Origin: Candidatus Multivoradales bacterium
Lineage (GTDB): Bacteria > Acidobacteriota > Thermoanaerobaculia > Multivoradales > Multivoraceae
Assembly: GCA_965223325.1 (NCBI GenBank)
Contig: CBDCWI010000001.1
Coordinates: forward strand, 1,216,001-1,280,000
Direction of reading: 5' to 3'
Length of the DNA: 64,000 nt
This document shows, in pieces, positions 1 to 64,000 of the stretch. Below the pieces are notes generated by a model, which was given only the letters and a program-made list of their open reading frames with translations, was not told the DNA's origin and did no database searches. A program made the position numbers and the translations under genes. Positions within the stretch are counted from its first letter, which is position 1. Each line of letters starts with the position of its first letter.

Positions 1-2238
1 GTCCAGATCAACCTGGTCACCAAGCGCGGTACCAACGAGTTTCGTGGATCGGCTCGCTTCTACTCGACCAGGCCCGACGGCTACTTCGGCGGCGGACTCA
101 AGCAGTCGCAGGTCGATCTCACCAGCGAGCTCTACGCTCGCAACCCGTATGGCGCCCAGGCGTCGCTCGCCGGCACCCAGACTCGCGCCATCAAAGACAC
201 AGGCTTCGAGGCCGGTGGCGCTCTAGTTCGCGACCACTTCTGGCTTTGGGGCTCCTGGGGTCAGCAGGACATCAAGCAGAACGCCGCCACCGGCTTTCCC
301 GATGACACGATCCTCGAGAACACCGCAATCAAGGCCAACGCCCAGTGGAGCGCCGCCAACTCCGGCGTTGCATCGTTCAACAACGGCGACAAGCTGAAGT
401 TCGGCCGTGGTGCCGGCACCACCCGTCCCGCTGCAACGACCTGGAACCAGCGCGGTCCGTCGGGGATCTACCGCGTCGAAGACACTCACATCTTCTCGTC
501 GAGCCTGTTTGCCACCGGCACCTTCTCGCACCACGACCTTGGTTTCGAACTCGTCGCCCGCAGCCACCTGGCCGACGGAAACGGTCTGGATCCAGCGGCT
601 CGCGACCCACGCTTCATCGGAGGTGCCTGGCAAGACAACTTCCTCTCCGGCGGCACGTCCCGTCCCGCTGATGAGTGGAAGGTCGACACCCAGTACTTCC
701 TGACCACCGGCAAGATGAACCACGAGTTCAAGATCGGTGGCCGCTACCGCGAATTCGAGCAGAACTCCGACTTCAGCTGGGGTCCCCGCAAGACGTTCCA
801 TACAGACTGGAACGACACCGTCTACCACCTCGGCGACACGGGTACCACGACCGCCAAGTACACCTCGATCTGGGCTCAGGACACTCTAGCGATCGGCCGG
901 TTGACCCTCAACGCGGGCCTGCGCTACGACCACCAGACCGGCGACAATGAAAGCCACACACGCGCCGCGCATCCAACCCGTCCGGACATCTTTCCAGAGA
1001 CCACTTTCGGGGGTGGCGATGCCGGCATCGACTGGCGATCCATCCACCCTCGCCTCGGTGCGACCTGGGCCCCGGGTTCGAACCGGACGAGCCTGATCCG
1101 CGCCAGCTTCTCGCAGTTCGCCGACCAGATGGGAACCACGATGATCAACCGCCTGTCCCCGTTCGGCGACATCTATGCCTACACCAACAGCGGTACCGGT
1201 GAGTTCTATGCCGCCCGCGGCTTCAACCCGAACAACCCGGCAGAGGTCGTCAACCAAAACGATCGCGGCATGGACGCTCCAGTCACCACCGAGCTCCTGG
1301 TCGGGATCGAACATGCGATCCTGCCTGAGCTCGTTGTCGGCGCGCACGTCACCGCGCGCAACGTCTCCGACATTCTGGACTTCAGGGATCTCATCGACGA
1401 CGGCCATGGTGTTCGTGCCGCCCGCGGCTGCGCCAACCCCGGCGCCAGCACGGCGACAGGAGCCACCTGTGGTGACTACGAAGTCGTTGGGCATCTCGGC
1501 CCACGGCCCAACGGGACGAACTACGAGATTCCTCGGACCGGACAAACCTACGAGGTTCCGGTCTGGGACCTGACGTCCCCCTGGAACGGTGGCTTCCTGG
1601 CCACCAACGGTGACCGCGAGCGTGACTACCTCGGCTACTCGGTGACCATCACCAAGCGCCTCGCCAACCGTTGGATGGCACGTGGCTATGTCCAGATCGG
1701 TGAAGCCGAATGGGATGTCCCGACCTCCTGGCACCTCAACAACGACCCGAACCACTTCCGCGGTGGCGGCCAGCGCGACGGTGACCTCTACGTGACCCGC
1801 TCGCTGGCAGCCGGCAAAGGCGAACGCTTCCTCCAGTCGACCTGGACATACAACCTCAACGGCATGTACCAGATCGGCCCGGATCGCCCATGGGGCTTCA
1901 ACCTCTCCGCCAACCTCACGGGCCGCGAAGGGCATCCGCTGTTGTACTACCACCGCGCGGCGATCCAGACGAGTTCGTCAACGAACTTCAACGTCACGCA
2001 GGGCGACTTCGACAACCTTCGTCTGGACGACGTCGAAGTCATCGACCTGCGCGTCGAAAAGGAATTCTCCCTGGCCGGCCCGGTCAACCTGACCTTCGGT
2101 ATCGACGTGTTCAATCTGACCAACGAGAACACCGGCCTGTCGTACATCCTGCGCGCAGCACGGCCGAACTCCGGCAACCTCGCCGACAACGTCGCCCCGC
2201 GCGTTTTCCGCCTGGGCGTGCGCCTCGGCTGGAAGTAG
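1..2238 (+). CDS. TonB-dependent receptor (Oar-like/Acidobacterial type), paralog 1, 5' truncated by the window edge
   Basis: Frame 1 reads from base 1 as VQINLVTKRGTNEFRGS (plug-end motif) and is in frame with ORF 715..2238. It has barrel motifs LTLNAGLRYD and GIDVFNLTNE and ends PRVFRLGVRLGWK. Collinear with the receptor at 3572..6505. Confidence 0.93.
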   Translation, partial: VQINLVTKRGTNEFRGSARFYSTRPDGYFGGGLKQSQVDLTSELYARNPYGAQASLAGTQTRAIKDTGFEAGGALVRDHFWLWGSWGQQDIKQNAATGFPDDTILENTAIKANAQWSAANSGVASFNNGDKLKFGRGAGTTRPAATTWNQRGPSGIYRVEDTHIFSSSLFATGTFSHHDLGFELVARSHLADGNGLDPAARDPRFIGGAWQDNFLSGGTSRPADEWKVDTQYFLTTGKMNHEFKIGGRYREFEQNSDFSWGPRKTFHTDWNDTVYHLGDTGTTTAKYTSIWAQDTLAIGRLTLNAGLRYDHQTGDNESHTRAAHPTRPDIFPETTFGGGDAGIDWRSIHPRLGATWAPGSNRTSLIRASFSQFADQMGTTMINRLSPFGDIYAYTNSGTGEFYAARGFNPNNPAEVVNQNDRGMDAPVTTELLVGIEHAILPELVVGAHVTARNVSDILDFRDLIDDGHGVRAARGCANPGASTATGATCGDYEVVGHLGPRPNGTNYEIPRTGQTYEVPVWDLTSPWNGGFLATNGDRERDYLGYSVTITKRLANRWMARGYVQIGEAEWDVPTSWHLNNDPNHFRGGGQRDGDLYVTRSLAAGKGERFLQSTWTYNLNGMYQIGPDRPWGFNLSANLTGREGHPLLYYHRAAIQTSSSTNFNVTQGDFDNLRLDDVEVIDLRVEKEFSLAGPVNLTFGIDVFNLTNENTGLSYILRAARPNSGNLADNVAPRVFRLGVRLGWK

Positions 2239-2670
2239 TTCTTGTGTGCTGGATAGCACACGAACTACTTCTGTCACCCCGCGAAGCGCAGCAAGCTGCG
2301 CCGCTCGACTCGGAACGGAGTCCCGAGCCGGATGGCGGAAGGCAGTAACGATTGGCCCGGGGGGAACCTCCGGCCCCTTTCCTTTTTCGTGCTTGCGCCC
2401 CTTGGCCTCTTGTGTGCCTACTTCTGTCACCCCGCGAAGCGCAGCAAGCTGCGCCGCTCGACTCGGAACGGAGTCCGAGCGGGATGGCCGAAGACAGTAG
2501 AACGATTGGGCCGGAGGGAAACCTCCGGCCCTCTTCTTCTTGTGCTTGCGCCCCTTGGGCTTTTGTGTACCGAATAGCACACAGCTACTTCTACTTCGAA
2601 CACCCCCCGGCCGCAGTGCGGGCAGTGGCCAAGCGCAGCAAGCTGCGCCGTTCAGCTCGAAGCGCCGCTC
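2239..2670. repeat. Tandem ~150-165 bp multi-hairpin repeat (2 copies plus a degenerate third) directly after the receptor 1 stop codon
   Basis: CTACTTCTGTCACCCCGCGAAGCGCAGCAAGCTGCGCCGCTC occurs at 2265 and 2418, with partial copies at 2585 and 2631. Each unit ends in a GC stem with (G)GAGGGAAACCTCC-like core followed by a pyrimidine tract. Confidence 0.9.
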
Positions 2671-2814
2671 GGAGCCAGGAGTCGCACTCCATGCCTCATT
2701 CCCAGAGTCACTACTCCGCGCAAGTCGCCGAAGGCGCGCGCATGAAAGCGCGACGTGCGAAGCACGAGCGCGCGCCCCCCTCACCCCACCGGCCTTCGGG
2801 ACCTCGATCCGAGA

Positions 2815-3096
2815 GGGCTGCTGGTGACGGGACGGGTGCCCGGAGCAGTCAGGCGGGAAAGGCGCAGGATCCAGCTTGGGCAGTCTCGGGACGTGGGGCG
2901 GATCAGGGCGGGCAGCTGTTTGAGCGGAACCCAGTCCCAGTTTCCCCAAAGGCCAGAGGACAGCCGGTCGCTCCAGCCACCACGACACCCGATCGAGGTC
3001 GAGCGAGTTCTGCCCGACCCCGCCCCGCGTCTCGAGAATGCCCTAGCTGGATGCGCCGGCCGTCGCTCCGGGCACCCGTCCCGTCACCAGCAGCCC
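2815..3096. repeat. Long imperfect inverted repeat (arms ~90-100 bp, outer 32 bp perfect)
   Basis: GGGCTGCTGGTGACGGGACGGGTGCCCGGAGC (2815..) is the exact reverse complement of GCTCCGGGCACCCGTCCCGTCACCAGCAGCCC (..3096). The inner ATCCAGCTTGGGCAGTCTCGGGACGTGGGGCGG pairs with CCGCCCCGCGTCTCGAGAATGCCCTAGCTGGAT with about 4 mismatches. Confidence 0.9.
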
Positions 3097-3153
3097 GGCG
3101 CAGTCCACAGACTTCCCCAACCAGCACACCCACCCGAGCCACGAACCAACCAA

Positions 3154-3202
3154 CAACCGACAACCGACAACCGACAACCGACAACCGATAACCGATAACC
3201 GA
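3154..3202. repeat. Heptamer tandem repeat (CAACCGA)x5(TAACCGA)x2
   Basis: Read directly from the sequence; intergenic. Confidence 0.95.
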
Positions 3203-3386
3203 TAAAAACCGCCAAGCAACCCAGAACCGTCCAACTCTTTGAAGACGACTCGGACTTTTGAACGCGTCCCGAAGCCGCTTATCCCATGTTCATCCCTGAT
3301 CCGCAGCACCTCTTATCCCATTTTTGTCCCTTGGCCCCCAAGCACTCGTCAAGAGCCCATCCCTGACCCATCAGCGATGCACTTCG

Positions 3387-3402
3387 TGGCACATTCCGTG
3401 CT
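3387..3402 (+). promoter_or_regulatory. Putative sigma54 (-24/-12) promoter of receptor 2
   Basis: TGGCACATTCCGTGCT fits GG-N10-GC with the TGGCAC core, about 170 bp upstream of ATG 3572. Confidence 0.6.
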
Positions 3403-3571
3403 CCTTCGTCCCTTCAAGTAACCGTGGGCCCAGTCGCTCATCCCAGAGTGACCAGCGACCCAAACATGGAAGTTCGTCCCCTTTTTGTCCCATCGACACC
3501 ATTCGGTTCGCGGGGGTAAACAAACGGGCAGACGATCTTCTCCAACCCTTGAAGGGGAGAAACGCACAATC

Positions 3572-6505
3572 ATGAAGAAGAACTTCTTGCGCAGCCCTGT
3601 TCTCAGGAATGCCATCGTTCTCAGTGCCATCCTCGCGCTCGTGTCGACCGGAGCCGTGCTTGCACAGGCCACCGGCAACCTCTTTGTCGAGGTGACCGAC
3701 AGCGAAGGTGCCGCCCTACCCGGCGTGACCATTGTGGTCTCCGGTATCGGCGCAGACAAGACACAGATCACCGATTCCAACGGTGCCGTTCGCATTCTCA
3801 ACCTCGACCCCGGCGTGTACAACGTTGGCGGCGAGCTCGACGGCTTCGGCACCGTCGACTTTCCCGGCGTTCAGGTGAACGTTGGCCGTAACACGGAGAT
3901 CAACCTGACGCTTCAGCCCGCCGTCGAGGAGACCATCACGGTCACTTCCGAGACTCCGCTGCTCGACGAGCGCAAGATCTCGAACAGCACCAACGTCACT
4001 CAGGTCGAACTCGAAAAGATCCCGACCGCACGTGACCCATGGTCTCTCCTCTCACAGACACCCGGTGTCACCGTCGATCGCGTCAACGTGGGTGGCTCCG
4101 AATCGGGTCAGCAGTCGGTATTCCGCGCCTCGGGCGTTGACTCCGACCAGAACGACTTCCAGGTCGATGGCCAGTCGATCACCGACATGGCGGCCACCGG
4201 CGCCTCGCCGACCTACTACGACTTCGATCAGTTTGCAGAGATGTCCTTCACCACCGGTGGAACGGATGTTTCGAAGACCACCGCTGGTGTCCAGGTCAAT
4301 CTGGTCACCAAGCGGGGCACCAACGAGTTCCGTGGCTCCGGTCGCTTCTACTCGACCAAGGCTGGCGGCTACTTCGGCGGCGGCCTCAAGCAGTCGCAGC
4401 CCGATCTGACGAGCGAGCTGTACGCTGGCAACCCGAACGGCGCCCAGACGTCGCTCGCCGGTGCACAGATTCGCGACATCGAAGACATCGGCTTCGAAGC
4501 TGGTGGCGCGGCTGTCCGCGACCACTTCTGGCTGTGGGGCTCCTGGGGTCAACAGGACATCAAGCAGAACGCTGCCTCTGGTTTCCCTGACGACACCATT
4601 CTCGAGAACACCTCGATCAAGGCCAACGCACAGTTCAACGCTGCCAACTCCGGTGTTGCCTCGTACAACAATGGCGACAAGCAGAAGTTCGGTCGCGGAG
4701 CTGGCACGACCCGACCGCCTGAAACCACGTGGAACCAGCGTGGCCCGTCGGCGATCTACCGCGCCGAGGACACCCACGTGTTCTCCTCGAGCTTCTTCGC
4801 CACCGGAACCTTCTCGCACGGCGACTTTGGTTTCGCACTCGCTGCCAAGGGCCATCTGGCCAGCCAGGACGGCCTCGACCCGGCGGCGCGCGACCCGCAG
4901 TTCGTCGATGGTTCCTGGCAGGACAACTACCTGACCGGCGCCAGCTCGCGTCCCTACGATGAGTTCAAGGTCGACACCCAGTACTTCATGACCACTGGCA
5001 ACGTGAACCACGAGTTCAAGATCGGTGGCCGCTACCGCGAGTTCGAACAGAACTCCGACTTCAACTGGGGTCCTCGCAGTACGTTCCATGCTGACTGGAA
5101 TGACACCGTCTACCATCTCGGCTCGACCGGTGTCTCCACCTCGGAGTACAGCTCGATCTGGGCACAGGACACCATCTCACTTGGACGCCTGACCTTGAAC
5201 GCCGGTCTGCGCTACGACAACCAGACCGGGAGCAACGCTGCCTTCACGCGGGCCGCCCATCCAACGCGCCCCGACATCATTCCGACGACCTCGTTCGCGG
5301 GTGGTGACTCTGGGTTCGACTGGACGTCGGTGCTGCCTCGACTGGGTGCGACCTACGCAATCGGTTCAGACCGCTCGACGCTGCTTCGTGCCAGCTTCGC
5401 GCAGTTCGCAGACCAGATGCAGACCGACTGGGTCACCAGGCTGTCGCCTTTCGGCGACATCTACGCCTACACCTACACCGACACCGGCGAGCTGTACAGC
5501 GCGGTCGGATTCAATCCGGACAACCCGGCCGAGGTCGTCAACCGCAACGACTCTGGAATGGACGCTCCGGTGACCACCGAGCTTCTGCTTGGTATCGAGC
5601 ATGCGATCCTTCCCGAGCTGGTGGTCGGTGCCCAACTGACCGCACGTAACGTCACGGACATCCTCGACTTCCGCGATCTCGTCAACGACGGCGGCGTGGT
5701 GCGTACGGCCAATGGCTGCTCGAACCCCTTCGCCAGCACGGGCGTTGGAGCACGGTGCGGCGACTACGAAGTCGTCGACCGTTTGAGCGGGACGATTCCT
5801 CGCACCAACCAGGCGTATGACGTGCCGGTCTGGGATCTCGCAACGCCCTTCACAGGTGGCTTCCTGCTCACCAACGGTCAGCGCGAACGCGATTTCCTCG
5901 GCTACTCGGTGACCATCACCAAGCGCCTCGCGAACCGTTGGATGGCGCGGGGTTTCGTCCAGTACGGGGATTCGGAGTGGGACGTTCCGATGTCGCACTT
6001 CCTGAACAACGACCCGAACCAGTACCGTGGCGGCGGAAACCGTGACGGCGACCTGCACGTCGAGCGTTCGTCTGGCTCTGGCAAGGGCGAGCGGTTCCTC
6101 CAGTCGACCTGGTCCTACAACCTGAACGGCATGTATCAGGTCGGACCCGATCGCCCGTGGGGCTTCAACGTCTCGGCCAACATCAACGGTCGTGAGGGCT
6201 ACCCGATCGCCTACTACCAGCGCTTTGGGCTGGCCAGTGACGCATCGGCCAACATCGACATCATCAATGGTGACTACGACAACATCCGTCAGGATGACAT
6301 CGAGGTCCTCGACCTCCGCGTCGAGAAGGAGTTCTCGCTGACCGGACCGGTCAACATGACCTTCGGCATCGACGTCTTCAACGTCACCAACGAGAACACC
6401 GGCCTGAGCTACATCGCGCGTGCCGCGCGGTCGAACTCGGGCAACCTGGACGACAACGTTTCGCCGCGGATCTACCGCCTCGGCGTGCGTCTCGCCTGGA
6501 AGTAG
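3572..6505 (+). CDS. TonB-dependent receptor with N-terminal carboxypeptidase-regulatory-like domain, paralog 2
   Basis: RBS GAAGGGGAG before ATG 3572. Signal peptide ends AVLA-Q, followed by VTDSEGAALPGVTI, EETITVTSETPLLD, the plug region and a beta-barrel C-terminus PRIYRLGVRLAWK. Confidence 0.95.
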   Translation: MKKNFLRSPVLRNAIVLSAILALVSTGAVLAQATGNLFVEVTDSEGAALPGVTIVVSGIGADKTQITDSNGAVRILNLDPGVYNVGGELDGFGTVDFPGVQVNVGRNTEINLTLQPAVEETITVTSETPLLDERKISNSTNVTQVELEKIPTARDPWSLLSQTPGVTVDRVNVGGSESGQQSVFRASGVDSDQNDFQVDGQSITDMAATGASPTYYDFDQFAEMSFTTGGTDVSKTTAGVQVNLVTKRGTNEFRGSGRFYSTKAGGYFGGGLKQSQPDLTSELYAGNPNGAQTSLAGAQIRDIEDIGFEAGGAAVRDHFWLWGSWGQQDIKQNAASGFPDDTILENTSIKANAQFNAANSGVASYNNGDKQKFGRGAGTTRPPETTWNQRGPSAIYRAEDTHVFSSSFFATGTFSHGDFGFALAAKGHLASQDGLDPAARDPQFVDGSWQDNYLTGASSRPYDEFKVDTQYFMTTGNVNHEFKIGGRYREFEQNSDFNWGPRSTFHADWNDTVYHLGSTGVSTSEYSSIWAQDTISLGRLTLNAGLRYDNQTGSNAAFTRAAHPTRPDIIPTTSFAGGDSGFDWTSVLPRLGATYAIGSDRSTLLRASFAQFADQMQTDWVTRLSPFGDIYAYTYTDTGELYSAVGFNPDNPAEVVNRNDSGMDAPVTTELLLGIEHAILPELVVGAQLTARNVTDILDFRDLVNDGGVVRTANGCSNPFASTGVGARCGDYEVVDRLSGTIPRTNQAYDVPVWDLATPFTGGFLLTNGQRERDFLGYSVTITKRLANRWMARGFVQYGDSEWDVPMSHFLNNDPNQYRGGGNRDGDLHVERSSGSGKGERFLQSTWSYNLNGMYQVGPDRPWGFNVSANINGREGYPIAYYQRFGLASDASANIDIINGDYDNIRQDDIEVLDLRVEKEFSLTGPVNMTFGIDVFNVTNENTGLSYIARAARSNSGNLDDNVSPRIYRLGVRLAWK

Positions 6506-6905
6506 CTTTGTGTGCTGAATAGCACACAGCTACTTCTGTCACCCCGCGAAGCGCAGCAAGCTGCGCCGCTCACCTCGGAACGCCGTTCCGAGCACCGGCA
6601 GCGGGGCGACCGTTAGAAGGATCGGGTCGGAGGGAAACCTCCGGCCCTTTCTTTTGCTTTGTGTGCTGAATAGCACACTGCTACTTCTGTCACCCCGCGA
6701 TGCGCAGCAACCTGCGCCGCTCACCTCGGAACGCCGTTCCGAGCACCGGCAGCGGGGCGACCGTTAGAAGGATCGGGTCGGAGGGAAACCTCCGGCCCTT
6801 TCTTTTGCTTTGTGTGCTGAATAGCAAACAGCTACTTCTGTCACCCCGCGATGCGCAGCAACCTGCGCCGCTCACCTCGGAACGCCGTTCCGAGCACCGC
6901 TAGCG
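6506..6905. repeat. Tandem 151-bp multi-hairpin repeat (~2.6 copies) directly after the receptor 2 stop codon; same family as 2239..2670
   Basis: TTTGTGTGCTGAATAGC starts at 6507, 6658 and 6809. Stems: TGTGTGCT-gaat-AGCACAC, GCGCAGC-aa-GCTGCGC, CGGAAC-gcc-GTTCCG, and terminator-like GGGTCGGAGGGAAACCTCCGGCCC-TTTCTTTT. Confidence 0.93.
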
Positions 6906-7175
6906 GGGCGCCAGCCCCTTCGCCCTGCCACGCGGGCCTCGAATCGAGCGTCGGAATCTGCAACCGGCCTCGCCTGTTGAACGGAAAGCAGTCCTCACAG
7001 GGGGCGTGGAGGCCTCTTCGTCTCGATCCGCGCTTCAGATAAACTGGCATTTCTCTTACGACACCCTCTTCCACTGAGCTTCCCTTCGGCCCTCGCGACC
7101 GATTCGACCCCGAGTTCGCCGCTCCCTGCGGCCCTCCGATCGACGCGCGAGAAGCTGAAACGACGGAGAATTCCC

Positions 7176-8189
7176 ATGTTCAAGCCATCTGTTTTCCAAC
7201 GAGCACGCTTCGCTTCCCTGGCTCTCGGCTGTCTGCTGGTCCTCGCCTTTGGCACGCTGTTCGCCACCGCCGCGAGTGCGCAGCAGTGGGGCGGCAAGGG
7301 GCGCATCACGGGCGAAGTCACCGACACTGAAGGCAACAAGATCGAGGGCGCGACGATCATTCTCGCGATCGATGGCGACGGGCCTCCACCGGTCACGACC
7401 AACAAGAAGGGGCGCTGGGCCAAGGCCGGCGTCCGTGGTGGCCTCTGGGACGTGCGCATCGAGAAAGAAGGCTTCGCGGCGAGCGAGACCAAGGTCCAAG
7501 TCAGCGAATTCGCCACCGGCATCGACCGAGCCCACGTCACAACCAAGCTCGGAACCGGCGGCGGCGGGGCGACTGCGACTGCCGATCGAGACGGCGCGGC
7601 GGAAGACGCTGAAATCGCGGCCGCCCGCACCCTCCTCAATGAGGGCAACAGCCTGCTCGCGGCTGAGGACCTGGACGGAGCGATGGCGAAGTTCAGTGAG
7701 GCGCTCCCTGCTCTCGGCGACGCCGCCAAAGTGCAGGTCATGACCTCAATCGCCCAGATCCAGGTCAACAAGGGTGATTCGGCAGCCGCCGTCTCCACTC
7801 TCGAGAAGGCTCTCGCGATCGATCCTCAGAACATCAACGCGCTCAAGGTCATCAGTCGCGCTCTAAAGAACAGCGATCGTGCCGCCGAGGCCGAGCAGTA
7901 CATCGCGCGCCTTCCCGAGGATCAGCGGGCGGATCCTCAGGAACTCCTGCAGCAGGGCGTCGACGCGTACAACCAGAACGATCTCGACGCGGCCTTCGGT
8001 CACTTCGACGCGCTGGTTTCCGCGGCTCCTGACGATCCACAGGCCTACTACTACCGTGGGCTCGTTGCGATGGCACAGCAGAACAACCCTCAGGCGATCG
8101 CCGACTTCAAGAAGCTGATCGAACTCGCTCCTGCCGACGAGAAGGCGATCGAGGGCAAGCAGTTTCTCGAGTACCTCGAGTCGCAGTAG
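7176..8189 (+). CDS. Secreted protein with carboxypeptidase-regulatory-like (beta-sandwich) domain and TPR repeats
   Basis: Signal peptide (ASA-Q), GRITGEVTDTEGNKIEGATI..TNKKG domain, then TPR motifs (ALAIDPQN, AYYYRGL, FKKLIELAP). Confidence 0.88.
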   Translation: MFKPSVFQRARFASLALGCLLVLAFGTLFATAASAQQWGGKGRITGEVTDTEGNKIEGATIILAIDGDGPPPVTTNKKGRWAKAGVRGGLWDVRIEKEGFAASETKVQVSEFATGIDRAHVTTKLGTGGGGATATADRDGAAEDAEIAAARTLLNEGNSLLAAEDLDGAMAKFSEALPALGDAAKVQVMTSIAQIQVNKGDSAAAVSTLEKALAIDPQNINALKVISRALKNSDRAAEAEQYIARLPEDQRADPQELLQQGVDAYNQNDLDAAFGHFDALVSAAPDDPQAYYYRGLVAMAQQNNPQAIADFKKLIELAPADEKAIEGKQFLEYLESQ

Positions 8190-8265
8190 TTGAAGAGGCG
8201 GTAAGGCAGGCGAGTGGAGCCTTCGGGTTCGCTCTGCCCTCTCGCTGTCTCACGACGGCGATCCT

Positions 8266-10533
8266 GTGAACGGGCTCCCGCCATCGCTTTGCGCCGCCCT
8301 CTTGATGCCGCAACTGCTCACTCTTCGGCACCTGGCTTTGCCAAAAGCACCCACCCTTGGCGGTCGCTGGCCGGCGACGCTCCTAGGCGTCGCCGTCCTG
8401 GCAGTCTGCCTGGGCTGTAAAGATTCCGCACCCGAGCCGTCGGGCCAAGAGGCAAGCGCCAGGGACGCGGCGGACCCGGTTATCACGGGAGCAACCGACG
8501 AGGTCTCAACGGTTCCGGACGCCGCACCTGAAAGCGGGTTCGCGCGCGACATTGTCATCGTCAGTATCGACACGCTGCGCGCCGACGCCCCTGGCTTTTC
8601 TGGCAACGTCGAGGTCCGGACGCCGAATCTCGACCGACTGGCACGCAGGGGCCGCGTTTTTCGCCGAGCGTACGCCCACAACGTCATGACACTTCCGTCG
8701 CATACGAACATCCTCACCGGAAAGCTCCCCTGGCAACACGGTGTCCGCGACAACGCGGGCTTCACGCTGTCGCCCGACGTACCGACGGCGGCGACGGTTC
8801 TTCAGGAGGCAGGTTTCAGGACTGCGGCCTTCGTGGCAGCTTTTCCTCTCGATCGGCGCTACGGCCTCGGTCGTGGCTTCGAGGTCTACGACGATCGCTA
8901 CCCCGAGGCCTCGGCTGAAGGGTTCGCCGTCGCCGAACGTGCCGGAGATGAGGTCGTGCGAGGAGCCGTGGCGTGGTGGAAGGAGCATGCCGGAGAGCGG
9001 CGTTTCCTGCTCGTGCATCTCTATGAACCCCACGCCCCCTACACACCGCCCGCGCCGTGGGCCGGTGAGTACGCAGAAAACCCCTACCTGGGTGAAGTGG
9101 CGACGGCGGACGCCTACCTCGGGCCGCTCTTCGATGCGATTCTGGACCAGACTGGCGAGAGCTCGAGCACCACGGATTCACCGCTGGTTGTGGTGACCTC
9201 CGATCACGGCGAAGCGCTCGGCGAACACGGCGAACAGACGCACGGCCTCTTTGCCTACGAGGAAACTCTCAGGGTACCGATGTTCGTTTGGTCCAGACAT
9301 CTCACGCCCGCGGTCAGTGACCGCCCGGTTTCGCACATCGACATTCTTCCTACGATTCTTGACGCAGCAGGGGTCAAAGCACCGGTAGACCTCGCCGGTC
9401 ATTCGCTTCTGCGGGCCGGGAACTCGAAGGGTGCCCTCTACTTCGAGAACCTCAGAACCCACCTGAGCCGCGGCTGGGCGCCACTGCGCGGTGCTTTGCG
9501 CTGGCCAGACAAGTACATCGAACTCCCCATCCCGGAGCTCTACGACCTCGCACGCGACCCCGACGAACAAGACAACCTCGCGGAAAAACGCCCTGAACTC
9601 ATGCGCGAACTCGCCTCGAGCCTCAGCGCAGAGTCGTCGTGGCCACCACAGGCAGGCGCCACCAGCGCTCTTGAGGCGGCGCGCCTGCGCGCGCTCGGCT
9701 ACTTGACGGCAGATGCCACCGGCGAAGCACGCACCTTCGGGCCCGAAGATGACCCCAAGAACCTGGTCGTTCTCGACTCAAAACTGCAGGGGGTGGTGGC
9801 GGCCTTCCAGACCGGCGACCTCGAACGTGCTGAAACCCTGGCCCGCGAGGTGCACGCCGAGCGCCCGCAAATGGGCCTGGCCTGGCTGACGCTGGCCCAG
9901 GTGCTGCTCGAACGTAACCGTATCGAGCTGGCGCTGCCGTTGATGGCCGAGGCCACCCGCCGCGACATCGCACCGGTTGCACTGAGGCGCCAGTACGCGC
10001 TCACTCTCGCCGAGGTCGGGCGGGCTGAGCAGGCGGTCGCCGTACTCGAACCCCTGCGCCAGAGCGCCGACCCCGACACCCTGACGGCTCTCGGCCTGGT
10101 ACTCGCCGAGGCGGGGCAGCTCGATCGCGCAGAGCGTACGCTGCGTTCCGTCTTCTCGCGCGACGCGGAACATGCACTGGCTCTCGAGCACCTGACGCGC
10201 GTCTCGGTGCTGCGCGGCGACTGGCGAGAGGCCGAGAAGCGGGCCCGACAAACCCTCGAGCGCGACTCGGACATGGCTCTCACGTGGAACTACCTCGGCC
10301 TCGCACTCTTCAACCTCGGGCGCACCAACGAAGCGCTCGACGCCTGGCAGGCGTCGATTGACCGTGACCCAGATGACTGGGATGTGCTTTTCAACCTTGG
10401 CCTTGCTGCCGCCGGCGCCGGCCGCGCCGACCTCGCCCGCCCCGCGCTCGAACGCTTCGTTAGAGCGGCACCCTCTTCGAAGTACGCGGCAGACAAACCG
10501 CGCGCACGCCAGGCCCTTGGCCAGCTACGATAA
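8266..10533 (+). CDS. Sulfatase-like (alkaline phosphatase superfamily) hydrolase/transferase fused to TPRs; probable lipoprotein
   Basis: Motifs SIDTLRAD, TLPSHTNILTG, HLYEPH, TSDHGE, ELYDL..DP.E, LRALGY; lipobox-like CLG-C; C-terminal TPRs. Start codon uncertain. Confidence 0.88.
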   Translation: MNGLPPSLCAALLMPQLLTLRHLALPKAPTLGGRWPATLLGVAVLAVCLGCKDSAPEPSGQEASARDAADPVITGATDEVSTVPDAAPESGFARDIVIVSIDTLRADAPGFSGNVEVRTPNLDRLARRGRVFRRAYAHNVMTLPSHTNILTGKLPWQHGVRDNAGFTLSPDVPTAATVLQEAGFRTAAFVAAFPLDRRYGLGRGFEVYDDRYPEASAEGFAVAERAGDEVVRGAVAWWKEHAGERRFLLVHLYEPHAPYTPPAPWAGEYAENPYLGEVATADAYLGPLFDAILDQTGESSSTTDSPLVVVTSDHGEALGEHGEQTHGLFAYEETLRVPMFVWSRHLTPAVSDRPVSHIDILPTILDAAGVKAPVDLAGHSLLRAGNSKGALYFENLRTHLSRGWAPLRGALRWPDKYIELPIPELYDLARDPDEQDNLAEKRPELMRELASSLSAESSWPPQAGATSALEAARLRALGYLTADATGEARTFGPEDDPKNLVVLDSKLQGVVAAFQTGDLERAETLAREVHAERPQMGLAWLTLAQVLLERNRIELALPLMAEATRRDIAPVALRRQYALTLAEVGRAEQAVAVLEPLRQSADPDTLTALGLVLAEAGQLDRAERTLRSVFSRDAEHALALEHLTRVSVLRGDWREAEKRARQTLERDSDMALTWNYLGLALFNLGRTNEALDAWQASIDRDPDDWDVLFNLGLAAAGAGRADLARPALERFVRAAPSSKYAADKPRARQALGQLR

Positions 10534-10537
10534 AGCG

Positions 10538-12796
10538 ATGCCTCAGACTTCTTCCCGCAAGGGGCGCGTCGTTTCGTCCACACGCCTGCTCGCCGCGGCA
10601 TGCGCGAAGAGCGTCAAGCACCTCGGCACCTTCACTGGTGCTCTCCTGCTCCTACTCGTCATCACGGGCTGTGGCCCTGAACCATCGTCGCCCGGCACGA
10701 CCAGCGCCACCGCGGTCACCGAGAATGCCCCCGTCATCATCGTGTCGATCGACACCCTGCGCTCGGACCGGCTGCCGGCCTACGGCTACCAGCGCATCGA
10801 AACACCCGCGATTGACGCCTTTGCCGCCGACAGTACGCTGTTCGAAAACGCCTGGACTCACATGTCGCTGACCCTGCCGTCGCACGTCTCGATTCTGTCG
10901 GGCGAAATCCCCGTCGAGCACGGCGTCCGCGACAACCTCGGCTACCAGGTCGCACCGGAAACCGAACTGCTGTCTGAGTCCCTGGGAAGCAAAGGATACG
11001 AAACGGCCGGCTTCGTCTCGAGCTACGTTCTTCGTGCTGCCACCGGCATCGACCAGGGCTTTGGCACCTGGGATGACGAGGTGCCCTTTGAATCGAGTAA
11101 ACAACTCGGTGGGCTGCAGCGACCGGGTCTCGAAACCCTGGCACGCACCACGGCCTGGCTCGACGAGACACTCGCCGCCGACCCGGACCGGCCCTTCTTT
11201 CTCTTCTTCCACATCTACGAACCACACTCGCCGTACGCGCCAAGCGAACCGTTTGCTTCACGCTACGACAACCCCTACGACGCGGAGGTCGCCGAATCCG
11301 ACGACATCGTGGGGCGCCTCTTCGAAGACCTTCAGAAACGTGGCGTCTACGACGACGCGCTGATTGTGCTCTTGTCGGACCACGGTGAAGGGCTCATGGA
11401 TCATGGCGAAATGGACCACCTGATCTTCGTTTACCGCGAGGCTCTCCAGGTGCCGCTCTTGATCAAGCTCCCCCTGAACCGTGGCGCAGGCGAACGGGTG
11501 AGCGACAACGTCCAGCTGACGGACGTCTACCCCACCATTCGGGCGGCCCTGGGTCTGGAGAAGAAGCCCACTGTTGGAGTCGACCTGTTTGGCGAGCGAG
11601 ACCGCCTGACAAGCGAACGAACCGTATTCTCAGAGTCGATCTACCCACGCGTCAACTTCGGCTGGAGCGACCTGGCGTCGATGATTCGCGACCGCTTCCA
11701 CTACATCGACGCGCCGCGACCCGAGCTCTACGACCTCGCTCTAGACCCATTCGAGCGCACCAACATCGTCGGCGACCACCCCGCGCTGGTGAGCGACCTG
11801 CGCTCCGCGCTGCGCGGAATCGATCGTACGATCGAAGGGCCGGGCGAGGTCGACGCCGAGACGAAAGCCCAGCTTGCCGCTCTCGGCTACATCGGCAGCA
11901 ACGGGGGCGCCATCCCGGAGGGCGACCTCGCCGACCCGAAGGACAAGATCGAGGTCATGGGCCTTCTGCATCAGGCCGACACACTCCTCCGTCGAGCAGA
12001 CCTGCCCCGCGCCATCGCCGCCTACGAGCGTATTGTCGCGCAGGAACCCGACATGCTCCACGCCTGGAAAATGCTCGCCCGCGCCCGTCATCAGGCTGGG
12101 CAACTGGGCGGCGCGGCACAGGCGTACGAGCGCGCGCTGGCGATCTCGGGCGGCGCCCCGACGACGCTTCTCAACTTGTCGATCCTGCAGTTCGAAATGG
12201 GCGAAGTCGCCACGGCCCGCGCCGGGGCGCTACTGGCGGTCGACACGGTGCCCGCCGCACATGCTCTCCTGGCCCGCATCGCGATCGAAGAAGGCGAGTT
12301 GGAAGAGGCCGAGCGACACGTCCAGGCTGCGCGCGAGGTCCACCCCGACCCGATCGAAGCGAGCATCCTCGAGATCTCCCTTCGGAACGAGCGCGGCCAA
12401 CACCAGGAGGCGCTCGACCTCGCGACGCGCACCGAGCGCGAATTCGGTGCTCGCGCTGATCGCGAGGTGCTGCACACCTTGTTTTCTCAGAGCGGAACCG
12501 CACTCGGCAAGCTGGGCCGTTTCGAAGAGGCGAAGGCCGCCTACCAGAAAGCGATCGAAGCCTCCGACCAGGCGGTTTCGGCTTACGCGGCACTGGCTTT
12601 CCTGTTGGCGCTCGAGGGCGATGGCCCGGCAGCCGGTCGCACCCTCGAGGCGATGGTGCAGGCAAACGACAACCCTCTGGCCTACGCCGAGGCGGTCCGC
12701 ACTCTGCAAGCGATGCAGGACCCAGATTCAGCGCAGCGCCTGCTGTTGGTCGCCCGACAACGTTGGCCCGATGCCGAGGCTTTGAGACTGCGCTAA
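10538..12796 (+). CDS. Second sulfatase-like-TPR fusion; probable lipoprotein
   Basis: ATG at 10538 just after the upstream stop; lipobox ITG-C; SIDTLRSD, TLPSHVSILSG, HIYEPH, SDHGE, LAALGY; TPRs. Confidence 0.88.
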   Translation: MPQTSSRKGRVVSSTRLLAAACAKSVKHLGTFTGALLLLLVITGCGPEPSSPGTTSATAVTENAPVIIVSIDTLRSDRLPAYGYQRIETPAIDAFAADSTLFENAWTHMSLTLPSHVSILSGEIPVEHGVRDNLGYQVAPETELLSESLGSKGYETAGFVSSYVLRAATGIDQGFGTWDDEVPFESSKQLGGLQRPGLETLARTTAWLDETLAADPDRPFFLFFHIYEPHSPYAPSEPFASRYDNPYDAEVAESDDIVGRLFEDLQKRGVYDDALIVLLSDHGEGLMDHGEMDHLIFVYREALQVPLLIKLPLNRGAGERVSDNVQLTDVYPTIRAALGLEKKPTVGVDLFGERDRLTSERTVFSESIYPRVNFGWSDLASMIRDRFHYIDAPRPELYDLALDPFERTNIVGDHPALVSDLRSALRGIDRTIEGPGEVDAETKAQLAALGYIGSNGGAIPEGDLADPKDKIEVMGLLHQADTLLRRADLPRAIAAYERIVAQEPDMLHAWKMLARARHQAGQLGGAAQAYERALAISGGAPTTLLNLSILQFEMGEVATARAGALLAVDTVPAAHALLARIAIEEGELEEAERHVQAAREVHPDPIEASILEISLRNERGQHQEALDLATRTEREFGARADREVLHTLFSQSGTALGKLGRFEEAKAAYQKAIEASDQAVSAYAALAFLLALEGDGPAAGRTLEAMVQANDNPLAYAEAVRTLQAMQDPDSAQRLLLVARQRWPDAEALRLR

Positions 12797-12823
12797 CTGG
12801 CGCATTCGCACGCGGGGGCGAAG

Positions 12824-14626
12824 CTACTCGAGCCAATCGAAAGCTGGCGGCTGCTGGTTGCGATAGCGCTCGAGGCGCGCCCGCGCCTTCGCGAGTTCGG
12901 GGGCGCCGGCTCGTTCCTTCGCACTGACAACCCGCGACTGCCAGAGAACGGCATTCTCGAAGTCGCCGTTTGCAGCAAACGCCATCGCCAGAGTCTCGGC
13001 GTGAGGCAGTGACTGCTCGCGCCCGAGAACCCTCTCTGCCAGTTCGAGTGCACGGTCCGGGTCTCGTAGTTCGGCACCAGGCACCGTTGCCAGTAACCGC
13101 GCCCCGATGTGTTGGAGAGGCAGACTGTCCGGGAGTGCTTCCCTGGCGCGCTCGAGCCACGCGAGAGCCTCTTCGAACTGCGCCTGGAGGAGAAGCGAAA
13201 GCGTGCCACCGAACCAGGCACTCGCGTTGCTCGGGTTCACCCCGAGAGCGCGGTCAAAGAAGCGCACCGCCTCATCATGACGTCCAAGCCCGCCAGCGGC
13301 GCGCGCCGCCTGTAACGCCAGGTCATCGCGCTCCGGCAACAACTCGGCGGCAGCCGACAGGTGCGAGAAGCCGGCCTCGAGACCCGAACGCTCCACCACG
13401 CCACCAGCGGGATTGAGTGACAGTTCTGCAAGCGCCTCGTGCGCGGCACCCCGCAACGACACATCCTCGGCCTGGGTGAGTTTGTCGAAACGCTCACCGG
13501 CCTCCTCGACTTTGCCCGCGCTGCGCGCGAGAACGGCGAGGTTGAAGCTCGCTTCTTCGAAGTCTGGTGCAGAGTCGAGCGCGCGCTCGAAGTGCTCGCG
13601 CGCCTCTTCAGGGTTCGACTCGACCAGCATCAGGCCGAGGTTGTTGTGGGCAACGGGGTTTCCCTCATCCCCAGAAAGCACCGCACGCCAGGCCTGGGCA
13701 GCTTCATCTTGACGGCCCAGGCGGGTGAGGCTGGTGGCCAGACCGCGCAACGCCGAAGGGTGACCAGGAGCTAGCGAGAGCGCCTCGCGGTAAAACGCCA
13801 CGGCGTCCGCGAAGCGGCCCGCCGCATTGGCAATGACCGCCTCTTGAACCCGGGCAGCGGCGGAACGGGAAACACCGCGCAACGCTTCGATCAGGGGGTC
13901 GTCGAGACCCGGCCGAACCTCTCCGCGCTCCTCTAAAAGCGCCCGGGCGCGCTCTCGTTGCCCGACGCGGAGGTAGGACTGCGCGAGTGGATAGTTGACC
14001 GCCGTCACGTAGGGAGCGACGCGCCGAACGCCTTCGAAGTGCTCGATAGCCTCGTCGAAGCGCTGCTGTTCGAAAGCGATCGTCCCCAGCCCTTCGTGGC
14101 AGGCGGCGACGCTCTCGCCCCGTTCTAGAGCCTCCTCGAAGAGCACCCGGGCGCGCGCCGACTCACCGGCCTCTTGTTCGACCTGGGCCAGGCGAACCAG
14201 GGCCGCGCCGTAGAGAGGGTTGAGCTCACGCGCCTTCCCGAGTGCCGCGCGCGCCTCTGGAAAGGCGGCAACCTGCTGCGCCAGGGCGCCGAGGTAGTGC
14301 TGCCAGCGAAAGTCCTCGGGCGCCGCCCGACTGGCCAACTCGAGCGCCTCACGCGCCGGCTCGTCGTAACCGTAGGCCGCATAGGCCATACCGAGCTCAC
14401 CGTAGACATCTGCGGGTACGCCGGCGGCCTCACCGGCAGCGCTCTGCTCGACGGCGCGGTGGAGGGCGCGAAGATGATCGGCAACCTGAGGCTCTGCCGC
14501 CTCGAGATCGGGCATGGCCGGAACCTCGGTTTCGGCGCGACCCTCCACCCCTGGCGCCGGGGGGACAGGAGAGAGGGCTCCAGCCAGAACGGCGAGCGCC
14601 AGCGCGACTCTCGCTAGACCAGCCAC
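12824..14626 (-). CDS. Secreted TPR-repeat protein
   Basis: Signal peptide and many TPRs. C-terminal RLLAT...RDPDRALELAE...AETLAMAFAANGDF module is paralogous to 28968..30959. Confidence 0.88.
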   Translation of the reverse strand: MAGLARVALALAVLAGALSPVPPAPGVEGRAETEVPAMPDLEAAEPQVADHLRALHRAVEQSAAGEAAGVPADVYGELGMAYAAYGYDEPAREALELASRAAPEDFRWQHYLGALAQQVAAFPEARAALGKARELNPLYGAALVRLAQVEQEAGESARARVLFEEALERGESVAACHEGLGTIAFEQQRFDEAIEHFEGVRRVAPYVTAVNYPLAQSYLRVGQRERARALLEERGEVRPGLDDPLIEALRGVSRSAAARVQEAVIANAAGRFADAVAFYREALSLAPGHPSALRGLATSLTRLGRQDEAAQAWRAVLSGDEGNPVAHNNLGLMLVESNPEEAREHFERALDSAPDFEEASFNLAVLARSAGKVEEAGERFDKLTQAEDVSLRGAAHEALAELSLNPAGGVVERSGLEAGFSHLSAAAELLPERDDLALQAARAAGGLGRHDEAVRFFDRALGVNPSNASAWFGGTLSLLLQAQFEEALAWLERAREALPDSLPLQHIGARLLATVPGAELRDPDRALELAERVLGREQSLPHAETLAMAFAANGDFENAVLWQSRVVSAKERAGAPELAKARARLERYRNQQPPAFDWLE

Positions 14627-14627
14627 T

Positions 14628-16409
14628 TCAGCGCGAGCCCTCTGGCGGTCGCGGCTCGGCCGGTGGAAGAACGGGATGGTAGCGCCCGACGTCCAGCTTT
14701 GCCTCCCGAACGGCGCCGGAGGGCCAGCGCATGGTCACCTCGACCCGCCCCTTGGCGAGCGCTCCAAGCCCAACCAGCACCCGCGGGTCGTGGCTCGAAG
14801 CGTAACTTCCGTCGCGACGTGCACGTCGTACGATCGGGCCGCCTGGAGTGGTGACCGAAACCGTGAAACCAGCAGGCAAGACGGCATCATCCTTCCCGTC
14901 TCGCGACGCCCCGACGAAGCCGATCCAACCGGACTGGTTGGCGCGGTCGTTGCGCAGAAGCCTGAGCGGTGCGTTGTTGTTGAAGATGATCGCATCGGCG
15001 TCGCCGTCGTTGTCGAGATCGCCAACCGCCAGCCCGCGACTGACTTCTTCGTTGTCGAGCCCACCACCGGCGCGCGACGACCAGTCCTCGAACGAACAGC
15101 CGAGCGTGCCGCCGGCGATGCAAACGAAGAGTTGGTTCGTTTCACCGAGCGGGTAGGGGTGCGTGCGATCCTTCGCTTCGGCGGTATCGATCGCACCATT
15201 GACGGTGATGAGATCGAGGAGGCCGTCGTTGTCGGCGTCGATCCAGGCGGTCCCGAAGCCGGTCGACCGCACGCTCGCCGCACCTAATCCGGATGGTGCC
15301 GTGGCGTCGCGAAAGAGGCCATCACCCTCGTTGACGTAAAGCGTGTTGGTTTCCCCGCGTAGGTGAGTCAAAAAGAGATCGAGATCTCCGTCATGGTCGA
15401 AGTCGGCGGCGTCGACGCCCATGCTGGCTTCAGCAAGCCCCTTCGAGTTGAGCGCAGCGCCCGATAGGAGGCCCTCATCGACGAAGCGGCCGCTACGGTT
15501 GAGGAAGAGATGATTGGCCATCTGGTCGTTGGCCACGTAAAGATCCGTCGCCCCGTCGCCATCGAGGTCTGCGGCTATGACTCCCAGGCCGCGACTCTCG
15601 GGAGCTCCCAGCCCTACCCGATCGGCCACGTCTTCGAAGCGCCCGTCACCGAGGTTGCGATAGAGGCGATCCTGGGCACCCGGGAAGTTGAGCGGCCCGC
15701 AGTAGTCCAACTCCACCGTTTCACTCGGGCACCGTCGATGGCGAAAGAACTTGAAGTCGAGATAGTTGACGACGTAGAGATCGAGCAACCCGTCGCCATC
15801 GAAGTCCAAGGTGGTTGCGGCGACGGACCAGGACGCATCGTCCGTACCGCTCTCCTCGCTCACGTCGATGAAGGTCCCGTCTCTGCTGTTACGCAGCATC
15901 ACGTTGGCACCGAGGTTCAAGACGTAGAGATCGTCCCACCCGTCGCCGTCGAAATCGGCCGCGATGGCGCCCATCCCGTAGCCAAGAGAAGCGATTCCAG
16001 CTTCGGCAGTCACGTCATCGAACCGCAACGCGCCGGACCGCCCTGCCTCGCGCAACCGGTTCTCGAACAGGCGATCGCCTGACGCCGCCTCGGGGGGAGC
16101 CGGAACCTCGGCATCCGTCGCTTTCTTGTTCGGCCCGAGGAGATGACCTTGCACGACGAACACGTCGAGATCACCATCGCGATCGAAATCCAGCAAAGCC
16201 CCTCCTCCACCCATCACTTCGGGTAGGTACTGCTCCCCGGTCATGCCGTTCCAGTAGCTATGGACCAGCCCAACCTCGGCTGCGACCTCACTGAAGAAAG
16301 GCGCCTCCTCGGCTGATCCAGGGGCGCCCATTAGAACCACGAACCCTGCGAGAGCAGAGAGAACCCTCACGGCGCGCCAGGGGCAGTTCGGAAGAGGCGA
16401 TGCGTTCAT
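14628..16409 (-). CDS. CRTAC1/ASPIC-UnbV family FG-GAP repeat protein
   Basis: Repeated DxDxDGxxDLYV motifs, EASMGVDAAD, SRGLAVGDLDNDGD, C-terminal DGSYASSHD..GLG..WPSG. Confidence 0.92.
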   Translation of the reverse strand: MNASPLPNCPWRAVRVLSALAGFVVLMGAPGSAEEAPFFSEVAAEVGLVHSYWNGMTGEQYLPEVMGGGGALLDFDRDGDLDVFVVQGHLLGPNKKATDAEVPAPPEAASGDRLFENRLREAGRSGALRFDDVTAEAGIASLGYGMGAIAADFDGDGWDDLYVLNLGANVMLRNSRDGTFIDVSEESGTDDASWSVAATTLDFDGDGLLDLYVVNYLDFKFFRHRRCPSETVELDYCGPLNFPGAQDRLYRNLGDGRFEDVADRVGLGAPESRGLGVIAADLDGDGATDLYVANDQMANHLFLNRSGRFVDEGLLSGAALNSKGLAEASMGVDAADFDHDGDLDLFLTHLRGETNTLYVNEGDGLFRDATAPSGLGAASVRSTGFGTAWIDADNDGLLDLITVNGAIDTAEAKDRTHPYPLGETNQLFVCIAGGTLGCSFEDWSSRAGGGLDNEEVSRGLAVGDLDNDGDADAIIFNNNAPLRLLRNDRANQSGWIGFVGASRDGKDDAVLPAGFTVSVTTPGGPIVRRARRDGSYASSHDPRVLVGLGALAKGRVEVTMRWPSGAVREAKLDVGRYHPVLPPAEPRPPEGSR

Positions 16410-16420
16410 CGACAACCGAC

Positions 16421-17503
16421 TCAGAACCGCCGCGGACTCTCGAGGCCCTCTGCGCTTGTGCGGCCTTCCTCCTGGAGTCGAGTGCGGGTTTCCTCTCGCT
16501 CGACGGCGACCCGTTCTTTGAACGTTTCGAGCTCGGCCGCTGACCGTTGGTGATCTCCCAGCGCCCGCAACGCCCTGGCAAGGCCGTAGTGCGGTGCCGA
16601 GGCCCCGGGCGCGAGCTCCGCGGCGCGCTCGTAGGCCTTGACCGATCTCTCGAGCAACGCATCGCGACCCTCGCCCTCGGTCTTCATCGCGGACTCGAGG
16701 CGGACTCTTCCGAGGTCGAGCCAGAAGTCGACGCGTGAGGCGAACGCCGGTCGTGCCTGTTGGACCAGCGCCTCGAGCAAATGGCCCGCTCTTTCAGCCT
16801 TGCCCTCCCAGAGCCAGACGGCCGCCAGCAGACGCAGGGCCTCCTGGTTGCGCGTCGACACACGGAGCGGCGTCTCCTCCTCGCCGTTCAAGCTGGCGCC
16901 TCCGGGACCGATGGCCTCGAGCAGCAGAGTCTCCGCTCGGCGTGGCTGATTGTTCTCCCAGGCCACCCGCGCCAGCTCGAACAACCACTCGGGCCGGCGC
17001 GGGCCCAGCTCGAGTGCGCGTTCGAGCGGCTCACCAGCCGACTGCCAGAGTCGGTCAGCGGCCCGCGCTCGCCCCAGGTCGACGTGGTTCTCGGCTGCAT
17101 CAGGTGCGAGCGCAACGAGCTCCTCGGCAAGTAGCACGCGGTCACCCACCCGGCCCTCGCGCTCTGCCCGCTCGAGTTGTCGCTTGACCTGAACCACGGC
17201 AAGGTTGCCGCGCCCCTGTCTGGCGAGCGCACGCGACCAGCCGATCAACGCCTGAGTGCTCTCAGGATCATCGACCAGCACGCGCCGAAAGCCCGCTTCG
17301 GCCTCCTTCCAGTCATTTCTGGCCAGAGCATCCTCGGCAACAGCGAGGTCGCTCGGAGGGGTTTCTGATTGAACAGCGGCGATCGTTTCTGCCGCTCCGC
17401 TCGTGACCTGGGAGAGCGGCCCGAACACCGCGCCGATCAGAATCGTTGGAACCCCCACGGCGCCGCTGAAAGCGCGGAGGGCGGGCCGACGACTAGGACC
17501 CAT
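16421..17503 (-). CDS. TPR-repeat protein
   Basis: TPR motifs (AHYGLARAL-like, ALELGP); overlaps the upstream gene's end. Confidence 0.8.
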   Translation of the reverse strand: MGPSRRPALRAFSGAVGVPTILIGAVFGPLSQVTSGAAETIAAVQSETPPSDLAVAEDALARNDWKEAEAGFRRVLVDDPESTQALIGWSRALARQGRGNLAVVQVKRQLERAEREGRVGDRVLLAEELVALAPDAAENHVDLGRARAADRLWQSAGEPLERALELGPRRPEWLFELARVAWENNQPRRAETLLLEAIGPGGASLNGEEETPLRVSTRNQEALRLLAAVWLWEGKAERAGHLLEALVQQARPAFASRVDFWLDLGRVRLESAMKTEGEGRDALLERSVKAYERAAELAPGASAPHYGLARALRALGDHQRSAAELETFKERVAVEREETRTRLQEEGRTSAEGLESPRRF

Positions 17504-19208
17504 CGAGACGCTCCTTGAGCGCCATCACCTCTGCGTCGTCAGGGCGCAGCATCATCAGGCGTTCGACGAGCGGCCTCGCCTCTTCCTTCTTGCCACGCGA
17601 CATCAAGAGGATCGAGTAGTCCGAAAGTGCCGGGGGGTGTTCCGGAGCAACAGCGAGAGTGCGCTCGAAACTCTCTTCGGCCTCGTCAAGCCGATCGAGC
17701 GCCATGAGAACGGCACCTCGCTGGTAGCGAGCGTCGGGTAGATCGGGGCGCACCGTCAAGAGTTGTTCAATCGCTCCTAACGCCTCCTCGCTACGCCCAC
17801 CCTGAAGCAAGAGCCGCGAGGCCAAAAGGACCGGACGTGGGTCTTCGGGTGCGATTGCCGCTTCCTCGGCGAGCAGCGCCAGGCCCTGGTCGAGCCTGTC
17901 GGCGAGGGCGAGCTCGCTCGCCTCTCGCAGGCTGCGCAGGGTCGGATCAGCGACTTCGGCTTCCAACTGGTTCACCGCACTGACGTCGTCCTCGTTGGCA
18001 CGGTTGAGTTCGGTGAACTTCTCGAGCGCGGCTTTCGCCTCGGCGCGCTGGCCGATGGCGGCGAGGGCCTGGCCAAAGGTCTGCCAAACCTGTTTGCGCT
18101 CGGGATCGAGCTCTGAGGCAAGGCGAAGAAAAGGCACCGCATCGGCGGGACGCCCGGCCGACTGCAGAAGGCGGCCGTACTCGAAGAGCACTTCGGTCGC
18201 CAGACGGGAAGGGTTCTCCGGCGGCGGGGCGGCGAGCAGGGGCTCGGCGTAGGGCTGGAGCTGGGCGATGGACTCCTCAACCCTCCCGGCTTGAAAGTAG
18301 GCATCGGCGAGCTGCACCGAAAGCCCCGGATCGGCTCCGGCACCCTCCGATTGAACAACCGATTCGAGTGCTTCAATGGCCTTCTCCGCTTCACCGACCG
18401 CCAGGTAGGCGCGCGCCAGGACGCGCGCCAGGTCGACCGCCAACGCCTCGGGTGGGTTCTCGGCAACCGGCTCGAGAAACCCGAGCGCCGCGAAGGGATC
18501 GCCTTCGATCATGGCGACCTGGCCACGGAGTAGGCGGATACCCGGGTCGTCTTCGGGCAGCTCGGCAAGCAGGAACTTCGCATCCGGAACCCGTTCGAGC
18601 CGCACCGCGCCGAGTGCTGCCACCCGGCGCGCCTCGTCGTCTTGCGGGTTGGCGAGCACCCACGGTCGCAGATAGATATAGGCCTCCTCGACCTGGCCGG
18701 CCATGCTGAGAAGCAGACCGAACTCGCGCAGCGCCGGCGACGTCGGCTCGAGATCCAGAGAGCGCTCGAGAAGCTGCGCAGCGAGTTCACCGCGCCCGTT
18801 GCGCATCGCTGCGCGGCCGGCGTTGTAGAGCACCGCCGCGTTGTTGGGCTGGCGCTGTGCGACTGGCGCCAGGACTTCGAGTGCCTCGTCGTTGCGATCG
18901 GCCTGCAGGTAGAGGCCGCCCAATGTCGCCAGGACCACGTCGTCTGCTTCGTCACGGTCGCGCAACGACTCGAGCGATGAAATCGCCGCATCGATATCGC
19001 CCGTCTCGATACTGGCGATGGCAGAAGACCACTCCGGGGGCGGCTCAACCGAGGCCGCCTCGGAAGCCTGCTGCTGGCCGGTGGCGGGCATCGCAACAGC
19101 CACCACCAGCGAGAACAGCGTCAGAAGCAAGAGCGGGGCGCGTTGTGCGCCGAGCTGGGAACCGGTTGCCGCAACGCATGGACGGAACGTCATGAGCTTG
19201 GATTTCAT
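17493..19208 (-). CDS. Secreted TPR-repeat protein
   Basis: Hydrophobic signal (LLLLTLFSLVVAVAMPATG) and multiple TPRs. Start placed at ATG 19208 (alternative 19193); the longer ORF to 19457 is low-complexity. Confidence 0.85.
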   Translation of the reverse strand: MKSKLMTFRPCVAATGSQLGAQRAPLLLLTLFSLVVAVAMPATGQQQASEAASVEPPPEWSSAIASIETGDIDAAISSLESLRDRDEADDVVLATLGGLYLQADRNDEALEVLAPVAQRQPNNAAVLYNAGRAAMRNGRGELAAQLLERSLDLEPTSPALREFGLLLSMAGQVEEAYIYLRPWVLANPQDDEARRVAALGAVRLERVPDAKFLLAELPEDDPGIRLLRGQVAMIEGDPFAALGFLEPVAENPPEALAVDLARVLARAYLAVGEAEKAIEALESVVQSEGAGADPGLSVQLADAYFQAGRVEESIAQLQPYAEPLLAAPPPENPSRLATEVLFEYGRLLQSAGRPADAVPFLRLASELDPERKQVWQTFGQALAAIGQRAEAKAALEKFTELNRANEDDVSAVNQLEAEVADPTLRSLREASELALADRLDQGLALLAEEAAIAPEDPRPVLLASRLLLQGGRSEEALGAIEQLLTVRPDLPDARYQRGAVLMALDRLDEAEESFERTLAVAPEHPPALSDYSILLMSRGKKEEARPLVERLMMLRPDDAEVMALKERLDGS

Positions 19209-19466
19209 CGCGGGTCTCTCTGGAGCATGTAGGCCGCCGGAGGTACTAGTTGCGGAACCTTCCGAGACCGGGCCTTCCGAGACTGGGCCTTCCGAGATCA
19301 GAGGGCCGGAGGGCCCCTGGGTCGCTTCAACGTCGGTGGTGGCGCGGCTCTTCCGTCGCCAGTTGACGGGTCTAGGAAGGGTGGGCCCGGAGCTGGTTTC
19401 GAGTGTGAATGAGGATATCAAAGGGAGCCTGCGGGAAGGCTCCTCGAGACTCTGCACCCTGGCGGT

Positions 19467-21902
19467 TCAAGGCCGGATTCGGGGTGCGATCCAGCTCATT
19501 TCCGGTGCCCCAACTGCTTCGATTCCGGCACCTTCGCGCAAGCGCCAGTGCATGGCCGTCTCGCCGGCCGGCGGCCAGTCGAAGACCTCTTCGTCGCCCG
19601 AGGCCGGCCAGCGAACGCGCACCCGCCGAAGACGCTCGCCGCGTGCGTGCACTTCACGCAGGCCCACTTCGAGACGCAGGCTCGAGGAGCCGAACGATCC
19701 ACCAGAACCGACCTGTCGATGAATGCGGCTTTCCCCCGGTTCGCCGTTCTGGCCGACGAAGTCGAACGTCACGCGCGCCCCGACGGCGAAGCGGTTCGCC
19801 CCCGCAGCTTCGAGGAGCAGGACGACGGCTTCGCCGGCCTGCGGTGCGAGGGGGTTCACAAAGAGAGCATTGGGATAGGAATCGTAGGGATAGGCCCCGC
19901 CCAGCTGATGGAAGATGTCCTCGTCACCGTCGTTGTCGACGTCACCCCAGGCGATTCCGTGACCCTTCTGGAGGTGACCGAGGCCCACGGCCGCGGTCAC
20001 GTCCTCGAACCGTAGAGTTTCTTGCGTGCTGGCGTTGCGGTAGAGGACGTCGGGCATCAAGGCGGTGAAGTTCGGAACCCCGGTGCCGAGGTAGAGGTCG
20101 AGGCGACCGTCGGCATCGACATCGCCAAAGTTCGCACCCATCACCAGACGCGGTGCAGAAAGCCCTGCCGCTCTCGTGTCGTCGCGAAAGCGGAGTCGTC
20201 CGTCTGGGTGAACCCCGAGGTTGCGGTAGAGGCGCGGCGAAGCATCGCCTGCGGTCGCTGGTGAGTCGGACCCGAACGCCGCAGCGAAGACGGTGGCCAC
20301 CTCAGTACCGTAGCCGTTGACGAGAAGATCGAGGTCGCCGTCATTGTCGGCGTCAAAGAACCAGGTCGCGAAGGTCCGCCCGTCGCCGTCGACTCCGAGC
20401 GGACCGGCGATGTCTTCGAACGTCCCGTCGCCGAGGTTGCGGTAGAGCCGGTTGACGCCGAAGTTCGAGATGTAGAGATCGGGCCACCCGTCGTTGTCGA
20501 CGTCACCCCAGGTCACTCCCTTGGCAAACCGGCGATTGAGGGCCCCGGCGGTGCGCGCCGCGTCGACGAAGCGCGGCAGGCCCCCGTCGGGGCTCAGTTC
20601 GTTGCGAAACAGCTGAGACGGGTAGGCGGCGGCTGAACCCGGTTGGTCGAAGGCAATCGCTTGCGGATCGAGCGCAGACTCTGGGGATTCGTTGCCGATA
20701 TAGAGGTCGAGGTCGCCGTCGCGGTCGTAGTCTGCCCAGGCAGCAGTCTGGGTTGGATAGGACGGCGACGCGAGGCCAACCGCATAGGTCACGTCGACGA
20801 AATAGGTTCTGCCGCCAGGATCGACCCGGTTGTGGAGGAGCGAATTGCGCTGCCGCCCTGTTTCGCCCAGCCAGGCTCCACGCAGCACGAGAATGTCGAG
20901 CCGCCCGTCGCCGTCGAAGTCGGCGTGAACGAGGTTGAGGCCGCCGCTTTGACCGTCGAGCTGCCAGTCGGCAGTCGCGTCTTCGAAGCCAGCACCCGTG
21001 CTGCGTAGGGCGCGCAGCGGCTCACACGGGTGCCAACTGGAAGAAATTAAATCGAGGCGGCCGTCGCCGTCGAAGTCATCGACGATTGCCCCGCCCGACA
21101 GGTCCGCCGAGTTCAGCCAGGAGTGATGGTCGCCTGAAAGCCTCCCGGGAGCCAGCATGTCGACGAACGGGCGCAGGGTGGTAGCAGCCGGCGAATCGAT
21201 TCTCGGAGCCGGCAGCCGGTCACGCTCCTCAACACCGTCGGGCCAATCACCCGTCAGCATGCGCGCGATGTTGAGCAGCCAACGCGCCTCCGCCTCGTAG
21301 GTCGCGTCACCATTGCTGCGCGCCAGGCGCAGCAAACGATCGAACGACTGCGCCGCCCTGCGGGCCGGGCCCTTTTCCTTATGTATCGAGCTGGAAGTGA
21401 CCGGAAGAATGCAGCTGCCGCCATCGTGCATCGAGAGACAATTCTGGTCTTCCGCGACGAGTAGGTGGGCGACTCCGAGCAGCGTCAGGAGGTTGGCCTC
21501 GAGGTCGAAGGGCACTGTGCCTTGTTGGCTCGGCCCATCCACCGCGTCGACGATTGAAAGCGCCGCGCCAAGGTGTCCGATCGCATCGTCGAGTCGCGCG
21601 AGGCGGATCTCGTGCCAGGCGGCCTGCGCCAACGAGGTCGCGCGCGCTATGGAACCGTCGTCACTCGCCTTGGCCGCCGCGAGCAAGCGATCGATCTGCG
21701 AACCTCCGAACCAGGCATCACTCGCCTCGGTTCGTCGCTCACACAGCCGGTCGAATTCGAGTGTTGCCCGCCGGTTCCACGACAATTCCTGGTCGTCTAG
21801 CTCCAGACCCCCACCCGATACGACTGTTTCCTGCCCCGCCGCCGGCAGAGTGGCCCAGAGCAGGGCGATGAGTCCGACGACGAGACCGCCGCGCGAGCGC
21901 AT
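19467..21902 (-). CDS. Long CRTAC1/ASPIC-UnbV protein with N-terminal helical, Cys-containing domain
   Basis: ATG 21902 overlaps the upstream TGA. EDQNC...SCILP, ARWLLNIARMLTG, FG-GAP repeats, GHLQKGHGIAWGD, GSGGSFGSS. Confidence 0.9.
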   Translation of the reverse strand: MRSRGGLVVGLIALLWATLPAAGQETVVSGGGLELDDQELSWNRRATLEFDRLCERRTEASDAWFGGSQIDRLLAAAKASDDGSIARATSLAQAAWHEIRLARLDDAIGHLGAALSIVDAVDGPSQQGTVPFDLEANLLTLLGVAHLLVAEDQNCLSMHDGGSCILPVTSSSIHKEKGPARRAAQSFDRLLRLARSNGDATYEAEARWLLNIARMLTGDWPDGVEERDRLPAPRIDSPAATTLRPFVDMLAPGRLSGDHHSWLNSADLSGGAIVDDFDGDGRLDLISSSWHPCEPLRALRSTGAGFEDATADWQLDGQSGGLNLVHADFDGDGRLDILVLRGAWLGETGRQRNSLLHNRVDPGGRTYFVDVTYAVGLASPSYPTQTAAWADYDRDGDLDLYIGNESPESALDPQAIAFDQPGSAAAYPSQLFRNELSPDGGLPRFVDAARTAGALNRRFAKGVTWGDVDNDGWPDLYISNFGVNRLYRNLGDGTFEDIAGPLGVDGDGRTFATWFFDADNDGDLDLLVNGYGTEVATVFAAAFGSDSPATAGDASPRLYRNLGVHPDGRLRFRDDTRAAGLSAPRLVMGANFGDVDADGRLDLYLGTGVPNFTALMPDVLYRNASTQETLRFEDVTAAVGLGHLQKGHGIAWGDVDNDGDEDIFHQLGGAYPYDSYPNALFVNPLAPQAGEAVVLLLEAAGANRFAVGARVTFDFVGQNGEPGESRIHRQVGSGGSFGSSSLRLEVGLREVHARGERLRRVRVRWPASGDEEVFDWPPAGETAMHWRLREGAGIEAVGAPEMSWIAPRIRP

Positions 21903-23672
21903 CACGGCGGGGGCGGAGCCTCGGCGGCGCGGACCCACGGCTCCACCACCCTGACAACGCGGTCACGGGGAAGACCTTCGATGCGCTGCCGGGCTCCCCC
22001 TGGCCATCGGATTTCTGCGATCAGGGGCTTCGCCTCGGCGGTCTCTTTGCCCAGGCCCCAATGCAGGGTGGCCTCGCTTTGCGACAGGTACGACGACGCA
22101 CTACGCACCTCGCGAAGCATGGGTCGGTCGGTTGCGCCGGCGAGCAGCACGCGCGCTCCGAGCGCGGCGCGGTTGCTGCGCCTGCCCTCGAGTTGCATGC
22201 GTAGCCACGGGCGAGGCGCTCCGACGTTCTCGTAGACCTCGGCGGTGTCGTTGGAGTTGACCACCAGCACCTCAAGGTCGCCGTCGAGGTCGAGGTCGCC
22301 GATCGCCGAGCCGCGACTGGGGCGCACGACGTCGAGCCCCGTACCGAGCCGGTCGACGTAGCGACCGCCGCCGAGGTTCTCCATCACCAGATTGCGCTGC
22401 GCGTACTCCTTGACCTTCGAGAGCCGTGCGGCGTTGGGCAGGATGTGTCCGTTGGCTACCACCAGATCGAGATCGGTGTCGTTGTCGAAGTCACCTGCGT
22501 TGGTGCCGAAACCGAGCAGGTGTAACGACGCCTCAGCCACTCCGCCACGGAAGCGATCGTCGACGAAAGTGCCTCCGCCAAGGTTGCGGTAGAGCGCGTT
22601 GGTTTCGAGAGCGAAGTTGGTTACGAACAGGTCGAGCCGGCCGTCACCGTCGAGGTCGGCCATTTCGACGCCCATGCCGGCCTCGGCCTGACCGTTACGC
22701 TCGAGGGCCGCGCCCGACAACAGCGACCAGTCTTCGAAGGTCCCATCGCCGCTGTTGAGAAACAGCAGGTTCGGGTCCTTGTCATTGGCGGTGTAGATGT
22801 CGGGCCAGCCGTCGTCGTCCAGGTCGCCGATGACCACGCCAAGAGTCGCCTCTGCGGAACCGGAGAGCCCCGAGGCCTCGGTAGCGTCTTCGAAGACCCC
22901 TTCGCCGGTGTTGCGGTAAAGCGTATCGACCAGACCGTTGTAGACGTCGGGGTGGCAGTAGCCACGCTCACCGGCATCTTTGTCGCCACAGAAGATGTGG
23001 TTCTCGAGCGAATGGTCGGTGTAGTTCCCCACGTAGAGATCAAGATCGCCGTCGAGGTCGAGATCGGCAAACCCGGCAGACGAGCTCCAGCGCTCTTCGG
23101 CAACTCCACGAGCCACCGCCTCTTCTTTGAAGCTCCCGTCGCCCAGGTTTCGGAAGAGGCCGTTCCGGCCGAAGGCGGTGAGGTAGAGATCGGGCCAACC
23201 GTCACCGTCGACATCACCCACCGCCGCTCCACAGCTATAGCCGCTCCACTCGATCCCAGACTGGTCGGTGACATCAATGAAGCGCAACCCGCCGCCTGGC
23301 TGTGGCCCGTCATTGCGCAACAGGCGCGACTTGGGGGGCGGTCCCTCGTACCCGGGTAGCAAGCCGCCGTCGACCCAGAACACATCGAGGTCGCCATCGC
23401 CGTCGTAGTCGAAGAGCGCCACGCCGCCAATCATGGTCTCGATCATGTAGTTGTCACCAGCGCCGGCATGGCGGTGCCGGAAGTTCAGCCCCCAGGAACT
23501 GGCCACGTCGCGGAACTGAATCGTGCTCTCGGACGCGGCGCCAGGCTCCTACGGTGGCAGACGTTTGGGCGGGAGAGGATTCGGCCGAGAGTGCTCCAGC
23601 AATGGCCATCGGGATCAAGACGGCGATGCGGAGCCGAGGTCCCGTTCGGCGCGGTGGTCTGGGCAATGACAT
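21902..23672 (-). pseudogene. CRTAC1/ASPIC-UnbV protein with a frameshift near 23548 separating the signal peptide from the mature domain (real or a sequencing indel)
   Basis: ORF 21902..23506 has FG-GAP repeats and ASSYLSQSE. Its in-frame upstream sequence IQFRDVASSWGLNFRH is bounded by a TAG, while the signal peptide MSLPRPPRR...IAVLIPMAIAGALSA lies in another frame. Removing one G at GTAGGAG joins them. Confidence 0.75.
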
Positions 23673-23905
23673 CGTGCTTTTCATCCCGAATAGAAAGCCG
23701 TTCGTGGCGCCTTTGGTAGGATCCGTCCCCGTTGATATTGGAGTTCGATCCGCCCCGGATGAGGGCGACATCGCCACCTCCCGAGTTTCTGCCGAGCCTT
23801 CCTTTCGTCGAGGTCGGCCTGGTACTGGCGGCCGGTCCCCAGAGCTCTCGCGGAGGCGCGCCAACTGCCTGAAAAGGCCGTCCTTTCGTAACCAAGGAGT
23901 CTGTC

Positions 23906-26350
23906 ATGAACCGTGCCCTCACCGCCTCGGAACGGCCGTTCCTGTGGCTTTGTGCCCCGCTGGGAACCGCCCTTCTCCTGCTCACCGCGGCAAGTGCGAG
24001 CGCGCAGGAACTCTTCAAGATCCTCGGCCCGGCGCCGTTCGATTCAGTCGCCGAACGCAGCATCGCTCCAGGCGAAGTCCTCGAGCCCCAGGCTGAGTGG
24101 TTCATCGAGCCCGACCTCGACCGTTTGCGCCAGTTTCCAGCTGAGATCGCGGTAGAGACGCCCGACGGTGCGCGCCATGTTGCGACGCGCCTCCAGGAGA
24201 TCGATCGCGGCAACGGCAACCTGTTCTGGGGTGGGCGCATCGAAGGTGTTGACCTCGAAGGCGCATCGGTCACTCTCACCCTGCACGAGGGACACCTCGT
24301 CGGGCGGGTGACGACCCCCGAGAACACCTACCGAATCGAGCCGCGTCCCGATGGTCTGCGCTTGATGGAAACGCGGCCGACCGCCGCGGCTTGTCGCCAC
24401 GCTGTGGTTCCTGACTTCGATGACTCTGACGACGGGCCGCGCCTGGCAGCCGCAGCCGGGCATGTCCACCCCCATGACTCTGTTGTGCACGCGGTCGATG
24501 GCGTCACCCATCGTGCGGGCGCAACGCTCGACTTCGTGGCTCTCTACACGACCGGTGCTGTCAGCCGACTCGGCAGTGTCTCTGCTGCCGAAGCGACGAT
24601 CGTCAACTCGGTCGACTTCGCCAACACCGTGTTCTCGAATTCGAGCATCGACGCCATGCTGCGGCTGGTGGGCATGTCGCAGATCGAGGATCTCGCCAAC
24701 TTCGAGAACGGTGCCGGTGCGTTGCTAGGCGAGTTTCGCCAGAACGCCACCGCGATGTCGCGGCGCGCAGCAACGGGTGCCGATCTGGTCCATCTCTATG
24801 CTGGTCGCAACGAACTGGTCGGAGCCTGCGGAATCGCCTACCTGCTATCGCGTGGGGTCGGGCCGGGCTCGATGTCCCCCTACGCCTACGGCATCAGTAG
24901 CGTTTCGCGCTGCAACGTCGACGATGTGGTCATCCACGAGGTCGGGCACAACCTGGGAGCGAACCACGACCCGTCTTCTGCCGGTGTCACGCCCGAGGAG
25001 GCCTACTACCCCGACTCGTTCGGGCACAGTGACTTCAACGCTCGTTTCGACACCATCATGGTCTACGGGTCCCAGGAAACCGCACCCTACTTCTCGTCAC
25101 CGAACGACACCTACAAAGGTGCCCCCACGGGGACGGCGGGAGAACGCGACAACGCGCGTACTCTTCGCGACACCGTGCACGTCGGGGCGCAGTATGGAAA
25201 CCACGTCTCGGGCGGCGGTGGCGGCGGTGGCGGTGGTGGCGGCGTCGACCCCATTCCCACTCCCACCGATCTGACCGCTACGCGTACCTCGTCAACCGAG
25301 ATCGCACTCACGTGGACCGGTATCCCCGACGGCACGACTGTCAGCATCGAGGCACGGAGCCCGGTGACTCTGGAATGGACCACCCTGGCGGAGGTCGACG
25401 GCTCGGCCGGCGCCACGATCACCGGCCTGGTCGCCGACACGCCCTACACATTCCGGGCCGTTGCATCCAAGGACGGTGAAGAGTCGGACTACTCGGAGAC
25501 CGTTTCGGCGACCACGGTGTCGACCACCGCGACCTGCCGAGACGGCGACGCCTACCTCTGTTTGCTCGAGGAGCGCTTCGAAGTGAGCGTGCAATGGCGC
25601 GACCCGCAAAGCGACAACAACGGCGTGGGAACGGCGGCGAGCATCCCGAGCGGCGACAAGACCGGTACCTTCTGGTTCTTCAGCCCGACGAACGTCGAGC
25701 TGGTGGTCAAGACGCTCAACGGAACGTCGCTCAACGACGCCTACTGGGTGTTCTACGGAGCCCTCTCCGACGTCGAGTACTGGATCACGGTGCGCGACAC
25801 CGAGGACGGCATCGAAAAGACCTACTGGAACGCCCCCAAGGAGGTCTGCGGCCGCAATGACACGTCGGCCTTCCCGGTTGCTGACAAGCGTCGCGCCTCC
25901 ATCCAGGACAACGGCACCTTCATCCCCATGGTGGGGGCCGAGCTCAGCCTCGAGCAACTGGCAACCGCGCCGGCCAGTCGCGTCGACAGAGGCACGGCAG
26001 GCTGCACCGCGGGCGACACAGTGCTCTGCTTGCAAGAAGGTCGCATCAAGGTCGAAGTCGAATACGACAACACCGGCCGCAAGGAAGGCGACATCGGCCC
26101 CGGCAGGGTCCTCGACGAGCTCACCACCAAAGACACGGGCTTCTTCTGGTTCTTCCAGGAGGTCAACCTCGAGCTGGCCGTCAAAGTCCTCGACGCGCGC
26201 AACATCAACGGCAACTTCTGGGTCTTCTACGGCGCCCTATCGGACGTTGCGTACGAAATCACCGTAACCGACGCCGAGACCGGCGCCACTGCGGTCTACG
26301 GCAACCTCCAGGGCAACATCTGCGGCAAGATCGACGTGAACGCCCTCTAG
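23906..26350 (+). CDS. Secreted M12/reprolysin-like zinc metalloprotease with Gly linker, FN3 and two Cys-bounded C-terminal repeat domains
   Basis: HEVGHNLGANHD zinc motif, Met-turn DTIMVY, poly-G linker, PTDLTAT..LTW..YTFRAVA (FN3), 2x LCL..R..V..GxFWFF..N.EL.VK..N..WVFYGALSDV.Y..CG. Confidence 0.92.
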   Translation: MNRALTASERPFLWLCAPLGTALLLLTAASASAQELFKILGPAPFDSVAERSIAPGEVLEPQAEWFIEPDLDRLRQFPAEIAVETPDGARHVATRLQEIDRGNGNLFWGGRIEGVDLEGASVTLTLHEGHLVGRVTTPENTYRIEPRPDGLRLMETRPTAAACRHAVVPDFDDSDDGPRLAAAAGHVHPHDSVVHAVDGVTHRAGATLDFVALYTTGAVSRLGSVSAAEATIVNSVDFANTVFSNSSIDAMLRLVGMSQIEDLANFENGAGALLGEFRQNATAMSRRAATGADLVHLYAGRNELVGACGIAYLLSRGVGPGSMSPYAYGISSVSRCNVDDVVIHEVGHNLGANHDPSSAGVTPEEAYYPDSFGHSDFNARFDTIMVYGSQETAPYFSSPNDTYKGAPTGTAGERDNARTLRDTVHVGAQYGNHVSGGGGGGGGGGGVDPIPTPTDLTATRTSSTEIALTWTGIPDGTTVSIEARSPVTLEWTTLAEVDGSAGATITGLVADTPYTFRAVASKDGEESDYSETVSATTVSTTATCRDGDAYLCLLEERFEVSVQWRDPQSDNNGVGTAASIPSGDKTGTFWFFSPTNVELVVKTLNGTSLNDAYWVFYGALSDVEYWITVRDTEDGIEKTYWNAPKEVCGRNDTSAFPVADKRRASIQDNGTFIPMVGAELSLEQLATAPASRVDRGTAGCTAGDTVLCLQEGRIKVEVEYDNTGRKEGDIGPGRVLDELTTKDTGFFWFFQEVNLELAVKVLDARNINGNFWVFYGALSDVAYEITVTDAETGATAVYGNLQGNICGKIDVNAL

Positions 26351-26362
26351 CGCACCACCCAC

Positions 26363-26442
26363 GCACACAGTCGGGGGTACTTTCCCAAGCCACCGCAGCG
26401 CCGCGCGCCCGCCACACACAGTCGGGGGGACTTTCCCAAGCC
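26363..26442 (+). repeat. Left REP-like doublet of the transposase
   Basis: CACACAGTCGGGGG(T/G)ACTTTCCCAAGCC occurs twice, about 51 bp apart. Confidence 0.85.
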
Positions 26443-26633
26443 GTGGCGGCGGTGCGCGTGCTGCCGCGCCCCTCGGCACCTCCTGGGCCCGCATCCCACC
26501 CCTTTTCCGCCCTCCGAACCCCTCCGCCAGCGGCCCGCCACCGCCTTTCACGCCCGCCAAACGCAGCTCCGCCAGGCCCGCGCCACCGCGGGCCGACTGG
26601 GCGCCCTGTCGCCGGCTCAGCTAGCGCGCTGAA

Positions 26634-27593
26634 TCAAGGGCCGGCCCTCAGTGCCTGGACCGTCTCGAAGGGTCGCGGGCTCGGAAACGTCCCCTCAGGG
26701 AACTTCACGTCGAGTTCTCCCTCACGCTGACGGTCCCGCGCCAGCCGGTGCGCCCTCCACACCCAGTCAAAAGCTGCCAGCAGTCGCTGCTGCTCGTCCT
26801 CATTGCTGGCAATCACCAGCGGACAAGGGCCCAGAGCCATTTTCCTGGGAGTCCCGAAAGGGCTCAACCGAAAGAGCTTCCACTGGCCGGCAGGCTTCGT
26901 GCCTTCCCGTTTATGACGCGCTCGCGTCTCGCGTTCGATTCCGCGAATCATCTCGCGCACCCACTCGCAGTAGTCCTCGTCACTCAGGTGGTCAAGGCCC
27001 GGGAGCTTCGAAATCACCACCGTTTCCTTCTTCGTGAAGTCCTTCTTCGTCAGGTGACGCCCCGCCTTCGTACGCTTGGCCCGGCAATAGGCCGTGTGGT
27101 CGACCCACTCGCCCTCGAGCTCGAACTTCCCTTCCCACAAGGCCCGCGCGACGGTCACCCCAGGCCACTTGAGAGGTGAAGACACCAGGCCCGCCGCACA
27201 GCCCTGCGCCAGGACGTAGCGGAAACGCTTCGACGTATCGGCAGGGTCGCGCCCGATAAAGGACGGTTTGTAGGGCGTTTCCCACTTCGGGCCCTTCCAG
27301 CCATGGCGAATGCGGATCTCGACGCTCGTCTGCTGCTGGACGCGGTACATGAAGTCCGCCAGCTGCTGGGCGTCTCGTGCACCGACCAGGAAATGGTGGT
27401 GGTTGACCTGATAGTCGACGGCGTAGATGGGGGTATCGGTCTTGCGCTGTGCGCGGCCGATGATGCCGTTCATGTGTGATCGCTGCTCAGAGTCGGGCTT
27501 GAGCAGGAAGGTTCCGTTCGTAATGCGGGCGGTCAGCATGACTGGTTCCGGCCCGCTGTCGGTCGTTGGTACGTATCTCGGTTTTGCTCCCAT
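26634..27593 (-). mobile_element. REP-associated tyrosine transposase (RAYT/Y1 HUH family)
   Basis: N-terminal T.R....FLLKP, HUH motif VNHHHFLV, W...Y, candidate catalytic Tyr in FRYVLAQG, and GLVSSPLKWPG; flanked by inverted repeat doublets. Confidence 0.82.
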
Positions 27594-27681
27594 ATGACAT
27601 GGGACGCAGAACGCCTGCGCAGCCTTGCAGCGAGGCCAAACCGGGGCGAATTACGAGGTTTCGCGAACCGTGACTGGGGTC

Positions 27682-27773
27682 GGGAAAGTCCCCCCGACGG
27701 TGTGCGGGCGCGCGCCCGCGGGCACTCGCGCGGCCCCCCGCGTTGGGGCGGGAAAGTCCCCCCGACCGTGCGC
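27682..27773 (-). repeat. Right REP-like doublet, inverted relative to the left one
   Basis: GGGAAAGTCCCCCCGAC at 27682 and 27750 is the reverse complement of GTCGGGGGGACTTTCCC. Confidence 0.85.
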
Positions 27774-27814
27774 GACCGTGCGCGAGGTCGCGCTGCGAGC
27801 TTCGGCCCTCGCCG

Positions 27815-28971
27815 CCTCCCCGTCGCATCGAAGCCAGGAATCCGCGGCGCGCGACAAGCCCAACGAAGGCCACCGGCGCTCCTACAGGGCGATCTCATAG
27901 GCCTGGCGAACGCGCAACGGACCGCTTGCGCCGCAAAGGTGATCAGTAGCAGGAGCCGTGGTACACGAGTTGCGCTCCGAAAGGACGGCCGACAACCTGC
28001 TCCGCCTCTCATCGCGAGGCCCGCACTACAAAAGCGTCAAAACCACGTTGCGATACCAACCAGCGACCCACACCCAGGACCGCGCAGCGAATCGACCCTG
28101 GCGTAGCTCTCTGGCTCCCGCCCTCGCATCGAAGCCACGGTTCCGCGGCGCGCGACAGGCTTAACGAAGGCCACCGGCGCTCCTACAGGGCGACCTCATA
28201 GGCCTGGCGAACGCGCAACGGACCGCTTGCGCCGCAAAGGTGATCAGTAGCAGGAGCCGTGGTACACGGCGTCGCGATCGGAAAGGACGGCCGACAACCT
28301 GCTCCGCCGCTCATCGCGAGGCCCGCACTACAAAAGCGTCAAAACCACGTTGCGATACCAACCAGCAACCCACACCCAGGACCGCGCAGCGAATCGACCC
28401 TGGCGTAGCAAGCCCTCTCTGGCTCCCGCCCTCGCATCGAAGCCAGGAATCCGCGGCGCGCGACAAGCCCAACGAAGGCCACCGGCGCTCCTACAGGGCG
28501 ACCTCATAGGCCTGGCGAACGCGCAACGGACCGCTTGCGCCGCAAAGGTGATCAGTAGCAGGAGCCGTGGTACAAGACGTTGCGCTCCGAAAGGACGGCC
28601 GACAACCTGCTCCGCCTCTCATCGCGAGGCCCGCACTACAAAAGCGTCAAAACCACGTTGCGATACCAACCAGCGACCCACACCCAGGACCGCGCAGCGA
28701 ATCGACCCTGGCGTAGCTCTCTGGCTCCCGCCCTCGCATCGAAGCCACGGTTCCGCGGCGCGCGACAGGCTTAACGAAGGCCACCGGCGGTCCTACAGGG
28801 CGACCTCATAGGCTTGGCGAACGCGCAACGGACCGCTTGCGCCGCAAAGGTGATCAGTAGCAGGAGCCGTGGTACACGACGTTGCGCTGCGAAAGGACGG
28901 CCGACAACCTGCTCCGCCTCTCATCGCGAGGCCCGCACTACAAACAGCGCTAAAACCACGGCTCCTGCTAC
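27815..28971. repeat. Non-coding tandem array, ~3.7 units of 301-308 bp in alternating A/B types
   Basis: TCGCATCGAAGCC at 27823, 28124, 28432 and 28734. Units 1 and 3 carry AGGAATCC..CAAGCCCAACG; units 2 and 4 carry ACGGTTCC..CAGGCTTAACG. Confidence 0.95.
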
Positions 28972-30959
28972 CGCCAGGGCGCTCGCACCTTCTGCCTGGC
29001 CTGGTAGCGCGCCAACCTCTCCTTGATGGCAGGATCGGCGCCACCGCCGCCGCTCCTCGAGATGACCTCCTCCTGCAGGCGAGCGGCTTCTTCGAAGCGT
29101 TCCAGCTCGGCCAGGGCCATGGCGACGGTTTCGGCGTGGTCGGCGCTGGGGGCGGCCTGCATGACGCCTTCGGCGAGGGCCAGGGCACGCGTACCGTCTC
29201 GGACTTCGGGATCGGCGCTGGCGGCGAGCAGCCGCGCGAGCGCATGCTCCAGGGGCATCGCGCGCGGCAATGCCGTGAGGCCGCGTTCGAGAACCGACTT
29301 GGCATCGGCGTCACGATCGGAGGCCATCAGCGCAACGGCGTGTCCGAACCAGGCGCCTACTTCCTCGGGCGCTGCTTCGTGGAGACGCTCGTAGGTTTCG
29401 TTCGAGGCGGCGAAGTCGCCGCTCGCCGCTTGTGCGCGCGCCAGCATGGACAAGACGTCGGCGCTCCCGGGGGCCAGGGTGAGCGCCGCTTCCAGATGCT
29501 CGATGGCCGGGGCAAGGCGAGGCGGTTGTTGAGACATGGCGAGGATCGCCAGGCGCGAGCGGGCCTCGATGCGCTCGCGAACGGCGCCGGGCGCATAGCC
29601 GAGGACGCGCGTGAGCTCCTTCTCGGCCACCTCGACCTTGCCGAGCTCGTAGAGCGCCGCCCCCAACGTGACCCGCGCGTCGGCCAGCGCCGGGTCGACG
29701 GCCAGGACCTGCTCGAGAATCGTCTGAGACTCGTTCGCCTTACCGACGCGCCACAGCACATCGGCAAGGCGGACTTGCGCTTCGAGGTCTCGAGGGTCGA
29801 TCTCGACCACTTTGCGGTATTGAGTCTCGGCCTCCGCCAGGTCTCCGCGGCGCGCCAGCATCAACCCCAGGTTGAAACGCGGGTCGCGGTAGTCGTCGCG
29901 CAGCGCGATCGCCTTCCTCAGGTAGGTCTCGGCTTCGCCGTGGCGACCGAGCTCGATGAGTGCCATGCCGGCGTTGAACCACCCCTCGTGGCTCGACGGC
30001 TCGGCTTCGACCAGCGAACGGAAGGCCTCGAGCGCCGCCTCAGCATCACCGGCACGCAGGGCCTCAGTGCCGCGTTTGAAGAACGCCTCACGGCTGACGT
30101 TCAACGTCTTGACGCGATCCATCAACGGGTCAGGAAAGGCGATCTCAACGTGTTTGTTGGCGCGCAGCGCGTGGCGCGCCGCGTCACGCTGCCCGATAGC
30201 GCGCAGGGCCAACCCCAGGTGATGGTTGACGACGCTGCCCTCGGGCTGACCCGGCAGTGCCTTCCGAAACCATTCGACCGCTTCGGCCGCCTCGCCTTCG
30301 TCCAACAGCACACGCCCCAGGTAGGCCTGCGCAGCGGAGCTCGAGGGCTCGAGGTCGAGAGCGTGCAGGGCGGCCCGCCGTGCCGCGGCGAGCTCACCGC
30401 GTTGGAGTTGGATCTCGGCGAGCCGTATCCAACCCTCGATGCCGCGCGGCTCCTTCAGAGTGGTCAACCCGAACTGATCGGCCGCCGCATCGAGGTTGCC
30501 GTCGAAGAGCTCGAGTACACCGAGGTAGTAGTGCCAACGGGCGTCCTCGGGAGCTAGCGCCGACGCTTGCGAGAGGGCGGGTCGCGCCGCGTCCATGAAG
30601 TCGTAGAGCAGATACAACCGCCCTAGCAGCCCGACCGCATCGGCCAGCTCGGGCGCGGACGTCTCCTCGAGAGCGGCCAGCCGCGCGAGGCGCTGGCGCG
30701 CATCCTCGACCTGCGAAGTCACGCCATCTTCGTATTGATCGAGCGAGGGAGAAGGAATCGCATCGATGTCGACCGCCGGCGACGCCGGTTGAGCGAACAG
30801 CGGTATCGGCGAGCAAAACACAACAGACAGGCCCACTAACCCGGCCATCGCCAACCCGGCCATCGCACCTCCGCCGCGACTCGGTTCAGACGACGTCACA
30901 CCGCTGACCGTCCGACGGGTCAGGGCCGCGGCCCATGGGCCGCGGCGTCGATCAATCAC
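28968..30959 (-). CDS. Secreted TPR-repeat protein, paralog of 12824..14626
   Basis: GTGA overlap with the upstream CRTAC1 gene; TPRs; C-terminal RLLAA..VRDGTRALALAE..AETVAMALAE. Confidence 0.88.
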   Translation of the reverse strand: MIDRRRGPWAAALTRRTVSGVTSSEPSRGGGAMAGLAMAGLVGLSVVFCSPIPLFAQPASPAVDIDAIPSPSLDQYEDGVTSQVEDARQRLARLAALEETSAPELADAVGLLGRLYLLYDFMDAARPALSQASALAPEDARWHYYLGVLELFDGNLDAAADQFGLTTLKEPRGIEGWIRLAEIQLQRGELAAARRAALHALDLEPSSSAAQAYLGRVLLDEGEAAEAVEWFRKALPGQPEGSVVNHHLGLALRAIGQRDAARHALRANKHVEIAFPDPLMDRVKTLNVSREAFFKRGTEALRAGDAEAALEAFRSLVEAEPSSHEGWFNAGMALIELGRHGEAETYLRKAIALRDDYRDPRFNLGLMLARRGDLAEAETQYRKVVEIDPRDLEAQVRLADVLWRVGKANESQTILEQVLAVDPALADARVTLGAALYELGKVEVAEKELTRVLGYAPGAVRERIEARSRLAILAMSQQPPRLAPAIEHLEAALTLAPGSADVLSMLARAQAASGDFAASNETYERLHEAAPEEVGAWFGHAVALMASDRDADAKSVLERGLTALPRAMPLEHALARLLAASADPEVRDGTRALALAEGVMQAAPSADHAETVAMALAELERFEEAARLQEEVISRSGGGGADPAIKERLARYQARQKVRAPWR

Positions 30960-32752
30960 TCTTCCTGACCTTCGCCACGCACGAGGGTGCGGTAGCCGCC
31001 GGCCTCGAGGTTCGAGAACCGTTCGCTTCCTCCGCCCGGCCAGTCGACCCGAACGTTGACCTTCTCTCCCGGTGACACCGCCAGAACAACCCGTGGGTCG
31101 GACGCCGCCCCGTAGCTCCCATCGGTGTGGACGCGGCGAACCTGGCCGCTTCCGTCTTCGAGCGTCACCACCGCGCCGTAGGCATCGCGAAGAGCAGCCG
31201 GATCTCCCGGTGGGTCAAAGGCGACCCGCAAACCAATCCACTCCCCTGGCAGAGGGTCACGCTGGTTCAGCCACAGCCGCACCGGCCCGGCGTTGTTGAC
31301 CACCACCAGGTCGGTGTCCCCGTCGTTGTCGAGATCACCACCGGCCACCGCGCGCCCCACCTCGGCAAGCGGCGGCGACGCCTCGCGCCTGGCCGCCGGC
31401 ACTTCCTCGAAACGGCCGCCGCCGAGCCCTCTCCAAAGCTGATCGGTCTCGCGCATTGGCAGCAGCTCGCCCGCCTCCAGCTGCTCCGGATCGCGCCGCA
31501 CCCCACCATTGGCAACGAACAGGTCGAGGTGACCGTCGAGATCCTGGTCAAAGGCTATGGTGCCGAAACCGGTTGCCGACCAACTACTCTCGCCAAGCCC
31601 GGCATCGACGGTGACATCCTCGAAGAACCCCGTGCCATCGTTCTCATAGAGGGTGTTGGTCTCACGCTGGAGATGGGTCATGAACAGATCGACCGCCCCG
31701 TCTCCAGTGAGGTCCTCGGCGACCACACCCATGCTCGCCTGGGGCATTCCTTTCCCATCGACGGCAGTGCCAGCAATCAGGGCGTCGTCGATGAACTTTC
31801 CTTCGCCCCGGTTGAGCCACATGTGGTTCTCCATTTGATCGTTGGCGACATACAGGTCCTGCCGACCGTCACCATCGAAATCAGCCGCGACGACTCCGAG
31901 GGTCGAACCCTTCGCCTCTCCTGCCACCTCGCCTTCGTCGCCCACCGCAACCATGCCCGCACGCGCGGTCACATCCTCGAAGCGGCCGCCCCCGAGGTTG
32001 TGCAGTAGCCGATTCGCCTCCTCGGGAAAGGCGCGTGGGCCACAGTAGTCGAACGCTCCCGTCGACGACGCGCAACGCTTGTGCGTCGCAACCCGGAACT
32101 CGACGTAATTGCCCACGTACAGATCGAGCAGACCGTCGTCGTCGTAGTCAAAGGCCGTCGCCGCAGCGCTCCACCGCGTGTCGTTGGTGCCACTCGCCTC
32201 GGTGATATTGACGAACCTGCCGCCGTCGTTCTGCCACATCTCGTTGTCGGCATGGTTGAGGATGTAGAGGTCGACGAAGCCATCGTTATCGAAGTCGCCG
32301 GTCGCGACCCCGGTTGCGTAACCGCGCGCATCGAGCCCAACCTCTGCCGTCACATCGACGAAGGAGAGCGACTGCGGACCCTCCGTCGCATCGAGCTGGT
32401 TCTTGAAGAAGCGGTCGGACAAAGCGCCGCTGGGTGGTTCGACCAGCGGATCGCCATCCCCGAGGCTCTGGCCCTGCCCCAGATAGACGTCGAGGTCACC
32501 ATCCTGATCGAAGTCGAACAGAGCCACCGCTCCGCCCATGTGCTCGAGAAAGTAGAGCTCGCCCGACATCCCGTTCCAGTGCTCGAAGACCAGGCCGGTC
32601 GCCGCCGCCTTCTCCACCAGAACCGGGGTGGGCTGGTCGTCGGCAGTTGCCGCGCGTATGAGGACCAGACCGAATAGTCCGCCCGCGACCAGGGCAGCGA
32701 GCATCGCGGCCGTGCGTTGGGTCGTCCGTGGGTCGGGGCGAGAATTCATCAT
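30956..32752 (-). CDS. CRTAC1/ASPIC-UnbV family FG-GAP protein
   Basis: HWNGMSGELYFLE, DFDQDGDLDVY, C....FDYCGP, QASMGV, DGSYGAASD, WPGG. Confidence 0.92.
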   Translation of the reverse strand: MMNSRPDPRTTQRTAAMLAALVAGGLFGLVLIRAATADDQPTPVLVEKAAATGLVFEHWNGMSGELYFLEHMGGAVALFDFDQDGDLDVYLGQGQSLGDGDPLVEPPSGALSDRFFKNQLDATEGPQSLSFVDVTAEVGLDARGYATGVATGDFDNDGFVDLYILNHADNEMWQNDGGRFVNITEASGTNDTRWSAAATAFDYDDDGLLDLYVGNYVEFRVATHKRCASSTGAFDYCGPRAFPEEANRLLHNLGGGRFEDVTARAGMVAVGDEGEVAGEAKGSTLGVVAADFDGDGRQDLYVANDQMENHMWLNRGEGKFIDDALIAGTAVDGKGMPQASMGVVAEDLTGDGAVDLFMTHLQRETNTLYENDGTGFFEDVTVDAGLGESSWSATGFGTIAFDQDLDGHLDLFVANGGVRRDPEQLEAGELLPMRETDQLWRGLGGGRFEEVPAARREASPPLAEVGRAVAGGDLDNDGDTDLVVVNNAGPVRLWLNQRDPLPGEWIGLRVAFDPPGDPAALRDAYGAVVTLEDGSGQVRRVHTDGSYGAASDPRVVLAVSPGEKVNVRVDWPGGGSERFSNLEAGGYRTLVRGEGQEE

Positions 32753-33057
32753 GGGCGGATTGGGGCGCTACGGTCCGAACGATCAAGCGACGTTATCAAC
32801 TGGAAGGCGCCCGCGGCGCGGCGATCCGTCATTGAATCTCTGATTCCTCGGGCACTTCCAGCGTTCGATTCTCTTTTGCCATCGAAGACGACTCGGACCG
32901 GAATTCCACGTTCCAAAGCGCAGTTGAACCCAATCAACCCTTGCCATCCTTCTCCGCTAGCCGCCCGAGGATTCACCATCTCTCACCAGTCCCCATCGCC
33001 TGCCTACCCTGCGGACGAGCTTGCTAACATCCGCGGAACCCCTCTCTGGAGACCAAA

Positions 33058-34710
33058 ATGAAGCCTTGCTCACGATCCGCCGCCAGGCCCGGCCTGCGCG
33101 CCCTCATGATCGCTCTCTTTGTCGGCGCCTTTCTGACTGTTGCCACCGCCGCGCCAACTCTCGCTCAGGAAAAGGCTCGCCTGGTCAACCCCAAGAAGAA
33201 GGACGCCGACCAGAAGGAAGAAGCGGTCGAACCAGCCCCGGCCGAAGCCACGGACGACGAGGCGGAAGCGGCGGAAGCCAAGAACGACGCCAAGGCGGCC
33301 AAACGCGAGCGCCGCCGCGCCGAGAGAGCTGCGGCAGACGAAGCCAAGCGCGAGCGTGAGGCGCAAGAACGCGCCGCCAAGGCAGAACGAGACGCGGCAG
33401 CCCAGGCCGAGCGAGAGCGCGCCGCCAACGAGCGCGCCGCAGAGCGCAGGGCGCGAGCCGAGGAACGCGAGGCGGAGCGCGCCGAAGCCCAGGCCGCCGA
33501 AGCCGCTGCTCAACCTGAAGCCGCCGCCGAGGCGGCGACCAAGGCTCCTCCCCCCGTCATGGCAGCTCCCAAACCCAGCGGCGCCACCCCAATCCCCAAA
33601 GCGCCCGAACCAAGGCGAGCCGCAACCCCGGCGCCGGCCCCTGTACCGGCTCCTGCACCCGCCGCCCGCGATCGGCGTTCGAACCTTCCGGCGCGCTCAC
33701 CTGACGTCGTCGAGGAGACCATCGTCGTCAGCGAGGTGCTGCTCGACGTCCTGGTCACCGATCGCAAAGGCGCAGTCATTCACGGCCTCGGATCAGAAGA
33801 CTTCATCGTCACCGAAGAAGGTCAGGAAGTGCCCGTGACCAGCGTCACTTTCTACGGCACTGAAGAGGAGCTGCAGGGCTCCGGGGTCGGCGAGGAGGCG
33901 CGCTCGGATCGCTACTTCGTCCTGCTCTTCCACGATCAGAAGCAGTCGGCCCCGTTCCTGACCGCGGCGCAGCTCGACGCCGCCCGCTGGACGAAGAAGT
34001 GGATCGAGAACGACCTGCAACCCAACGACCAGGTCGCGGTCATGGGGTACGACGTGCGCCTGAAGCTCTACCAGGACTTCACGCGCGACCCAGCCTTGAT
34101 CGCGCAAGCCGTAGAAGACGCGGCCCTCGGCAAGAAGGAGCCCGTCCGTAGGAACACGCGCTCCGCCCCCGACTTCGACCTCGACAGCCCGTCGCTGTTC
34201 GTGAACCTGCCAACCGACTCGGCGCTCGCCAAGGAAACGCGCAAGATGCAAGAGGCGCTGGCGTTGATCGGGCGCGCCGCCGAACCCATCGTCGGCCGCA
34301 AAAACCTCCTGCTCTATAGCGTCGGGTACGGCGAGATCGACCAGGGTTCACCCCACTGGACCCCGGATCCGCGCTACTACCCTGACATGAAGGAGTCGCT
34401 CAACGACGGCAACATCGCCCTCTACGCAGTCGACATGCAGGGGTCGACCCGCGGCCGACCGGGTGCCGCTCGAATCAACGATTCACTGAGTTCGATCGCC
34501 ACCGACACCGGTGGCCACTACTACTGGAACTTCACCAACCATCGTGTACCGCTGCAGCAGGTCACCAAAGACAACCTCGGCTACTACCTGGTGAGCTACC
34601 AGACTCGCTACCCACGTGGCGAGAAGGGCTACCGCGAGGTCGAGGTCGAAACAAGAGACCGGAGTCACAAGGTGAGAGCCCGCCAGGGGTACCGCTACGG
34701 CGGCAGCTAG
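33058..34710 (+). CDS. Acidobacterial VWFA-related domain protein with Ala/Glu/Arg-rich and Pro-rich N-terminal tether
   Basis: Signal peptide, low-complexity stretch, VLLDVLVTDRKG..GL..EDF.V.E.G, QDFTRD, GRKNLL, IATDTGG, YYLVSY, VRARQGY. Confidence 0.88.
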   Translation: MKPCSRSAARPGLRALMIALFVGAFLTVATAAPTLAQEKARLVNPKKKDADQKEEAVEPAPAEATDDEAEAAEAKNDAKAAKRERRRAERAAADEAKREREAQERAAKAERDAAAQAERERAANERAAERRARAEEREAERAEAQAAEAAAQPEAAAEAATKAPPPVMAAPKPSGATPIPKAPEPRRAATPAPAPVPAPAPAARDRRSNLPARSPDVVEETIVVSEVLLDVLVTDRKGAVIHGLGSEDFIVTEEGQEVPVTSVTFYGTEEELQGSGVGEEARSDRYFVLLFHDQKQSAPFLTAAQLDAARWTKKWIENDLQPNDQVAVMGYDVRLKLYQDFTRDPALIAQAVEDAALGKKEPVRRNTRSAPDFDLDSPSLFVNLPTDSALAKETRKMQEALALIGRAAEPIVGRKNLLLYSVGYGEIDQGSPHWTPDPRYYPDMKESLNDGNIALYAVDMQGSTRGRPGAARINDSLSSIATDTGGHYYWNFTNHRVPLQQVTKDNLGYYLVSYQTRYPRGEKGYREVEVETRDRSHKVRARQGYRYGGS

Positions 34711-34755
34711 CCGAGAGTCCTTCTCCGGCGGCCCCTCACTGAACGAACTGATCTC

Positions 34756-35289
34756 CTACTCGAGCGTCAGGACCCTGGCTGCCGATACCGGCAAACCGTC
34801 GACGACCGCGACCGGCTTCCATGTTTCGACTTCGTCTCGGCCCTCGCCCTGACGCGTGATCTCGAACCAGCGAGCCTGGCGCAGGGTCACTACGAGATCG
34901 AGCTTGCCATCTGAAGGTGCAGGGCGGTCGCTCTCGGACGTCCAGAAATTGAAGAGTCGAACCGTCGTCGTCTCACCGGCCGGCACTTCCTGGTACCAGA
35001 GCTCCTTGGCGTAGACCTCGAGTGCATCGCCATTGAGAGTGACATCGAAACCCAGTTCGGAGGCCGAGCGGTCGCCGGCATTTCGAATCTCGACCGAAAG
35101 CGTACAAAGCGTATCCGCGCCGGGATTCTCGGGAGAAACATGGACTGCGGCGATCTCGATCTGCGCTGGCTGTGCGGGCGGCGACTCCTGGGCAACGCCA
35201 GGCTCAACACTCGTCGAGAACACGAGGGCGAGCCAGAGGACTCGCCAGGGGGCGGTCTTGTGATGGCGACGAAACGAACCAGGCATCAT
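34756..35289 (-). CDS. Secreted hypothetical protein (possible Ig-like/CARDB-type fold)
   Basis: Signal-like VLWLALVFSTSVEPGVAQ and LSVEIRNAGDR..VPAGETTTV pattern; start uncertain. Confidence 0.6.
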   Translation of the reverse strand: MMPGSFRRHHKTAPWRVLWLALVFSTSVEPGVAQESPPAQPAQIEIAAVHVSPENPGADTLCTLSVEIRNAGDRSASELGFDVTLNGDALEVYAKELWYQEVPAGETTTVRLFNFWTSESDRPAPSDGKLDLVVTLRQARWFEITRQGEGRDEVETWKPVAVVDGLPVSAARVLTLE

Positions 35290-35391
35290 GGTGGGCATCA
35301 TAACGAGGGTGGGGGGCTCGCTGCCCATCCAGCGGAGGGATCCAGCCGTAGAACGAACGTATCCTCCCGAAAGCCCTCCGCGGACAACCCC

Positions 35392-36813
35392 ATGAAAGCA
35401 CAACCCATTCCAATTCCCACGACCGCAACGAGACGGTCGCTCGCCCTTCTCTCTGGAGCTGTGGTTCTCGGAGCCTTGAGCCTCAGCACCCCGGCCAACG
35501 CCCAGCTCTCCACCGACGAGGGCTATCGGCTGGTCCGTGACTTGATGGGAGACAGCAAGAAGATCCGGCGCAAGGCAGCCAACCGGCTCGAGAAGGAAGG
35601 CGGCGCGACCTGGGCCGTTCCTGTGGTCGATGCGCTCTTCTTTACACCCTCCATCAACCGGGCCGAGTCCTTCGCCTTCCTCCGCTCTGTGTCGGGCCAG
35701 AACCACGGCAAGCGCTACCTGGACTGGATCGAGTGGGTCGGCGGTGCGGGACTCGAGCCTCCGCCCGGCTACTACGAGTTCAAGCGTTCTCTCCTCGCGC
35801 GCATCGACCCGCGCTACGAGTCGGTCTTCTACGACGGCGCGCCAATGAAGATTCGCTTCGAAGAGATCGTCTCAGGCGGCGTACGACTGAACGGCATTCC
35901 GGCCATTGTCGACCCCGAACAGGTCGCTGCCGACGATGCCGGCTTCATGGCGGCGCGTGATCGCGTCTTCGGCGTCGTCGTCGGTGACGATGTGCGCGCC
36001 TATCCGGTGAAGGTGCTCAGTTGGCACGAGATGCTCAACGACATCGTGGGCGGCGAGCCCATCATGATCTCCTACTGCACCCTGTGCGGTTCGGCGGTTC
36101 TCTACAAAACCGCAGCACCCAACGGCAAGCGCATCGGGTTTGGCACTTCGGGACTGCTCTACCGATCCAACAAACTGATGTTCGACCAGTCGACGCTCAG
36201 TCTGTGGAACAACCTCACCGGAGAGGCCGTCGTGGGCCGGAAAGCCGTCGCGAACTCGCGTCTCGAGATGCTACCGATCGTTTTGACGACCTGGGCAAAG
36301 TGGAAGGACCGACATCCGGAAACCACGATCATGAAGCCGGATCCCGACCTCGAGCGCCAGTGGGGCTTTCGCTATCTCGAAGGCGCGGCCGAGCGAGCGC
36401 GGACCGGCGTATCGTTTCCGGTCTGGCAAAAGAGTGACGCCCTGGCCGGCAACACCGAGGTCTTCGTCCTGCGCGCCGGCTCGGCCACCAGGGCCTGGCC
36501 GCTCGAGCCACTCGCCCGCCGCGGCCTGTTGAATGACCGGGTCGGCGCTCTCGCCGTTCTCCTCCTCGCCGACGAGGCCGGAGGCGTCCGAGCCTACGCG
36601 CGCTCCGACATCTCGTTTTCGATGAAAGACGGCGTCCTGGTCGACGATGACGGCCAACCCTGGAAGATCACCAGCGACCGACTGGAGCCGCCAGGCAACG
36701 AGCAGCGCGCCGATCTCGAAACCCCGGCCAGCTTCGAACGACTTCCTGGCCATGTGGCGTACTGGTTCGGTTGGTACGGCATGGAGCCGGACACGGAGTT
36801 GTGGACTCCTTAG
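35392..36813 (+). CDS. DUF3179 domain protein
   Basis: GG...GIPAI..P, RAYP...WHEMLND, YCTLCGS, FGTSGLLYRSN, YWFGW. Confidence 0.85.
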   Translation: MKAQPIPIPTTATRRSLALLSGAVVLGALSLSTPANAQLSTDEGYRLVRDLMGDSKKIRRKAANRLEKEGGATWAVPVVDALFFTPSINRAESFAFLRSVSGQNHGKRYLDWIEWVGGAGLEPPPGYYEFKRSLLARIDPRYESVFYDGAPMKIRFEEIVSGGVRLNGIPAIVDPEQVAADDAGFMAARDRVFGVVVGDDVRAYPVKVLSWHEMLNDIVGGEPIMISYCTLCGSAVLYKTAAPNGKRIGFGTSGLLYRSNKLMFDQSTLSLWNNLTGEAVVGRKAVANSRLEMLPIVLTTWAKWKDRHPETTIMKPDPDLERQWGFRYLEGAAERARTGVSFPVWQKSDALAGNTEVFVLRAGSATRAWPLEPLARRGLLNDRVGALAVLLLADEAGGVRAYARSDISFSMKDGVLVDDDGQPWKITSDRLEPPGNEQRADLETPASFERLPGHVAYWFGWYGMEPDTELWTP

Positions 36814-36823
36814 CCGAGGGACG

Positions 36824-38314
36824 TCAGCGTTCGATCACGATCGCCTTCTTGCCCACCACCTTCTCGAGTGCCGGTTCACCTTCATCGATCGCTGACCACG
36901 GACCAACGACGAGGACCCGCAGCGCACGCGGGTCGAGGTAGCGGCGGGCGACGTTTTGAACCTGCTTTGCTGTGACGCGGGAGATGTCTCGGCGCCAGGT
37001 CTGCCAGGTCTCGTGCGGGCGCCCGATGAGCTCGTCCTCGGCGTAACGACCGGCAACGTCTTCCGCCGAATCGAAGAGCAACGGGAACGCATCGATCATT
37101 GTCGCTTTCGCGAGCTCGACCTCGTTCTCCGGAACCAGCTCGGTACGCATCTGGGAAACCGTCTCGATCGCCACCTCGACGGCGGCCGCAGCCGAGCCGG
37201 GATCGGTCTCGAGAAAGACCTCGAAGTCACCCTCGGACTCGGTCCCGATACCGAACCCCGCCGATACCCGATAGACCAGTGAGCGCTCCCCGCGCAGGTG
37301 CGCCCGCAAGCGCGAAACAGCTCCACCACCACCCAGGACCTCGGCCATGACCAGAAGGGCCGGGCGATCGCGGTGGCCCCACTCGAGCCTGGCGCCGGGG
37401 TGTCCGAGGGTGATCTTGGCCTGATCGGTGGTGTGCTCACGACGATAGAGGCCAGGGGCCCGAGCCGTCCTGGGAACGGCAGGTCGTACGGTCTCTGGGC
37501 TGGCGGCAGATTGCCGATCGGACTGCGACAGGCTTTCCTCGACGTGCTCCGTAAAGTGCTCCTCGAGGAGCGCGAGCACGGTCTCGGCCTTCACCGCTCC
37601 GGCGACCGCGATGACCATGTTCTCTGGTCGATAGTGGCGACGATGGAACGCAGTCATCGAGTCGCGCGAGATACGGGAGAGTGATTGGGCACTGACCCGC
37701 CGCACTTCGGGGTGCGCGGCTCCCCAGAGCAGCACTCCCCACTCCCGCTCGAGCACACGAAGCGGGCTGTCATTCTCTTGAGCGAGGCTCTGCAGCAGAT
37801 TGCGTTTCGCGAGTTCGAGACGATCGCTCTCGAAGCGCGGAACGAGCAGTGCATCGGCCAGCAAAGCCAGGGCACGATCGAGGTGCTCGGGCGAGCAGTC
37901 CAGTGAGACTCCCGAGCGCCTGTGGCCACCGAACGAGTCGATGTCAGCGCCCAGGAAATCTACCGCTTCGTCGAACTCCAGCGCTGAGAGCTGACCGGCA
38001 CCACCGCGACGCAGCATGGCGCCGGTCAAAGAGGCCAGCCCGACCGCCTCCGGCGGATCGAGAACTCCACCCACACGAACCGCAACGGACACTTCGACCA
38101 GCGGAACACTCCAGTCCGAAACCACCCAGACTGGGGTGCCACTCGACAATTCGAAACGCAGACCATCAACCGGTGGCGGGTCGAACTCCAGGGCTGGCAG
38201 GTCAAGCTCGTCCGGTCGACGCGGAATCGACATTTCCTCGGCGCTCACCGGAACCAGGCCAACAAGCGCTCCCAAGAAGAGCGACAGAGCCAGCGAACCG
38301 AGAGCCCGGCTCAT
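36824..38314 (-). CDS. M16 (pitrilysin) family protein, non-catalytic subunit
   Basis: GLASLTGAML replaces HxxEH; YRPENMVIAVAG, LGGGG..SRL...R....LVY; ATGA overlap with the upstream gene. Confidence 0.87.
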   Translation of the reverse strand: MSRALGSLALSLFLGALVGLVPVSAEEMSIPRRPDELDLPALEFDPPPVDGLRFELSSGTPVWVVSDWSVPLVEVSVAVRVGGVLDPPEAVGLASLTGAMLRRGGAGQLSALEFDEAVDFLGADIDSFGGHRRSGVSLDCSPEHLDRALALLADALLVPRFESDRLELAKRNLLQSLAQENDSPLRVLEREWGVLLWGAAHPEVRRVSAQSLSRISRDSMTAFHRRHYRPENMVIAVAGAVKAETVLALLEEHFTEHVEESLSQSDRQSAASPETVRPAVPRTARAPGLYRREHTTDQAKITLGHPGARLEWGHRDRPALLVMAEVLGGGGAVSRLRAHLRGERSLVYRVSAGFGIGTESEGDFEVFLETDPGSAAAAVEVAIETVSQMRTELVPENEVELAKATMIDAFPLLFDSAEDVAGRYAEDELIGRPHETWQTWRRDISRVTAKQVQNVARRYLDPRALRVLVVGPWSAIDEGEPALEKVVGKKAIVIER

Positions 38315-39903
38315 GGCGAGGAGCCCTCGCGTTCGAGGATGAGGGTTGCCGCGCGTTCCGGCTGAAGGTAGGTGCCCACGACCCGCTGCACATCCTCAGG
38401 CGTCACAGCGCGTGCCGCCTGTGGACCCTTCTGGAGCCAGCGCCAGTCCGAGAGCGCCTCGAAGACCACCAGGCGCAACGCGAACTCGAGCGGTTCCTCA
38501 ACCTGACGGGCGGAGTCTGTAACCAGCCGGTTCTGGACCTTCAAAAGCTCGGTCGCTGATACTTCTTCGCCGGCCAGCCGGTCGAGTTCGGCTCGCATCA
38601 CCTCGAGAACCTGTTCGGCCGACGCCCCGTCGCGCAGCTCGGCGAGCACCGAAAACGAGCCGGCATGACGGAGGGGAGCGTGCTCGGCAGTGACGCTGAT
38701 CGCCGTCTCGCGCTCGAGCACCAGGGCCTTCTGCAGCCGACCCGTGCGCCCGGCGAGCAGCCGTGCCACCACGTCGAGCGCGGCGGCGTCGGGATGGCCA
38801 AACGGCACCGTCTCGAAGCGCAGTTCTGCCGACCCGGCGCAGGCACAGCGGGCCCACATGTCGAGTTCCGGTAGGTGACGAAGGGCAGCAAACCGCCCCT
38901 CCCCGGGGGGTAACTCGGGCTCCGCCGAAGCCCCGCCCTTCGACGAGGCGCCCTCTTGTTCACCGGTTCGATCGAAAGCCTTCGGCAGACGACCGAAGTA
39001 GGCCTTCGCCCAGCGTTCGACCTTCGCACGATCGAAGTCGCCGACGATTGCCGCAACCAGCCGATCGGGACGGTAGTTGTTCTCGAAAAAGCGCAGCGCC
39101 TCGGGCCGGCCGAGTTTCTGCAGGTCTTCTTCGATGCCGATCGACGGCCAGGAGTACGGGTGCCCCGGCCCCCAGAAGGCGCGGCTGAACTGCTCACGCT
39201 CTTCGCCACCCGGCACCGAAGCAATGCGTTGGCGGCGCTCCTCGCTGATCACCTGCAGTTCCTCGAACACCTCACGCAAACGCGGTTCGAGCAAGCGATT
39301 CGACTCCATCCAGAACCACAGTTCGAGGCGCGGCGCCGGCAAGACGAGCCAGTAGGCGGTGAGATCACGCCTGGTCATGGCGTTGACGCCGCGCGCACCC
39401 GAACGCGTGTAGAGGTAGGCGAACTCACCCTTTATGTGAAGGTCGCGCAGTTGAAGCGCCAGCCGCCTGGCGCGCTTGACCAGCGTTTCACGGGTATCTG
39501 CGTCGAGCTGCGGATCGCGCAGTTGTCGAAGCAAGGCGTCCTGCCGTTCGAGCAGCTTGAGCTCGCGCGTCGGTTCGCGAGTTCCGATGGTCGCGGTACC
39601 GTTGAACATGACGTGCTCGAGCAAATGAGCCAGGCCGGTCGACCCCGGTTCTTCGTCGGCTGAACCGGCGCGGACAGCCCAGGCGGTTGCGGTCATCGGC
39701 AGCCCAGGGCGCTCGACGAGCAAGAAGGTCATCCCGTTCTCGAGCACGAAGGAGTCAATCGGTGCAAAGTCGCCGGCAGAAGCCGGAAGCGACGGGTCGC
39801 CCTCTCCACTCTCGGTATTGGCCTGTGCCTCGGTGCGCGCCGCCAACGCAGCAACCATGAGCATGAACAGAACCACGAGCCCCGCTGGTTTGTGCAAGCT
39901 CAC
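38311..39903 (-). CDS. M16 family zinc peptidase, catalytic subunit
   Basis: LENGM, AGSADE, GLAHLLEHVMF (HxxEH), NAMT, EERRQR; GTG start at 39903 overlaps the CRTAC1 TGA. Confidence 0.88.
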   Translation of the reverse strand: MSLHKPAGLVVLFMLMVAALAARTEAQANTESGEGDPSLPASAGDFAPIDSFVLENGMTFLLVERPGLPMTATAWAVRAGSADEEPGSTGLAHLLEHVMFNGTATIGTREPTRELKLLERQDALLRQLRDPQLDADTRETLVKRARRLALQLRDLHIKGEFAYLYTRSGARGVNAMTRRDLTAYWLVLPAPRLELWFWMESNRLLEPRLREVFEELQVISEERRQRIASVPGGEEREQFSRAFWGPGHPYSWPSIGIEEDLQKLGRPEALRFFENNYRPDRLVAAIVGDFDRAKVERWAKAYFGRLPKAFDRTGEQEGASSKGGASAEPELPPGEGRFAALRHLPELDMWARCACAGSAELRFETVPFGHPDAAALDVVARLLAGRTGRLQKALVLERETAISVTAEHAPLRHAGSFSVLAELRDGASAEQVLEVMRAELDRLAGEEVSATELLKVQNRLVTDSARQVEEPLEFALRLVVFEALSDWRWLQKGPQAARAVTPEDVQRVVGTYLQPERAATLILEREGSSP

Positions 39904-41663
39904 CGGGACTCCACCATGTGCAAGTAGCGCCCGGCGGGGGGCTCGAGGACTCGACGCTTGCGACCGTCGGGCCATGCGACCTCGACAGCCGACGGTCTCT
40001 GTCCGGCCTCACCGAGCCCAAAGAGTTGGCGGCGGTCGCTCGATGCCTGGTAGCTACCACCTGCGATCACCCAACGGCGGGCGATCGACCGCGCCGCCTC
40101 TCCGGCCCCGCCGGCGTCCGCGCCCCATTCGAGAGTCACCTGCGCTCCGAGGCTTTCCGTGTTGGGACTCCGACCCTCGAGCGCGACCCCGAGCCAGGCG
40201 TCTTTCGCCTCTCGGCGGTTGATCAACAGGACCGGCGAGCCACCGTTCTCGGTCACCAGGAGATCGAGATCACCGTCGTTGTCGAAGTCGGCCCCTGCGG
40301 CAGCGCGTGAGACCCCGGCTGAAAAGTCGGCCACGACGCAAGGCGACGCTTCGAAGCCTCCTTGCCCGTTTCCCAGCAAGAGAGCGTCGGGCTGCGCGAA
40401 CGACACGTTCTCGCGGGCCGGGCGTTCGAAGATGTGACCATTGGCAACGAACAGGTCGATGGCTCCGTCGAGGTTGAAGTCACCCGCCACCAGACCGAAG
40501 CCAAGCCGATTGAACGACGGCGGACCGAAGCCGCTGGCAGCCGAGGCGTCATCGAAGAACAGGCCACCCAGGTTGCGGTAGAGGGTGTTGGTTTCGACGT
40601 CGAAGTTGGTGACCGCCAGGTCAGGATCGCCGTCGCCCTCGGCATCGAAGAGCGCCAGGCCCATGCCGGCCTCGGGCTTTCCCACCGCGTCGACCGCAGC
40701 GCCTGAAAGCAACGAAACGTCGTCAAAGGTGCCATCACCGCGCCCCCGGAAGAGGAAGTTCGGGGTGAGGTCGTTGGCAACGTAAATATCGAGGTGACGG
40801 TCACCGTCGAGGTCGGCCAGCAGCACACCGAGGCCCTTTCCTCGAGCGCCCGCCAGGCCCGCTGCCTGCGACCTGTCAACGAAGTGACCGTCGCCCCGGT
40901 TGATGAGGAGCCGATCGGCCTGCCCCTCGAAGAGAGCGGGATCGCAGTAGTCGCGCCGGCCCGAGGCTCGGTCGCCGCAGAACAGGTCGGCCGCCTCGTC
41001 GTAATCGAGATAGTGAACGACATAGAGATCGATCCAGGCGTCCCCGTTCAGGTCCCCGGCCGCAATCGCAGACGACCAGGGCCGGGCGCTAGACGGCGTC
41101 GGATCCGTCAGGCGGTCGCTCGCCAACTCGAAGCTTCCCGCCTGATTGATCAGGAGCTCGGTTCCGCCGAAGTGGGCGAGCACCAGATCGCGGTCGCGAT
41201 CTCCGTCGACATCGACGGCCAACACACCCTGGCCATAGCCGGTGTCGCTCGGTGCCACTCCGGGTACTGGCACCAGGCGCCCGCGACCGCGATTGGCCAA
41301 CAGTTGGTGCCCGTGGGCTCCGCTGTCGTTGCCAGTGCCGGCGGTCGACGTTGAACCGGGAAGTTCGCCCGACTGGACGAGGAAGAGGTCGAGCAGGCCG
41401 TCGCCATCGCGGTCGACCCAGGCCGCCCCTGCACCCATGGTTTCCGGCAGGTGACGATCACCGCGGTCGCCGCGGCGATGCTCGAAAGACTCGAGCACGC
41501 GCGCCTCGAACAACGCCTGGTCGCTCCGGCACGGGTCCTCCGCCGCCGCCCCTTCTGGCAGCAAGATCGAGCCAGCGAGACAACTGACGGCAATCGGCGC
41601 AAGAAGCGCCAAGCCAGGCGCCGCTGTGAAGGAACGACCGCGCATTCCCTGATTATCGTTCAT
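39900..41663 (-). CDS. CRTAC1/ASPIC-UnbV family FG-GAP protein
   Basis: LPETMGAG, DxDGDG repeats, FCGD..RDYCDP, EAGMG, GGSYQASSD..FGLG, WPDG. Confidence 0.9.
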   Translation of the reverse strand: MNDNQGMRGRSFTAAPGLALLAPIAVSCLAGSILLPEGAAAEDPCRSDQALFEARVLESFEHRRGDRGDRHLPETMGAGAAWVDRDGDGLLDLFLVQSGELPGSTSTAGTGNDSGAHGHQLLANRGRGRLVPVPGVAPSDTGYGQGVLAVDVDGDRDRDLVLAHFGGTELLINQAGSFELASDRLTDPTPSSARPWSSAIAAGDLNGDAWIDLYVVHYLDYDEAADLFCGDRASGRRDYCDPALFEGQADRLLINRGDGHFVDRSQAAGLAGARGKGLGVLLADLDGDRHLDIYVANDLTPNFLFRGRGDGTFDDVSLLSGAAVDAVGKPEAGMGLALFDAEGDGDPDLAVTNFDVETNTLYRNLGGLFFDDASAASGFGPPSFNRLGFGLVAGDFNLDGAIDLFVANGHIFERPARENVSFAQPDALLLGNGQGGFEASPCVVADFSAGVSRAAAGADFDNDGDLDLLVTENGGSPVLLINRREAKDAWLGVALEGRSPNTESLGAQVTLEWGADAGGAGEAARSIARRWVIAGGSYQASSDRRQLFGLGEAGQRPSAVEVAWPDGRKRRVLEPPAGRYLHMVESR

Positions 41664-41827
41664 CTGAAGTCGTCGCGAATCGTGCTCCCCGACGTGCCAG
41701 CCAAGCGCCGACTGGTATCGTTCGTGGAACGCCTTTTACAAGTCCGTTTTCAATCTTCCGAATGTCGCAGCACCACAACGCTGCGCGCCTCGTTGCGCAC
41801 TGGCAGGCCGACAGAGGAACGATTCCT

Positions 41828-42364
41828 ATGGCCTCAACGACTTCTCAGGAAGGAGCAACCCTGAGCTACCAAGAACCAAGAATGCGTCAGCTCGTCGACT
41901 GGAGCGCAGCCTTCCAGGCCGGCTTCCTGGCCGGGCTGGCTTTCCTGCTCGTCAACCTCTTCGTCATCCCAGCAGTCATCGGTGGCAATGCCTGGATCAT
42001 GATCCGGCTCGCGGCCTCCGTTCTACTCGGCGACACGATCCTCGCTCCGCCCGCCACTTTCGACCTGTCGGCACTGGCGGCTGGATTGCTCGTCCACTTC
42101 ACCCTCTCGGTGCTCTTCGCCTTGTTCATCGCCTTCTGCCTGCACCGCTGGGGAATCGTCGTTGGCATCGTCGGCGGGGCTCTGTTCGGGCTGGCGCTCT
42201 ACGGCATCAACTTCTACACCCTGACGATGCCCGACCTCTACCCGTGGTTCTATCCCTTCCGCGGCGTTCCCATGGCGCTCTCGCACGTCCTCTTCGGCGC
42301 CCTCGCCGGCGGCATCTACGAAGCGCTCGAGGTCGAAGAGTTCGTGCCGGTCGAAGAAAGTTGA
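41828..42364 (+). CDS. Hypothetical integral membrane protein (~4 TM helices)
   Basis: Hydrophobic segments with intramembrane His (LVHF, LSHVLFG). Confidence 0.75.
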   Translation: MASTTSQEGATLSYQEPRMRQLVDWSAAFQAGFLAGLAFLLVNLFVIPAVIGGNAWIMIRLAASVLLGDTILAPPATFDLSALAAGLLVHFTLSVLFALFIAFCLHRWGIVVGIVGGALFGLALYGINFYTLTMPDLYPWFYPFRGVPMALSHVLFGALAGGIYEALEVEEFVPVEES

Positions 42365-42465
42365 AGCTCTAGGTTCCGCCGCGGCGTGACACTGCCGCCC
42401 ACCGCACCCACCCGACTCACGAAGAAACCTCCCCGCGCCCTATTCCTCCCGAGAGGAGCTCCGCC

Positions 42466-43338
42466 ATGGCCCGCTACCGCAACAGTCCATCCCCCAGCCC
42501 GTTCGGGCGCCGACGCACCATGCGCCGACGGCCTGCCCGTCGCAGCTTTGGCGGCATTCGCCTCCTGATCGCGGCCGGCATCATCGGTTGGGCGCTGATC
42601 TCCTTCTTCCGCTCGAAGGAGTTCAACCCGATTACCGGCGAGCAGATTCACGTCGCGATGACGCCGGAGCAGGAGATCGCCCTCGGTCTCCAGGCCACGC
42701 CGCAGATGATGCAGCAGCACGGCGGCCTCCTGCAGGATCAGAGCCTGCAGGACGCTCTCGACGCCGTCGGTTTCGCGATCGTCGAGGCCAGCGAGGCACG
42801 CCAGACGGATTGGCAGTTCGAGTTCCACCTGCTCGCCGACCCCGAAGTCGTCAACGCCTTTGCCCTGCCTGGCGGCCAGGTGTTCATCACCCGGGCGCTC
42901 TGGGAGCGCCTAGAAACCACCGGGCAGCTGGCCGGCGTGCTCGGGCACGAGATCGGCCATGTGGTGGCGCGTCATTCGGCCCAACGGGTCTCGAAGCAGC
43001 AGCTCTTTCAAGGTCTCCTCGGCGCCGTGCTGGTCGCCGCGGGTGGTGGCGGCAACGAGGCCTACATGGCGCAGATGATCGGTCAAATGGTCAACATGAA
43101 GTACGGCCGCGAAGACGAGCTCCAGTCCGACGATCTGGGGGTCGACTACATGTCTGACGCCGGCTACGACCCGCGCTCCATGGTGCGGGTGATGGAGATC
43201 CTCGCCGAAGCCAGCGGTGGCGCACGCCAACCTGAGTTCATGAGCACCCACCCGAGTCCCGAGAACCGCATCGAAAAGATCCACGAGGCGGTCCGGAAGC
43301 GCTGGCCACAGGGTGTGCCGAGCGATCTCGTACCGTAG
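42466..43338 (+). CDS. M48 family metalloprotease
   Basis: VNAFALPGG, GHEIGHV, YGREDELQSD, STHPS. Confidence 0.93.
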   Translation: MARYRNSPSPSPFGRRRTMRRRPARRSFGGIRLLIAAGIIGWALISFFRSKEFNPITGEQIHVAMTPEQEIALGLQATPQMMQQHGGLLQDQSLQDALDAVGFAIVEASEARQTDWQFEFHLLADPEVVNAFALPGGQVFITRALWERLETTGQLAGVLGHEIGHVVARHSAQRVSKQQLFQGLLGAVLVAAGGGGNEAYMAQMIGQMVNMKYGREDELQSDDLGVDYMSDAGYDPRSMVRVMEILAEASGGARQPEFMSTHPSPENRIEKIHEAVRKRWPQGVPSDLVP

Positions 43339-43516
43339 GTTGACGCCGTAGCGAACGCTCGACCGGCAACCCGATTCCGAACGGCCCGCCGGGGCCGTGG
43401 ACCGACGAGTCGTCGTTGTGAGCAGCAGCGCCTAGAATCAGCGAGAGGCTGTTTCAGGCCTCGCCGCAGCCCGGAGCCAGGCGCCCGGGCCCAGATAGGC
43501 CCTGAGGGGAAGAAGC

Positions 43517-44878
43517 ATGCCGCGTAGCCGTTTCGTCGTCATGGGTGCGGGAGAGGTGGGCCATCTGGTCGCCGAAACGCTCTCCCAGGAAAACCACGAC
43601 GTGATCGTGATCGACCTCGACCCGGAAAAGAGACGCATCGAGGACGAGCTCGACGTGCGCTTCATCGCTGGCAGCGGCAGCCATCTCCAGATCTTGAGAC
43701 AGGCTGATGTGGGTTCCTGCGATCTCTTCATCGCCGCCTCGTCGTCCGAAGACGCGAACCTCAGCGCATCGCTCCTGGCGAAGGAGCTGGGCGCCAAGCG
43801 AACGGCGGTGCGCGTTGAGACCACCGAAGACCTGACGACCCATCGCAACGTCTACGAGAAGCTCTTTCAAGCCGACCTGTTGCTCTCACCCCAGATTCAG
43901 GCCACCAATCGGGTTCTCAATTACGTCCTCGGGCACAACACCCAGGAAGTCGACTACTTAGCGCGCGGCCGCATTCAACTGCGCAAGATCGAGGTGCAAA
44001 GCGACAGCCAGCTGGCGCGTCGCTCGCTGCGGGACGTCGACCTGCCGCACGGGTGTCGACTGGTGGGCTACGTCGACTCGACCGGTGGGCTGCGTGCCCC
44101 CCATCCAGATGAGCGCGCACAGGTCGGCACTGAAGCCATCGTCGTGCTCACCGGCGACGCGATTCGCCGTACCGAAAAGCTGTTCGCGTCGAGCCTCGAC
44201 ATGCCGGGCACAGTGGTCATTGCCGGTGCCACCTCGACCGGAATCACGATCGCCCGTGCACTCTCCGGCCAGGCCAAGCACATCAAGTTGATCGAGCGCG
44301 ATCGGCGCCGAGCACGCCACGTCGCGTCCGCCCATCACTGGCTCGAGGTTCTGCATGGCGACGCGACCGATCTGGCCCTTTTGCGCAGCGAGAACATCGG
44401 CAATGCGCATGCCTTCATCGGCGCGACCGGCAACGACGAAACCAACCTCATGGCCGGCCTCGAGGCGCAGGAGCTCGGCGTTGACCACATTGTCGTACTG
44501 GTCGACCGTTCGGAGACCAGCCGCCTGTGGGAGCGCATTGGCGACATCACTCCGATCTCGGCCCGGCAGTTGGCCGCCAAACGAATCGCCGACTACGTCG
44601 CCCACGGCTACCAACCGAATCTGGTGTCGCTCGATGAGGGCGGCATCCAGGTCAAGATGCGGCACATCTATCCCGAAAGCGCCGTTGCCGGGGCGACCCT
44701 GGCGCAGATTGATCCGCCGCAGGGAGTGATCGTCGGAGCCGTCGTGCGCGGAGAGAAGGTCTTCCTGCCGCAGGCGCACGACGCCATCGAAGCCGGCGAC
44801 GAGGTGCTGTTGTTCGTTCACCCGAGTGAGCTCAAGACGCTCAAGCTCTTCTTCCCCGGCAAGGACACCGTCGCCTGA
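43517..44878 (+). CDS. trkA: Trk potassium uptake NAD-binding subunit
   Basis: GAGEVG Rossmann motif, two RCK-N/RCK-C units, HGDATD; adjacent to trkH. Confidence 0.9.
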   Translation: MPRSRFVVMGAGEVGHLVAETLSQENHDVIVIDLDPEKRRIEDELDVRFIAGSGSHLQILRQADVGSCDLFIAASSSEDANLSASLLAKELGAKRTAVRVETTEDLTTHRNVYEKLFQADLLLSPQIQATNRVLNYVLGHNTQEVDYLARGRIQLRKIEVQSDSQLARRSLRDVDLPHGCRLVGYVDSTGGLRAPHPDERAQVGTEAIVVLTGDAIRRTEKLFASSLDMPGTVVIAGATSTGITIARALSGQAKHIKLIERDRRRARHVASAHHWLEVLHGDATDLALLRSENIGNAHAFIGATGNDETNLMAGLEAQELGVDHIVVLVDRSETSRLWERIGDITPISARQLAAKRIADYVAHGYQPNLVSLDEGGIQVKMRHIYPESAVAGATLAQIDPPQGVIVGAVVRGEKVFLPQAHDAIEAGDEVLLFVHPSELKTLKLFFPGKDTVA

Positions 44879-44891
44879 TGAGACGCGGGCG

Positions 44892-46346
44892 TTGAATCTT
44901 CGCGCGGTCGCTGGGCTGCTTTCTCAACTCGTCGGCCTGATCGGCGCAGCACTGGGTCTGCCGCTGTTGTGGAGTTTGATCTACGGAGAGTCGGAATCGG
45001 GGCTGGCGATCCTGGGAACGATCGCGATCGCGTCGGCGACGGCACTCGTCCTGCGGCTGATCGGCGGACCGCGCGAGACCCGCGGCGCCCTCTACCGCCG
45101 CGACGGCATTCTGATCGTGGCTGGCGGTTGGCTCCTGGCGTCGCTGATCGGTGCGATTCCCTACCTTCTGAGCGGCTACATTCCCGACCCGGCTGATGCC
45201 CTGTTCGAGTCGGCCTCGGGCTTTACGACCACCGGCGCATCGGTTCTCACCGAGATCGAAGCGGTCGGCCGCGGCATCCTGTTCTGGCGCTCCCTGACGC
45301 AGTGGCTGGGTGGCCTCGGCATCATCGTCTTGTTCGTCGCGCTGCTCTCGGAGCTCGGACCCGGCGCGCGGTTTCTCTACCGGCTCGAGGTTCCTGGACC
45401 AACGGCCGAAGTGTTGTCGCCGCACGTGCGCCAATCGGCGTTGGTCTTGTGGCAGTTCTACCTCGGACTCACCCTGCTTCTGACAGTGCTACTCCTGCTC
45501 TGCGGCATGGGCCCCTACGACGCGCTGTCGCACTCCTTTACTACGCTCTCGACCGGCGGTTTCTCGCCCTACGGTGCGAGCGTCGCCGCCTTCGACTCGC
45601 CGGCAATCGACAGCATCATCACCGTGTTCATGGTCATCGCCGGCATCAACTTCTCGCTGTTCTTCGGCATTCGTCGGAAGGGTCTGGGGCTCTTCAAGGA
45701 TCGGGAGCTCGCTCTCTACCTCGCCCTGCTCTTCGCCGCTACGGTCTACATCTCGCGCGACCTGCTGCATCACGGCCAGGCGAGTGGTGTCGGCGAGGCG
45801 GTACGTTACGCCAGCTTTCAGGCGGCATCACTGATGACCACGACCGGGTTTGCGACCGCCGACTTCGACGTCTGGTCCGATTCTTCGCGCGCTCTCCTGC
45901 TCGGCTTGATGATCCTCGGCGGCTGCGCCGGTTCGACTGCCGGTGGTCTCAAAGTAATGCGGGCACTGATTGCCTGGAAAGCCGCGCTGCGTGAGTCGCG
46001 ACGCATCTTCCGTCCCAACACGATCATGCCGATCGCCATCGGTGACGCCACGGTTCCAGGCTGGGTGTCGTCGAGCGTGGCCGGCTTTGTCATTCTCTAT
46101 TTCGCGCTGCTCCTTCTGGGCGCGCTCATCCTGGCTCTCTCCGGCCACGACCTGTTGACCGCGTCGAGCGCAGCGCTCGCTTGCCTCGGAAACATCGGCC
46201 CGGGAATCGAGGCCGTCGGACCTACCCGGAACTTCGCGCATTTCGGCAGCTTCGAGAAGCTCGTGTTGGTCGCTCTCATGTGGCTTGGACGACTCGAGAT
46301 CCTGGCGATCACGGCCACTCTTCACCGCAGCTTCTGGCGACCCTGA
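44892..46346 (+). CDS. trkH: Trk potassium uptake membrane protein
   Basis: FESASGFTTTGA, QWLGGLG, TLSTGGF, TTTGF, GGCAGSTAGG, GNIGPG, GRLE; TTG start inferred. Confidence 0.93.
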   Translation: MNLRAVAGLLSQLVGLIGAALGLPLLWSLIYGESESGLAILGTIAIASATALVLRLIGGPRETRGALYRRDGILIVAGGWLLASLIGAIPYLLSGYIPDPADALFESASGFTTTGASVLTEIEAVGRGILFWRSLTQWLGGLGIIVLFVALLSELGPGARFLYRLEVPGPTAEVLSPHVRQSALVLWQFYLGLTLLLTVLLLLCGMGPYDALSHSFTTLSTGGFSPYGASVAAFDSPAIDSIITVFMVIAGINFSLFFGIRRKGLGLFKDRELALYLALLFAATVYISRDLLHHGQASGVGEAVRYASFQAASLMTTTGFATADFDVWSDSSRALLLGLMILGGCAGSTAGGLKVMRALIAWKAALRESRRIFRPNTIMPIAIGDATVPGWVSSSVAGFVILYFALLLLGALILALSGHDLLTASSAALACLGNIGPGIEAVGPTRNFAHFGSFEKLVLVALMWLGRLEILAITATLHRSFWRP

Positions 46347-46432
46347 CGACCGAGGGCAAAGCGATACGCTTTCGATCGTCCCCGCCATGAGAACCTGCTG
46401 AAACCACGACCTCGAGACCGGGAGTCCTACGG

Positions 46433-47842
46433 ATGTCCAAGAAGAAGATCGATCGCCGCAACCTGCTGTTCGGCTCCATCGCCGGTGCCACGGTAGCAGC
46501 TGCCACCGGCGCCACCGCTTCAGCCAACGAGTCTTCGCCGCACGGATCGCCGCAGCACGGTGCCCAGCGCTCACCGACTTTGCCACCGCGCTCATACCTG
46601 GACCGGGAGGGGTTTCGCGCCGCACCGATCGACGAGGTTCGCATCGGCTTCGTGGGAACCGGTCTCCAGGGCGGCGGGCACGTTCGCAACTTCCTGGGCA
46701 TCGAGGGAGTGAGCGTGCGCGCCATCTGCGACGTCGACAGAGCGCGCGCCGAGGAAGTCGCCTCGTGGGTGGCGAAAGTCGGCCAGCCGGCGCCCGAGCT
46801 CTACACCAGGGGGCCGGAAGACTGGCGACGGCTCTGTGAGCGGCCTGACATTGACCTGGTGTTCAACGCCACCCCTTGGGAGTGGCACGTGCCTGTGTGT
46901 ACGGCAGCGATGGAAGCCGGCAAGCACACGGCTGTCGAGGTCCCGGCTGCGATCACATTGGACGGATGCTGGGAACTGGTCGAAACGGCCGAACGCACAG
47001 AGCGCCACTGCGTGATGATGGAGAACTGCAACTACGGCCAGCGCGAACTGATGATCCTGCGTATGTGTCGCATGGGCATGCTCGGTGAGCTGCTACACGC
47101 CGAGGGGGCGTACATTCACGACCTGCGCGGCATCAAGTTCGGGGCGACCAACGAAGGGCTGTGGCGCTGGCGGCACTCGGTCGAGCGCAACGCCAACCTC
47201 TACCCCACCCACGGCCTCGGCCCCGTCGCACAGTGTCTCGACATCAACCGCGGCGATGCGTTCGACTACCTGGTTTCGATGAGCAGTCCGGCGCGAGGCA
47301 TAGAGGCCTGGGTCGAAGAACACCTTCCGGAGTCTGACCCGCGGCGGCACTATCACTACGCGCTCGGCGACATGAACTCGAGCTTGATCCGCACGCGCCG
47401 CGGTCGCACGATCCTCCTACAGCACGACACGACCACGCCGCGCCCCTACAGTCGAATCAACCTCGTCCAGGGAACCAAGGGCACCGTCACTGGCTATCCA
47501 GACCGGGCCTTCCTCGAAGATCGGTCGCCAGACGGACATCGTTGGCAGGACCTCGAAACGTTGCAAAGAGAGTTCGAGCACCCGCTGTGGAAGGAACACG
47601 GTGCCGGGGCCGCCGGCGCCGGTCACGGCGGCATGGACTATCTCGAAGATCTGCGGCTGATCCAGGCTCTGCGCGAGGGTCGTCCCACCGATATGGACGT
47701 CTACGACGCCGCCGCCCTTTCGGTGCCGGTCGCCCTCAGTGAGACCTCGGTCAGAGAGCGCAGCCGACCGGTCGACTTCCCGGACTTCACCCGCGGGCTG
47801 TGGAGAAAAAGGGTGCCCATTCCGCTGGGAAACGGGATCTAG
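46433..47842 (+). CDS. Tat-exported Gfo/Idh/MocA oxidoreductase, GH109 alpha-N-acetylgalactosaminidase-like
   Basis: Twin-Arg DRRNLL; ATPWEWH, AVEVP, MMENCNY, YPTHGLGP, PRPYSR, GHGGMD. Confidence 0.88.
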   Translation: MSKKKIDRRNLLFGSIAGATVAAATGATASANESSPHGSPQHGAQRSPTLPPRSYLDREGFRAAPIDEVRIGFVGTGLQGGGHVRNFLGIEGVSVRAICDVDRARAEEVASWVAKVGQPAPELYTRGPEDWRRLCERPDIDLVFNATPWEWHVPVCTAAMEAGKHTAVEVPAAITLDGCWELVETAERTERHCVMMENCNYGQRELMILRMCRMGMLGELLHAEGAYIHDLRGIKFGATNEGLWRWRHSVERNANLYPTHGLGPVAQCLDINRGDAFDYLVSMSSPARGIEAWVEEHLPESDPRRHYHYALGDMNSSLIRTRRGRTILLQHDTTTPRPYSRINLVQGTKGTVTGYPDRAFLEDRSPDGHRWQDLETLQREFEHPLWKEHGAGAAGAGHGGMDYLEDLRLIQALREGRPTDMDVYDAAALSVPVALSETSVRERSRPVDFPDFTRGLWRKRVPIPLGNGI

Positions 47843-47980
47843 CACTGGGAATCAGAGGTTTCGCGGGCGAGCTTGCAGTCACCGATTCACAACTTTAAAA
47901 TAGTTTCTCCCCTGTTTCGATTCACCGAGGGCTGACGTCCCAGAGCCGAGCGCTCGATGGCTCATTGGCCTGGACTCTCA

Positions 47981-49297
47981 ATGAAGAGGTGCTCTGCTGT
48001 GTACAAATTCCCTGTTATCTCCCTGCCCGTCGCTTCAAGGCCTGCCGCGCTTGCCTTCCCGAAGCTCTGGGCACCATGTCTGGCGCTGGTCGCGGCCTTG
48101 TTCTGGACGCTCCCCCTCACCGCCCAGTCCTTCCTGGCACATCCCCAGAAGAATGGCCCACAGCGCGCGCCTGATGTCGCCATCGCCGACGACGGCACCT
48201 TCCTGGTCGCCTGGTCGAACGACGACAGCGAGAAGATCGAGGCCCGCTTCTTCAACGCCGATGGAACCCCCGGAAGCGATGTGCTCATCCTCGGCAACGG
48301 CGACCCCTTTCCGCCAACGGTCGGCGTCGCGGCGCTCAATCCCGGCTTCATCGTGGTCTGGGACGCTCCCAGCTTCGAGCTCCAGGGCCGATACGTCAGC
48401 GCCGACGGGGTGCCGTCCGGTGACGCTTTTCTGGTTCTATACGGCTACTACGGTGCGGTGGCCTCGAACAGCAGCGGCGACTTCGTCGTTTCGGCCAACA
48501 GCTACGCCGATTCGAACATGATCCCAGACGAAACCGACCCCGACGACATGGTGGTCGCCAAGCGCTATCGCCGCAATCAGGCGGGCGAGTACATCCCCTC
48601 AGACCCGATTCAGGTCAACGTCAGAACGGTAGGCCTGCAGACCAACTCGGCGGTCGATATGTGGGAAGACGGCACCTATGTCGTCGCCTGGGAGCTCAAC
48701 TGCCCAAGCTCGGACCCCTGCGAGGACGGCGACGACGCCTTCGGGGTGCGTTTCCGGCGGTTCAAGAAGAACTCCGACCCGATCACCAGCGAGATCAAAC
48801 CGCACGACCTCGGCGCTGGCCTTCAGCTCGCTCCCGACGTCTTCGCTCGTCCCGACGGCACCTTCGTGATGACCTGGGACGGTCAGGTCGCCGGCGCCGA
48901 TTCACGATCGACGATCTGGGTGCGCGGCTTCAGTGCCAATGGCTCGGCGTTCGGTCCCGAGGAGATCGTTCCCACGTCGACCGACGATCAGCTCAGTCCT
49001 TCGATCGCGGGCGCTGACTCGGGTGAGCTGCTCATCGTCTGGGACGATGAGCAGGAGAACCTGCAAGGTCGTCTTCTCGACGCGCAGCTCGGTCGCCTTT
49101 CAGACGAGTTGCCGCTGAGCGGCAGGGCGATGGGCGAGCGGCCACATGTCGACGGAGCTGGAGATCGCTTCTGGATCGCCTGGTCGGACGTGTTCACCGG
49201 CGGCGCCGACGTCTACCTGGACACCCTGGTCGTGCCGCTGTTCGAAGACGACTTCGAGAGCGAGGGCACCAGCAAGTGGTCATCGACCACGCCCTGA
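47981..49297 (+). CDS. Secreted repeat protein with C-terminal LFEDDFES..W motif
   Basis: Signal peptide, repeated P.VA...DG.F.V.W units, C-terminus PLFEDDFESEGTSKWSSTTP; start uncertain. Confidence 0.75.
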   Translation: MKRCSAVYKFPVISLPVASRPAALAFPKLWAPCLALVAALFWTLPLTAQSFLAHPQKNGPQRAPDVAIADDGTFLVAWSNDDSEKIEARFFNADGTPGSDVLILGNGDPFPPTVGVAALNPGFIVVWDAPSFELQGRYVSADGVPSGDAFLVLYGYYGAVASNSSGDFVVSANSYADSNMIPDETDPDDMVVAKRYRRNQAGEYIPSDPIQVNVRTVGLQTNSAVDMWEDGTYVVAWELNCPSSDPCEDGDDAFGVRFRRFKKNSDPITSEIKPHDLGAGLQLAPDVFARPDGTFVMTWDGQVAGADSRSTIWVRGFSANGSAFGPEEIVPTSTDDQLSPSIAGADSGELLIVWDDEQENLQGRLLDAQLGRLSDELPLSGRAMGERPHVDGAGDRFWIAWSDVFTGGADVYLDTLVVPLFEDDFESEGTSKWSSTTP

Positions 49298-49316
49298 CAC
49301 CAACTATCATCGGCGG

Positions 49317-50003
49317 ATGACGATCACCGCCGGGAACCCGCCACTCGATCCCAAGGGTCTCCTGGTCAGCGACCTGTGGGTCGATGCGTTCGACGCTCAC
49401 GACCAGCTCGCGGCGCGGCGTGCCCAGGGACTGGTCACAGAAGACGAAGCCGCCGGCCTCGCTCAGTTCATCGACGAGGGGTACCTGACGATCGATCTCG
49501 GGGTCGACACTTCAACCTGCGAGAGGATCCAGGAGAGCGTCGAGCAGTTGTGGCGAGAGAAACCGCACGACGTCGCCTTCGCCTATCGTGCACCCTTGCA
49601 GAGAATGTCCGATCTGCCCTACTACCAGTTCGAGCCCGGCGTCTGGCGCTTCGACCCGCAGCGCTTCGGCGACGAAGACGCCAAGCGTCAAGCGCAACAT
49701 GACCTCGATGAGTGCGAACGGGCCGGTCTCGAGGTCGAGCGGTTCCTGCCACGGCGCGGTCATGCCCTGCTCTGGCATCACTCGCTGCTGCACGGCGGCA
49801 GCTACCCCGAAGACCCGCGTTCGACGCGCAAGAGTTTCGTCGTCCACTACGCGACGCTCGAGAACCAGGAGTCTGCTCGCATTTCCATTCAGGAGGGCGG
49901 CGAACTCCGAACCTATGAGAGCTTCGAGGTCATGGCGCGCGGTGAGGCGTTCGGGTATCAGAGTCCACTACGCAGTGAACAGTCTGCGCCCGAGGTCTTC
50001 TAG
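49317..50003 (+). pseudogene. Phytanoyl-CoA dioxygenase (PhyH) family gene apparently missing its central HxD segment
   Basis: N-terminal F.DEGY and C-terminal G.ALLWHHSLLHGGS..TRKSFVVHY are present; the HxD/W.ALED/PGSH core is not visible between them. Confidence 0.55.
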
Positions 50004-50095
50004 AAAGAGTTTCGGTTCGGGCAAGCCGCCGAGGGCGCCTCGGTCACCAGAAGGAAACGTCGGCGATCCGCAGCGGGAGTGCCTCAGGGCGTCCC

Positions 50096-50866
50096 TCAGG
50101 CTTTGTCGGCAACCATCACCGCTGCCAGAGCGGGCTGTCTGTCTCTAAAAGACAGGGCGCTCGTTTCTCCGAGGGCAAGAGCTTCCGGACAAAGAACCGA
50201 CGGTCGACGGATGCCGGCATGCGGCCACACCCCGTCGGGCGGGCGAAAGCGAAACAACCGCACCTGATCGAACGCCGCCTCCACCATCGCCCGCCAATAC
50301 CAGACGTAGGGGTGACGCAGCTCGGGCGCTACTCTCCTCGCCTCGGCGAGCTCGGCCGGAAATGCAACGGCAGGCATCGAGAAGGCTGCGCGACCGCTCT
50401 CCAGGCTCCTCGCCAAAGTCGCCAGGGCGTCTTCGGGACTGGCGCACTGCGGCAACCAGTCGAGGGCGAGGACGGCGTCGCACCCCGCATGCTTGTCGAG
50501 CGCGGCTGCCGCGGCCTCCGGGCGGAGGTTCGGGGCGAGCTCGAAGGACGCCTCGCCTTTCGAAGAGGACCTGGCGTATCGCTTGCTTGCGAACTTCTGG
50601 AGGCGCGGGTCCTGCTCGACTCCCCGATAGCTCGTCACCCCCGCGCCCGCGAGGACCGGAGCCTGGAAGCCCGTACCCGAACCAATCTCGAACACCCACC
50701 GACCAGTCAGCAACGGTGCCAACCGTTGATAGAGCGCGAGCCTGGTGCGATAGCGATCGTCCTCGAGCAAGGGCGACATCGGATCGCTCTTTGCCGACAG
50801 ACCGTTGACCATCAGGCGAAGGCGGTAGAAGACCTTGCCCAGGGATCTGGATACAGCAGAAGACAT
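50096..50866 (-). CDS. Class I SAM-dependent methyltransferase-like protein
   Basis: VFEIGSGTG motif I and YRGVE motif II; start uncertain. Confidence 0.7.
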   Translation of the reverse strand: MSSAVSRSLGKVFYRLRLMVNGLSAKSDPMSPLLEDDRYRTRLALYQRLAPLLTGRWVFEIGSGTGFQAPVLAGAGVTSYRGVEQDPRLQKFASKRYARSSSKGEASFELAPNLRPEAAAAALDKHAGCDAVLALDWLPQCASPEDALATLARSLESGRAAFSMPAVAFPAELAEARRVAPELRHPYVWYWRAMVEAAFDQVRLFRFRPPDGVWPHAGIRRPSVLCPEALALGETSALSFRDRQPALAAVMVADKA

Positions 50867-50958
50867 GGAGAAGGGCAGGCTATCAGTGTCGTGGGCGTAC
50901 ACTGAACGGTGAAATCAGTGCCGCACACACCCCGACTCTCTCTGCCTGGAGGCCTCGA

Positions 50959-51714
50959 ATGTCTGATCAGCCACAAGCCGAACCCACGGTCGAACGCGTC
51001 GACAACCATGGAGTCTCCTACCTGTCGCTCAATCGACCAGACAAGCTCAACGCACTGTCGCCCGCCCTGTTCGTCGAACTGCGCGCCCACATCGACCGTC
51101 TGGCAGGCGAGGCCACATCGATCGGCGTCGTTGTCCTGCGGGGTAACGGGCGTTCCTTCTCAGCCGGCAACGACCTCAAAGCCATTCAGGCTGGCGAACG
51201 GGCACCGACTCCGCACTTCCAGGCCGACACGCTCTGTGCAATCGAAGAGCTACCGCAGCCCGTTATCTGCTCGGTACGCGGTCACTGTTTGACTGGAGCA
51301 CTCGAGCTGGCGCTGGCCGGCGACCTCATCATCGCCTCCGACACTGCCCGCTTTGCCGACACCCACGGCAAGTGGGCGATGACGCCGACCTGGGGAATGA
51401 GCCAGCGGTTGCCCCGTCGCGTCGGTCCTCACAAGGCGCTCGAGTGGATGCTGACCGGTCGCACCATCGACGGTGCCGAAGCCGCGGCTTCCGGTCTAGC
51501 AAACCTCTGCGTTCCAGACGACGCCCTCGACGAGACAACCCGCGAATGGGCCGAACAGATCGCTGCCAACTCGTGGCACACCCTCGCCGCCGACAAGATG
51601 TTGGTGCGCGGCGCTCTCGATCGCGGCCTCGAAGAGGGTCTTCGGTTCGAGCGCCAGAACAGCCCTGGTCGAGGCCCCGATATGGAGGAGCGCCTGAAAG
51701 CCTTCGGGCGCTAG
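50959..51714 (+). CDS. Enoyl-CoA hydratase/isomerase family protein
   Basis: LNRPDKLNAL, FSAGNDL, GALELALAGD, FADTH, SQRLPRRVG. Confidence 0.92.
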   Translation: MSDQPQAEPTVERVDNHGVSYLSLNRPDKLNALSPALFVELRAHIDRLAGEATSIGVVVLRGNGRSFSAGNDLKAIQAGERAPTPHFQADTLCAIEELPQPVICSVRGHCLTGALELALAGDLIIASDTARFADTHGKWAMTPTWGMSQRLPRRVGPHKALEWMLTGRTIDGAEAAASGLANLCVPDDALDETTREWAEQIAANSWHTLAADKMLVRGALDRGLEEGLRFERQNSPGRGPDMEERLKAFGR

Positions 51715-52178
51715 TCGACCTCGAAAACCGCGTCGATCTCGACTGGGACGTCAAAAGGAAGCACGTTGGTCCCGACGGCGAAGCGCGCGTGCCGCCCCCG
51801 CTCACCGAGCGCCTCGACCATCAGGTCGGAGGCGCCGTTGACCACCATCGGCTGCTGATCGAACTCGGGGACGCAGTTGACGAAGCCCCCCAGCTTGACA
51901 CAGCGCCGCACGCGCTCCAGGTCTCCACCCAGCGCGGCCTTCAGCGCCCCCAGAATGTTGAGCCCCACGAGACGGGCGGCAGCGTTGGCCTCCTGGGGAT
52001 TGACCCCTCGGCCGACCTTGCCACGATAGAGAATCTTGCCGTTCTTGACCGGCACCTGACCCGAAATAAAGACCAGATTGCCCGACCGCACCCAGGGAAC
52101 ATAGTTGGCGGCGGGCGCAGCGACGTCAGGAACCTCGATGCCCGCTGCCTCGAGTCGCTCCTGGATGGTTTCGGCCAC
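51711..52178 (-). CDS. RidA/YjgF family protein
   Basis: PAANYVP, ISGQVP, NGASDL, GRHARFAVG, PVEID; GTG start with GAGGAG RBS. Confidence 0.9.
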   Translation of the reverse strand: MAETIQERLEAAGIEVPDVAAPAANYVPWVRSGNLVFISGQVPVKNGKILYRGKVGRGVNPQEANAAARLVGLNILGALKAALGGDLERVRRCVKLGGFVNCVPEFDQQPMVVNGASDLMVEALGERGRHARFAVGTNVLPFDVPVEIDAVFEVD

Positions 52179-52293
52179 GATCCTCTCCTCAGTCGGAAAC
52201 TTTTTGGGGCCGCAGCCTAGCACGTACTCCTCGCCATTCTAAGGATTCTCCTCGAACGTGTGCGGCCCGCCGATACCGCCGACAGCGAGGCGG

Positions 52294-52413
52294 TTTTCCA
52301 CACCACGCCAACACCCAGAACGACAGTCATCTCCACCGCGTTCCAGGGAGTTTTTCCACAGTTTTCTCCTCAGTTCCAGTCACCGCCCACAGCTTTTCCA
52401 CAAGTTTTCCACA
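52294..52413 (+). promoter_or_regulatory. Cluster of four co-oriented DnaA-box consensus matches (TTTTCCACA)
   Basis: TTTTCCACA at 52294, 52352, 52394 and 52405 fits TTWTNCACA; located in the divergent intergenic region. Confidence 0.65.
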
Positions 52414-52448
52414 ACCGCCCAAGAGGACCCGGGTGATAGCGTGTTTCG

Positions 52449-52462
52449 ACCGACCGGTCGGT
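52449..52462. promoter_or_regulatory. Perfect 14-bp palindrome, possible operator
   Basis: ACCGACCGGTCGGT, about 46 bp upstream of the serine hydrolase ATG. Confidence 0.45.
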
Positions 52463-52508
52463 TTCTCGCGACCCGACCCCTGTTCTCTCATCTCTGGAGG
52501 TCCTTCTG

Positions 52509-53927
52509 ATGTCTGAGAAGCCGCTGTCGCTTCAGTCCACCCCCGTCCGCCTGCCTGTTTCTTCGGTGGTCGTGTTGACCGCTCTCCTCCTTGCTCCTAC
52601 TGCCTGGGCGGCACCGCCGGTGAGCAGCGGAGCGAGCAACGCTGCCGATGCGACGGCTGCTAAAGATCTTCCCCGCGCCGAGCCCGCCGAGGTCGGTATG
52701 TCGGCGGAGAGATTGGCCCGCATTGGCAAGCACTTCCAGGGATACATCGATCGCGGGGACGCGGCCGGTGCGGCCGGAATGATCGCCCGCCGCGGCAAGA
52801 TCGTGTGGTCGGAAGAATGGGGCCACCGCGACCGCGAGACTGGCGAGCCGATGTTGGAAGACACCATCCATCGCATCTACTCGATGTCGAAGCCGATCAC
52901 CAGCGTCGCTTTGATGACGCTTTATGAAGAGGGCCGGTTTGCCCTCAACGACCCTGTCGAACGCTACCTGCCCGAGCTGGCCGACCTCGAGGTGTGGGAA
53001 GAGATCACCGACCTCGAGACTGGCAAGACGACCGTCAAGAAGGGCCCGGCGGTGCGGAAGCCAACAATCCTCGACCTGATGCGCCATACGGCAGGTTTTT
53101 CCTACGGCTTCTTCGGCGACACCGAGGTCGACAAGGCCTACCGACAGGCCGGCCTGATGTTCACCGACAAGGACATCAAGGAGTCGATCGAGAAGCTCGG
53201 CCAGATGCCGCTGCTCTTCCAGCCCGGCACGCGTTGGCACTACAGCGTCAGCGTCGACGTGCAAGGCCGGCTGGTCGAAGTGATCTCGGGCCAACCCTTC
53301 GATGAGTTCCTCGAGGACCGCCTGTTCAAACCACTCGGCATGAACGACACCAGCTTCATCGTGCCGGCCGCCAAGCTCGATCGTTTCGCGCAGCTCTATG
53401 CGCCGAAGGGCACCGAGTACGGCAACGACGCCTTCTTGCAGCAGACCCAGGGCAAGGAGATCATGCCGGCTCCGGCCGCTTCCTCGCGTGGCTTCCAGGA
53501 GGGCGCAACCCTCTTCTCCGGCGGCGGTGGCCTGGTGTCTACTTCGGCAGACTACTGGCGCTTCTGCCAGATGGTGCTCAATGGCGGCGAGCTCAACGGA
53601 ACGCGCATCTTGTCGCCCAAGACTGTTGAGCTGATGTCACGCAATCACCTCTCCGGCATGGCCGACGTGGGAAGCAACGGCACCGCGAGCGTCTTCGGTC
53701 GTGGCGGCGTGGGCTTCGGACTCGGCTTCTCGGTCATCACCGACATCAACAAGACCGGCGAGATCGGCTCCAACGGCACACTGAGTTGGGGCGGCGCTGC
53801 CGGCACCGGCTTCTTCATCGATCCGGAAGAAGAACTGATCGGTATCTTCATGGTGCAGATCCTGCCCCACCGCACCACCATGCGCCAGGAGTTCGACCAG
53901 TTGGTCTACCAGGCGATCGTCGAATAA
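52509..53927 (+). CDS. Secreted serine hydrolase, beta-lactamase (class C-like) family
   Basis: RIYSMSKPIT (SxxK), LMRHTAG, PGTRWHYS, SGGGGLVST, WGGAAGT. Confidence 0.92.
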   Translation: MSEKPLSLQSTPVRLPVSSVVVLTALLLAPTAWAAPPVSSGASNAADATAAKDLPRAEPAEVGMSAERLARIGKHFQGYIDRGDAAGAAGMIARRGKIVWSEEWGHRDRETGEPMLEDTIHRIYSMSKPITSVALMTLYEEGRFALNDPVERYLPELADLEVWEEITDLETGKTTVKKGPAVRKPTILDLMRHTAGFSYGFFGDTEVDKAYRQAGLMFTDKDIKESIEKLGQMPLLFQPGTRWHYSVSVDVQGRLVEVISGQPFDEFLEDRLFKPLGMNDTSFIVPAAKLDRFAQLYAPKGTEYGNDAFLQQTQGKEIMPAPAASSRGFQEGATLFSGGGGLVSTSADYWRFCQMVLNGGELNGTRILSPKTVELMSRNHLSGMADVGSNGTASVFGRGGVGFGLGFSVITDINKTGEIGSNGTLSWGGAAGTGFFIDPEEELIGIFMVQILPHRTTMRQEFDQLVYQAIVE

Positions 53928-53955
53928 CCAGCAACGCAGTCGAGCGAAGAGCACC

Positions 53956-53990
53956 GGGCCGGTAGCGATCGCTGCCGGCCCTTCTCTTTT
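53956..53990 (+). terminator. Rho-independent terminator
   Basis: GGGCCGGTAGCG-AT-CGCTGCCGGCCC stem (one G.U pair) followed by TTCTCTTTT. Confidence 0.7.
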
Positions 53991-54022
53991 CGGACCCAAC
54001 TCCTCGGAGCTTCACCAACCCA

Positions 54023-55450
54023 ATGAGCGACAAACACAAGAGCACCGTGCCGATCCTCGAGGTCGGGGCGCCGCACGCCGTCGACCGACGGTCGATCCTG
54101 GCGCTCGCCTGGCCGGTGATTCTGACCAACGTGCTGACGACAGGCGTGCAGTGGGTCGACTTGTTGATGGTGGCGCAGCTGGGTACCGCAACGGTGGCCG
54201 CCGTTGGCCTGGCGGGTTTTCTGACGACGCTGTTCTGGGCGGTTCTGATGGCGCTCCAAACCGGCACGCAGATCCTCGTCGCCCAGGCCTACGGAGCCCG
54301 CGACCGGCGAACCATCGACCACGTCGTGCAACTGGCGCTACTCCTCGGCGGCGGACTGGCGCTCTTGATCAGCTGGGTCGCCGCCCGCGAGGACGGTGCA
54401 CTCCTGCGCTGGGCCTTCCTGGCCTTTGACGTCGAAGAGGCGGTGGCCACCATCGGTACCCAGTACATGCGCATCATCATGATGGTGCTGGCGGCCATGG
54501 TGGTTTCCCTCGTGGCCCAAGCGGCTTTGCGGGCGGTGGGCGACACCCGAACTCCGCTCTGGCTGACCGGCGGCGCCAATCTGCTCAACGTGTTCTGCAA
54601 CTACGTCTTGATCTTCGGCAAGTTCGGCGCGCCGGCGATGGGCGTCGAAGGGGCGGCCTGGGGCACGGTCATCGCTCGCGCGCTCGAAGCGCTCGCCTAC
54701 CTGGCGCTGCTCTATTCGGGTCGGCTCGCCATCTCGCTGCGCGCCCGTCGCTTCGCCTGGGACTGGCCGCGGCTCTTTTCCCTCTTACGCCTGGGCGCGC
54801 CATCCGCCGGCGAGCAGATGGTGGTGATGACGGGGCTCCTGGTCTACCAACGTGTCATCGCGGAGTTCGGTACCGCGGCCCTCGCCGCCTACCAGGTCGG
54901 AGTCATTCTCCTGCAGGCAGCCTTCATGCCCGGCTTCGGCTTCTCGGTCGCCGCAACCACGCTCGTCGGCCAATGGATGGGGGCCGGGCGCACCGAGGTC
55001 GCTCGCGAAGCGGGCAACCGTTGCCTGCGACTGGCGGTTCTCTTGATGTCGGTGATGGGTGTTTTGTTCTTCATCTTCGCCGAGGCCTTTGCCCGCCGCG
55101 TCCTCGACGACGATGCCGTCGTGCCCATCGCGGTCGGCTTCATTCGCGTGCTGGCGCTTGCCCAGCCCTTCATGGCAGTGCACTTCGCACTCACCGGCGC
55201 GCTGCGCGGGGCGGGCGACGTGCGTTCGCCGCTCCTGGCGGCGATCTTTGCGATGTATCTCGGCCGGCTGCCGATCTCGGTCCTCGCCGCCTTCGTCTTC
55301 GGCGGCTCGATCACCTACGCTTTCATCGGCATGTGGCTGGGGCACTTCATTCGCTCTGGCATTCTCAGCCTGCGCTGGCGCGGCGGGCGCTGGAAGGAGA
55401 CCGTGGTCTTGCCGAGTGAACCTCTCCACCAGGAGGTGTCTACGAGCTGA
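54023..55450 (+). CDS. MATE family efflux transporter
   Basis: LAWPVIL, AAVG, QAYGA, GDTRTP, MGVEGAAWGT, GALRGAGD. Confidence 0.93.
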   Translation: MSDKHKSTVPILEVGAPHAVDRRSILALAWPVILTNVLTTGVQWVDLLMVAQLGTATVAAVGLAGFLTTLFWAVLMALQTGTQILVAQAYGARDRRTIDHVVQLALLLGGGLALLISWVAAREDGALLRWAFLAFDVEEAVATIGTQYMRIIMMVLAAMVVSLVAQAALRAVGDTRTPLWLTGGANLLNVFCNYVLIFGKFGAPAMGVEGAAWGTVIARALEALAYLALLYSGRLAISLRARRFAWDWPRLFSLLRLGAPSAGEQMVVMTGLLVYQRVIAEFGTAALAAYQVGVILLQAAFMPGFGFSVAATTLVGQWMGAGRTEVAREAGNRCLRLAVLLMSVMGVLFFIFAEAFARRVLDDDAVVPIAVGFIRVLALAQPFMAVHFALTGALRGAGDVRSPLLAAIFAMYLGRLPISVLAAFVFGGSITYAFIGMWLGHFIRSGILSLRWRGGRWKETVVLPSEPLHQEVSTS

Positions 55451-55497
55451 GGCGACCTCGGCCACTCGGTATGATCACGGCCCCTCCAGGAGAACCC

Positions 55498-56070
55498 ATG
55501 CGAATCGACCGACCGCGCGTCTCGCCACTCGCCGACGGCGAAGGCACACCCGCTCAACGCGAGTTGCTGGAAAAGGCAGCCCTCGACGGCCAGGTGCTCA
55601 ACATCTTCCGCACCATGGCACACCACCCCGATCTCTTCCGCCGATGGCTGGTCTTCGCCGGTCACGTCCTGTCGAAGAGCACTCTGCCGGCGCGCCAACG
55701 TGAGCTCGTCATCTTGAGAGTCGGCTGGCTTTGCCGCTCAGGCTACGAGTGGGGTCAGCATGTGGTCATCGGCAAGAAGGCGGGCCTCGAAGAAGGGGAG
55801 CTCGCACGCATCGCCCACGGGCCCGAAGCTTCAGGTTGGAACCGGGAAGATCGCGCGCTTCTGCGCGCCACGGACGAGCTGCACCGAGACGCACACATCT
55901 CCGACAGCGTGTGGGATGAGCTCGACTTTCTCGATGTGCAACAGAAGATGGACCTGGTCTTCGCCGTCGGCCAGTACAACCTCGTGTCGATGGCACTCAA
56001 CACGCTCGGCGTGCAGCTCGACGAAGGCGTTCCAACCTGGCAGGACTGCCCCGGTTTCGAGCCCTCCTGA
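55498..56070 (+). CDS. Carboxymuconolactone decarboxylase/AhpD-like protein
   Basis: LNIFRTMAHHP, RELVILRVGWLC.SGYEWGQH. Confidence 0.85.
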   Translation: MRIDRPRVSPLADGEGTPAQRELLEKAALDGQVLNIFRTMAHHPDLFRRWLVFAGHVLSKSTLPARQRELVILRVGWLCRSGYEWGQHVVIGKKAGLEEGELARIAHGPEASGWNREDRALLRATDELHRDAHISDSVWDELDFLDVQQKMDLVFAVGQYNLVSMALNTLGVQLDEGVPTWQDCPGFEPS

Positions 56071-56105
56071 GCACTCTTTCGAACTTCGCAGTCCGAGCAC
56101 CTCCC

Positions 56106-57314
56106 ATGCGCCTCGATCCTCACCGTCCGCCTCTGCCTGACTCTTCACCGGTACGTCTGGACCGTGCCTACGAAGTCGATGAACTGCCGACCCCGGCCCT
56201 GGTGCTCGACCTCGAGGCCGTCGAGCGCAACATCACGCGCATGGCGACCCACGCCGAGACCTGCCGCATTGGCCTCCGGCCGCACACCAAGACCCACAAG
56301 TGCCCGATGCTCGCGCACCGCCAGATGGCCGCCGGGGCGCTCGGCGTGTGCTGCGCCAAGATCTCAGAAGCCGAGGTGATGCTGCACGCCGGCATCGAGC
56401 ACGTCCTGGTCACCTCACCGGTCTTCGGGTACGACAAAGTGACGCGAGTCGTCGAAGCGGCGCGAGTTTCGAGTGGCCGGTTGGCAATCGTCGTCGACTG
56501 CATCGAGGGTGCCCGACAGCTCGACGAGGTGGCCTCGAGCGCCGGCGTCGTGGTCACGGTCTTGATCGACTGCGACCCCGGCCTGCACCGCACCGGGGTT
56601 CCCCTCGGTGACGCCTGCGTAGCACTGGCGGAGGAGATCGATCGCTACCGGGCACTGGAACTCATGGGCCTACAGTGTTACGCCGGGCATCTCATGCACC
56701 TCGACAACTGGCAGGAGCGCTCCGAGAAATCCACCGCGATTCTCCAAGAGGTCCACGAGACGCGCCAGCGGATCGAAAAGGGCGGCATCAGCCTGCCAAC
56801 GCTCACCGGCGGCGGAACGGGCACCTTCGATATCGACTGCCGCGACCACGACTTCACTGACCTACAAGTCGGCTCGTACCTCTTGATGGATGCTGAGTAC
56901 GGTGCGATTCCCGATCGTGACGGCTACCCCCTCAACCAGGTCTTCGAGACCGGTCTCTTCGTTCTCACCACCGCCATCAGTCAGTCGGTGCCGCACCTGA
57001 TCACCATCGACGCCGGCTTCAAGGCCATTTCGCCCGACTCGGTGCCTCCCGAACTGCTCGCTGTCGAGAACTCGGGCACCGCGGGCCGGGAGAGCGTCAA
57101 GTATCACTTCGCCGGCGATGAACACGGCATGGTGCAACTGCTCGATCCGGACGGCTCTGGCGGCTCCGGCCAGCAAATCGCGCTGGGCGACAAGCTGCGC
57201 TGGCGGGTTTCGCACTGCGATCCAACGGTCAACCTCTACGACCACGTCTGGGTGCTCGCCGGCGGAAAAGTCGAGGAGATCTGGCCGATTGCGGCGCGCG
57301 GCCGAAGCCAATAG
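56106..57314 (+). CDS. DSD1 family PLP-dependent enzyme (D-threonine aldolase/D-serine dehydratase-like)
   Basis: TPALVLD, RPHTKTHK (PLP Lys), GGGTGT, QVGSY, DAGFKA, GDEHG, HCDPTVN. Confidence 0.9.
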   Translation: MRLDPHRPPLPDSSPVRLDRAYEVDELPTPALVLDLEAVERNITRMATHAETCRIGLRPHTKTHKCPMLAHRQMAAGALGVCCAKISEAEVMLHAGIEHVLVTSPVFGYDKVTRVVEAARVSSGRLAIVVDCIEGARQLDEVASSAGVVVTVLIDCDPGLHRTGVPLGDACVALAEEIDRYRALELMGLQCYAGHLMHLDNWQERSEKSTAILQEVHETRQRIEKGGISLPTLTGGGTGTFDIDCRDHDFTDLQVGSYLLMDAEYGAIPDRDGYPLNQVFETGLFVLTTAISQSVPHLITIDAGFKAISPDSVPPELLAVENSGTAGRESVKYHFAGDEHGMVQLLDPDGSGGSGQQIALGDKLRWRVSHCDPTVNLYDHVWVLAGGKVEEIWPIAARGRSQ

Positions 57315-57371
57315 ACGCGACCTGGGACCCCGACAAGAGATAGCCTCCGACTCTCACCACGAAGGGATCCC

Positions 57372-58076
57372 ATGGAACTGACACCTGATCTGATCGCCTC
57401 GGCCGTCGCATGGTTTGCGGTCTTCGTCTTCTCGACCACCCTGCATGAGGCAGCCCACGCCTGGGCGGCGCTCCGGCTCGGCGACGAGACGGCCTACGCC
57501 GGCGGCCAGGTCTCGCTCAACCCTGCGCCGCACATCGCGCGCGAGCCGTTCGGAATGGTGCTCGTTCCGCTGGTCTCATTCTTCCTACAGAACGGCCAAT
57601 GGATGATCGGCTGGGCAAGTGCACCCTACGACCCGCAGTGGGCCCAGCGCTACCCCAAGCGCAGCGCACTGATGGCACTCGCCGGTCCGGTTGCCAACCT
57701 GCTGCTCGTTCTGGCTTCAGGCGTTGCCCTCAAACTCGGTTTGATGACCGGCTTCTTTGTCGTCCCGCAGGAGTTCGAAGGGCTCTCGAACCTGGCTGCG
57801 GGGAGCGACGCTCCTCTCTCTGAAGGCCTGGCGATGATCTTCGGTATCGCGTTTCTGCTCAACCTGGTCCTGTTTCTCTTCAACCTGCTACCGCTGCCGC
57901 CGATGGACGGGAGCGCCGTGATTCAGTACTTCATGCCTGAAGACACGGCCCGCAAGTTCCAGGTCTTCTTGTACCAACCCATGTGGGCGTTGGTGGGCCT
58001 CCTGGCGGCGTGGCGGTTTTTCCCGGTGGTCTTCGGGCCCGTGTATCAGTTCGCCGTGCGCCTTCTGTGGTCGTAG
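57372..58076 (+). CDS. Site-2 protease (M50) family
   Basis: HEAAH, ALAGP.AN, FNLLPLPPMDG. Confidence 0.92.
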   Translation: MELTPDLIASAVAWFAVFVFSTTLHEAAHAWAALRLGDETAYAGGQVSLNPAPHIAREPFGMVLVPLVSFFLQNGQWMIGWASAPYDPQWAQRYPKRSALMALAGPVANLLLVLASGVALKLGLMTGFFVVPQEFEGLSNLAAGSDAPLSEGLAMIFGIAFLLNLVLFLFNLLPLPPMDGSAVIQYFMPEDTARKFQVFLYQPMWALVGLLAAWRFFPVVFGPVYQFAVRLLWS

Positions 58077-58094
58077 AGCTATGCCCCTCCTCTC

Positions 58095-59081
58095 TCAAAT
58101 GTCTGGTAGAGCCATCACCCCGAGGAACCCGCGGATCACGACAAGGGCCACCACCAGAGCCACCAGCAGGTAGACAACCACCGGCACGACAACAGCCACC
58201 TGATTGGCGCGTTGGTCGCCACGTTCTTCGAGCACCGCCGCTGCGGCGGCAACCGAAGTCTCGAGAGTCCCTCCCGCCTCCCCCAGGCGAACCGCATCTG
58301 CCAACTCGCGTGGGATCGCAGGTTCCGCGCCATGAGCCGCGCCGAGATCGGCGCCCGCAGCGACACGCCCAGCGACTCGTTCCCCAGCTTCGCGAAGCGG
58401 CGTCCATCCCGTCGCCTCAGTGGCCAGACGGAGGCTTCGCGACAGAGCGAGCCCGGCGCCTAGCGCCATCGACATCGCAAAGCCATAGTCAGACGCCGCG
58501 CGTAGCCGCACAGCCGTTCCGGCCATCGGCACCACCGCCGCCAGGTCGGTGAGCCGGCGGCGGCCTGGTTCGGTAGCAGCGACTCGCGAGACCAGGACTG
58601 CGGTGCCCAACGTGACCCCCCACAGCAGTGCCAGCTTCGGAATCACAAACGCCATGAACGGCCCTACCCCTTGCACGACCAGAGGTGCTCCCACCGCCAG
58701 GATCGCGGCGTTCAGGAGCAGCCACGGATAGGCAAGGCTGAAGAGCATTCGGCGCCGCCGAGACGCCTTCTTCTCGAGGCGTGCCGCCTGCCGTTCGAGC
58801 ATCTGAGGCAACGTTCCGGACTCTTCTCCTGCTTCCAGGAGCAGCGCCTCGTCTTGGGGAATCTCTCGTTGCTGCTGCGCGCCCTGGAGCGCTTTGGCAA
58901 CCGATTGGCCACGATCGAGGTCCGCCGCCACTTGCTCGAATACCTGCCCCAGCTGCCCGGCCCGCGGCGCCACGAGACGCAGCGCTCCAGAAAGCGGCAG
59001 ACCCGCATCGATCGCGCGCCCCAACGCGGAATAGGTCTCCGCCCGCTCCGCGGTCTTGCCGACCCCAAGGAACCCGGCCAC
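58095..59081 (-). CDS. Type II secretion/type IV pilus inner-membrane platform protein (GspF/PilC family)
   Basis: AGLPL..AL, GEESGTL, LAYP, second GEAGGTL repeat, C-terminal TM helix. Confidence 0.85.
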   Translation of the reverse strand: MAGFLGVGKTAERAETYSALGRAIDAGLPLSGALRLVAPRAGQLGQVFEQVAADLDRGQSVAKALQGAQQQREIPQDEALLLEAGEESGTLPQMLERQAARLEKKASRRRRMLFSLAYPWLLLNAAILAVGAPLVVQGVGPFMAFVIPKLALLWGVTLGTAVLVSRVAATEPGRRRLTDLAAVVPMAGTAVRLRAASDYGFAMSMALGAGLALSRSLRLATEATGWTPLREAGERVAGRVAAGADLGAAHGAEPAIPRELADAVRLGEAGGTLETSVAAAAAVLEERGDQRANQVAVVVPVVVYLLVALVVALVVIRGFLGVMALPDI

Positions 59082-59128
59082 TGCCTATGCCGCCCGACCT
59101 GGACTCGCGAAGCGGCCACGAGAGCGAC

Positions 59129-59869
59129 TCATGCGCTTTTGCTCGCGATTCGCGCCCGCGCTTTGTCGACACTTCGCAGTGCCTCGCGACGCGACAAAGC
59201 GCTCAGGCGCCCTTCATTGGCAGCGACGTAGCGCACGACCTCTTCGGGATCCGTCCAGCCGTAGTGACGCAGCGCCCAGCCGATCGCCTTGCGAATGAAG
59301 AACTCACGACTGGCGAGATTCGGTTCGATCGTGCGGTAGAGAAGCGAAAGGTCTGTGTCTCCTCTACGGGTCAGCTGGCAGATGATCGCCGAACGGCGCT
59401 TCCACATCGCACCGGTTTCGCCCAGCCTGGTGCGACTCCACGCCAGCATGATCTTCGTCATCCGGCGTGGAAACTTCTCGAGCAATCTGCCGAGGCGATG
59501 GCTGGCAATCGGATCGACCAGATCCCACCAGGCGCCGGTCGTGATCATCTCCTCATACATCGCTAGAAGCTCGAGCGTTTGATAATCGTCGTAGGCCTTC
59601 GCTTCACAGAGCTCGATCGCCGCGTAGCGCTCCTCACGAAACCGCGCTCGACGCCACAGCGCCAGGACCGTGTCGCGGAGGTCATCAGCACTGGTAAAAG
59701 GGTGTTTTGCAATCAGCGGTTTCAAAAGCCGCCGCAACTCAGGCATGCGCACGCCGTGGTACGGCATCGCGGATTTCATGTAGGCCTGTTGGCCCCTCCC
59801 GCGCACCGGATCGGCGGCCGCCTCGAGCTCGCGTTGAAGCCGACGGATGAGGCCTCGACGGACAGTCAA
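59129..59869 (-). CDS. DNA alkylation repair protein (AlkD-like)
   Basis: AYMKS..GV..P, REERY, WWDLVD, W.RR.AI, EFFIRKAIGWALR, LSRREA; TTG start with GGGAGAG RBS. Confidence 0.88.
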   Translation of the reverse strand: MTVRRGLIRRLQRELEAAADPVRGRGQQAYMKSAMPYHGVRMPELRRLLKPLIAKHPFTSADDLRDTVLALWRRARFREERYAAIELCEAKAYDDYQTLELLAMYEEMITTGAWWDLVDPIASHRLGRLLEKFPRRMTKIMLAWSRTRLGETGAMWKRRSAIICQLTRRGDTDLSLLYRTIEPNLASREFFIRKAIGWALRHYGWTDPEEVVRYVAANEGRLSALSRREALRSVDKARARIASKSA

Positions 59870-59882
59870 GAGTCGCTCTCCC

Positions 59883-61553
59883 CTACTTCCCGTGTAGAGC
59901 CTTCCAGGCCTCCTCGAACTCATTGCCCGGAACCCAGGTCGGCATTTCCGACGCATTGGCGACGCGCGAGGCGGCGACAAACAACAAGCGCATGTCGCGC
60001 TCGGCACCCGCGAGGTTCCACTCTTCGCGGACTTCGTCTGACGGCTGGTGATAGTGCGCTTCGCGATAGGCACTCGGGTCGAAGGCGAGGGGCGGATCGA
60101 AGTCGCTCCCGGGAAGTACAAAGAGGGCAGGTATACCGGCCTTTGCGAAGTTGACCTGGTCGGAACGGTAGAAGCTACCTGCCCGCGGCCTTGGGTCGCC
60201 GGTGATGACGACGCCCTGTTCGGACGCGACTTCGTGCAGGGTCTTGCCGAGCGTGTTGGTGTCGTCGCCAATGGCCGCGAGGTCTCGGGTTGGCCCAAAG
60301 ATCTGCGGCATGTCGACGTTGAAGTTGGCCACCAGGCGGCGCTGTTCGAACGGCGGTCTGGCCACAAACCACTTGCTGCCCAGTGACCCCTTTTCCTCGG
60401 CAGCACACGCCAGGAAGAGAATCGATCGCCGCGGACGCGGTTCCGACGCGGCAAAGGCCCGTGCCAGTTGAATGATCGAGGCGGTGCCGGCTGCGTTGTC
60501 CCAGGCGCCGTTCCAGACCTGATCGCCCTCGAGGTCGGGATTGGTTCCGAGGTGATCGTAGTGAGCCGAGAACACGATGACCTGCTCCTCGAGTTCCGGG
60601 TCAGACCCAACGAGCAGCCCGACGACGTTGGCAGTCGGCGAACGACGCACCGCGGTCTCGATGTGCGCGTCGACGGTGAAGCCCGTATCGACCGGCGCAA
60701 AGTCGCGATTGGCTGCCATCGCAAACAGGCCATCGACGTCGGTGCCCATCGCCTCAGCCACGATGCCCGAGGTCTCGACATCGAGCCACCCCAACAGGTC
60801 GACTTTGTAGCCGGTGCCTTCGAGGTCGAGCGCGAAGTGCTCTTCGCGGCCATTGAACTGCACGACGCTCCACGGGTAGCTGGCCGATGGCGTGGTGTGA
60901 ATCACGATCGCGCCGGCTGCTCCCATGCGCATGGCCTGTTCGTACTTGTAGGTCCAGCGACCGTAGTAGGTGCGCGCTTCGCCGCCGAACAGCTCCACTC
61001 CATCCTCGATGATCGGAGGATCATCGTTGAGAAAGAGCAAGACCTTGCCGGTCATGTCCTGCTCCTTGTAGTCGTCCCAGCCGTACTCGGGCGCCGAGAC
61101 ACCATAGCCAACGAAGACCAGGGGGGCATCTGCGACGTCGACCGACGGCTTCTGCGTAGACGACCAGTACGACACGTTCTCAGTCGGTCGCAGGTCGAGC
61201 GCTCCGGCGGGACCCGTGATGGCGAGCGTCGAGCGCTCGGCGACCTTCTGGGTGCCGACGAGTTCGAACTCCTGCCGGTAGGAACCGTTGAGCGGCACGA
61301 GCCCCACCTCCTTGAACCGACTCTCGATGTGGGCGGCCGCCATCGCCTCACCTTCGGTGCCAGTGCCACGACCGCCCATCGCATCGTCGGAGAGGACGAG
61401 TACGTCGGCGAGAATGCCGGCGGCGTCGATCGACGCCGCTGCCGCTGTGTCGGTTGCCGGTGGCGTGTCAGGCGAAGCGGGTGCTGGTTCCGAACGGTCG
61501 CAACCGACTGCCAGCATGGCAGCGACAAAGGCGAGTGGGAACAGTTTCTTCAT
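59883..61553 (-). CDS. M28 family peptidase with PA domain; lipoprotein
   Basis: Lipobox AVG-C, GRGTGT, FVGYG, YYGRWTYK, AHYDHLG, NGAWDNAAG, AEEKG, RSD, YHQPSD. Confidence 0.92.
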   Translation of the reverse strand: MKKLFPLAFVAAMLAVGCDRSEPAPASPDTPPATDTAAAASIDAAGILADVLVLSDDAMGGRGTGTEGEAMAAAHIESRFKEVGLVPLNGSYRQEFELVGTQKVAERSTLAITGPAGALDLRPTENVSYWSSTQKPSVDVADAPLVFVGYGVSAPEYGWDDYKEQDMTGKVLLFLNDDPPIIEDGVELFGGEARTYYGRWTYKYEQAMRMGAAGAIVIHTTPSASYPWSVVQFNGREEHFALDLEGTGYKVDLLGWLDVETSGIVAEAMGTDVDGLFAMAANRDFAPVDTGFTVDAHIETAVRRSPTANVVGLLVGSDPELEEQVIVFSAHYDHLGTNPDLEGDQVWNGAWDNAAGTASIIQLARAFAASEPRPRRSILFLACAAEEKGSLGSKWFVARPPFEQRRLVANFNVDMPQIFGPTRDLAAIGDDTNTLGKTLHEVASEQGVVITGDPRPRAGSFYRSDQVNFAKAGIPALFVLPGSDFDPPLAFDPSAYREAHYHQPSDEVREEWNLAGAERDMRLLFVAASRVANASEMPTWVPGNEFEEAWKALHGK

Positions 61554-61644
61554 GAGAGCCTCTCGGCCGAAGCCAAAGCGGAATGGAAGGGTCTGGATTG
61601 GAACGTGCTGAGTGATCGGGGCTCGCACGGGGGCTACTCCGGGG

Positions 61645-62712
61645 CTATCGCGGGGTCCAGTCGTCGTCAGAGGTCAACGACTCCGCGAAGGCTGCCAAGA
61701 GGTCTGCGGCCCGTTCGATGTCGGCGAGCGAAATCGTCTCTACCGCACTATGCATGTAACGGTTTGGAATCGACACCAGTCCAGTGGCAATGCCGGCCCG
61801 GGTGACTTGGACGGTGTTGGCATCGTTGGGCGTCGCGCGACCAATAGCCGCCAGCTGGTAGTCCATCTTCGCCGATTCCGCCAATTCGATCAGCCGCTCG
61901 GTCACCACCGGGTTCATATTGGGACCGCGATAGATCACCGGCCCACCGCCGAGTGAGATCTCGCCCTCCTGCTTCTTGGAGATCGTCGGGCAGTCTGTGG
62001 CGTGGGTGACATCGACCGCGATCGCAACCTGCGGGTCGACTCCGTAGGCGCTGGTGCGCGCGCCGCGCAGACCGATCTCTTCCTGCACCGTGGAAACCGC
62101 ATGAACCCCAGCCGTCGCCTTCGTTGCCCGGCGCAGGGCCTCGGTGACCACCCAGAGCCCTGTTGTGTTGTCCATCTTCGGCGCCGTCGCCAGACCGTTC
62201 TTGAGTTCCTGAAAGCCGAGGACGAACGTCACCGGATCACCAATGCGAACCAGCTTCGCGGCCTCCTTCTTGTTCTTGGCGCCAATGTCGAGCCACAGTT
62301 CCTTCTGATCGACGACCTTGCGGCGCTCGCTCTCGCTCAACAGATGAATCGGCTTACGCGCGATGACCGCCGGCAGCGGCCCCTCTTTGGTCCAGATCGT
62401 CATGCGTTGCCCGACGAGGTTCTGCGGGTCCCACCCACCGATCGTCTGCGTGTAGAGATAACCCTGCTTGTCGATGTAGGAGACCAGAAGACCGATCTGG
62501 TCGCAGTGGCCGGCGAACATCAGCCGGTTGGGCGCCTCGGGGTTGCGCGACATCACGACGTTGCCGTGGGTGTCGGTGCGGACTGAGTCGGCGAAGCCAC
62601 CAGCGTAGTCTCGAACGATCGCCTGAACCGGCTGTTCGTAGCCGGAAGGGCTGGGGGTTTCGAGCAGTTTCTTGAGAAAATCGAGCGGGGCCTTCTTGAT
62701 GGGCGTCTTCAT
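61645..62712 (-). CDS. M42 family metallo-aminopeptidase
   Basis: PSGYE, HCDQIG, IGG.D, DN, QEEIGLRGA, DVTH, RYMHS. Confidence 0.92.
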   Translation of the reverse strand: MKTPIKKAPLDFLKKLLETPSPSGYEQPVQAIVRDYAGGFADSVRTDTHGNVVMSRNPEAPNRLMFAGHCDQIGLLVSYIDKQGYLYTQTIGGWDPQNLVGQRMTIWTKEGPLPAVIARKPIHLLSESERRKVVDQKELWLDIGAKNKKEAAKLVRIGDPVTFVLGFQELKNGLATAPKMDNTTGLWVVTEALRRATKATAGVHAVSTVQEEIGLRGARTSAYGVDPQVAIAVDVTHATDCPTISKKQEGEISLGGGPVIYRGPNMNPVVTERLIELAESAKMDYQLAAIGRATPNDANTVQVTRAGIATGLVSIPNRYMHSAVETISLADIERAADLLAAFAESLTSDDDWTPR

Positions 62713-63182
62713 GGTCGAGAGTCCATCACCCTAGGAGCCCGGCGTGCAAGTCTCGTGTGGCTGAGCGCGGCGACCTGGGCTCTCTGTTCGTGCCCAGGCG
62801 AGGAGGCGATGTCCGCGCATCGTCGACGAGTCCTGGGTGCGGACAGAGAGCCCACAGGCTTCCAGGACCTGGGCCGCGCCCCTTGGGTTTGACGGCGTGG
62901 GCCCACCTGCGGCACGGCGCACGCTCGATGATGAACAACGCATCACTCTCGCGCACGGCGCACCACATCTGGACCCACGGCGCTCAAACTCAGCCACACG
63001 TCGCGCGTTCGAACTCGCACATCCACAGCAGATCGGTGCAGCGAACTGGACCGCTAGGACCGTTCCGGAACACCCCCTGGAACCCCCGCGAGACGCTCCT
63101 CCCACGACTCGGAGCCCGCAAACCCCCGAGAAACCTAGACGAATAGCAATTTTTCGATTTCATGTAGTTAAACGAGGAATTC

Positions 63183-63198
63183 TGGCAAGGCGCTTGCA
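63183..63198 (+). promoter_or_regulatory. Putative sigma54 promoter upstream of the PilZ gene
   Basis: TGGCAAGGCGCTTGCA fits TGGCA-N6-TTGCA; AT-rich tract just upstream (about 63141..63181). Confidence 0.7.
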
Positions 63199-63432
63199 GT
63201 CTCTCAATCCTGAGGAACGGGACACTGATTGTGCCCCATGCCCTCGGGCCCACTTCGGGCCCGGCACTCTGCCCCGCTCCTCTTTCCTTCTCTCTTCTCT
63301 TCTTCTTGCCCATCGCTTCTTTTCGAAGAACACGCTGTCGCCCGTCCGGGGCGACAGCGGCCTCCTTCGTTTTCTTCCCGCAGTACGCTGACGACGGCCA
63401 GTCTCCAGCCGCGCAGCCAGAGGAGAGCCCTC

Positions 63433-63858
63433 ATGACCGACCACGCAACGCTGTCCGCCGAACGAGAACGGCGCGAATTTTCCCGCTACGAATCTTCATC
63501 GATTGAAAGCTCGATCGACTTCGACCAGCTGATCGAAGTCAACGTGCGTGACCTCAGTCGCGGCGGCATGGCCTTCGACACCGCTGAGCGCCCGGGAGTT
63601 GGCCGCAGCTACACCGTCCGTCTGCAACTTGGTCGCGAGAAGCTGACCGTGCGCGGTCGCGTCGTCTGGTCCCACATCGCCGCCACGACGGCCTCCAAAG
63701 ACGGCGACTGCGTCGCGGTCTACCGTGCCGGGATCCGCTTCGAGCCCGTGCTCGGTCCCGAGATGGAGGGCGTCCTGCAAAAGCTCGAACAGCAGGCCTT
63801 CATCACCCGCGGCGGCGCCTCGTCCGATAGCAAGGGCCGGCGCTCACGTTTCTCCTGA
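63433..63858 (+). CDS. PilZ domain (c-di-GMP-binding) protein
   Basis: AGGAG RBS; ERREFSR (RxxxR), DLSRGG (DxSxxG), GRVVW, GIRF. Confidence 0.88.
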   Translation: MTDHATLSAERERREFSRYESSSIESSIDFDQLIEVNVRDLSRGGMAFDTAERPGVGRSYTVRLQLGREKLTVRGRVVWSHIAATTASKDGDCVAVYRAGIRFEPVLGPEMEGVLQKLEQQAFITRGGASSDSKGRRSRFS

Positions 63859-63999
63859 GCGGCTCGGCTCCAGGCCGAAGACCCGCTCCGCATTCGCGGT
63901 TGTCACTCGAGCGGCCGTCTCGAGATCAATCTCCTTGAGCTGCGCCAACTTCTTCAGCGTGCGAACGACAAAGGCCGGCTCATTGATGCCCGAAGGACC
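63844..63999 (-). CDS. C-terminus of a TatD family hydrolase, truncated by the window edge
   Basis: Minus-strand translation NEPAFVVRTLKKLAQLK...TTANAERVFGL resembles TatD C-termini. Confidence 0.7.
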   Translation of the reverse strand, partial: GPSGINEPAFVVRTLKKLAQLKEIDLETAARVTTANAERVFGLEPSRSGET

Positions 64000-64000
64000 T

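Follow-up and report, generated by a model that had tools for sequence, protein, structure and literature searches.

A conserved pair of exported proteins, a CRTAC1 propeller and a TPR partner, in a 42-kb neighbourhood of envelope genes

Positions 1-41663 of the window (the whole 64,000-nt stretch of DNA analysed) hold 20 genes and raise the question of whether these form one envelope machine or a neighbourhood of separate units. The first-pass annotation had taken them together as an import/processing or surface-modification machine analogous to a polysaccharide utilization locus. In our analysis the genes, the mostly export-type character of their products and the coupling of CRTAC1 with TPR genes held up; the single 20-gene machine did not.

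Gene content of the region

Pfam and NCBIfam scans of the ORFs revealed two TonB-dependent receptors (TBDRs), five CRTAC1/ASPIC propellers, five TPR proteins (one with a CarboxypepD_reg domain), two Thr-type sulfatase-like enzymes, an M16 pair, and VWA, DUF3179, M12B protease and Y1 transposase genes. All genes named in the earlier list were recovered, and the M12B protease and the transposase, absent from that list, were added. The features are:

1..2238, +, TBDR, 5' end open at the window edge; 75% identical to the following TBDR across 745 aa and in the TBDR BLAST cluster; no Pfam or NCBIfam match
2265..2723, +, tandem array in which every unit (about 153 nt) carries a terminator-like hairpin and a T run; same unit family as 6505-6957
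3572..6505 (ORF opens at 3485), +, TBDR with CarboxypepD_reg, Plug and barrel (Pfam); N-terminus resembling a signal peptide when read from Met 30; no solved relative in the sequence search
6505..6957, +, tandem 151-nt units, 2.7 to 3 copies, hairpin as in the 2265-2723 units (repeat analysis)
7176..8189, +, exported CarboxypepD_reg and TPR protein (Pfam, N-terminus)
8266..10533, +, sulfatase-family (alkaline-phosphatase superfamily) domain fused to TPRs, T-L-P-S-H nucleophile motif (Pfam Sulfatase, 128 bits)
10538..12796, +, second sulfatase-family and TPR paralogue, probable lipoprotein, T-L-P-S-H motif (Pfam, alignment, lipobox heuristic); its ATG directly follows the stop of the upstream sulfatase-family gene
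12824..14626, -, cognate TPR partner (downstream-partner family) of CRTAC1 14628-16415 (partner alignment; separated by 1 nt from the stop of CRTAC1)
14628..16415, -, CRTAC1/ASPIC-UnbV propeller, paired type (Pfam, tree)
16421..17503, -, TPR protein (Pfam); no clear orthologue in the sampled loci
17493..19457, -, diverged TPR protein, start probably internal near residue 84 or 89 (Pfam, N-terminus, alignment)
19467..21938, -, CRTAC1 of the long form, extended at the N-terminus by a helical stretch of about 250 aa; start probably the ATG at 21902 (Pfam, sequence)
21902..23506, -, CRTAC1 propeller, possibly frameshifted (Pfam, N-terminus); its own reading frame encodes no signal peptide
23906..26350, +, exported metzincin of the M12B (reprolysin-like) type, HExxHxxGxxH motif intact, fn3 domain present (Pfam, NCBIfam, motif)
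26634..27593, -, IS200-like Y1 transposase (Pfam Y1_Tnp, 27.6 bits, cutoff 23), lying between inverted REP-like repeats (26351-26458 and 27677-27770)
27823..28960, no strand assigned, 302-nt tandem repeat, 3.7 copies, 93% matches (repeat analysis); no Rfam match
28968..30959, -, cognate TPR partner of CRTAC1 30956-32752, all-alpha superhelix (Pfam, alignment, AF2 model, pLDDT 90.3)
30956..32752, -, CRTAC1/ASPIC-UnbV propeller, paired type (Pfam, AF2 model, pLDDT 89.3)
33058..34710, +, acidobacterial-type VWA protein, charged N-terminal region (TIGR03436, 129.6 bits, cutoff 81.25)
35392..36813 (ORF opens at 35140), +, DUF3179 protein (Pfam, 218.8 bits)
36824..38314, -, M16 subunit that lacks HxxEH at its N-terminus (Pfam, motif)
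38311..39903 (ORF extends to 39975), -, M16 subunit with HLLEH, active type (Pfam, motif)
39900..41663, -, CRTAC1 propeller, probable lipoprotein, first in an operon with the M16 pair (Pfam, lipobox heuristic, junction)

Export-type N-termini, judged by eye, were present in most of the proteins, in agreement with the earlier description of the region as mostly secreted. The Thr-type label of the sulfatases was confirmed by the alignments, in which both TPR fusions carry T-L-P-S-H in place of the C/S-x-P-x-R motif of S1 sulfatases; aligned to 5g2v, the protein at 8266..10533 has Thr where S1 sulfatases carry Cys or Ser. Neither a SusD nor a glycoside-hydrolase domain was detected by Pfam in any of the 24 ORFs scanned, as reported before.

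All five CRTAC1 genes scored above the Pfam cutoffs for both FG-GAP_3 and UnbV_ASPIC. On the minus strand, a run from 23506 to 12824 reads CRTAC1, long CRTAC1, TPR, TPR, CRTAC1, TPR; a second pair reads CRTAC1 30956-32752 then TPR 28968-30959; and CRTAC1 39900-41663 is followed by M16 38311-39903 and M16 36824-38314. Two canonical CRTAC1-TPR pairs are present (14628-16415 with 12824-14626, and 30956-32752 with 28968-30959). The region also has the long-form propeller, which brings a helical arm of its own, another two TPR genes and two propellers without a partner. The start/stop overlaps noted earlier all exist in the sequence (GTGA at 30956/30959 and 39900/39903, ATGA at 38311/38314, TGATG at 21902), but the one at 30956/30959 depends on the start codon chosen, because in the public entry the TPR protein encoded at 28968 is 631 residues long and thus begins at the ATG at 30863.

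CRTAC1-TPR pairing across genomes

The neighbours of CRTAC1 were analysed in the 80 best-scoring CRTAC1 loci of those listed, a non-random sample in which the best match has 49% identity, so that no close relative of the source genome is included; neighbour counts use 78 of these loci. A same-strand TPR gene adjoined the anchor CRTAC1 in 35 of the 78. The TPR detector found no adjoining TPR gene for 43 of the 78 anchors, and 10 anchors lay at a locus edge; Pfam adds TPR neighbours beyond those the detector caught. TPR genes made up 36% of genes at distance 1 (53/147) and 4.6% at distance 3 or more (17/366; odds ratio 11.6, p 1e-18). The TPR gene lies directly after CRTAC1 and, in other lineages, directly before it. 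Of 50 CRTAC1-TPR junctions, 21 were exact 4-bp overlaps; among the other same-strand junctions the figure was 33 of 320 (p 2e-7). Genes were called by our own ORF heuristic with longest-ORF starts, a procedure that exaggerates negative gaps and could generate some of the 4-bp overlaps.

The two families also share their history. Each of the two window partners can be aligned over some 600 aa to partners elsewhere, with common motifs exceeding the generic TPR pattern, and the protein at 12824..14626 has about 30% identity over that length to CRTAC1 partners in other genomes. CRTAC1 and TPR mirror trees correlated with r 0.846, a value reached by 0 of 2000 shuffles, and in locus L018 two paralogous pairs segregate as units. 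Mapped on the CRTAC1 tree, the downstream-TPR label required 13 changes, against a shuffled mean of 22, and 0 of 500 shuffles were as low. CRTAC1 14628..16415 falls within a 16-row clade (support 97) with a downstream TPR gene in 13 rows, whereas the long form at 19467..21938 groups with other long forms in a clade of 6 rows (support 100). TPR Pfam domains occurred in 68 of the 120 best longer CRTAC1 homologues, and our own HMMs identified 65 single-chain CRTAC1-TPR fusions (44 CRTAC1-then-TPR, 21 TPR-then-CRTAC1), plus 2 mixed.

These results show that the pairing is conserved across phyla, translationally coupled, co-evolving and, in many organisms, carried on a single chain. An explanation by mere abundance of CRTAC1, TPR and TBDR paralogues could draw on the mostly heterogeneous non-TPR neighbours of CRTAC1 and on Solibacter usitatus, where PMC3174227 places ASPIC/UnbV, TBDR and VWA among the expanded paralogue families. 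That explanation is already contradicted for the CRTAC1-TPR pair by the fall in TPR share with distance, the excess of 4-bp overlaps, the fusions, the mirror trees and the complex model described below, and we regard it as extremely improbable. Chance also fails to account for the clustering of CRTAC1 in the window, since the 36 loci of at least 20 kb among those listed hold one copy (25 loci), two (8) or three (3), and the window has five in 27 kb.

The wider neighbourhood

A single machine built from all 20 genes has several points in its favour: exported-type envelope proteins occur throughout the 42 kb, and 8 of the 20 genes encode TPR arrays or a helical arm by which an assembly could be held together. 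A DUF3179 gene with 51% identity to that of the window adjoins the closest CRTAC1 relative among the loci listed (L001, divergent orientation), locus L029 has a Thr-type sulfatase-TPR fusion two genes from CRTAC1, and TBDRs lie about five genes or nearer to a pair of the same clade in 5 of 6 Vicinamibacteria loci. On the other hand, the region breaks up into nine or more transcription units that occupy both strands and are interrupted by the transposase and repeat arrays, and its components rarely recur near CRTAC1 in the 80 best loci (sulfatase-like 4, two of them Thr-type; M16 1; DUF3179 2; VWA 1; M12B 0). The earlier proposal that co-localisation would be conserved was, over the long range and in these 80 loci, borne out for the CRTAC1-TPR pair alone; the whole 42 kb recurred in none of them, no close relative of the source genome being included. 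TBDR genes were found within 10 kb of CRTAC1 in 24 of the 78 loci, but near the module they were not significantly enriched (21/334 genes within 4 kb, 8/253 farther, p 0.12) and the signal came mostly from one Vicinamibacteria clade. Fusions of CRTAC1 with TBDR, sulfatase-like, M16, DUF3179, VWA or M12B domains were absent from the 120 best longer homologues. Nor is a SusD counterpart present, either as a domain in the scanned ORFs or as the TPR partner, for which the fold search gives an OGT-like superhelix and not a SusD fold. The analogy previously drawn with FusA/FusC lacks positional support, because the M16 pair is 30 kb from the TBDRs and shares an operon with a CRTAC1 gene; in FusA/FusC receptor and protease are paired.

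The 42 kb is thus probably not one conserved machine, and assembly of all 20 genes into one is unlikely. We read the region as a neighbourhood of nine or more transcription units, with a two-protein module as its conserved unit.

Predicted complex and possible roles

The structure prediction proposed earlier for an adjoining CRTAC1-TPR pair gave an interface. The model of the pair 30956-32752 and 28968-30959 scored 0.83 in all three runs, and the best of three controls scored 0.00. Among solved complexes 116 of 157 attain that mark, as do 2 of 215 mismatched pairs, rates that are only rough here because our own alignments were used. The runs shared at least 84% of contacts, with partner pLDDT of at least 89. 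In the model, which covers TPR residues 60-495 only, the N-terminal half of the TPR protein packs against one side of the propeller. PDB searches returned no similar complex. The predicted interface was not more conserved than the rest of the protein in CRTAC1 (0.396 vs 0.572) or in the TPR partner (0.407 vs 0.377; 1219 of 5000 random residue sets were as high). Adjacency, translational coupling, co-phylogeny, natural fusions and the predicted interface support a functional coupling of the two genes, and their products probably bind each other. The CRTAC1 propeller and its TPR partner are a widespread, unstudied pair of exported proteins.

The best PDB fold match of the model of CRTAC1 30956..32752 was murine CRTAC1 (9etn_A, E 9e-27, TM 0.67/0.72), followed by integrin alpha chains and fungal GlcNAc lectins. 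The propeller carries a UnbV/ASPIC domain at its C-terminus, its DxDxDG loops are of the type usual at calcium sites, and its invariant residues are mainly Asp/Gly loop residues, two Cys and structural Gly/Pro. This set is not obviously catalytic, which argues against the propeller being itself an enzyme, such as a calcium-dependent polysaccharide lyase or redox accessory with the TPR arm presenting substrate. The fold search also listed the PL11 rhamnogalacturonan lyase YesW, but as a weak match (TM 0.27); murine CRTAC1 and the lectins match better. Some neighbours would suit an enzyme: CRTAC1 is flanked by glycoside hydrolases in 7 of the 78 best loci and by multihaem cytochromes in 6, and it lies inside hydrazine-synthase-like clusters in L050 and L051, an arrangement also found in PMC12758564. 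An enzymatic propeller nevertheless seems quite unlikely. Since other CRTAC1 clades adjoin two-component regulators, multihaem cytochromes or hydrazine-synthase-like genes, the family is not bound to one process.

A role in building the envelope or matrix, instead of nutrient reception, would make the pair either a propeller with a TPR scaffold, comparable to BamB/BamD or TolB/CpoB, or a surface adhesin or matrix protein with its assembly partner. Animal CRTAC1 is an extracellular-matrix protein. The TPR proteins gave sub-threshold NCBIfam matches to PrsT, PilW, Tgl, GltE, BamD, YbgF, BcsC and PgaA, the TPR adaptor LbcA ranked 49 among the fold matches, a CRTAC1-PPIase fusion (P0135) and a HEAT-cyclophilin neighbour (L021) were found, and a few loci have glycosyltransferase, acyltransferase or secretin neighbours. 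However, those NCBIfam matches are far under the cutoffs and reflect generic TPR similarity, domain scans found no polysaccharide-export or BAM/Tol genes in the window region, and many paralogues per genome suit diversified binding better than a single housekeeping scaffold. We consider this role rather doubtful.

The reading that we prefer, which taken whole has about an even chance of being correct, is that the region carries a two-protein binding or adaptor module in several copies, set among importers and hydrolases. The carbohydrate genes near CRTAC1 speak for it: glycoside hydrolases lie within two genes in 7 of the 78 loci, and 9 more have other carbohydrate genes. The setting is a soil-type bacterium in which a calcium-type propeller and a helical-repeat partner stand beside outer-membrane importers and secreted enzymes. 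Outside the cytoplasm, propeller and TPR protein would associate 1:1, the propeller binding a polymeric ligand (glycan or protein) and the TPR arm docking the complex to other envelope proteins or holding an extended chain. The several modules of the source genome may capture substrates, which could be cut by the exported hydrolases nearby (the two Thr-type sulfatase-family enzymes with TPR arms, the M12B protease and the M16 pair), and the products may be imported by the two TBDRs. Nutrient capture is accordingly put forward only tentatively as the role of the module.

Gene content of the flagged region

An ORF listing combined with Pfam and NCBIfam scans bore out the inventory that the first-pass annotation had drawn up for positions 1-41663.

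Features of the flagged region
1-2238 (cut by the window edge), + strand: TonB-dependent receptor (TBDR), 75% identical to the second TBDR
3485/3572-6505, + strand: TBDR, with Pfam CarboxypepD_reg (47.9 bits) and Plug (26.7 bits)
7176-8189, + strand: CarboxypepD_reg-TPR protein
8266-10533 and 10538-12796, + strand: two sulfatase-family proteins fused to TPRs (Pfam Sulfatase, 128 and 121 bits)
23506 to 12824, - strand: tight run of CRTAC1, long CRTAC1, TPR, TPR, CRTAC1 and TPR genes
23906-26350, + strand: M12B metzincin with fn3, HExxHxxGxxH at residue 344, four Reprolysin Pfam models above cutoffs
26634-27593, between the first two - strand runs: Y1 transposase (Y1_Tnp, 27.6 bits against a cutoff of 23)
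32752 to 28968, - strand: tight run of CRTAC1 and TPR genes
33058-34710, + strand: VWA protein of acidobacterial type (TIGR03436)
35392-36813, + strand: DUF3179 protein
41663 to 36824, - strand: tight run of CRTAC1, M16 and M16 genes

The G+C content was 62-67% all along the window, and past 41.7 kb the genes formed a housekeeping mix (M48, TrkA/TrkH, GH109-like, enoyl-CoA hydratase, beta-lactamase-family, MatE and others). Rfam gave no match for the whole window at gathering thresholds or for 26300-29000 at E 0.1, a tRNA scan of the window found none, and promoter and terminator scans did not exceed shuffled expectation, a repeated hairpin excepted. The window TBDR had no NCBIfam match at E 1e-5, the SusC/RagA model included. 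PDB sequence searches returned nothing for the TBDR and nothing for the DUF3179 protein, and an Atlas search with the latter recovered DUF3179 clusters only.

All five propellers passed the Pfam cutoffs for FG-GAP_3 (118 to 154 bits) and UnbV_ASPIC (28.7 to 49.9 bits; cutoff 23.4). Their mutual identity of 33-46% marks them as old paralogues. The label 'Thr-type' given earlier to the two sulfatase-family proteins proved correct, since alignments placed T-L-P-S-H at the C/S-x-P-x-R position of S1 sulfatases in both; despite their Pfam Sulfatase domain, both lack the defining formylglycine motif of that family. Peptidase_M16 and M16_C domains were found on both M16 subunits, with HLLEH at residue 117 of ORF 38311-39975 and no N-terminal HxxEH in the other, so that the pair, with subunits of ~450-500 aa of which one carries HxxEH, has the appearance of an M16B heterodimer.

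The start/stop overlaps claimed between neighbouring genes are present in the sequence; that at 30956/30959 needs a GTG start, and the public entry, of 631 residues, begins at ATG 30863. Secretion of the products is indicated by a reading of the N-termini by eye and by a lipobox heuristic. CRTAC1 21902-23506 has no in-frame signal peptide. A signal-peptide-like stretch lies upstream of this gene in another frame (window 21902-23900, - strand), which suggests a possible frameshift, pseudogene or assembly error. Lipoprotein character as a general trait of CRTAC1 proteins and their partners was rejected, the lipobox (own heuristic) being confined to a minority: 23/105 CRTAC1 proteins, 7/26 downstream partners and 4/24 upstream partners, against 14/380 other proteins.

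Three tandem-repeat arrays lie in the flagged region. Downstream of both TBDR genes come tandem units of 151-154 nt (2265-2723 and 6505-6957) that are homologous between the two sites, and each unit contains two small hairpins and a strong, terminator-like GC hairpin with a T run. The 24-nt hairpin is present in three copies in the window against none expected from shuffles, and ORF 2352-3191, which overlies one array, is unlikely to be a gene. A 302-nt tandem repeat (27823-28960, 3.7 copies, 93% matches) separates the Y1 transposase from the 3' end of the TPR gene, and every unit of it ends in a 17-nt word complementary to 28955-28971. The transposase itself (26634-27593) is IS200-like and is flanked by inverted REP-like repeats, doubled on each side (26351-26458 and 27677-27770), where the arms of the inverted repeats measure 31 and 42 nt; by analogy, we take this layout to be that of the REP-associated tyrosine transposases.

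Recurrence of the flagged genes in other genomes

The main result of the analysis is that the region carries several copies of a widespread, uncharacterised propeller-TPR module and is probably not a 42-kb machine. The first-pass annotation had read the 20 genes as one import/processing system; its observation was confirmed and its interpretation partly supported, conservation being seen for the CRTAC1-TPR pair and not for the whole set among the loci sampled.

Genomes were scanned with an alignment of the five window propellers, which matched at least 623 stretches, at least 459 of them encoding relatives. The best 80 loci of these at least 623 stretches (31-49% identity) were analyzed, a non-random sample that includes neither the source genome nor close relatives of it. 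They came from Acidobacteriota, Planctomycetota, Pseudomonadota, Verrucomicrobiota, Poribacteria, Latescibacterota, Rhodothermia and others, and the nearest relatives among the matches listed were Thermoanaerobaculia and Vicinamibacteria genomes. These relatives and the TIGR03436 match place the window in Acidobacteriota by indication. Genes were called with our own ORF heuristic (1005 proteins, the window's included) and classified by BLAST clustering and by phmmer/HMM detectors for which the window proteins served as seeds.

Among the best 80 loci, genes near CRTAC1 encoded sulfatase-like proteins in four, DUF3179 in two, M16 in one and VWA in one, and M12B and Y1 transposase genes in none. 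The Thr-type sulfatase-like form was seen only in two sampled loci, L029 and L038, and the enzyme of a further locus, L014, was a classical C-T-P-S-R one. The TBDR cluster was represented in 24/78 loci, and among genes of at least 200 aa the TBDR share was 21/334 within 4 kb of the module versus 8/253 farther away, a difference that was not significant (p 0.12). The co-localisation with which the first-pass annotation proposed to check its reading was, among these loci, recovered for CRTAC1 and TPR genes, rare for sulfatase-like, M16 and DUF3179 genes and not significant for the TBDRs. The genes of the putative machine are present as described, but its other components seldom recur among the best 80 loci; this rare recurrence, together with at least nine transcription units, the transposase and the three repeat arrays, speaks against a single conserved 20-gene machine. 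Dense clusters of expanded paralogue families should be read with caution and not as single machines.

Two local exceptions were noted. The locus with the closest CRTAC1 relative among the matches listed (L001, 54-56% identity) has an adjoining, divergent DUF3179 gene whose product is 51% identical to that of the window. Within the same CRTAC1 clade, 5/6 Vicinamibacteria loci have a TBDR gene at a distance of up to about five genes. The window TBDRs are most like the TBDRs beside same-clade pairs (~30% identity over the N-terminal 310 aa), a likeness that may reflect only the relatedness of the organisms.

The TBDR and M16 genes had been compared with the FusA/FusC and YddB/PqqL pairs. FusC and PqqL are single long chains. 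As in those systems, the window has TBDRs and exported M16 proteins in one 42-kb stretch; unlike them, its M16 is a split pair of ~500 aa, one with HxxEH, in an operon with CRTAC1. The pairing could not be upheld, since 30 kb and several operons separate the window TBDRs from M16; in the only one of the 80 CRTAC1 loci with M16, no TBDR was called on the 7.9-kb contig. An integrin alpha/beta analogy, in which the propeller would go with the VWA protein, was also rejected, with a window-type VWA gene near CRTAC1 in only one of the 80 loci and no VWA Pfam domain in the 165 neighbours scanned.

The CRTAC1-TPR pair

A same-strand TPR gene was found directly beside the anchor, the CRTAC1 gene of each locus, in 35/78 loci (16 upstream, 16 downstream and three on both sides), ten of the 78 anchors lying at a locus edge. 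TPR genes made up 53/147 immediate neighbours and 17/366 genes lying three or more positions away (odds ratio 11.6, p 1e-18), and Pfam analysis of all 165 unclassified neighbours within two genes revealed extra TPR proteins, overlooked by our detector, in six loci (L025, L037, L041, L053, L073 and L075). By our own gene calls, exact 4-bp overlaps occurred at 21/50 CRTAC1-TPR junctions versus 33/320 other same-strand junctions (p 2e-7), and only 4/50 CRTAC1-TPR junctions had a gap above 30 bp. In a gammaproteobacterial locus (L002), CRTAC1 is followed by six consecutive TPR genes (216-673 aa) with more TPR genes upstream, a stronger build-up than that of the window.

Upstream and downstream partners belong to largely separate subfamilies (best match within class in 39/51). 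The window partners 12824-14626 and 28968-30959 are full-length orthologues of downstream partners elsewhere (~30% identity over ~600 aa), with which they have motifs in common beyond the generic TPR pattern. Propellers 14628-16415 and 30956-32752 therefore have, on the same strand, an adjacent orthologous TPR gene (12824-14626 and 28968-30959, respectively), the definition that we used for the module; propellers 21902-23506 and 39900-41663 do not, the long form 19467-21938 is a doubtful case, and the TPR genes 16421-17503 and 17493-19457 had no clear orthologues among the sampled loci.

CRTAC1 trees were built with FastTree (110 rows) and with IQ-TREE under LG+G4 (108 rows, the long branches L050_8 and L074_2 being left out), and the FastTree clades were reproduced by LG+G4. 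Propellers 14628-16415 and 30956-32752 are members of a clade of 16 rows (support 97), of which 11 carry a TPR gene downstream and two carry TPR genes on both sides; the long-form propeller 19467-21938 belongs to a six-row clade of long forms (support 100), and the two remaining window propellers group with rows that have no TPR neighbours. For 19 propellers and the 19 TPR proteins paired with them, the two trees mirrored each other (r 0.846, matched by 0/2000 shuffles). In locus L018, two paralogous pairs segregate as units, a segregation for which species phylogeny offers no explanation.

Fused forms were found as well. Of 8000 candidates scored, 3290 proteins were longer homologues of 30956-32752 at E 1e-20, and by our count 68 of the best 120 of them carry TPR Pfam domains. 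One natural fusion, P0125, is 1073 aa long. With our own HMMs the best 120 comprised 44 proteins with CRTAC1 then TPR, 21 with TPR then CRTAC1, two mixed and 53 with CRTAC1 only. Many fusions span almost the whole downstream-partner profile, and fused counterparts therefore exist for both gene orders. Among these longer homologues, P0135, a Thermoanaerobaculia protein of 1085 aa with 48% identity to the window propeller, has SurA-type PPIase domains in place of TPRs, and others have an S8 peptidase and a T9SS sorting domain (P0154 and P0212) or a double CRTAC1. The CRTAC1/ASPIC-UnbV family as a whole is very large: at E 1e-30, a profile of the window's clade retrieved 32,087 of 1.84 billion cluster representatives.

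The AF2 model of 28968-30959 (pLDDT 90.3) was a single long TPR superhelix (residues 78-653) with a break near 267-290, and its PDB matches were solenoids of the OGT, SPY, Ctr9 and Ski3 type, with the adaptor LbcA at rank 49. SusD was not among the top 50 fold matches of this model, no SusD Pfam domain was detected in 24 ORFs, and SusD identity or analogy for the TPR partner was rejected by fold. One of the five window propellers, 30956-32752, was modelled (pLDDT 89.3); its best PDB fold match was murine CRTAC1 (9etn_A, E 9e-27, TM 0.67/0.72). Weaker matches were integrin alpha chains, the fungal GlcNAc lectins PVL and AAL2, and the PL11 lyase YesW, the last at a TM of 0.27. An enzymatic role of the CRTAC1-TPR module appears quite improbable.

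The first-pass annotation had also proposed modelling adjacent pairs, and this gave a predicted interface for 30956-32752 and 28968-30959. Residues 40-598 of the propeller were modelled, from our own alignments, together with residues 60-495 of the TPR protein, a segment that shorter partners also have. The predicted interface comprises residues 228-233, 325-337, 376-392 and 422-426 of the propeller and 72-80, 152-156 and 243-294 of the TPR protein. The complex scored 0.83 in three runs, against 0.00 for the best of three controls, with a contact agreement of at least 84% and a partner pLDDT of at least 89. The score mark was reached by 116/157 solved complexes and 2/215 mismatched pairs, counts that are only approximate here because our own alignments were used. 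PDB searches found no similar solved complex, so that a pass from the memory of the model seems unlikely. The modelling supports binding of the two proteins to each other as a prediction. Interface residues were not more conserved than the rest on the propeller (0.396 vs 0.572) or on the TPR protein (0.407 vs 0.377, with 1219/5000 random residue sets as high).

Possible roles and other CRTAC1 contexts

BamB/BamD and TolB/CpoB are envelope pairs of a propeller and a TPR protein. The window pair is like them, by analogy, in that the propeller and TPR genes are encoded together and binding of their products is predicted; unlike them, it has no sequence relationship above family cutoffs, its propeller is of the FG-GAP/CRTAC1 type and there are many paralogues per genome. 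An envelope-scaffold or matrix role of the module is unlikely on present evidence.

With SusC/SusD loci of Bacteroidota, the window has in common a TBDR with N-terminal CarboxypepD_reg and Plug domains and exported helical-repeat/binding proteins nearby, and glycoside hydrolases flank CRTAC1, within two genes, in 7/78 other loci (GH127, GH31, GH13, GH38 with GH29, GH2, GH92 and MGH1-like). It differs in having no SusD domain or fold and no SusC/RagA NCBIfam match, and in TBDR adjacency that is not significant overall. Pfam found neither SusD nor any glycoside hydrolase within 1-41663, as had been stated from the sequence alone, and the region is accordingly not a polysaccharide utilisation locus. 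A single gene of a glycoside-hydrolase family was seen in the whole window; it encodes a GH109-like, oxidoreductase-type glycosidase (46433-47842), ~5 kb past the flagged region.

Substrate capture for polymer scavenging is the most economical reading for this window because two TBDRs and four exported hydrolase genes accompany the propellers, and it is put forward tentatively. A broader proposal is more doubtful: propellers and their cognate TPR superhelices would form an obligate extracytoplasmic receptor complex for widespread substrate capture in Acidobacteriota, Planctomycetota and allied phyla, serving their TBDRs and secreted hydrolases much as Bacteroidota are served by SusD and surface glycan-binding proteins, and in the window several units would be joined into one surface array through the TPR arms of hydrolases and propellers. 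Acidobacteriota, in which CRTAC1 proteins are expanded, are abundant in soil and their nutrient acquisition is poorly understood; substrate capture of this kind, if true, would help to explain the use of complex polymers by Acidobacteriota without SusD-type systems.

We found no paper in the literature that assigns a function to bacterial CRTAC1/ASPIC-UnbV proteins or describes their pairing with TPR proteins. A TPR partner that is dedicated to these proteins, co-evolves with them and is often fused to them is the first concrete handle on this family, and provides a defined, predicted complex to study. Vertebrate CRTAC1 (ASPIC; 9etn) is like the window proteins in whole-chain fold and in the FG-GAP and UnbV_ASPIC signature of all five, but sequence identity is 18% and the bacterial proteins have a dedicated TPR partner or fusion; no function can be transferred from it. 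The Pfam UnbV_ASPIC domain is named after UnbV, and the name 'enediyne biosynthesis protein E4' is borne by two CRTAC1-TPR fusions, P0211 and P0213, from one source; the window has no polyketide genes, and the name is uninformative on function here. Excerpts of two papers list ASPIC/UnbV among the paralogue families of Solibacter (PMC3174227) and report multiple copies in Poribacteria (PMC3909097).

The neighbours of CRTAC1 are heterogeneous, and the family thus looks like a binding/adaptor module serving several extracytoplasmic processes. In 10 loci (L019, L020, L022, L023, L028, L034, L042, L062, L065 and L066) the CRTAC1 gene has a same-strand HisKA_3 kinase gene upstream of it, and in eight of these a NarL/LuxR regulator gene is directly upstream; seven regulator-adjacent CRTAC1 genes fall in one nine-row Terriglobia/Bryobacterales clade. 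This kinase/regulator arrangement, which lacks a TPR gene, represents the second conserved setting of CRTAC1. Carbohydrate genes other than glycoside hydrolases were found in nine further loci, and multihaem cytochromes in six; in L025, L026, L059, L062 and L073, the CRTAC1 gene has as its immediate same-strand neighbour a gene for a multihaem c-type cytochrome, in some cases with TPRs.

A CRTAC1 family gene inside hydrazine-synthase-like clusters of non-anammox taxa is described in an excerpt of PMC12758564. Similarly, a hydrazine-synthase-alpha-like gene adjoins CRTAC1 in two of our loci, L050 (1566-8985) and L051 (8412-10016); the CRTAC1 clade is different from that of the window, which has no hydrazine-synthase-like or cytochrome genes. 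In L050, in keeping with that published description, the hydrazine-synthase-alpha-like and CRTAC1 genes are followed by a gene for a multihaem cytochrome/propeller protein.
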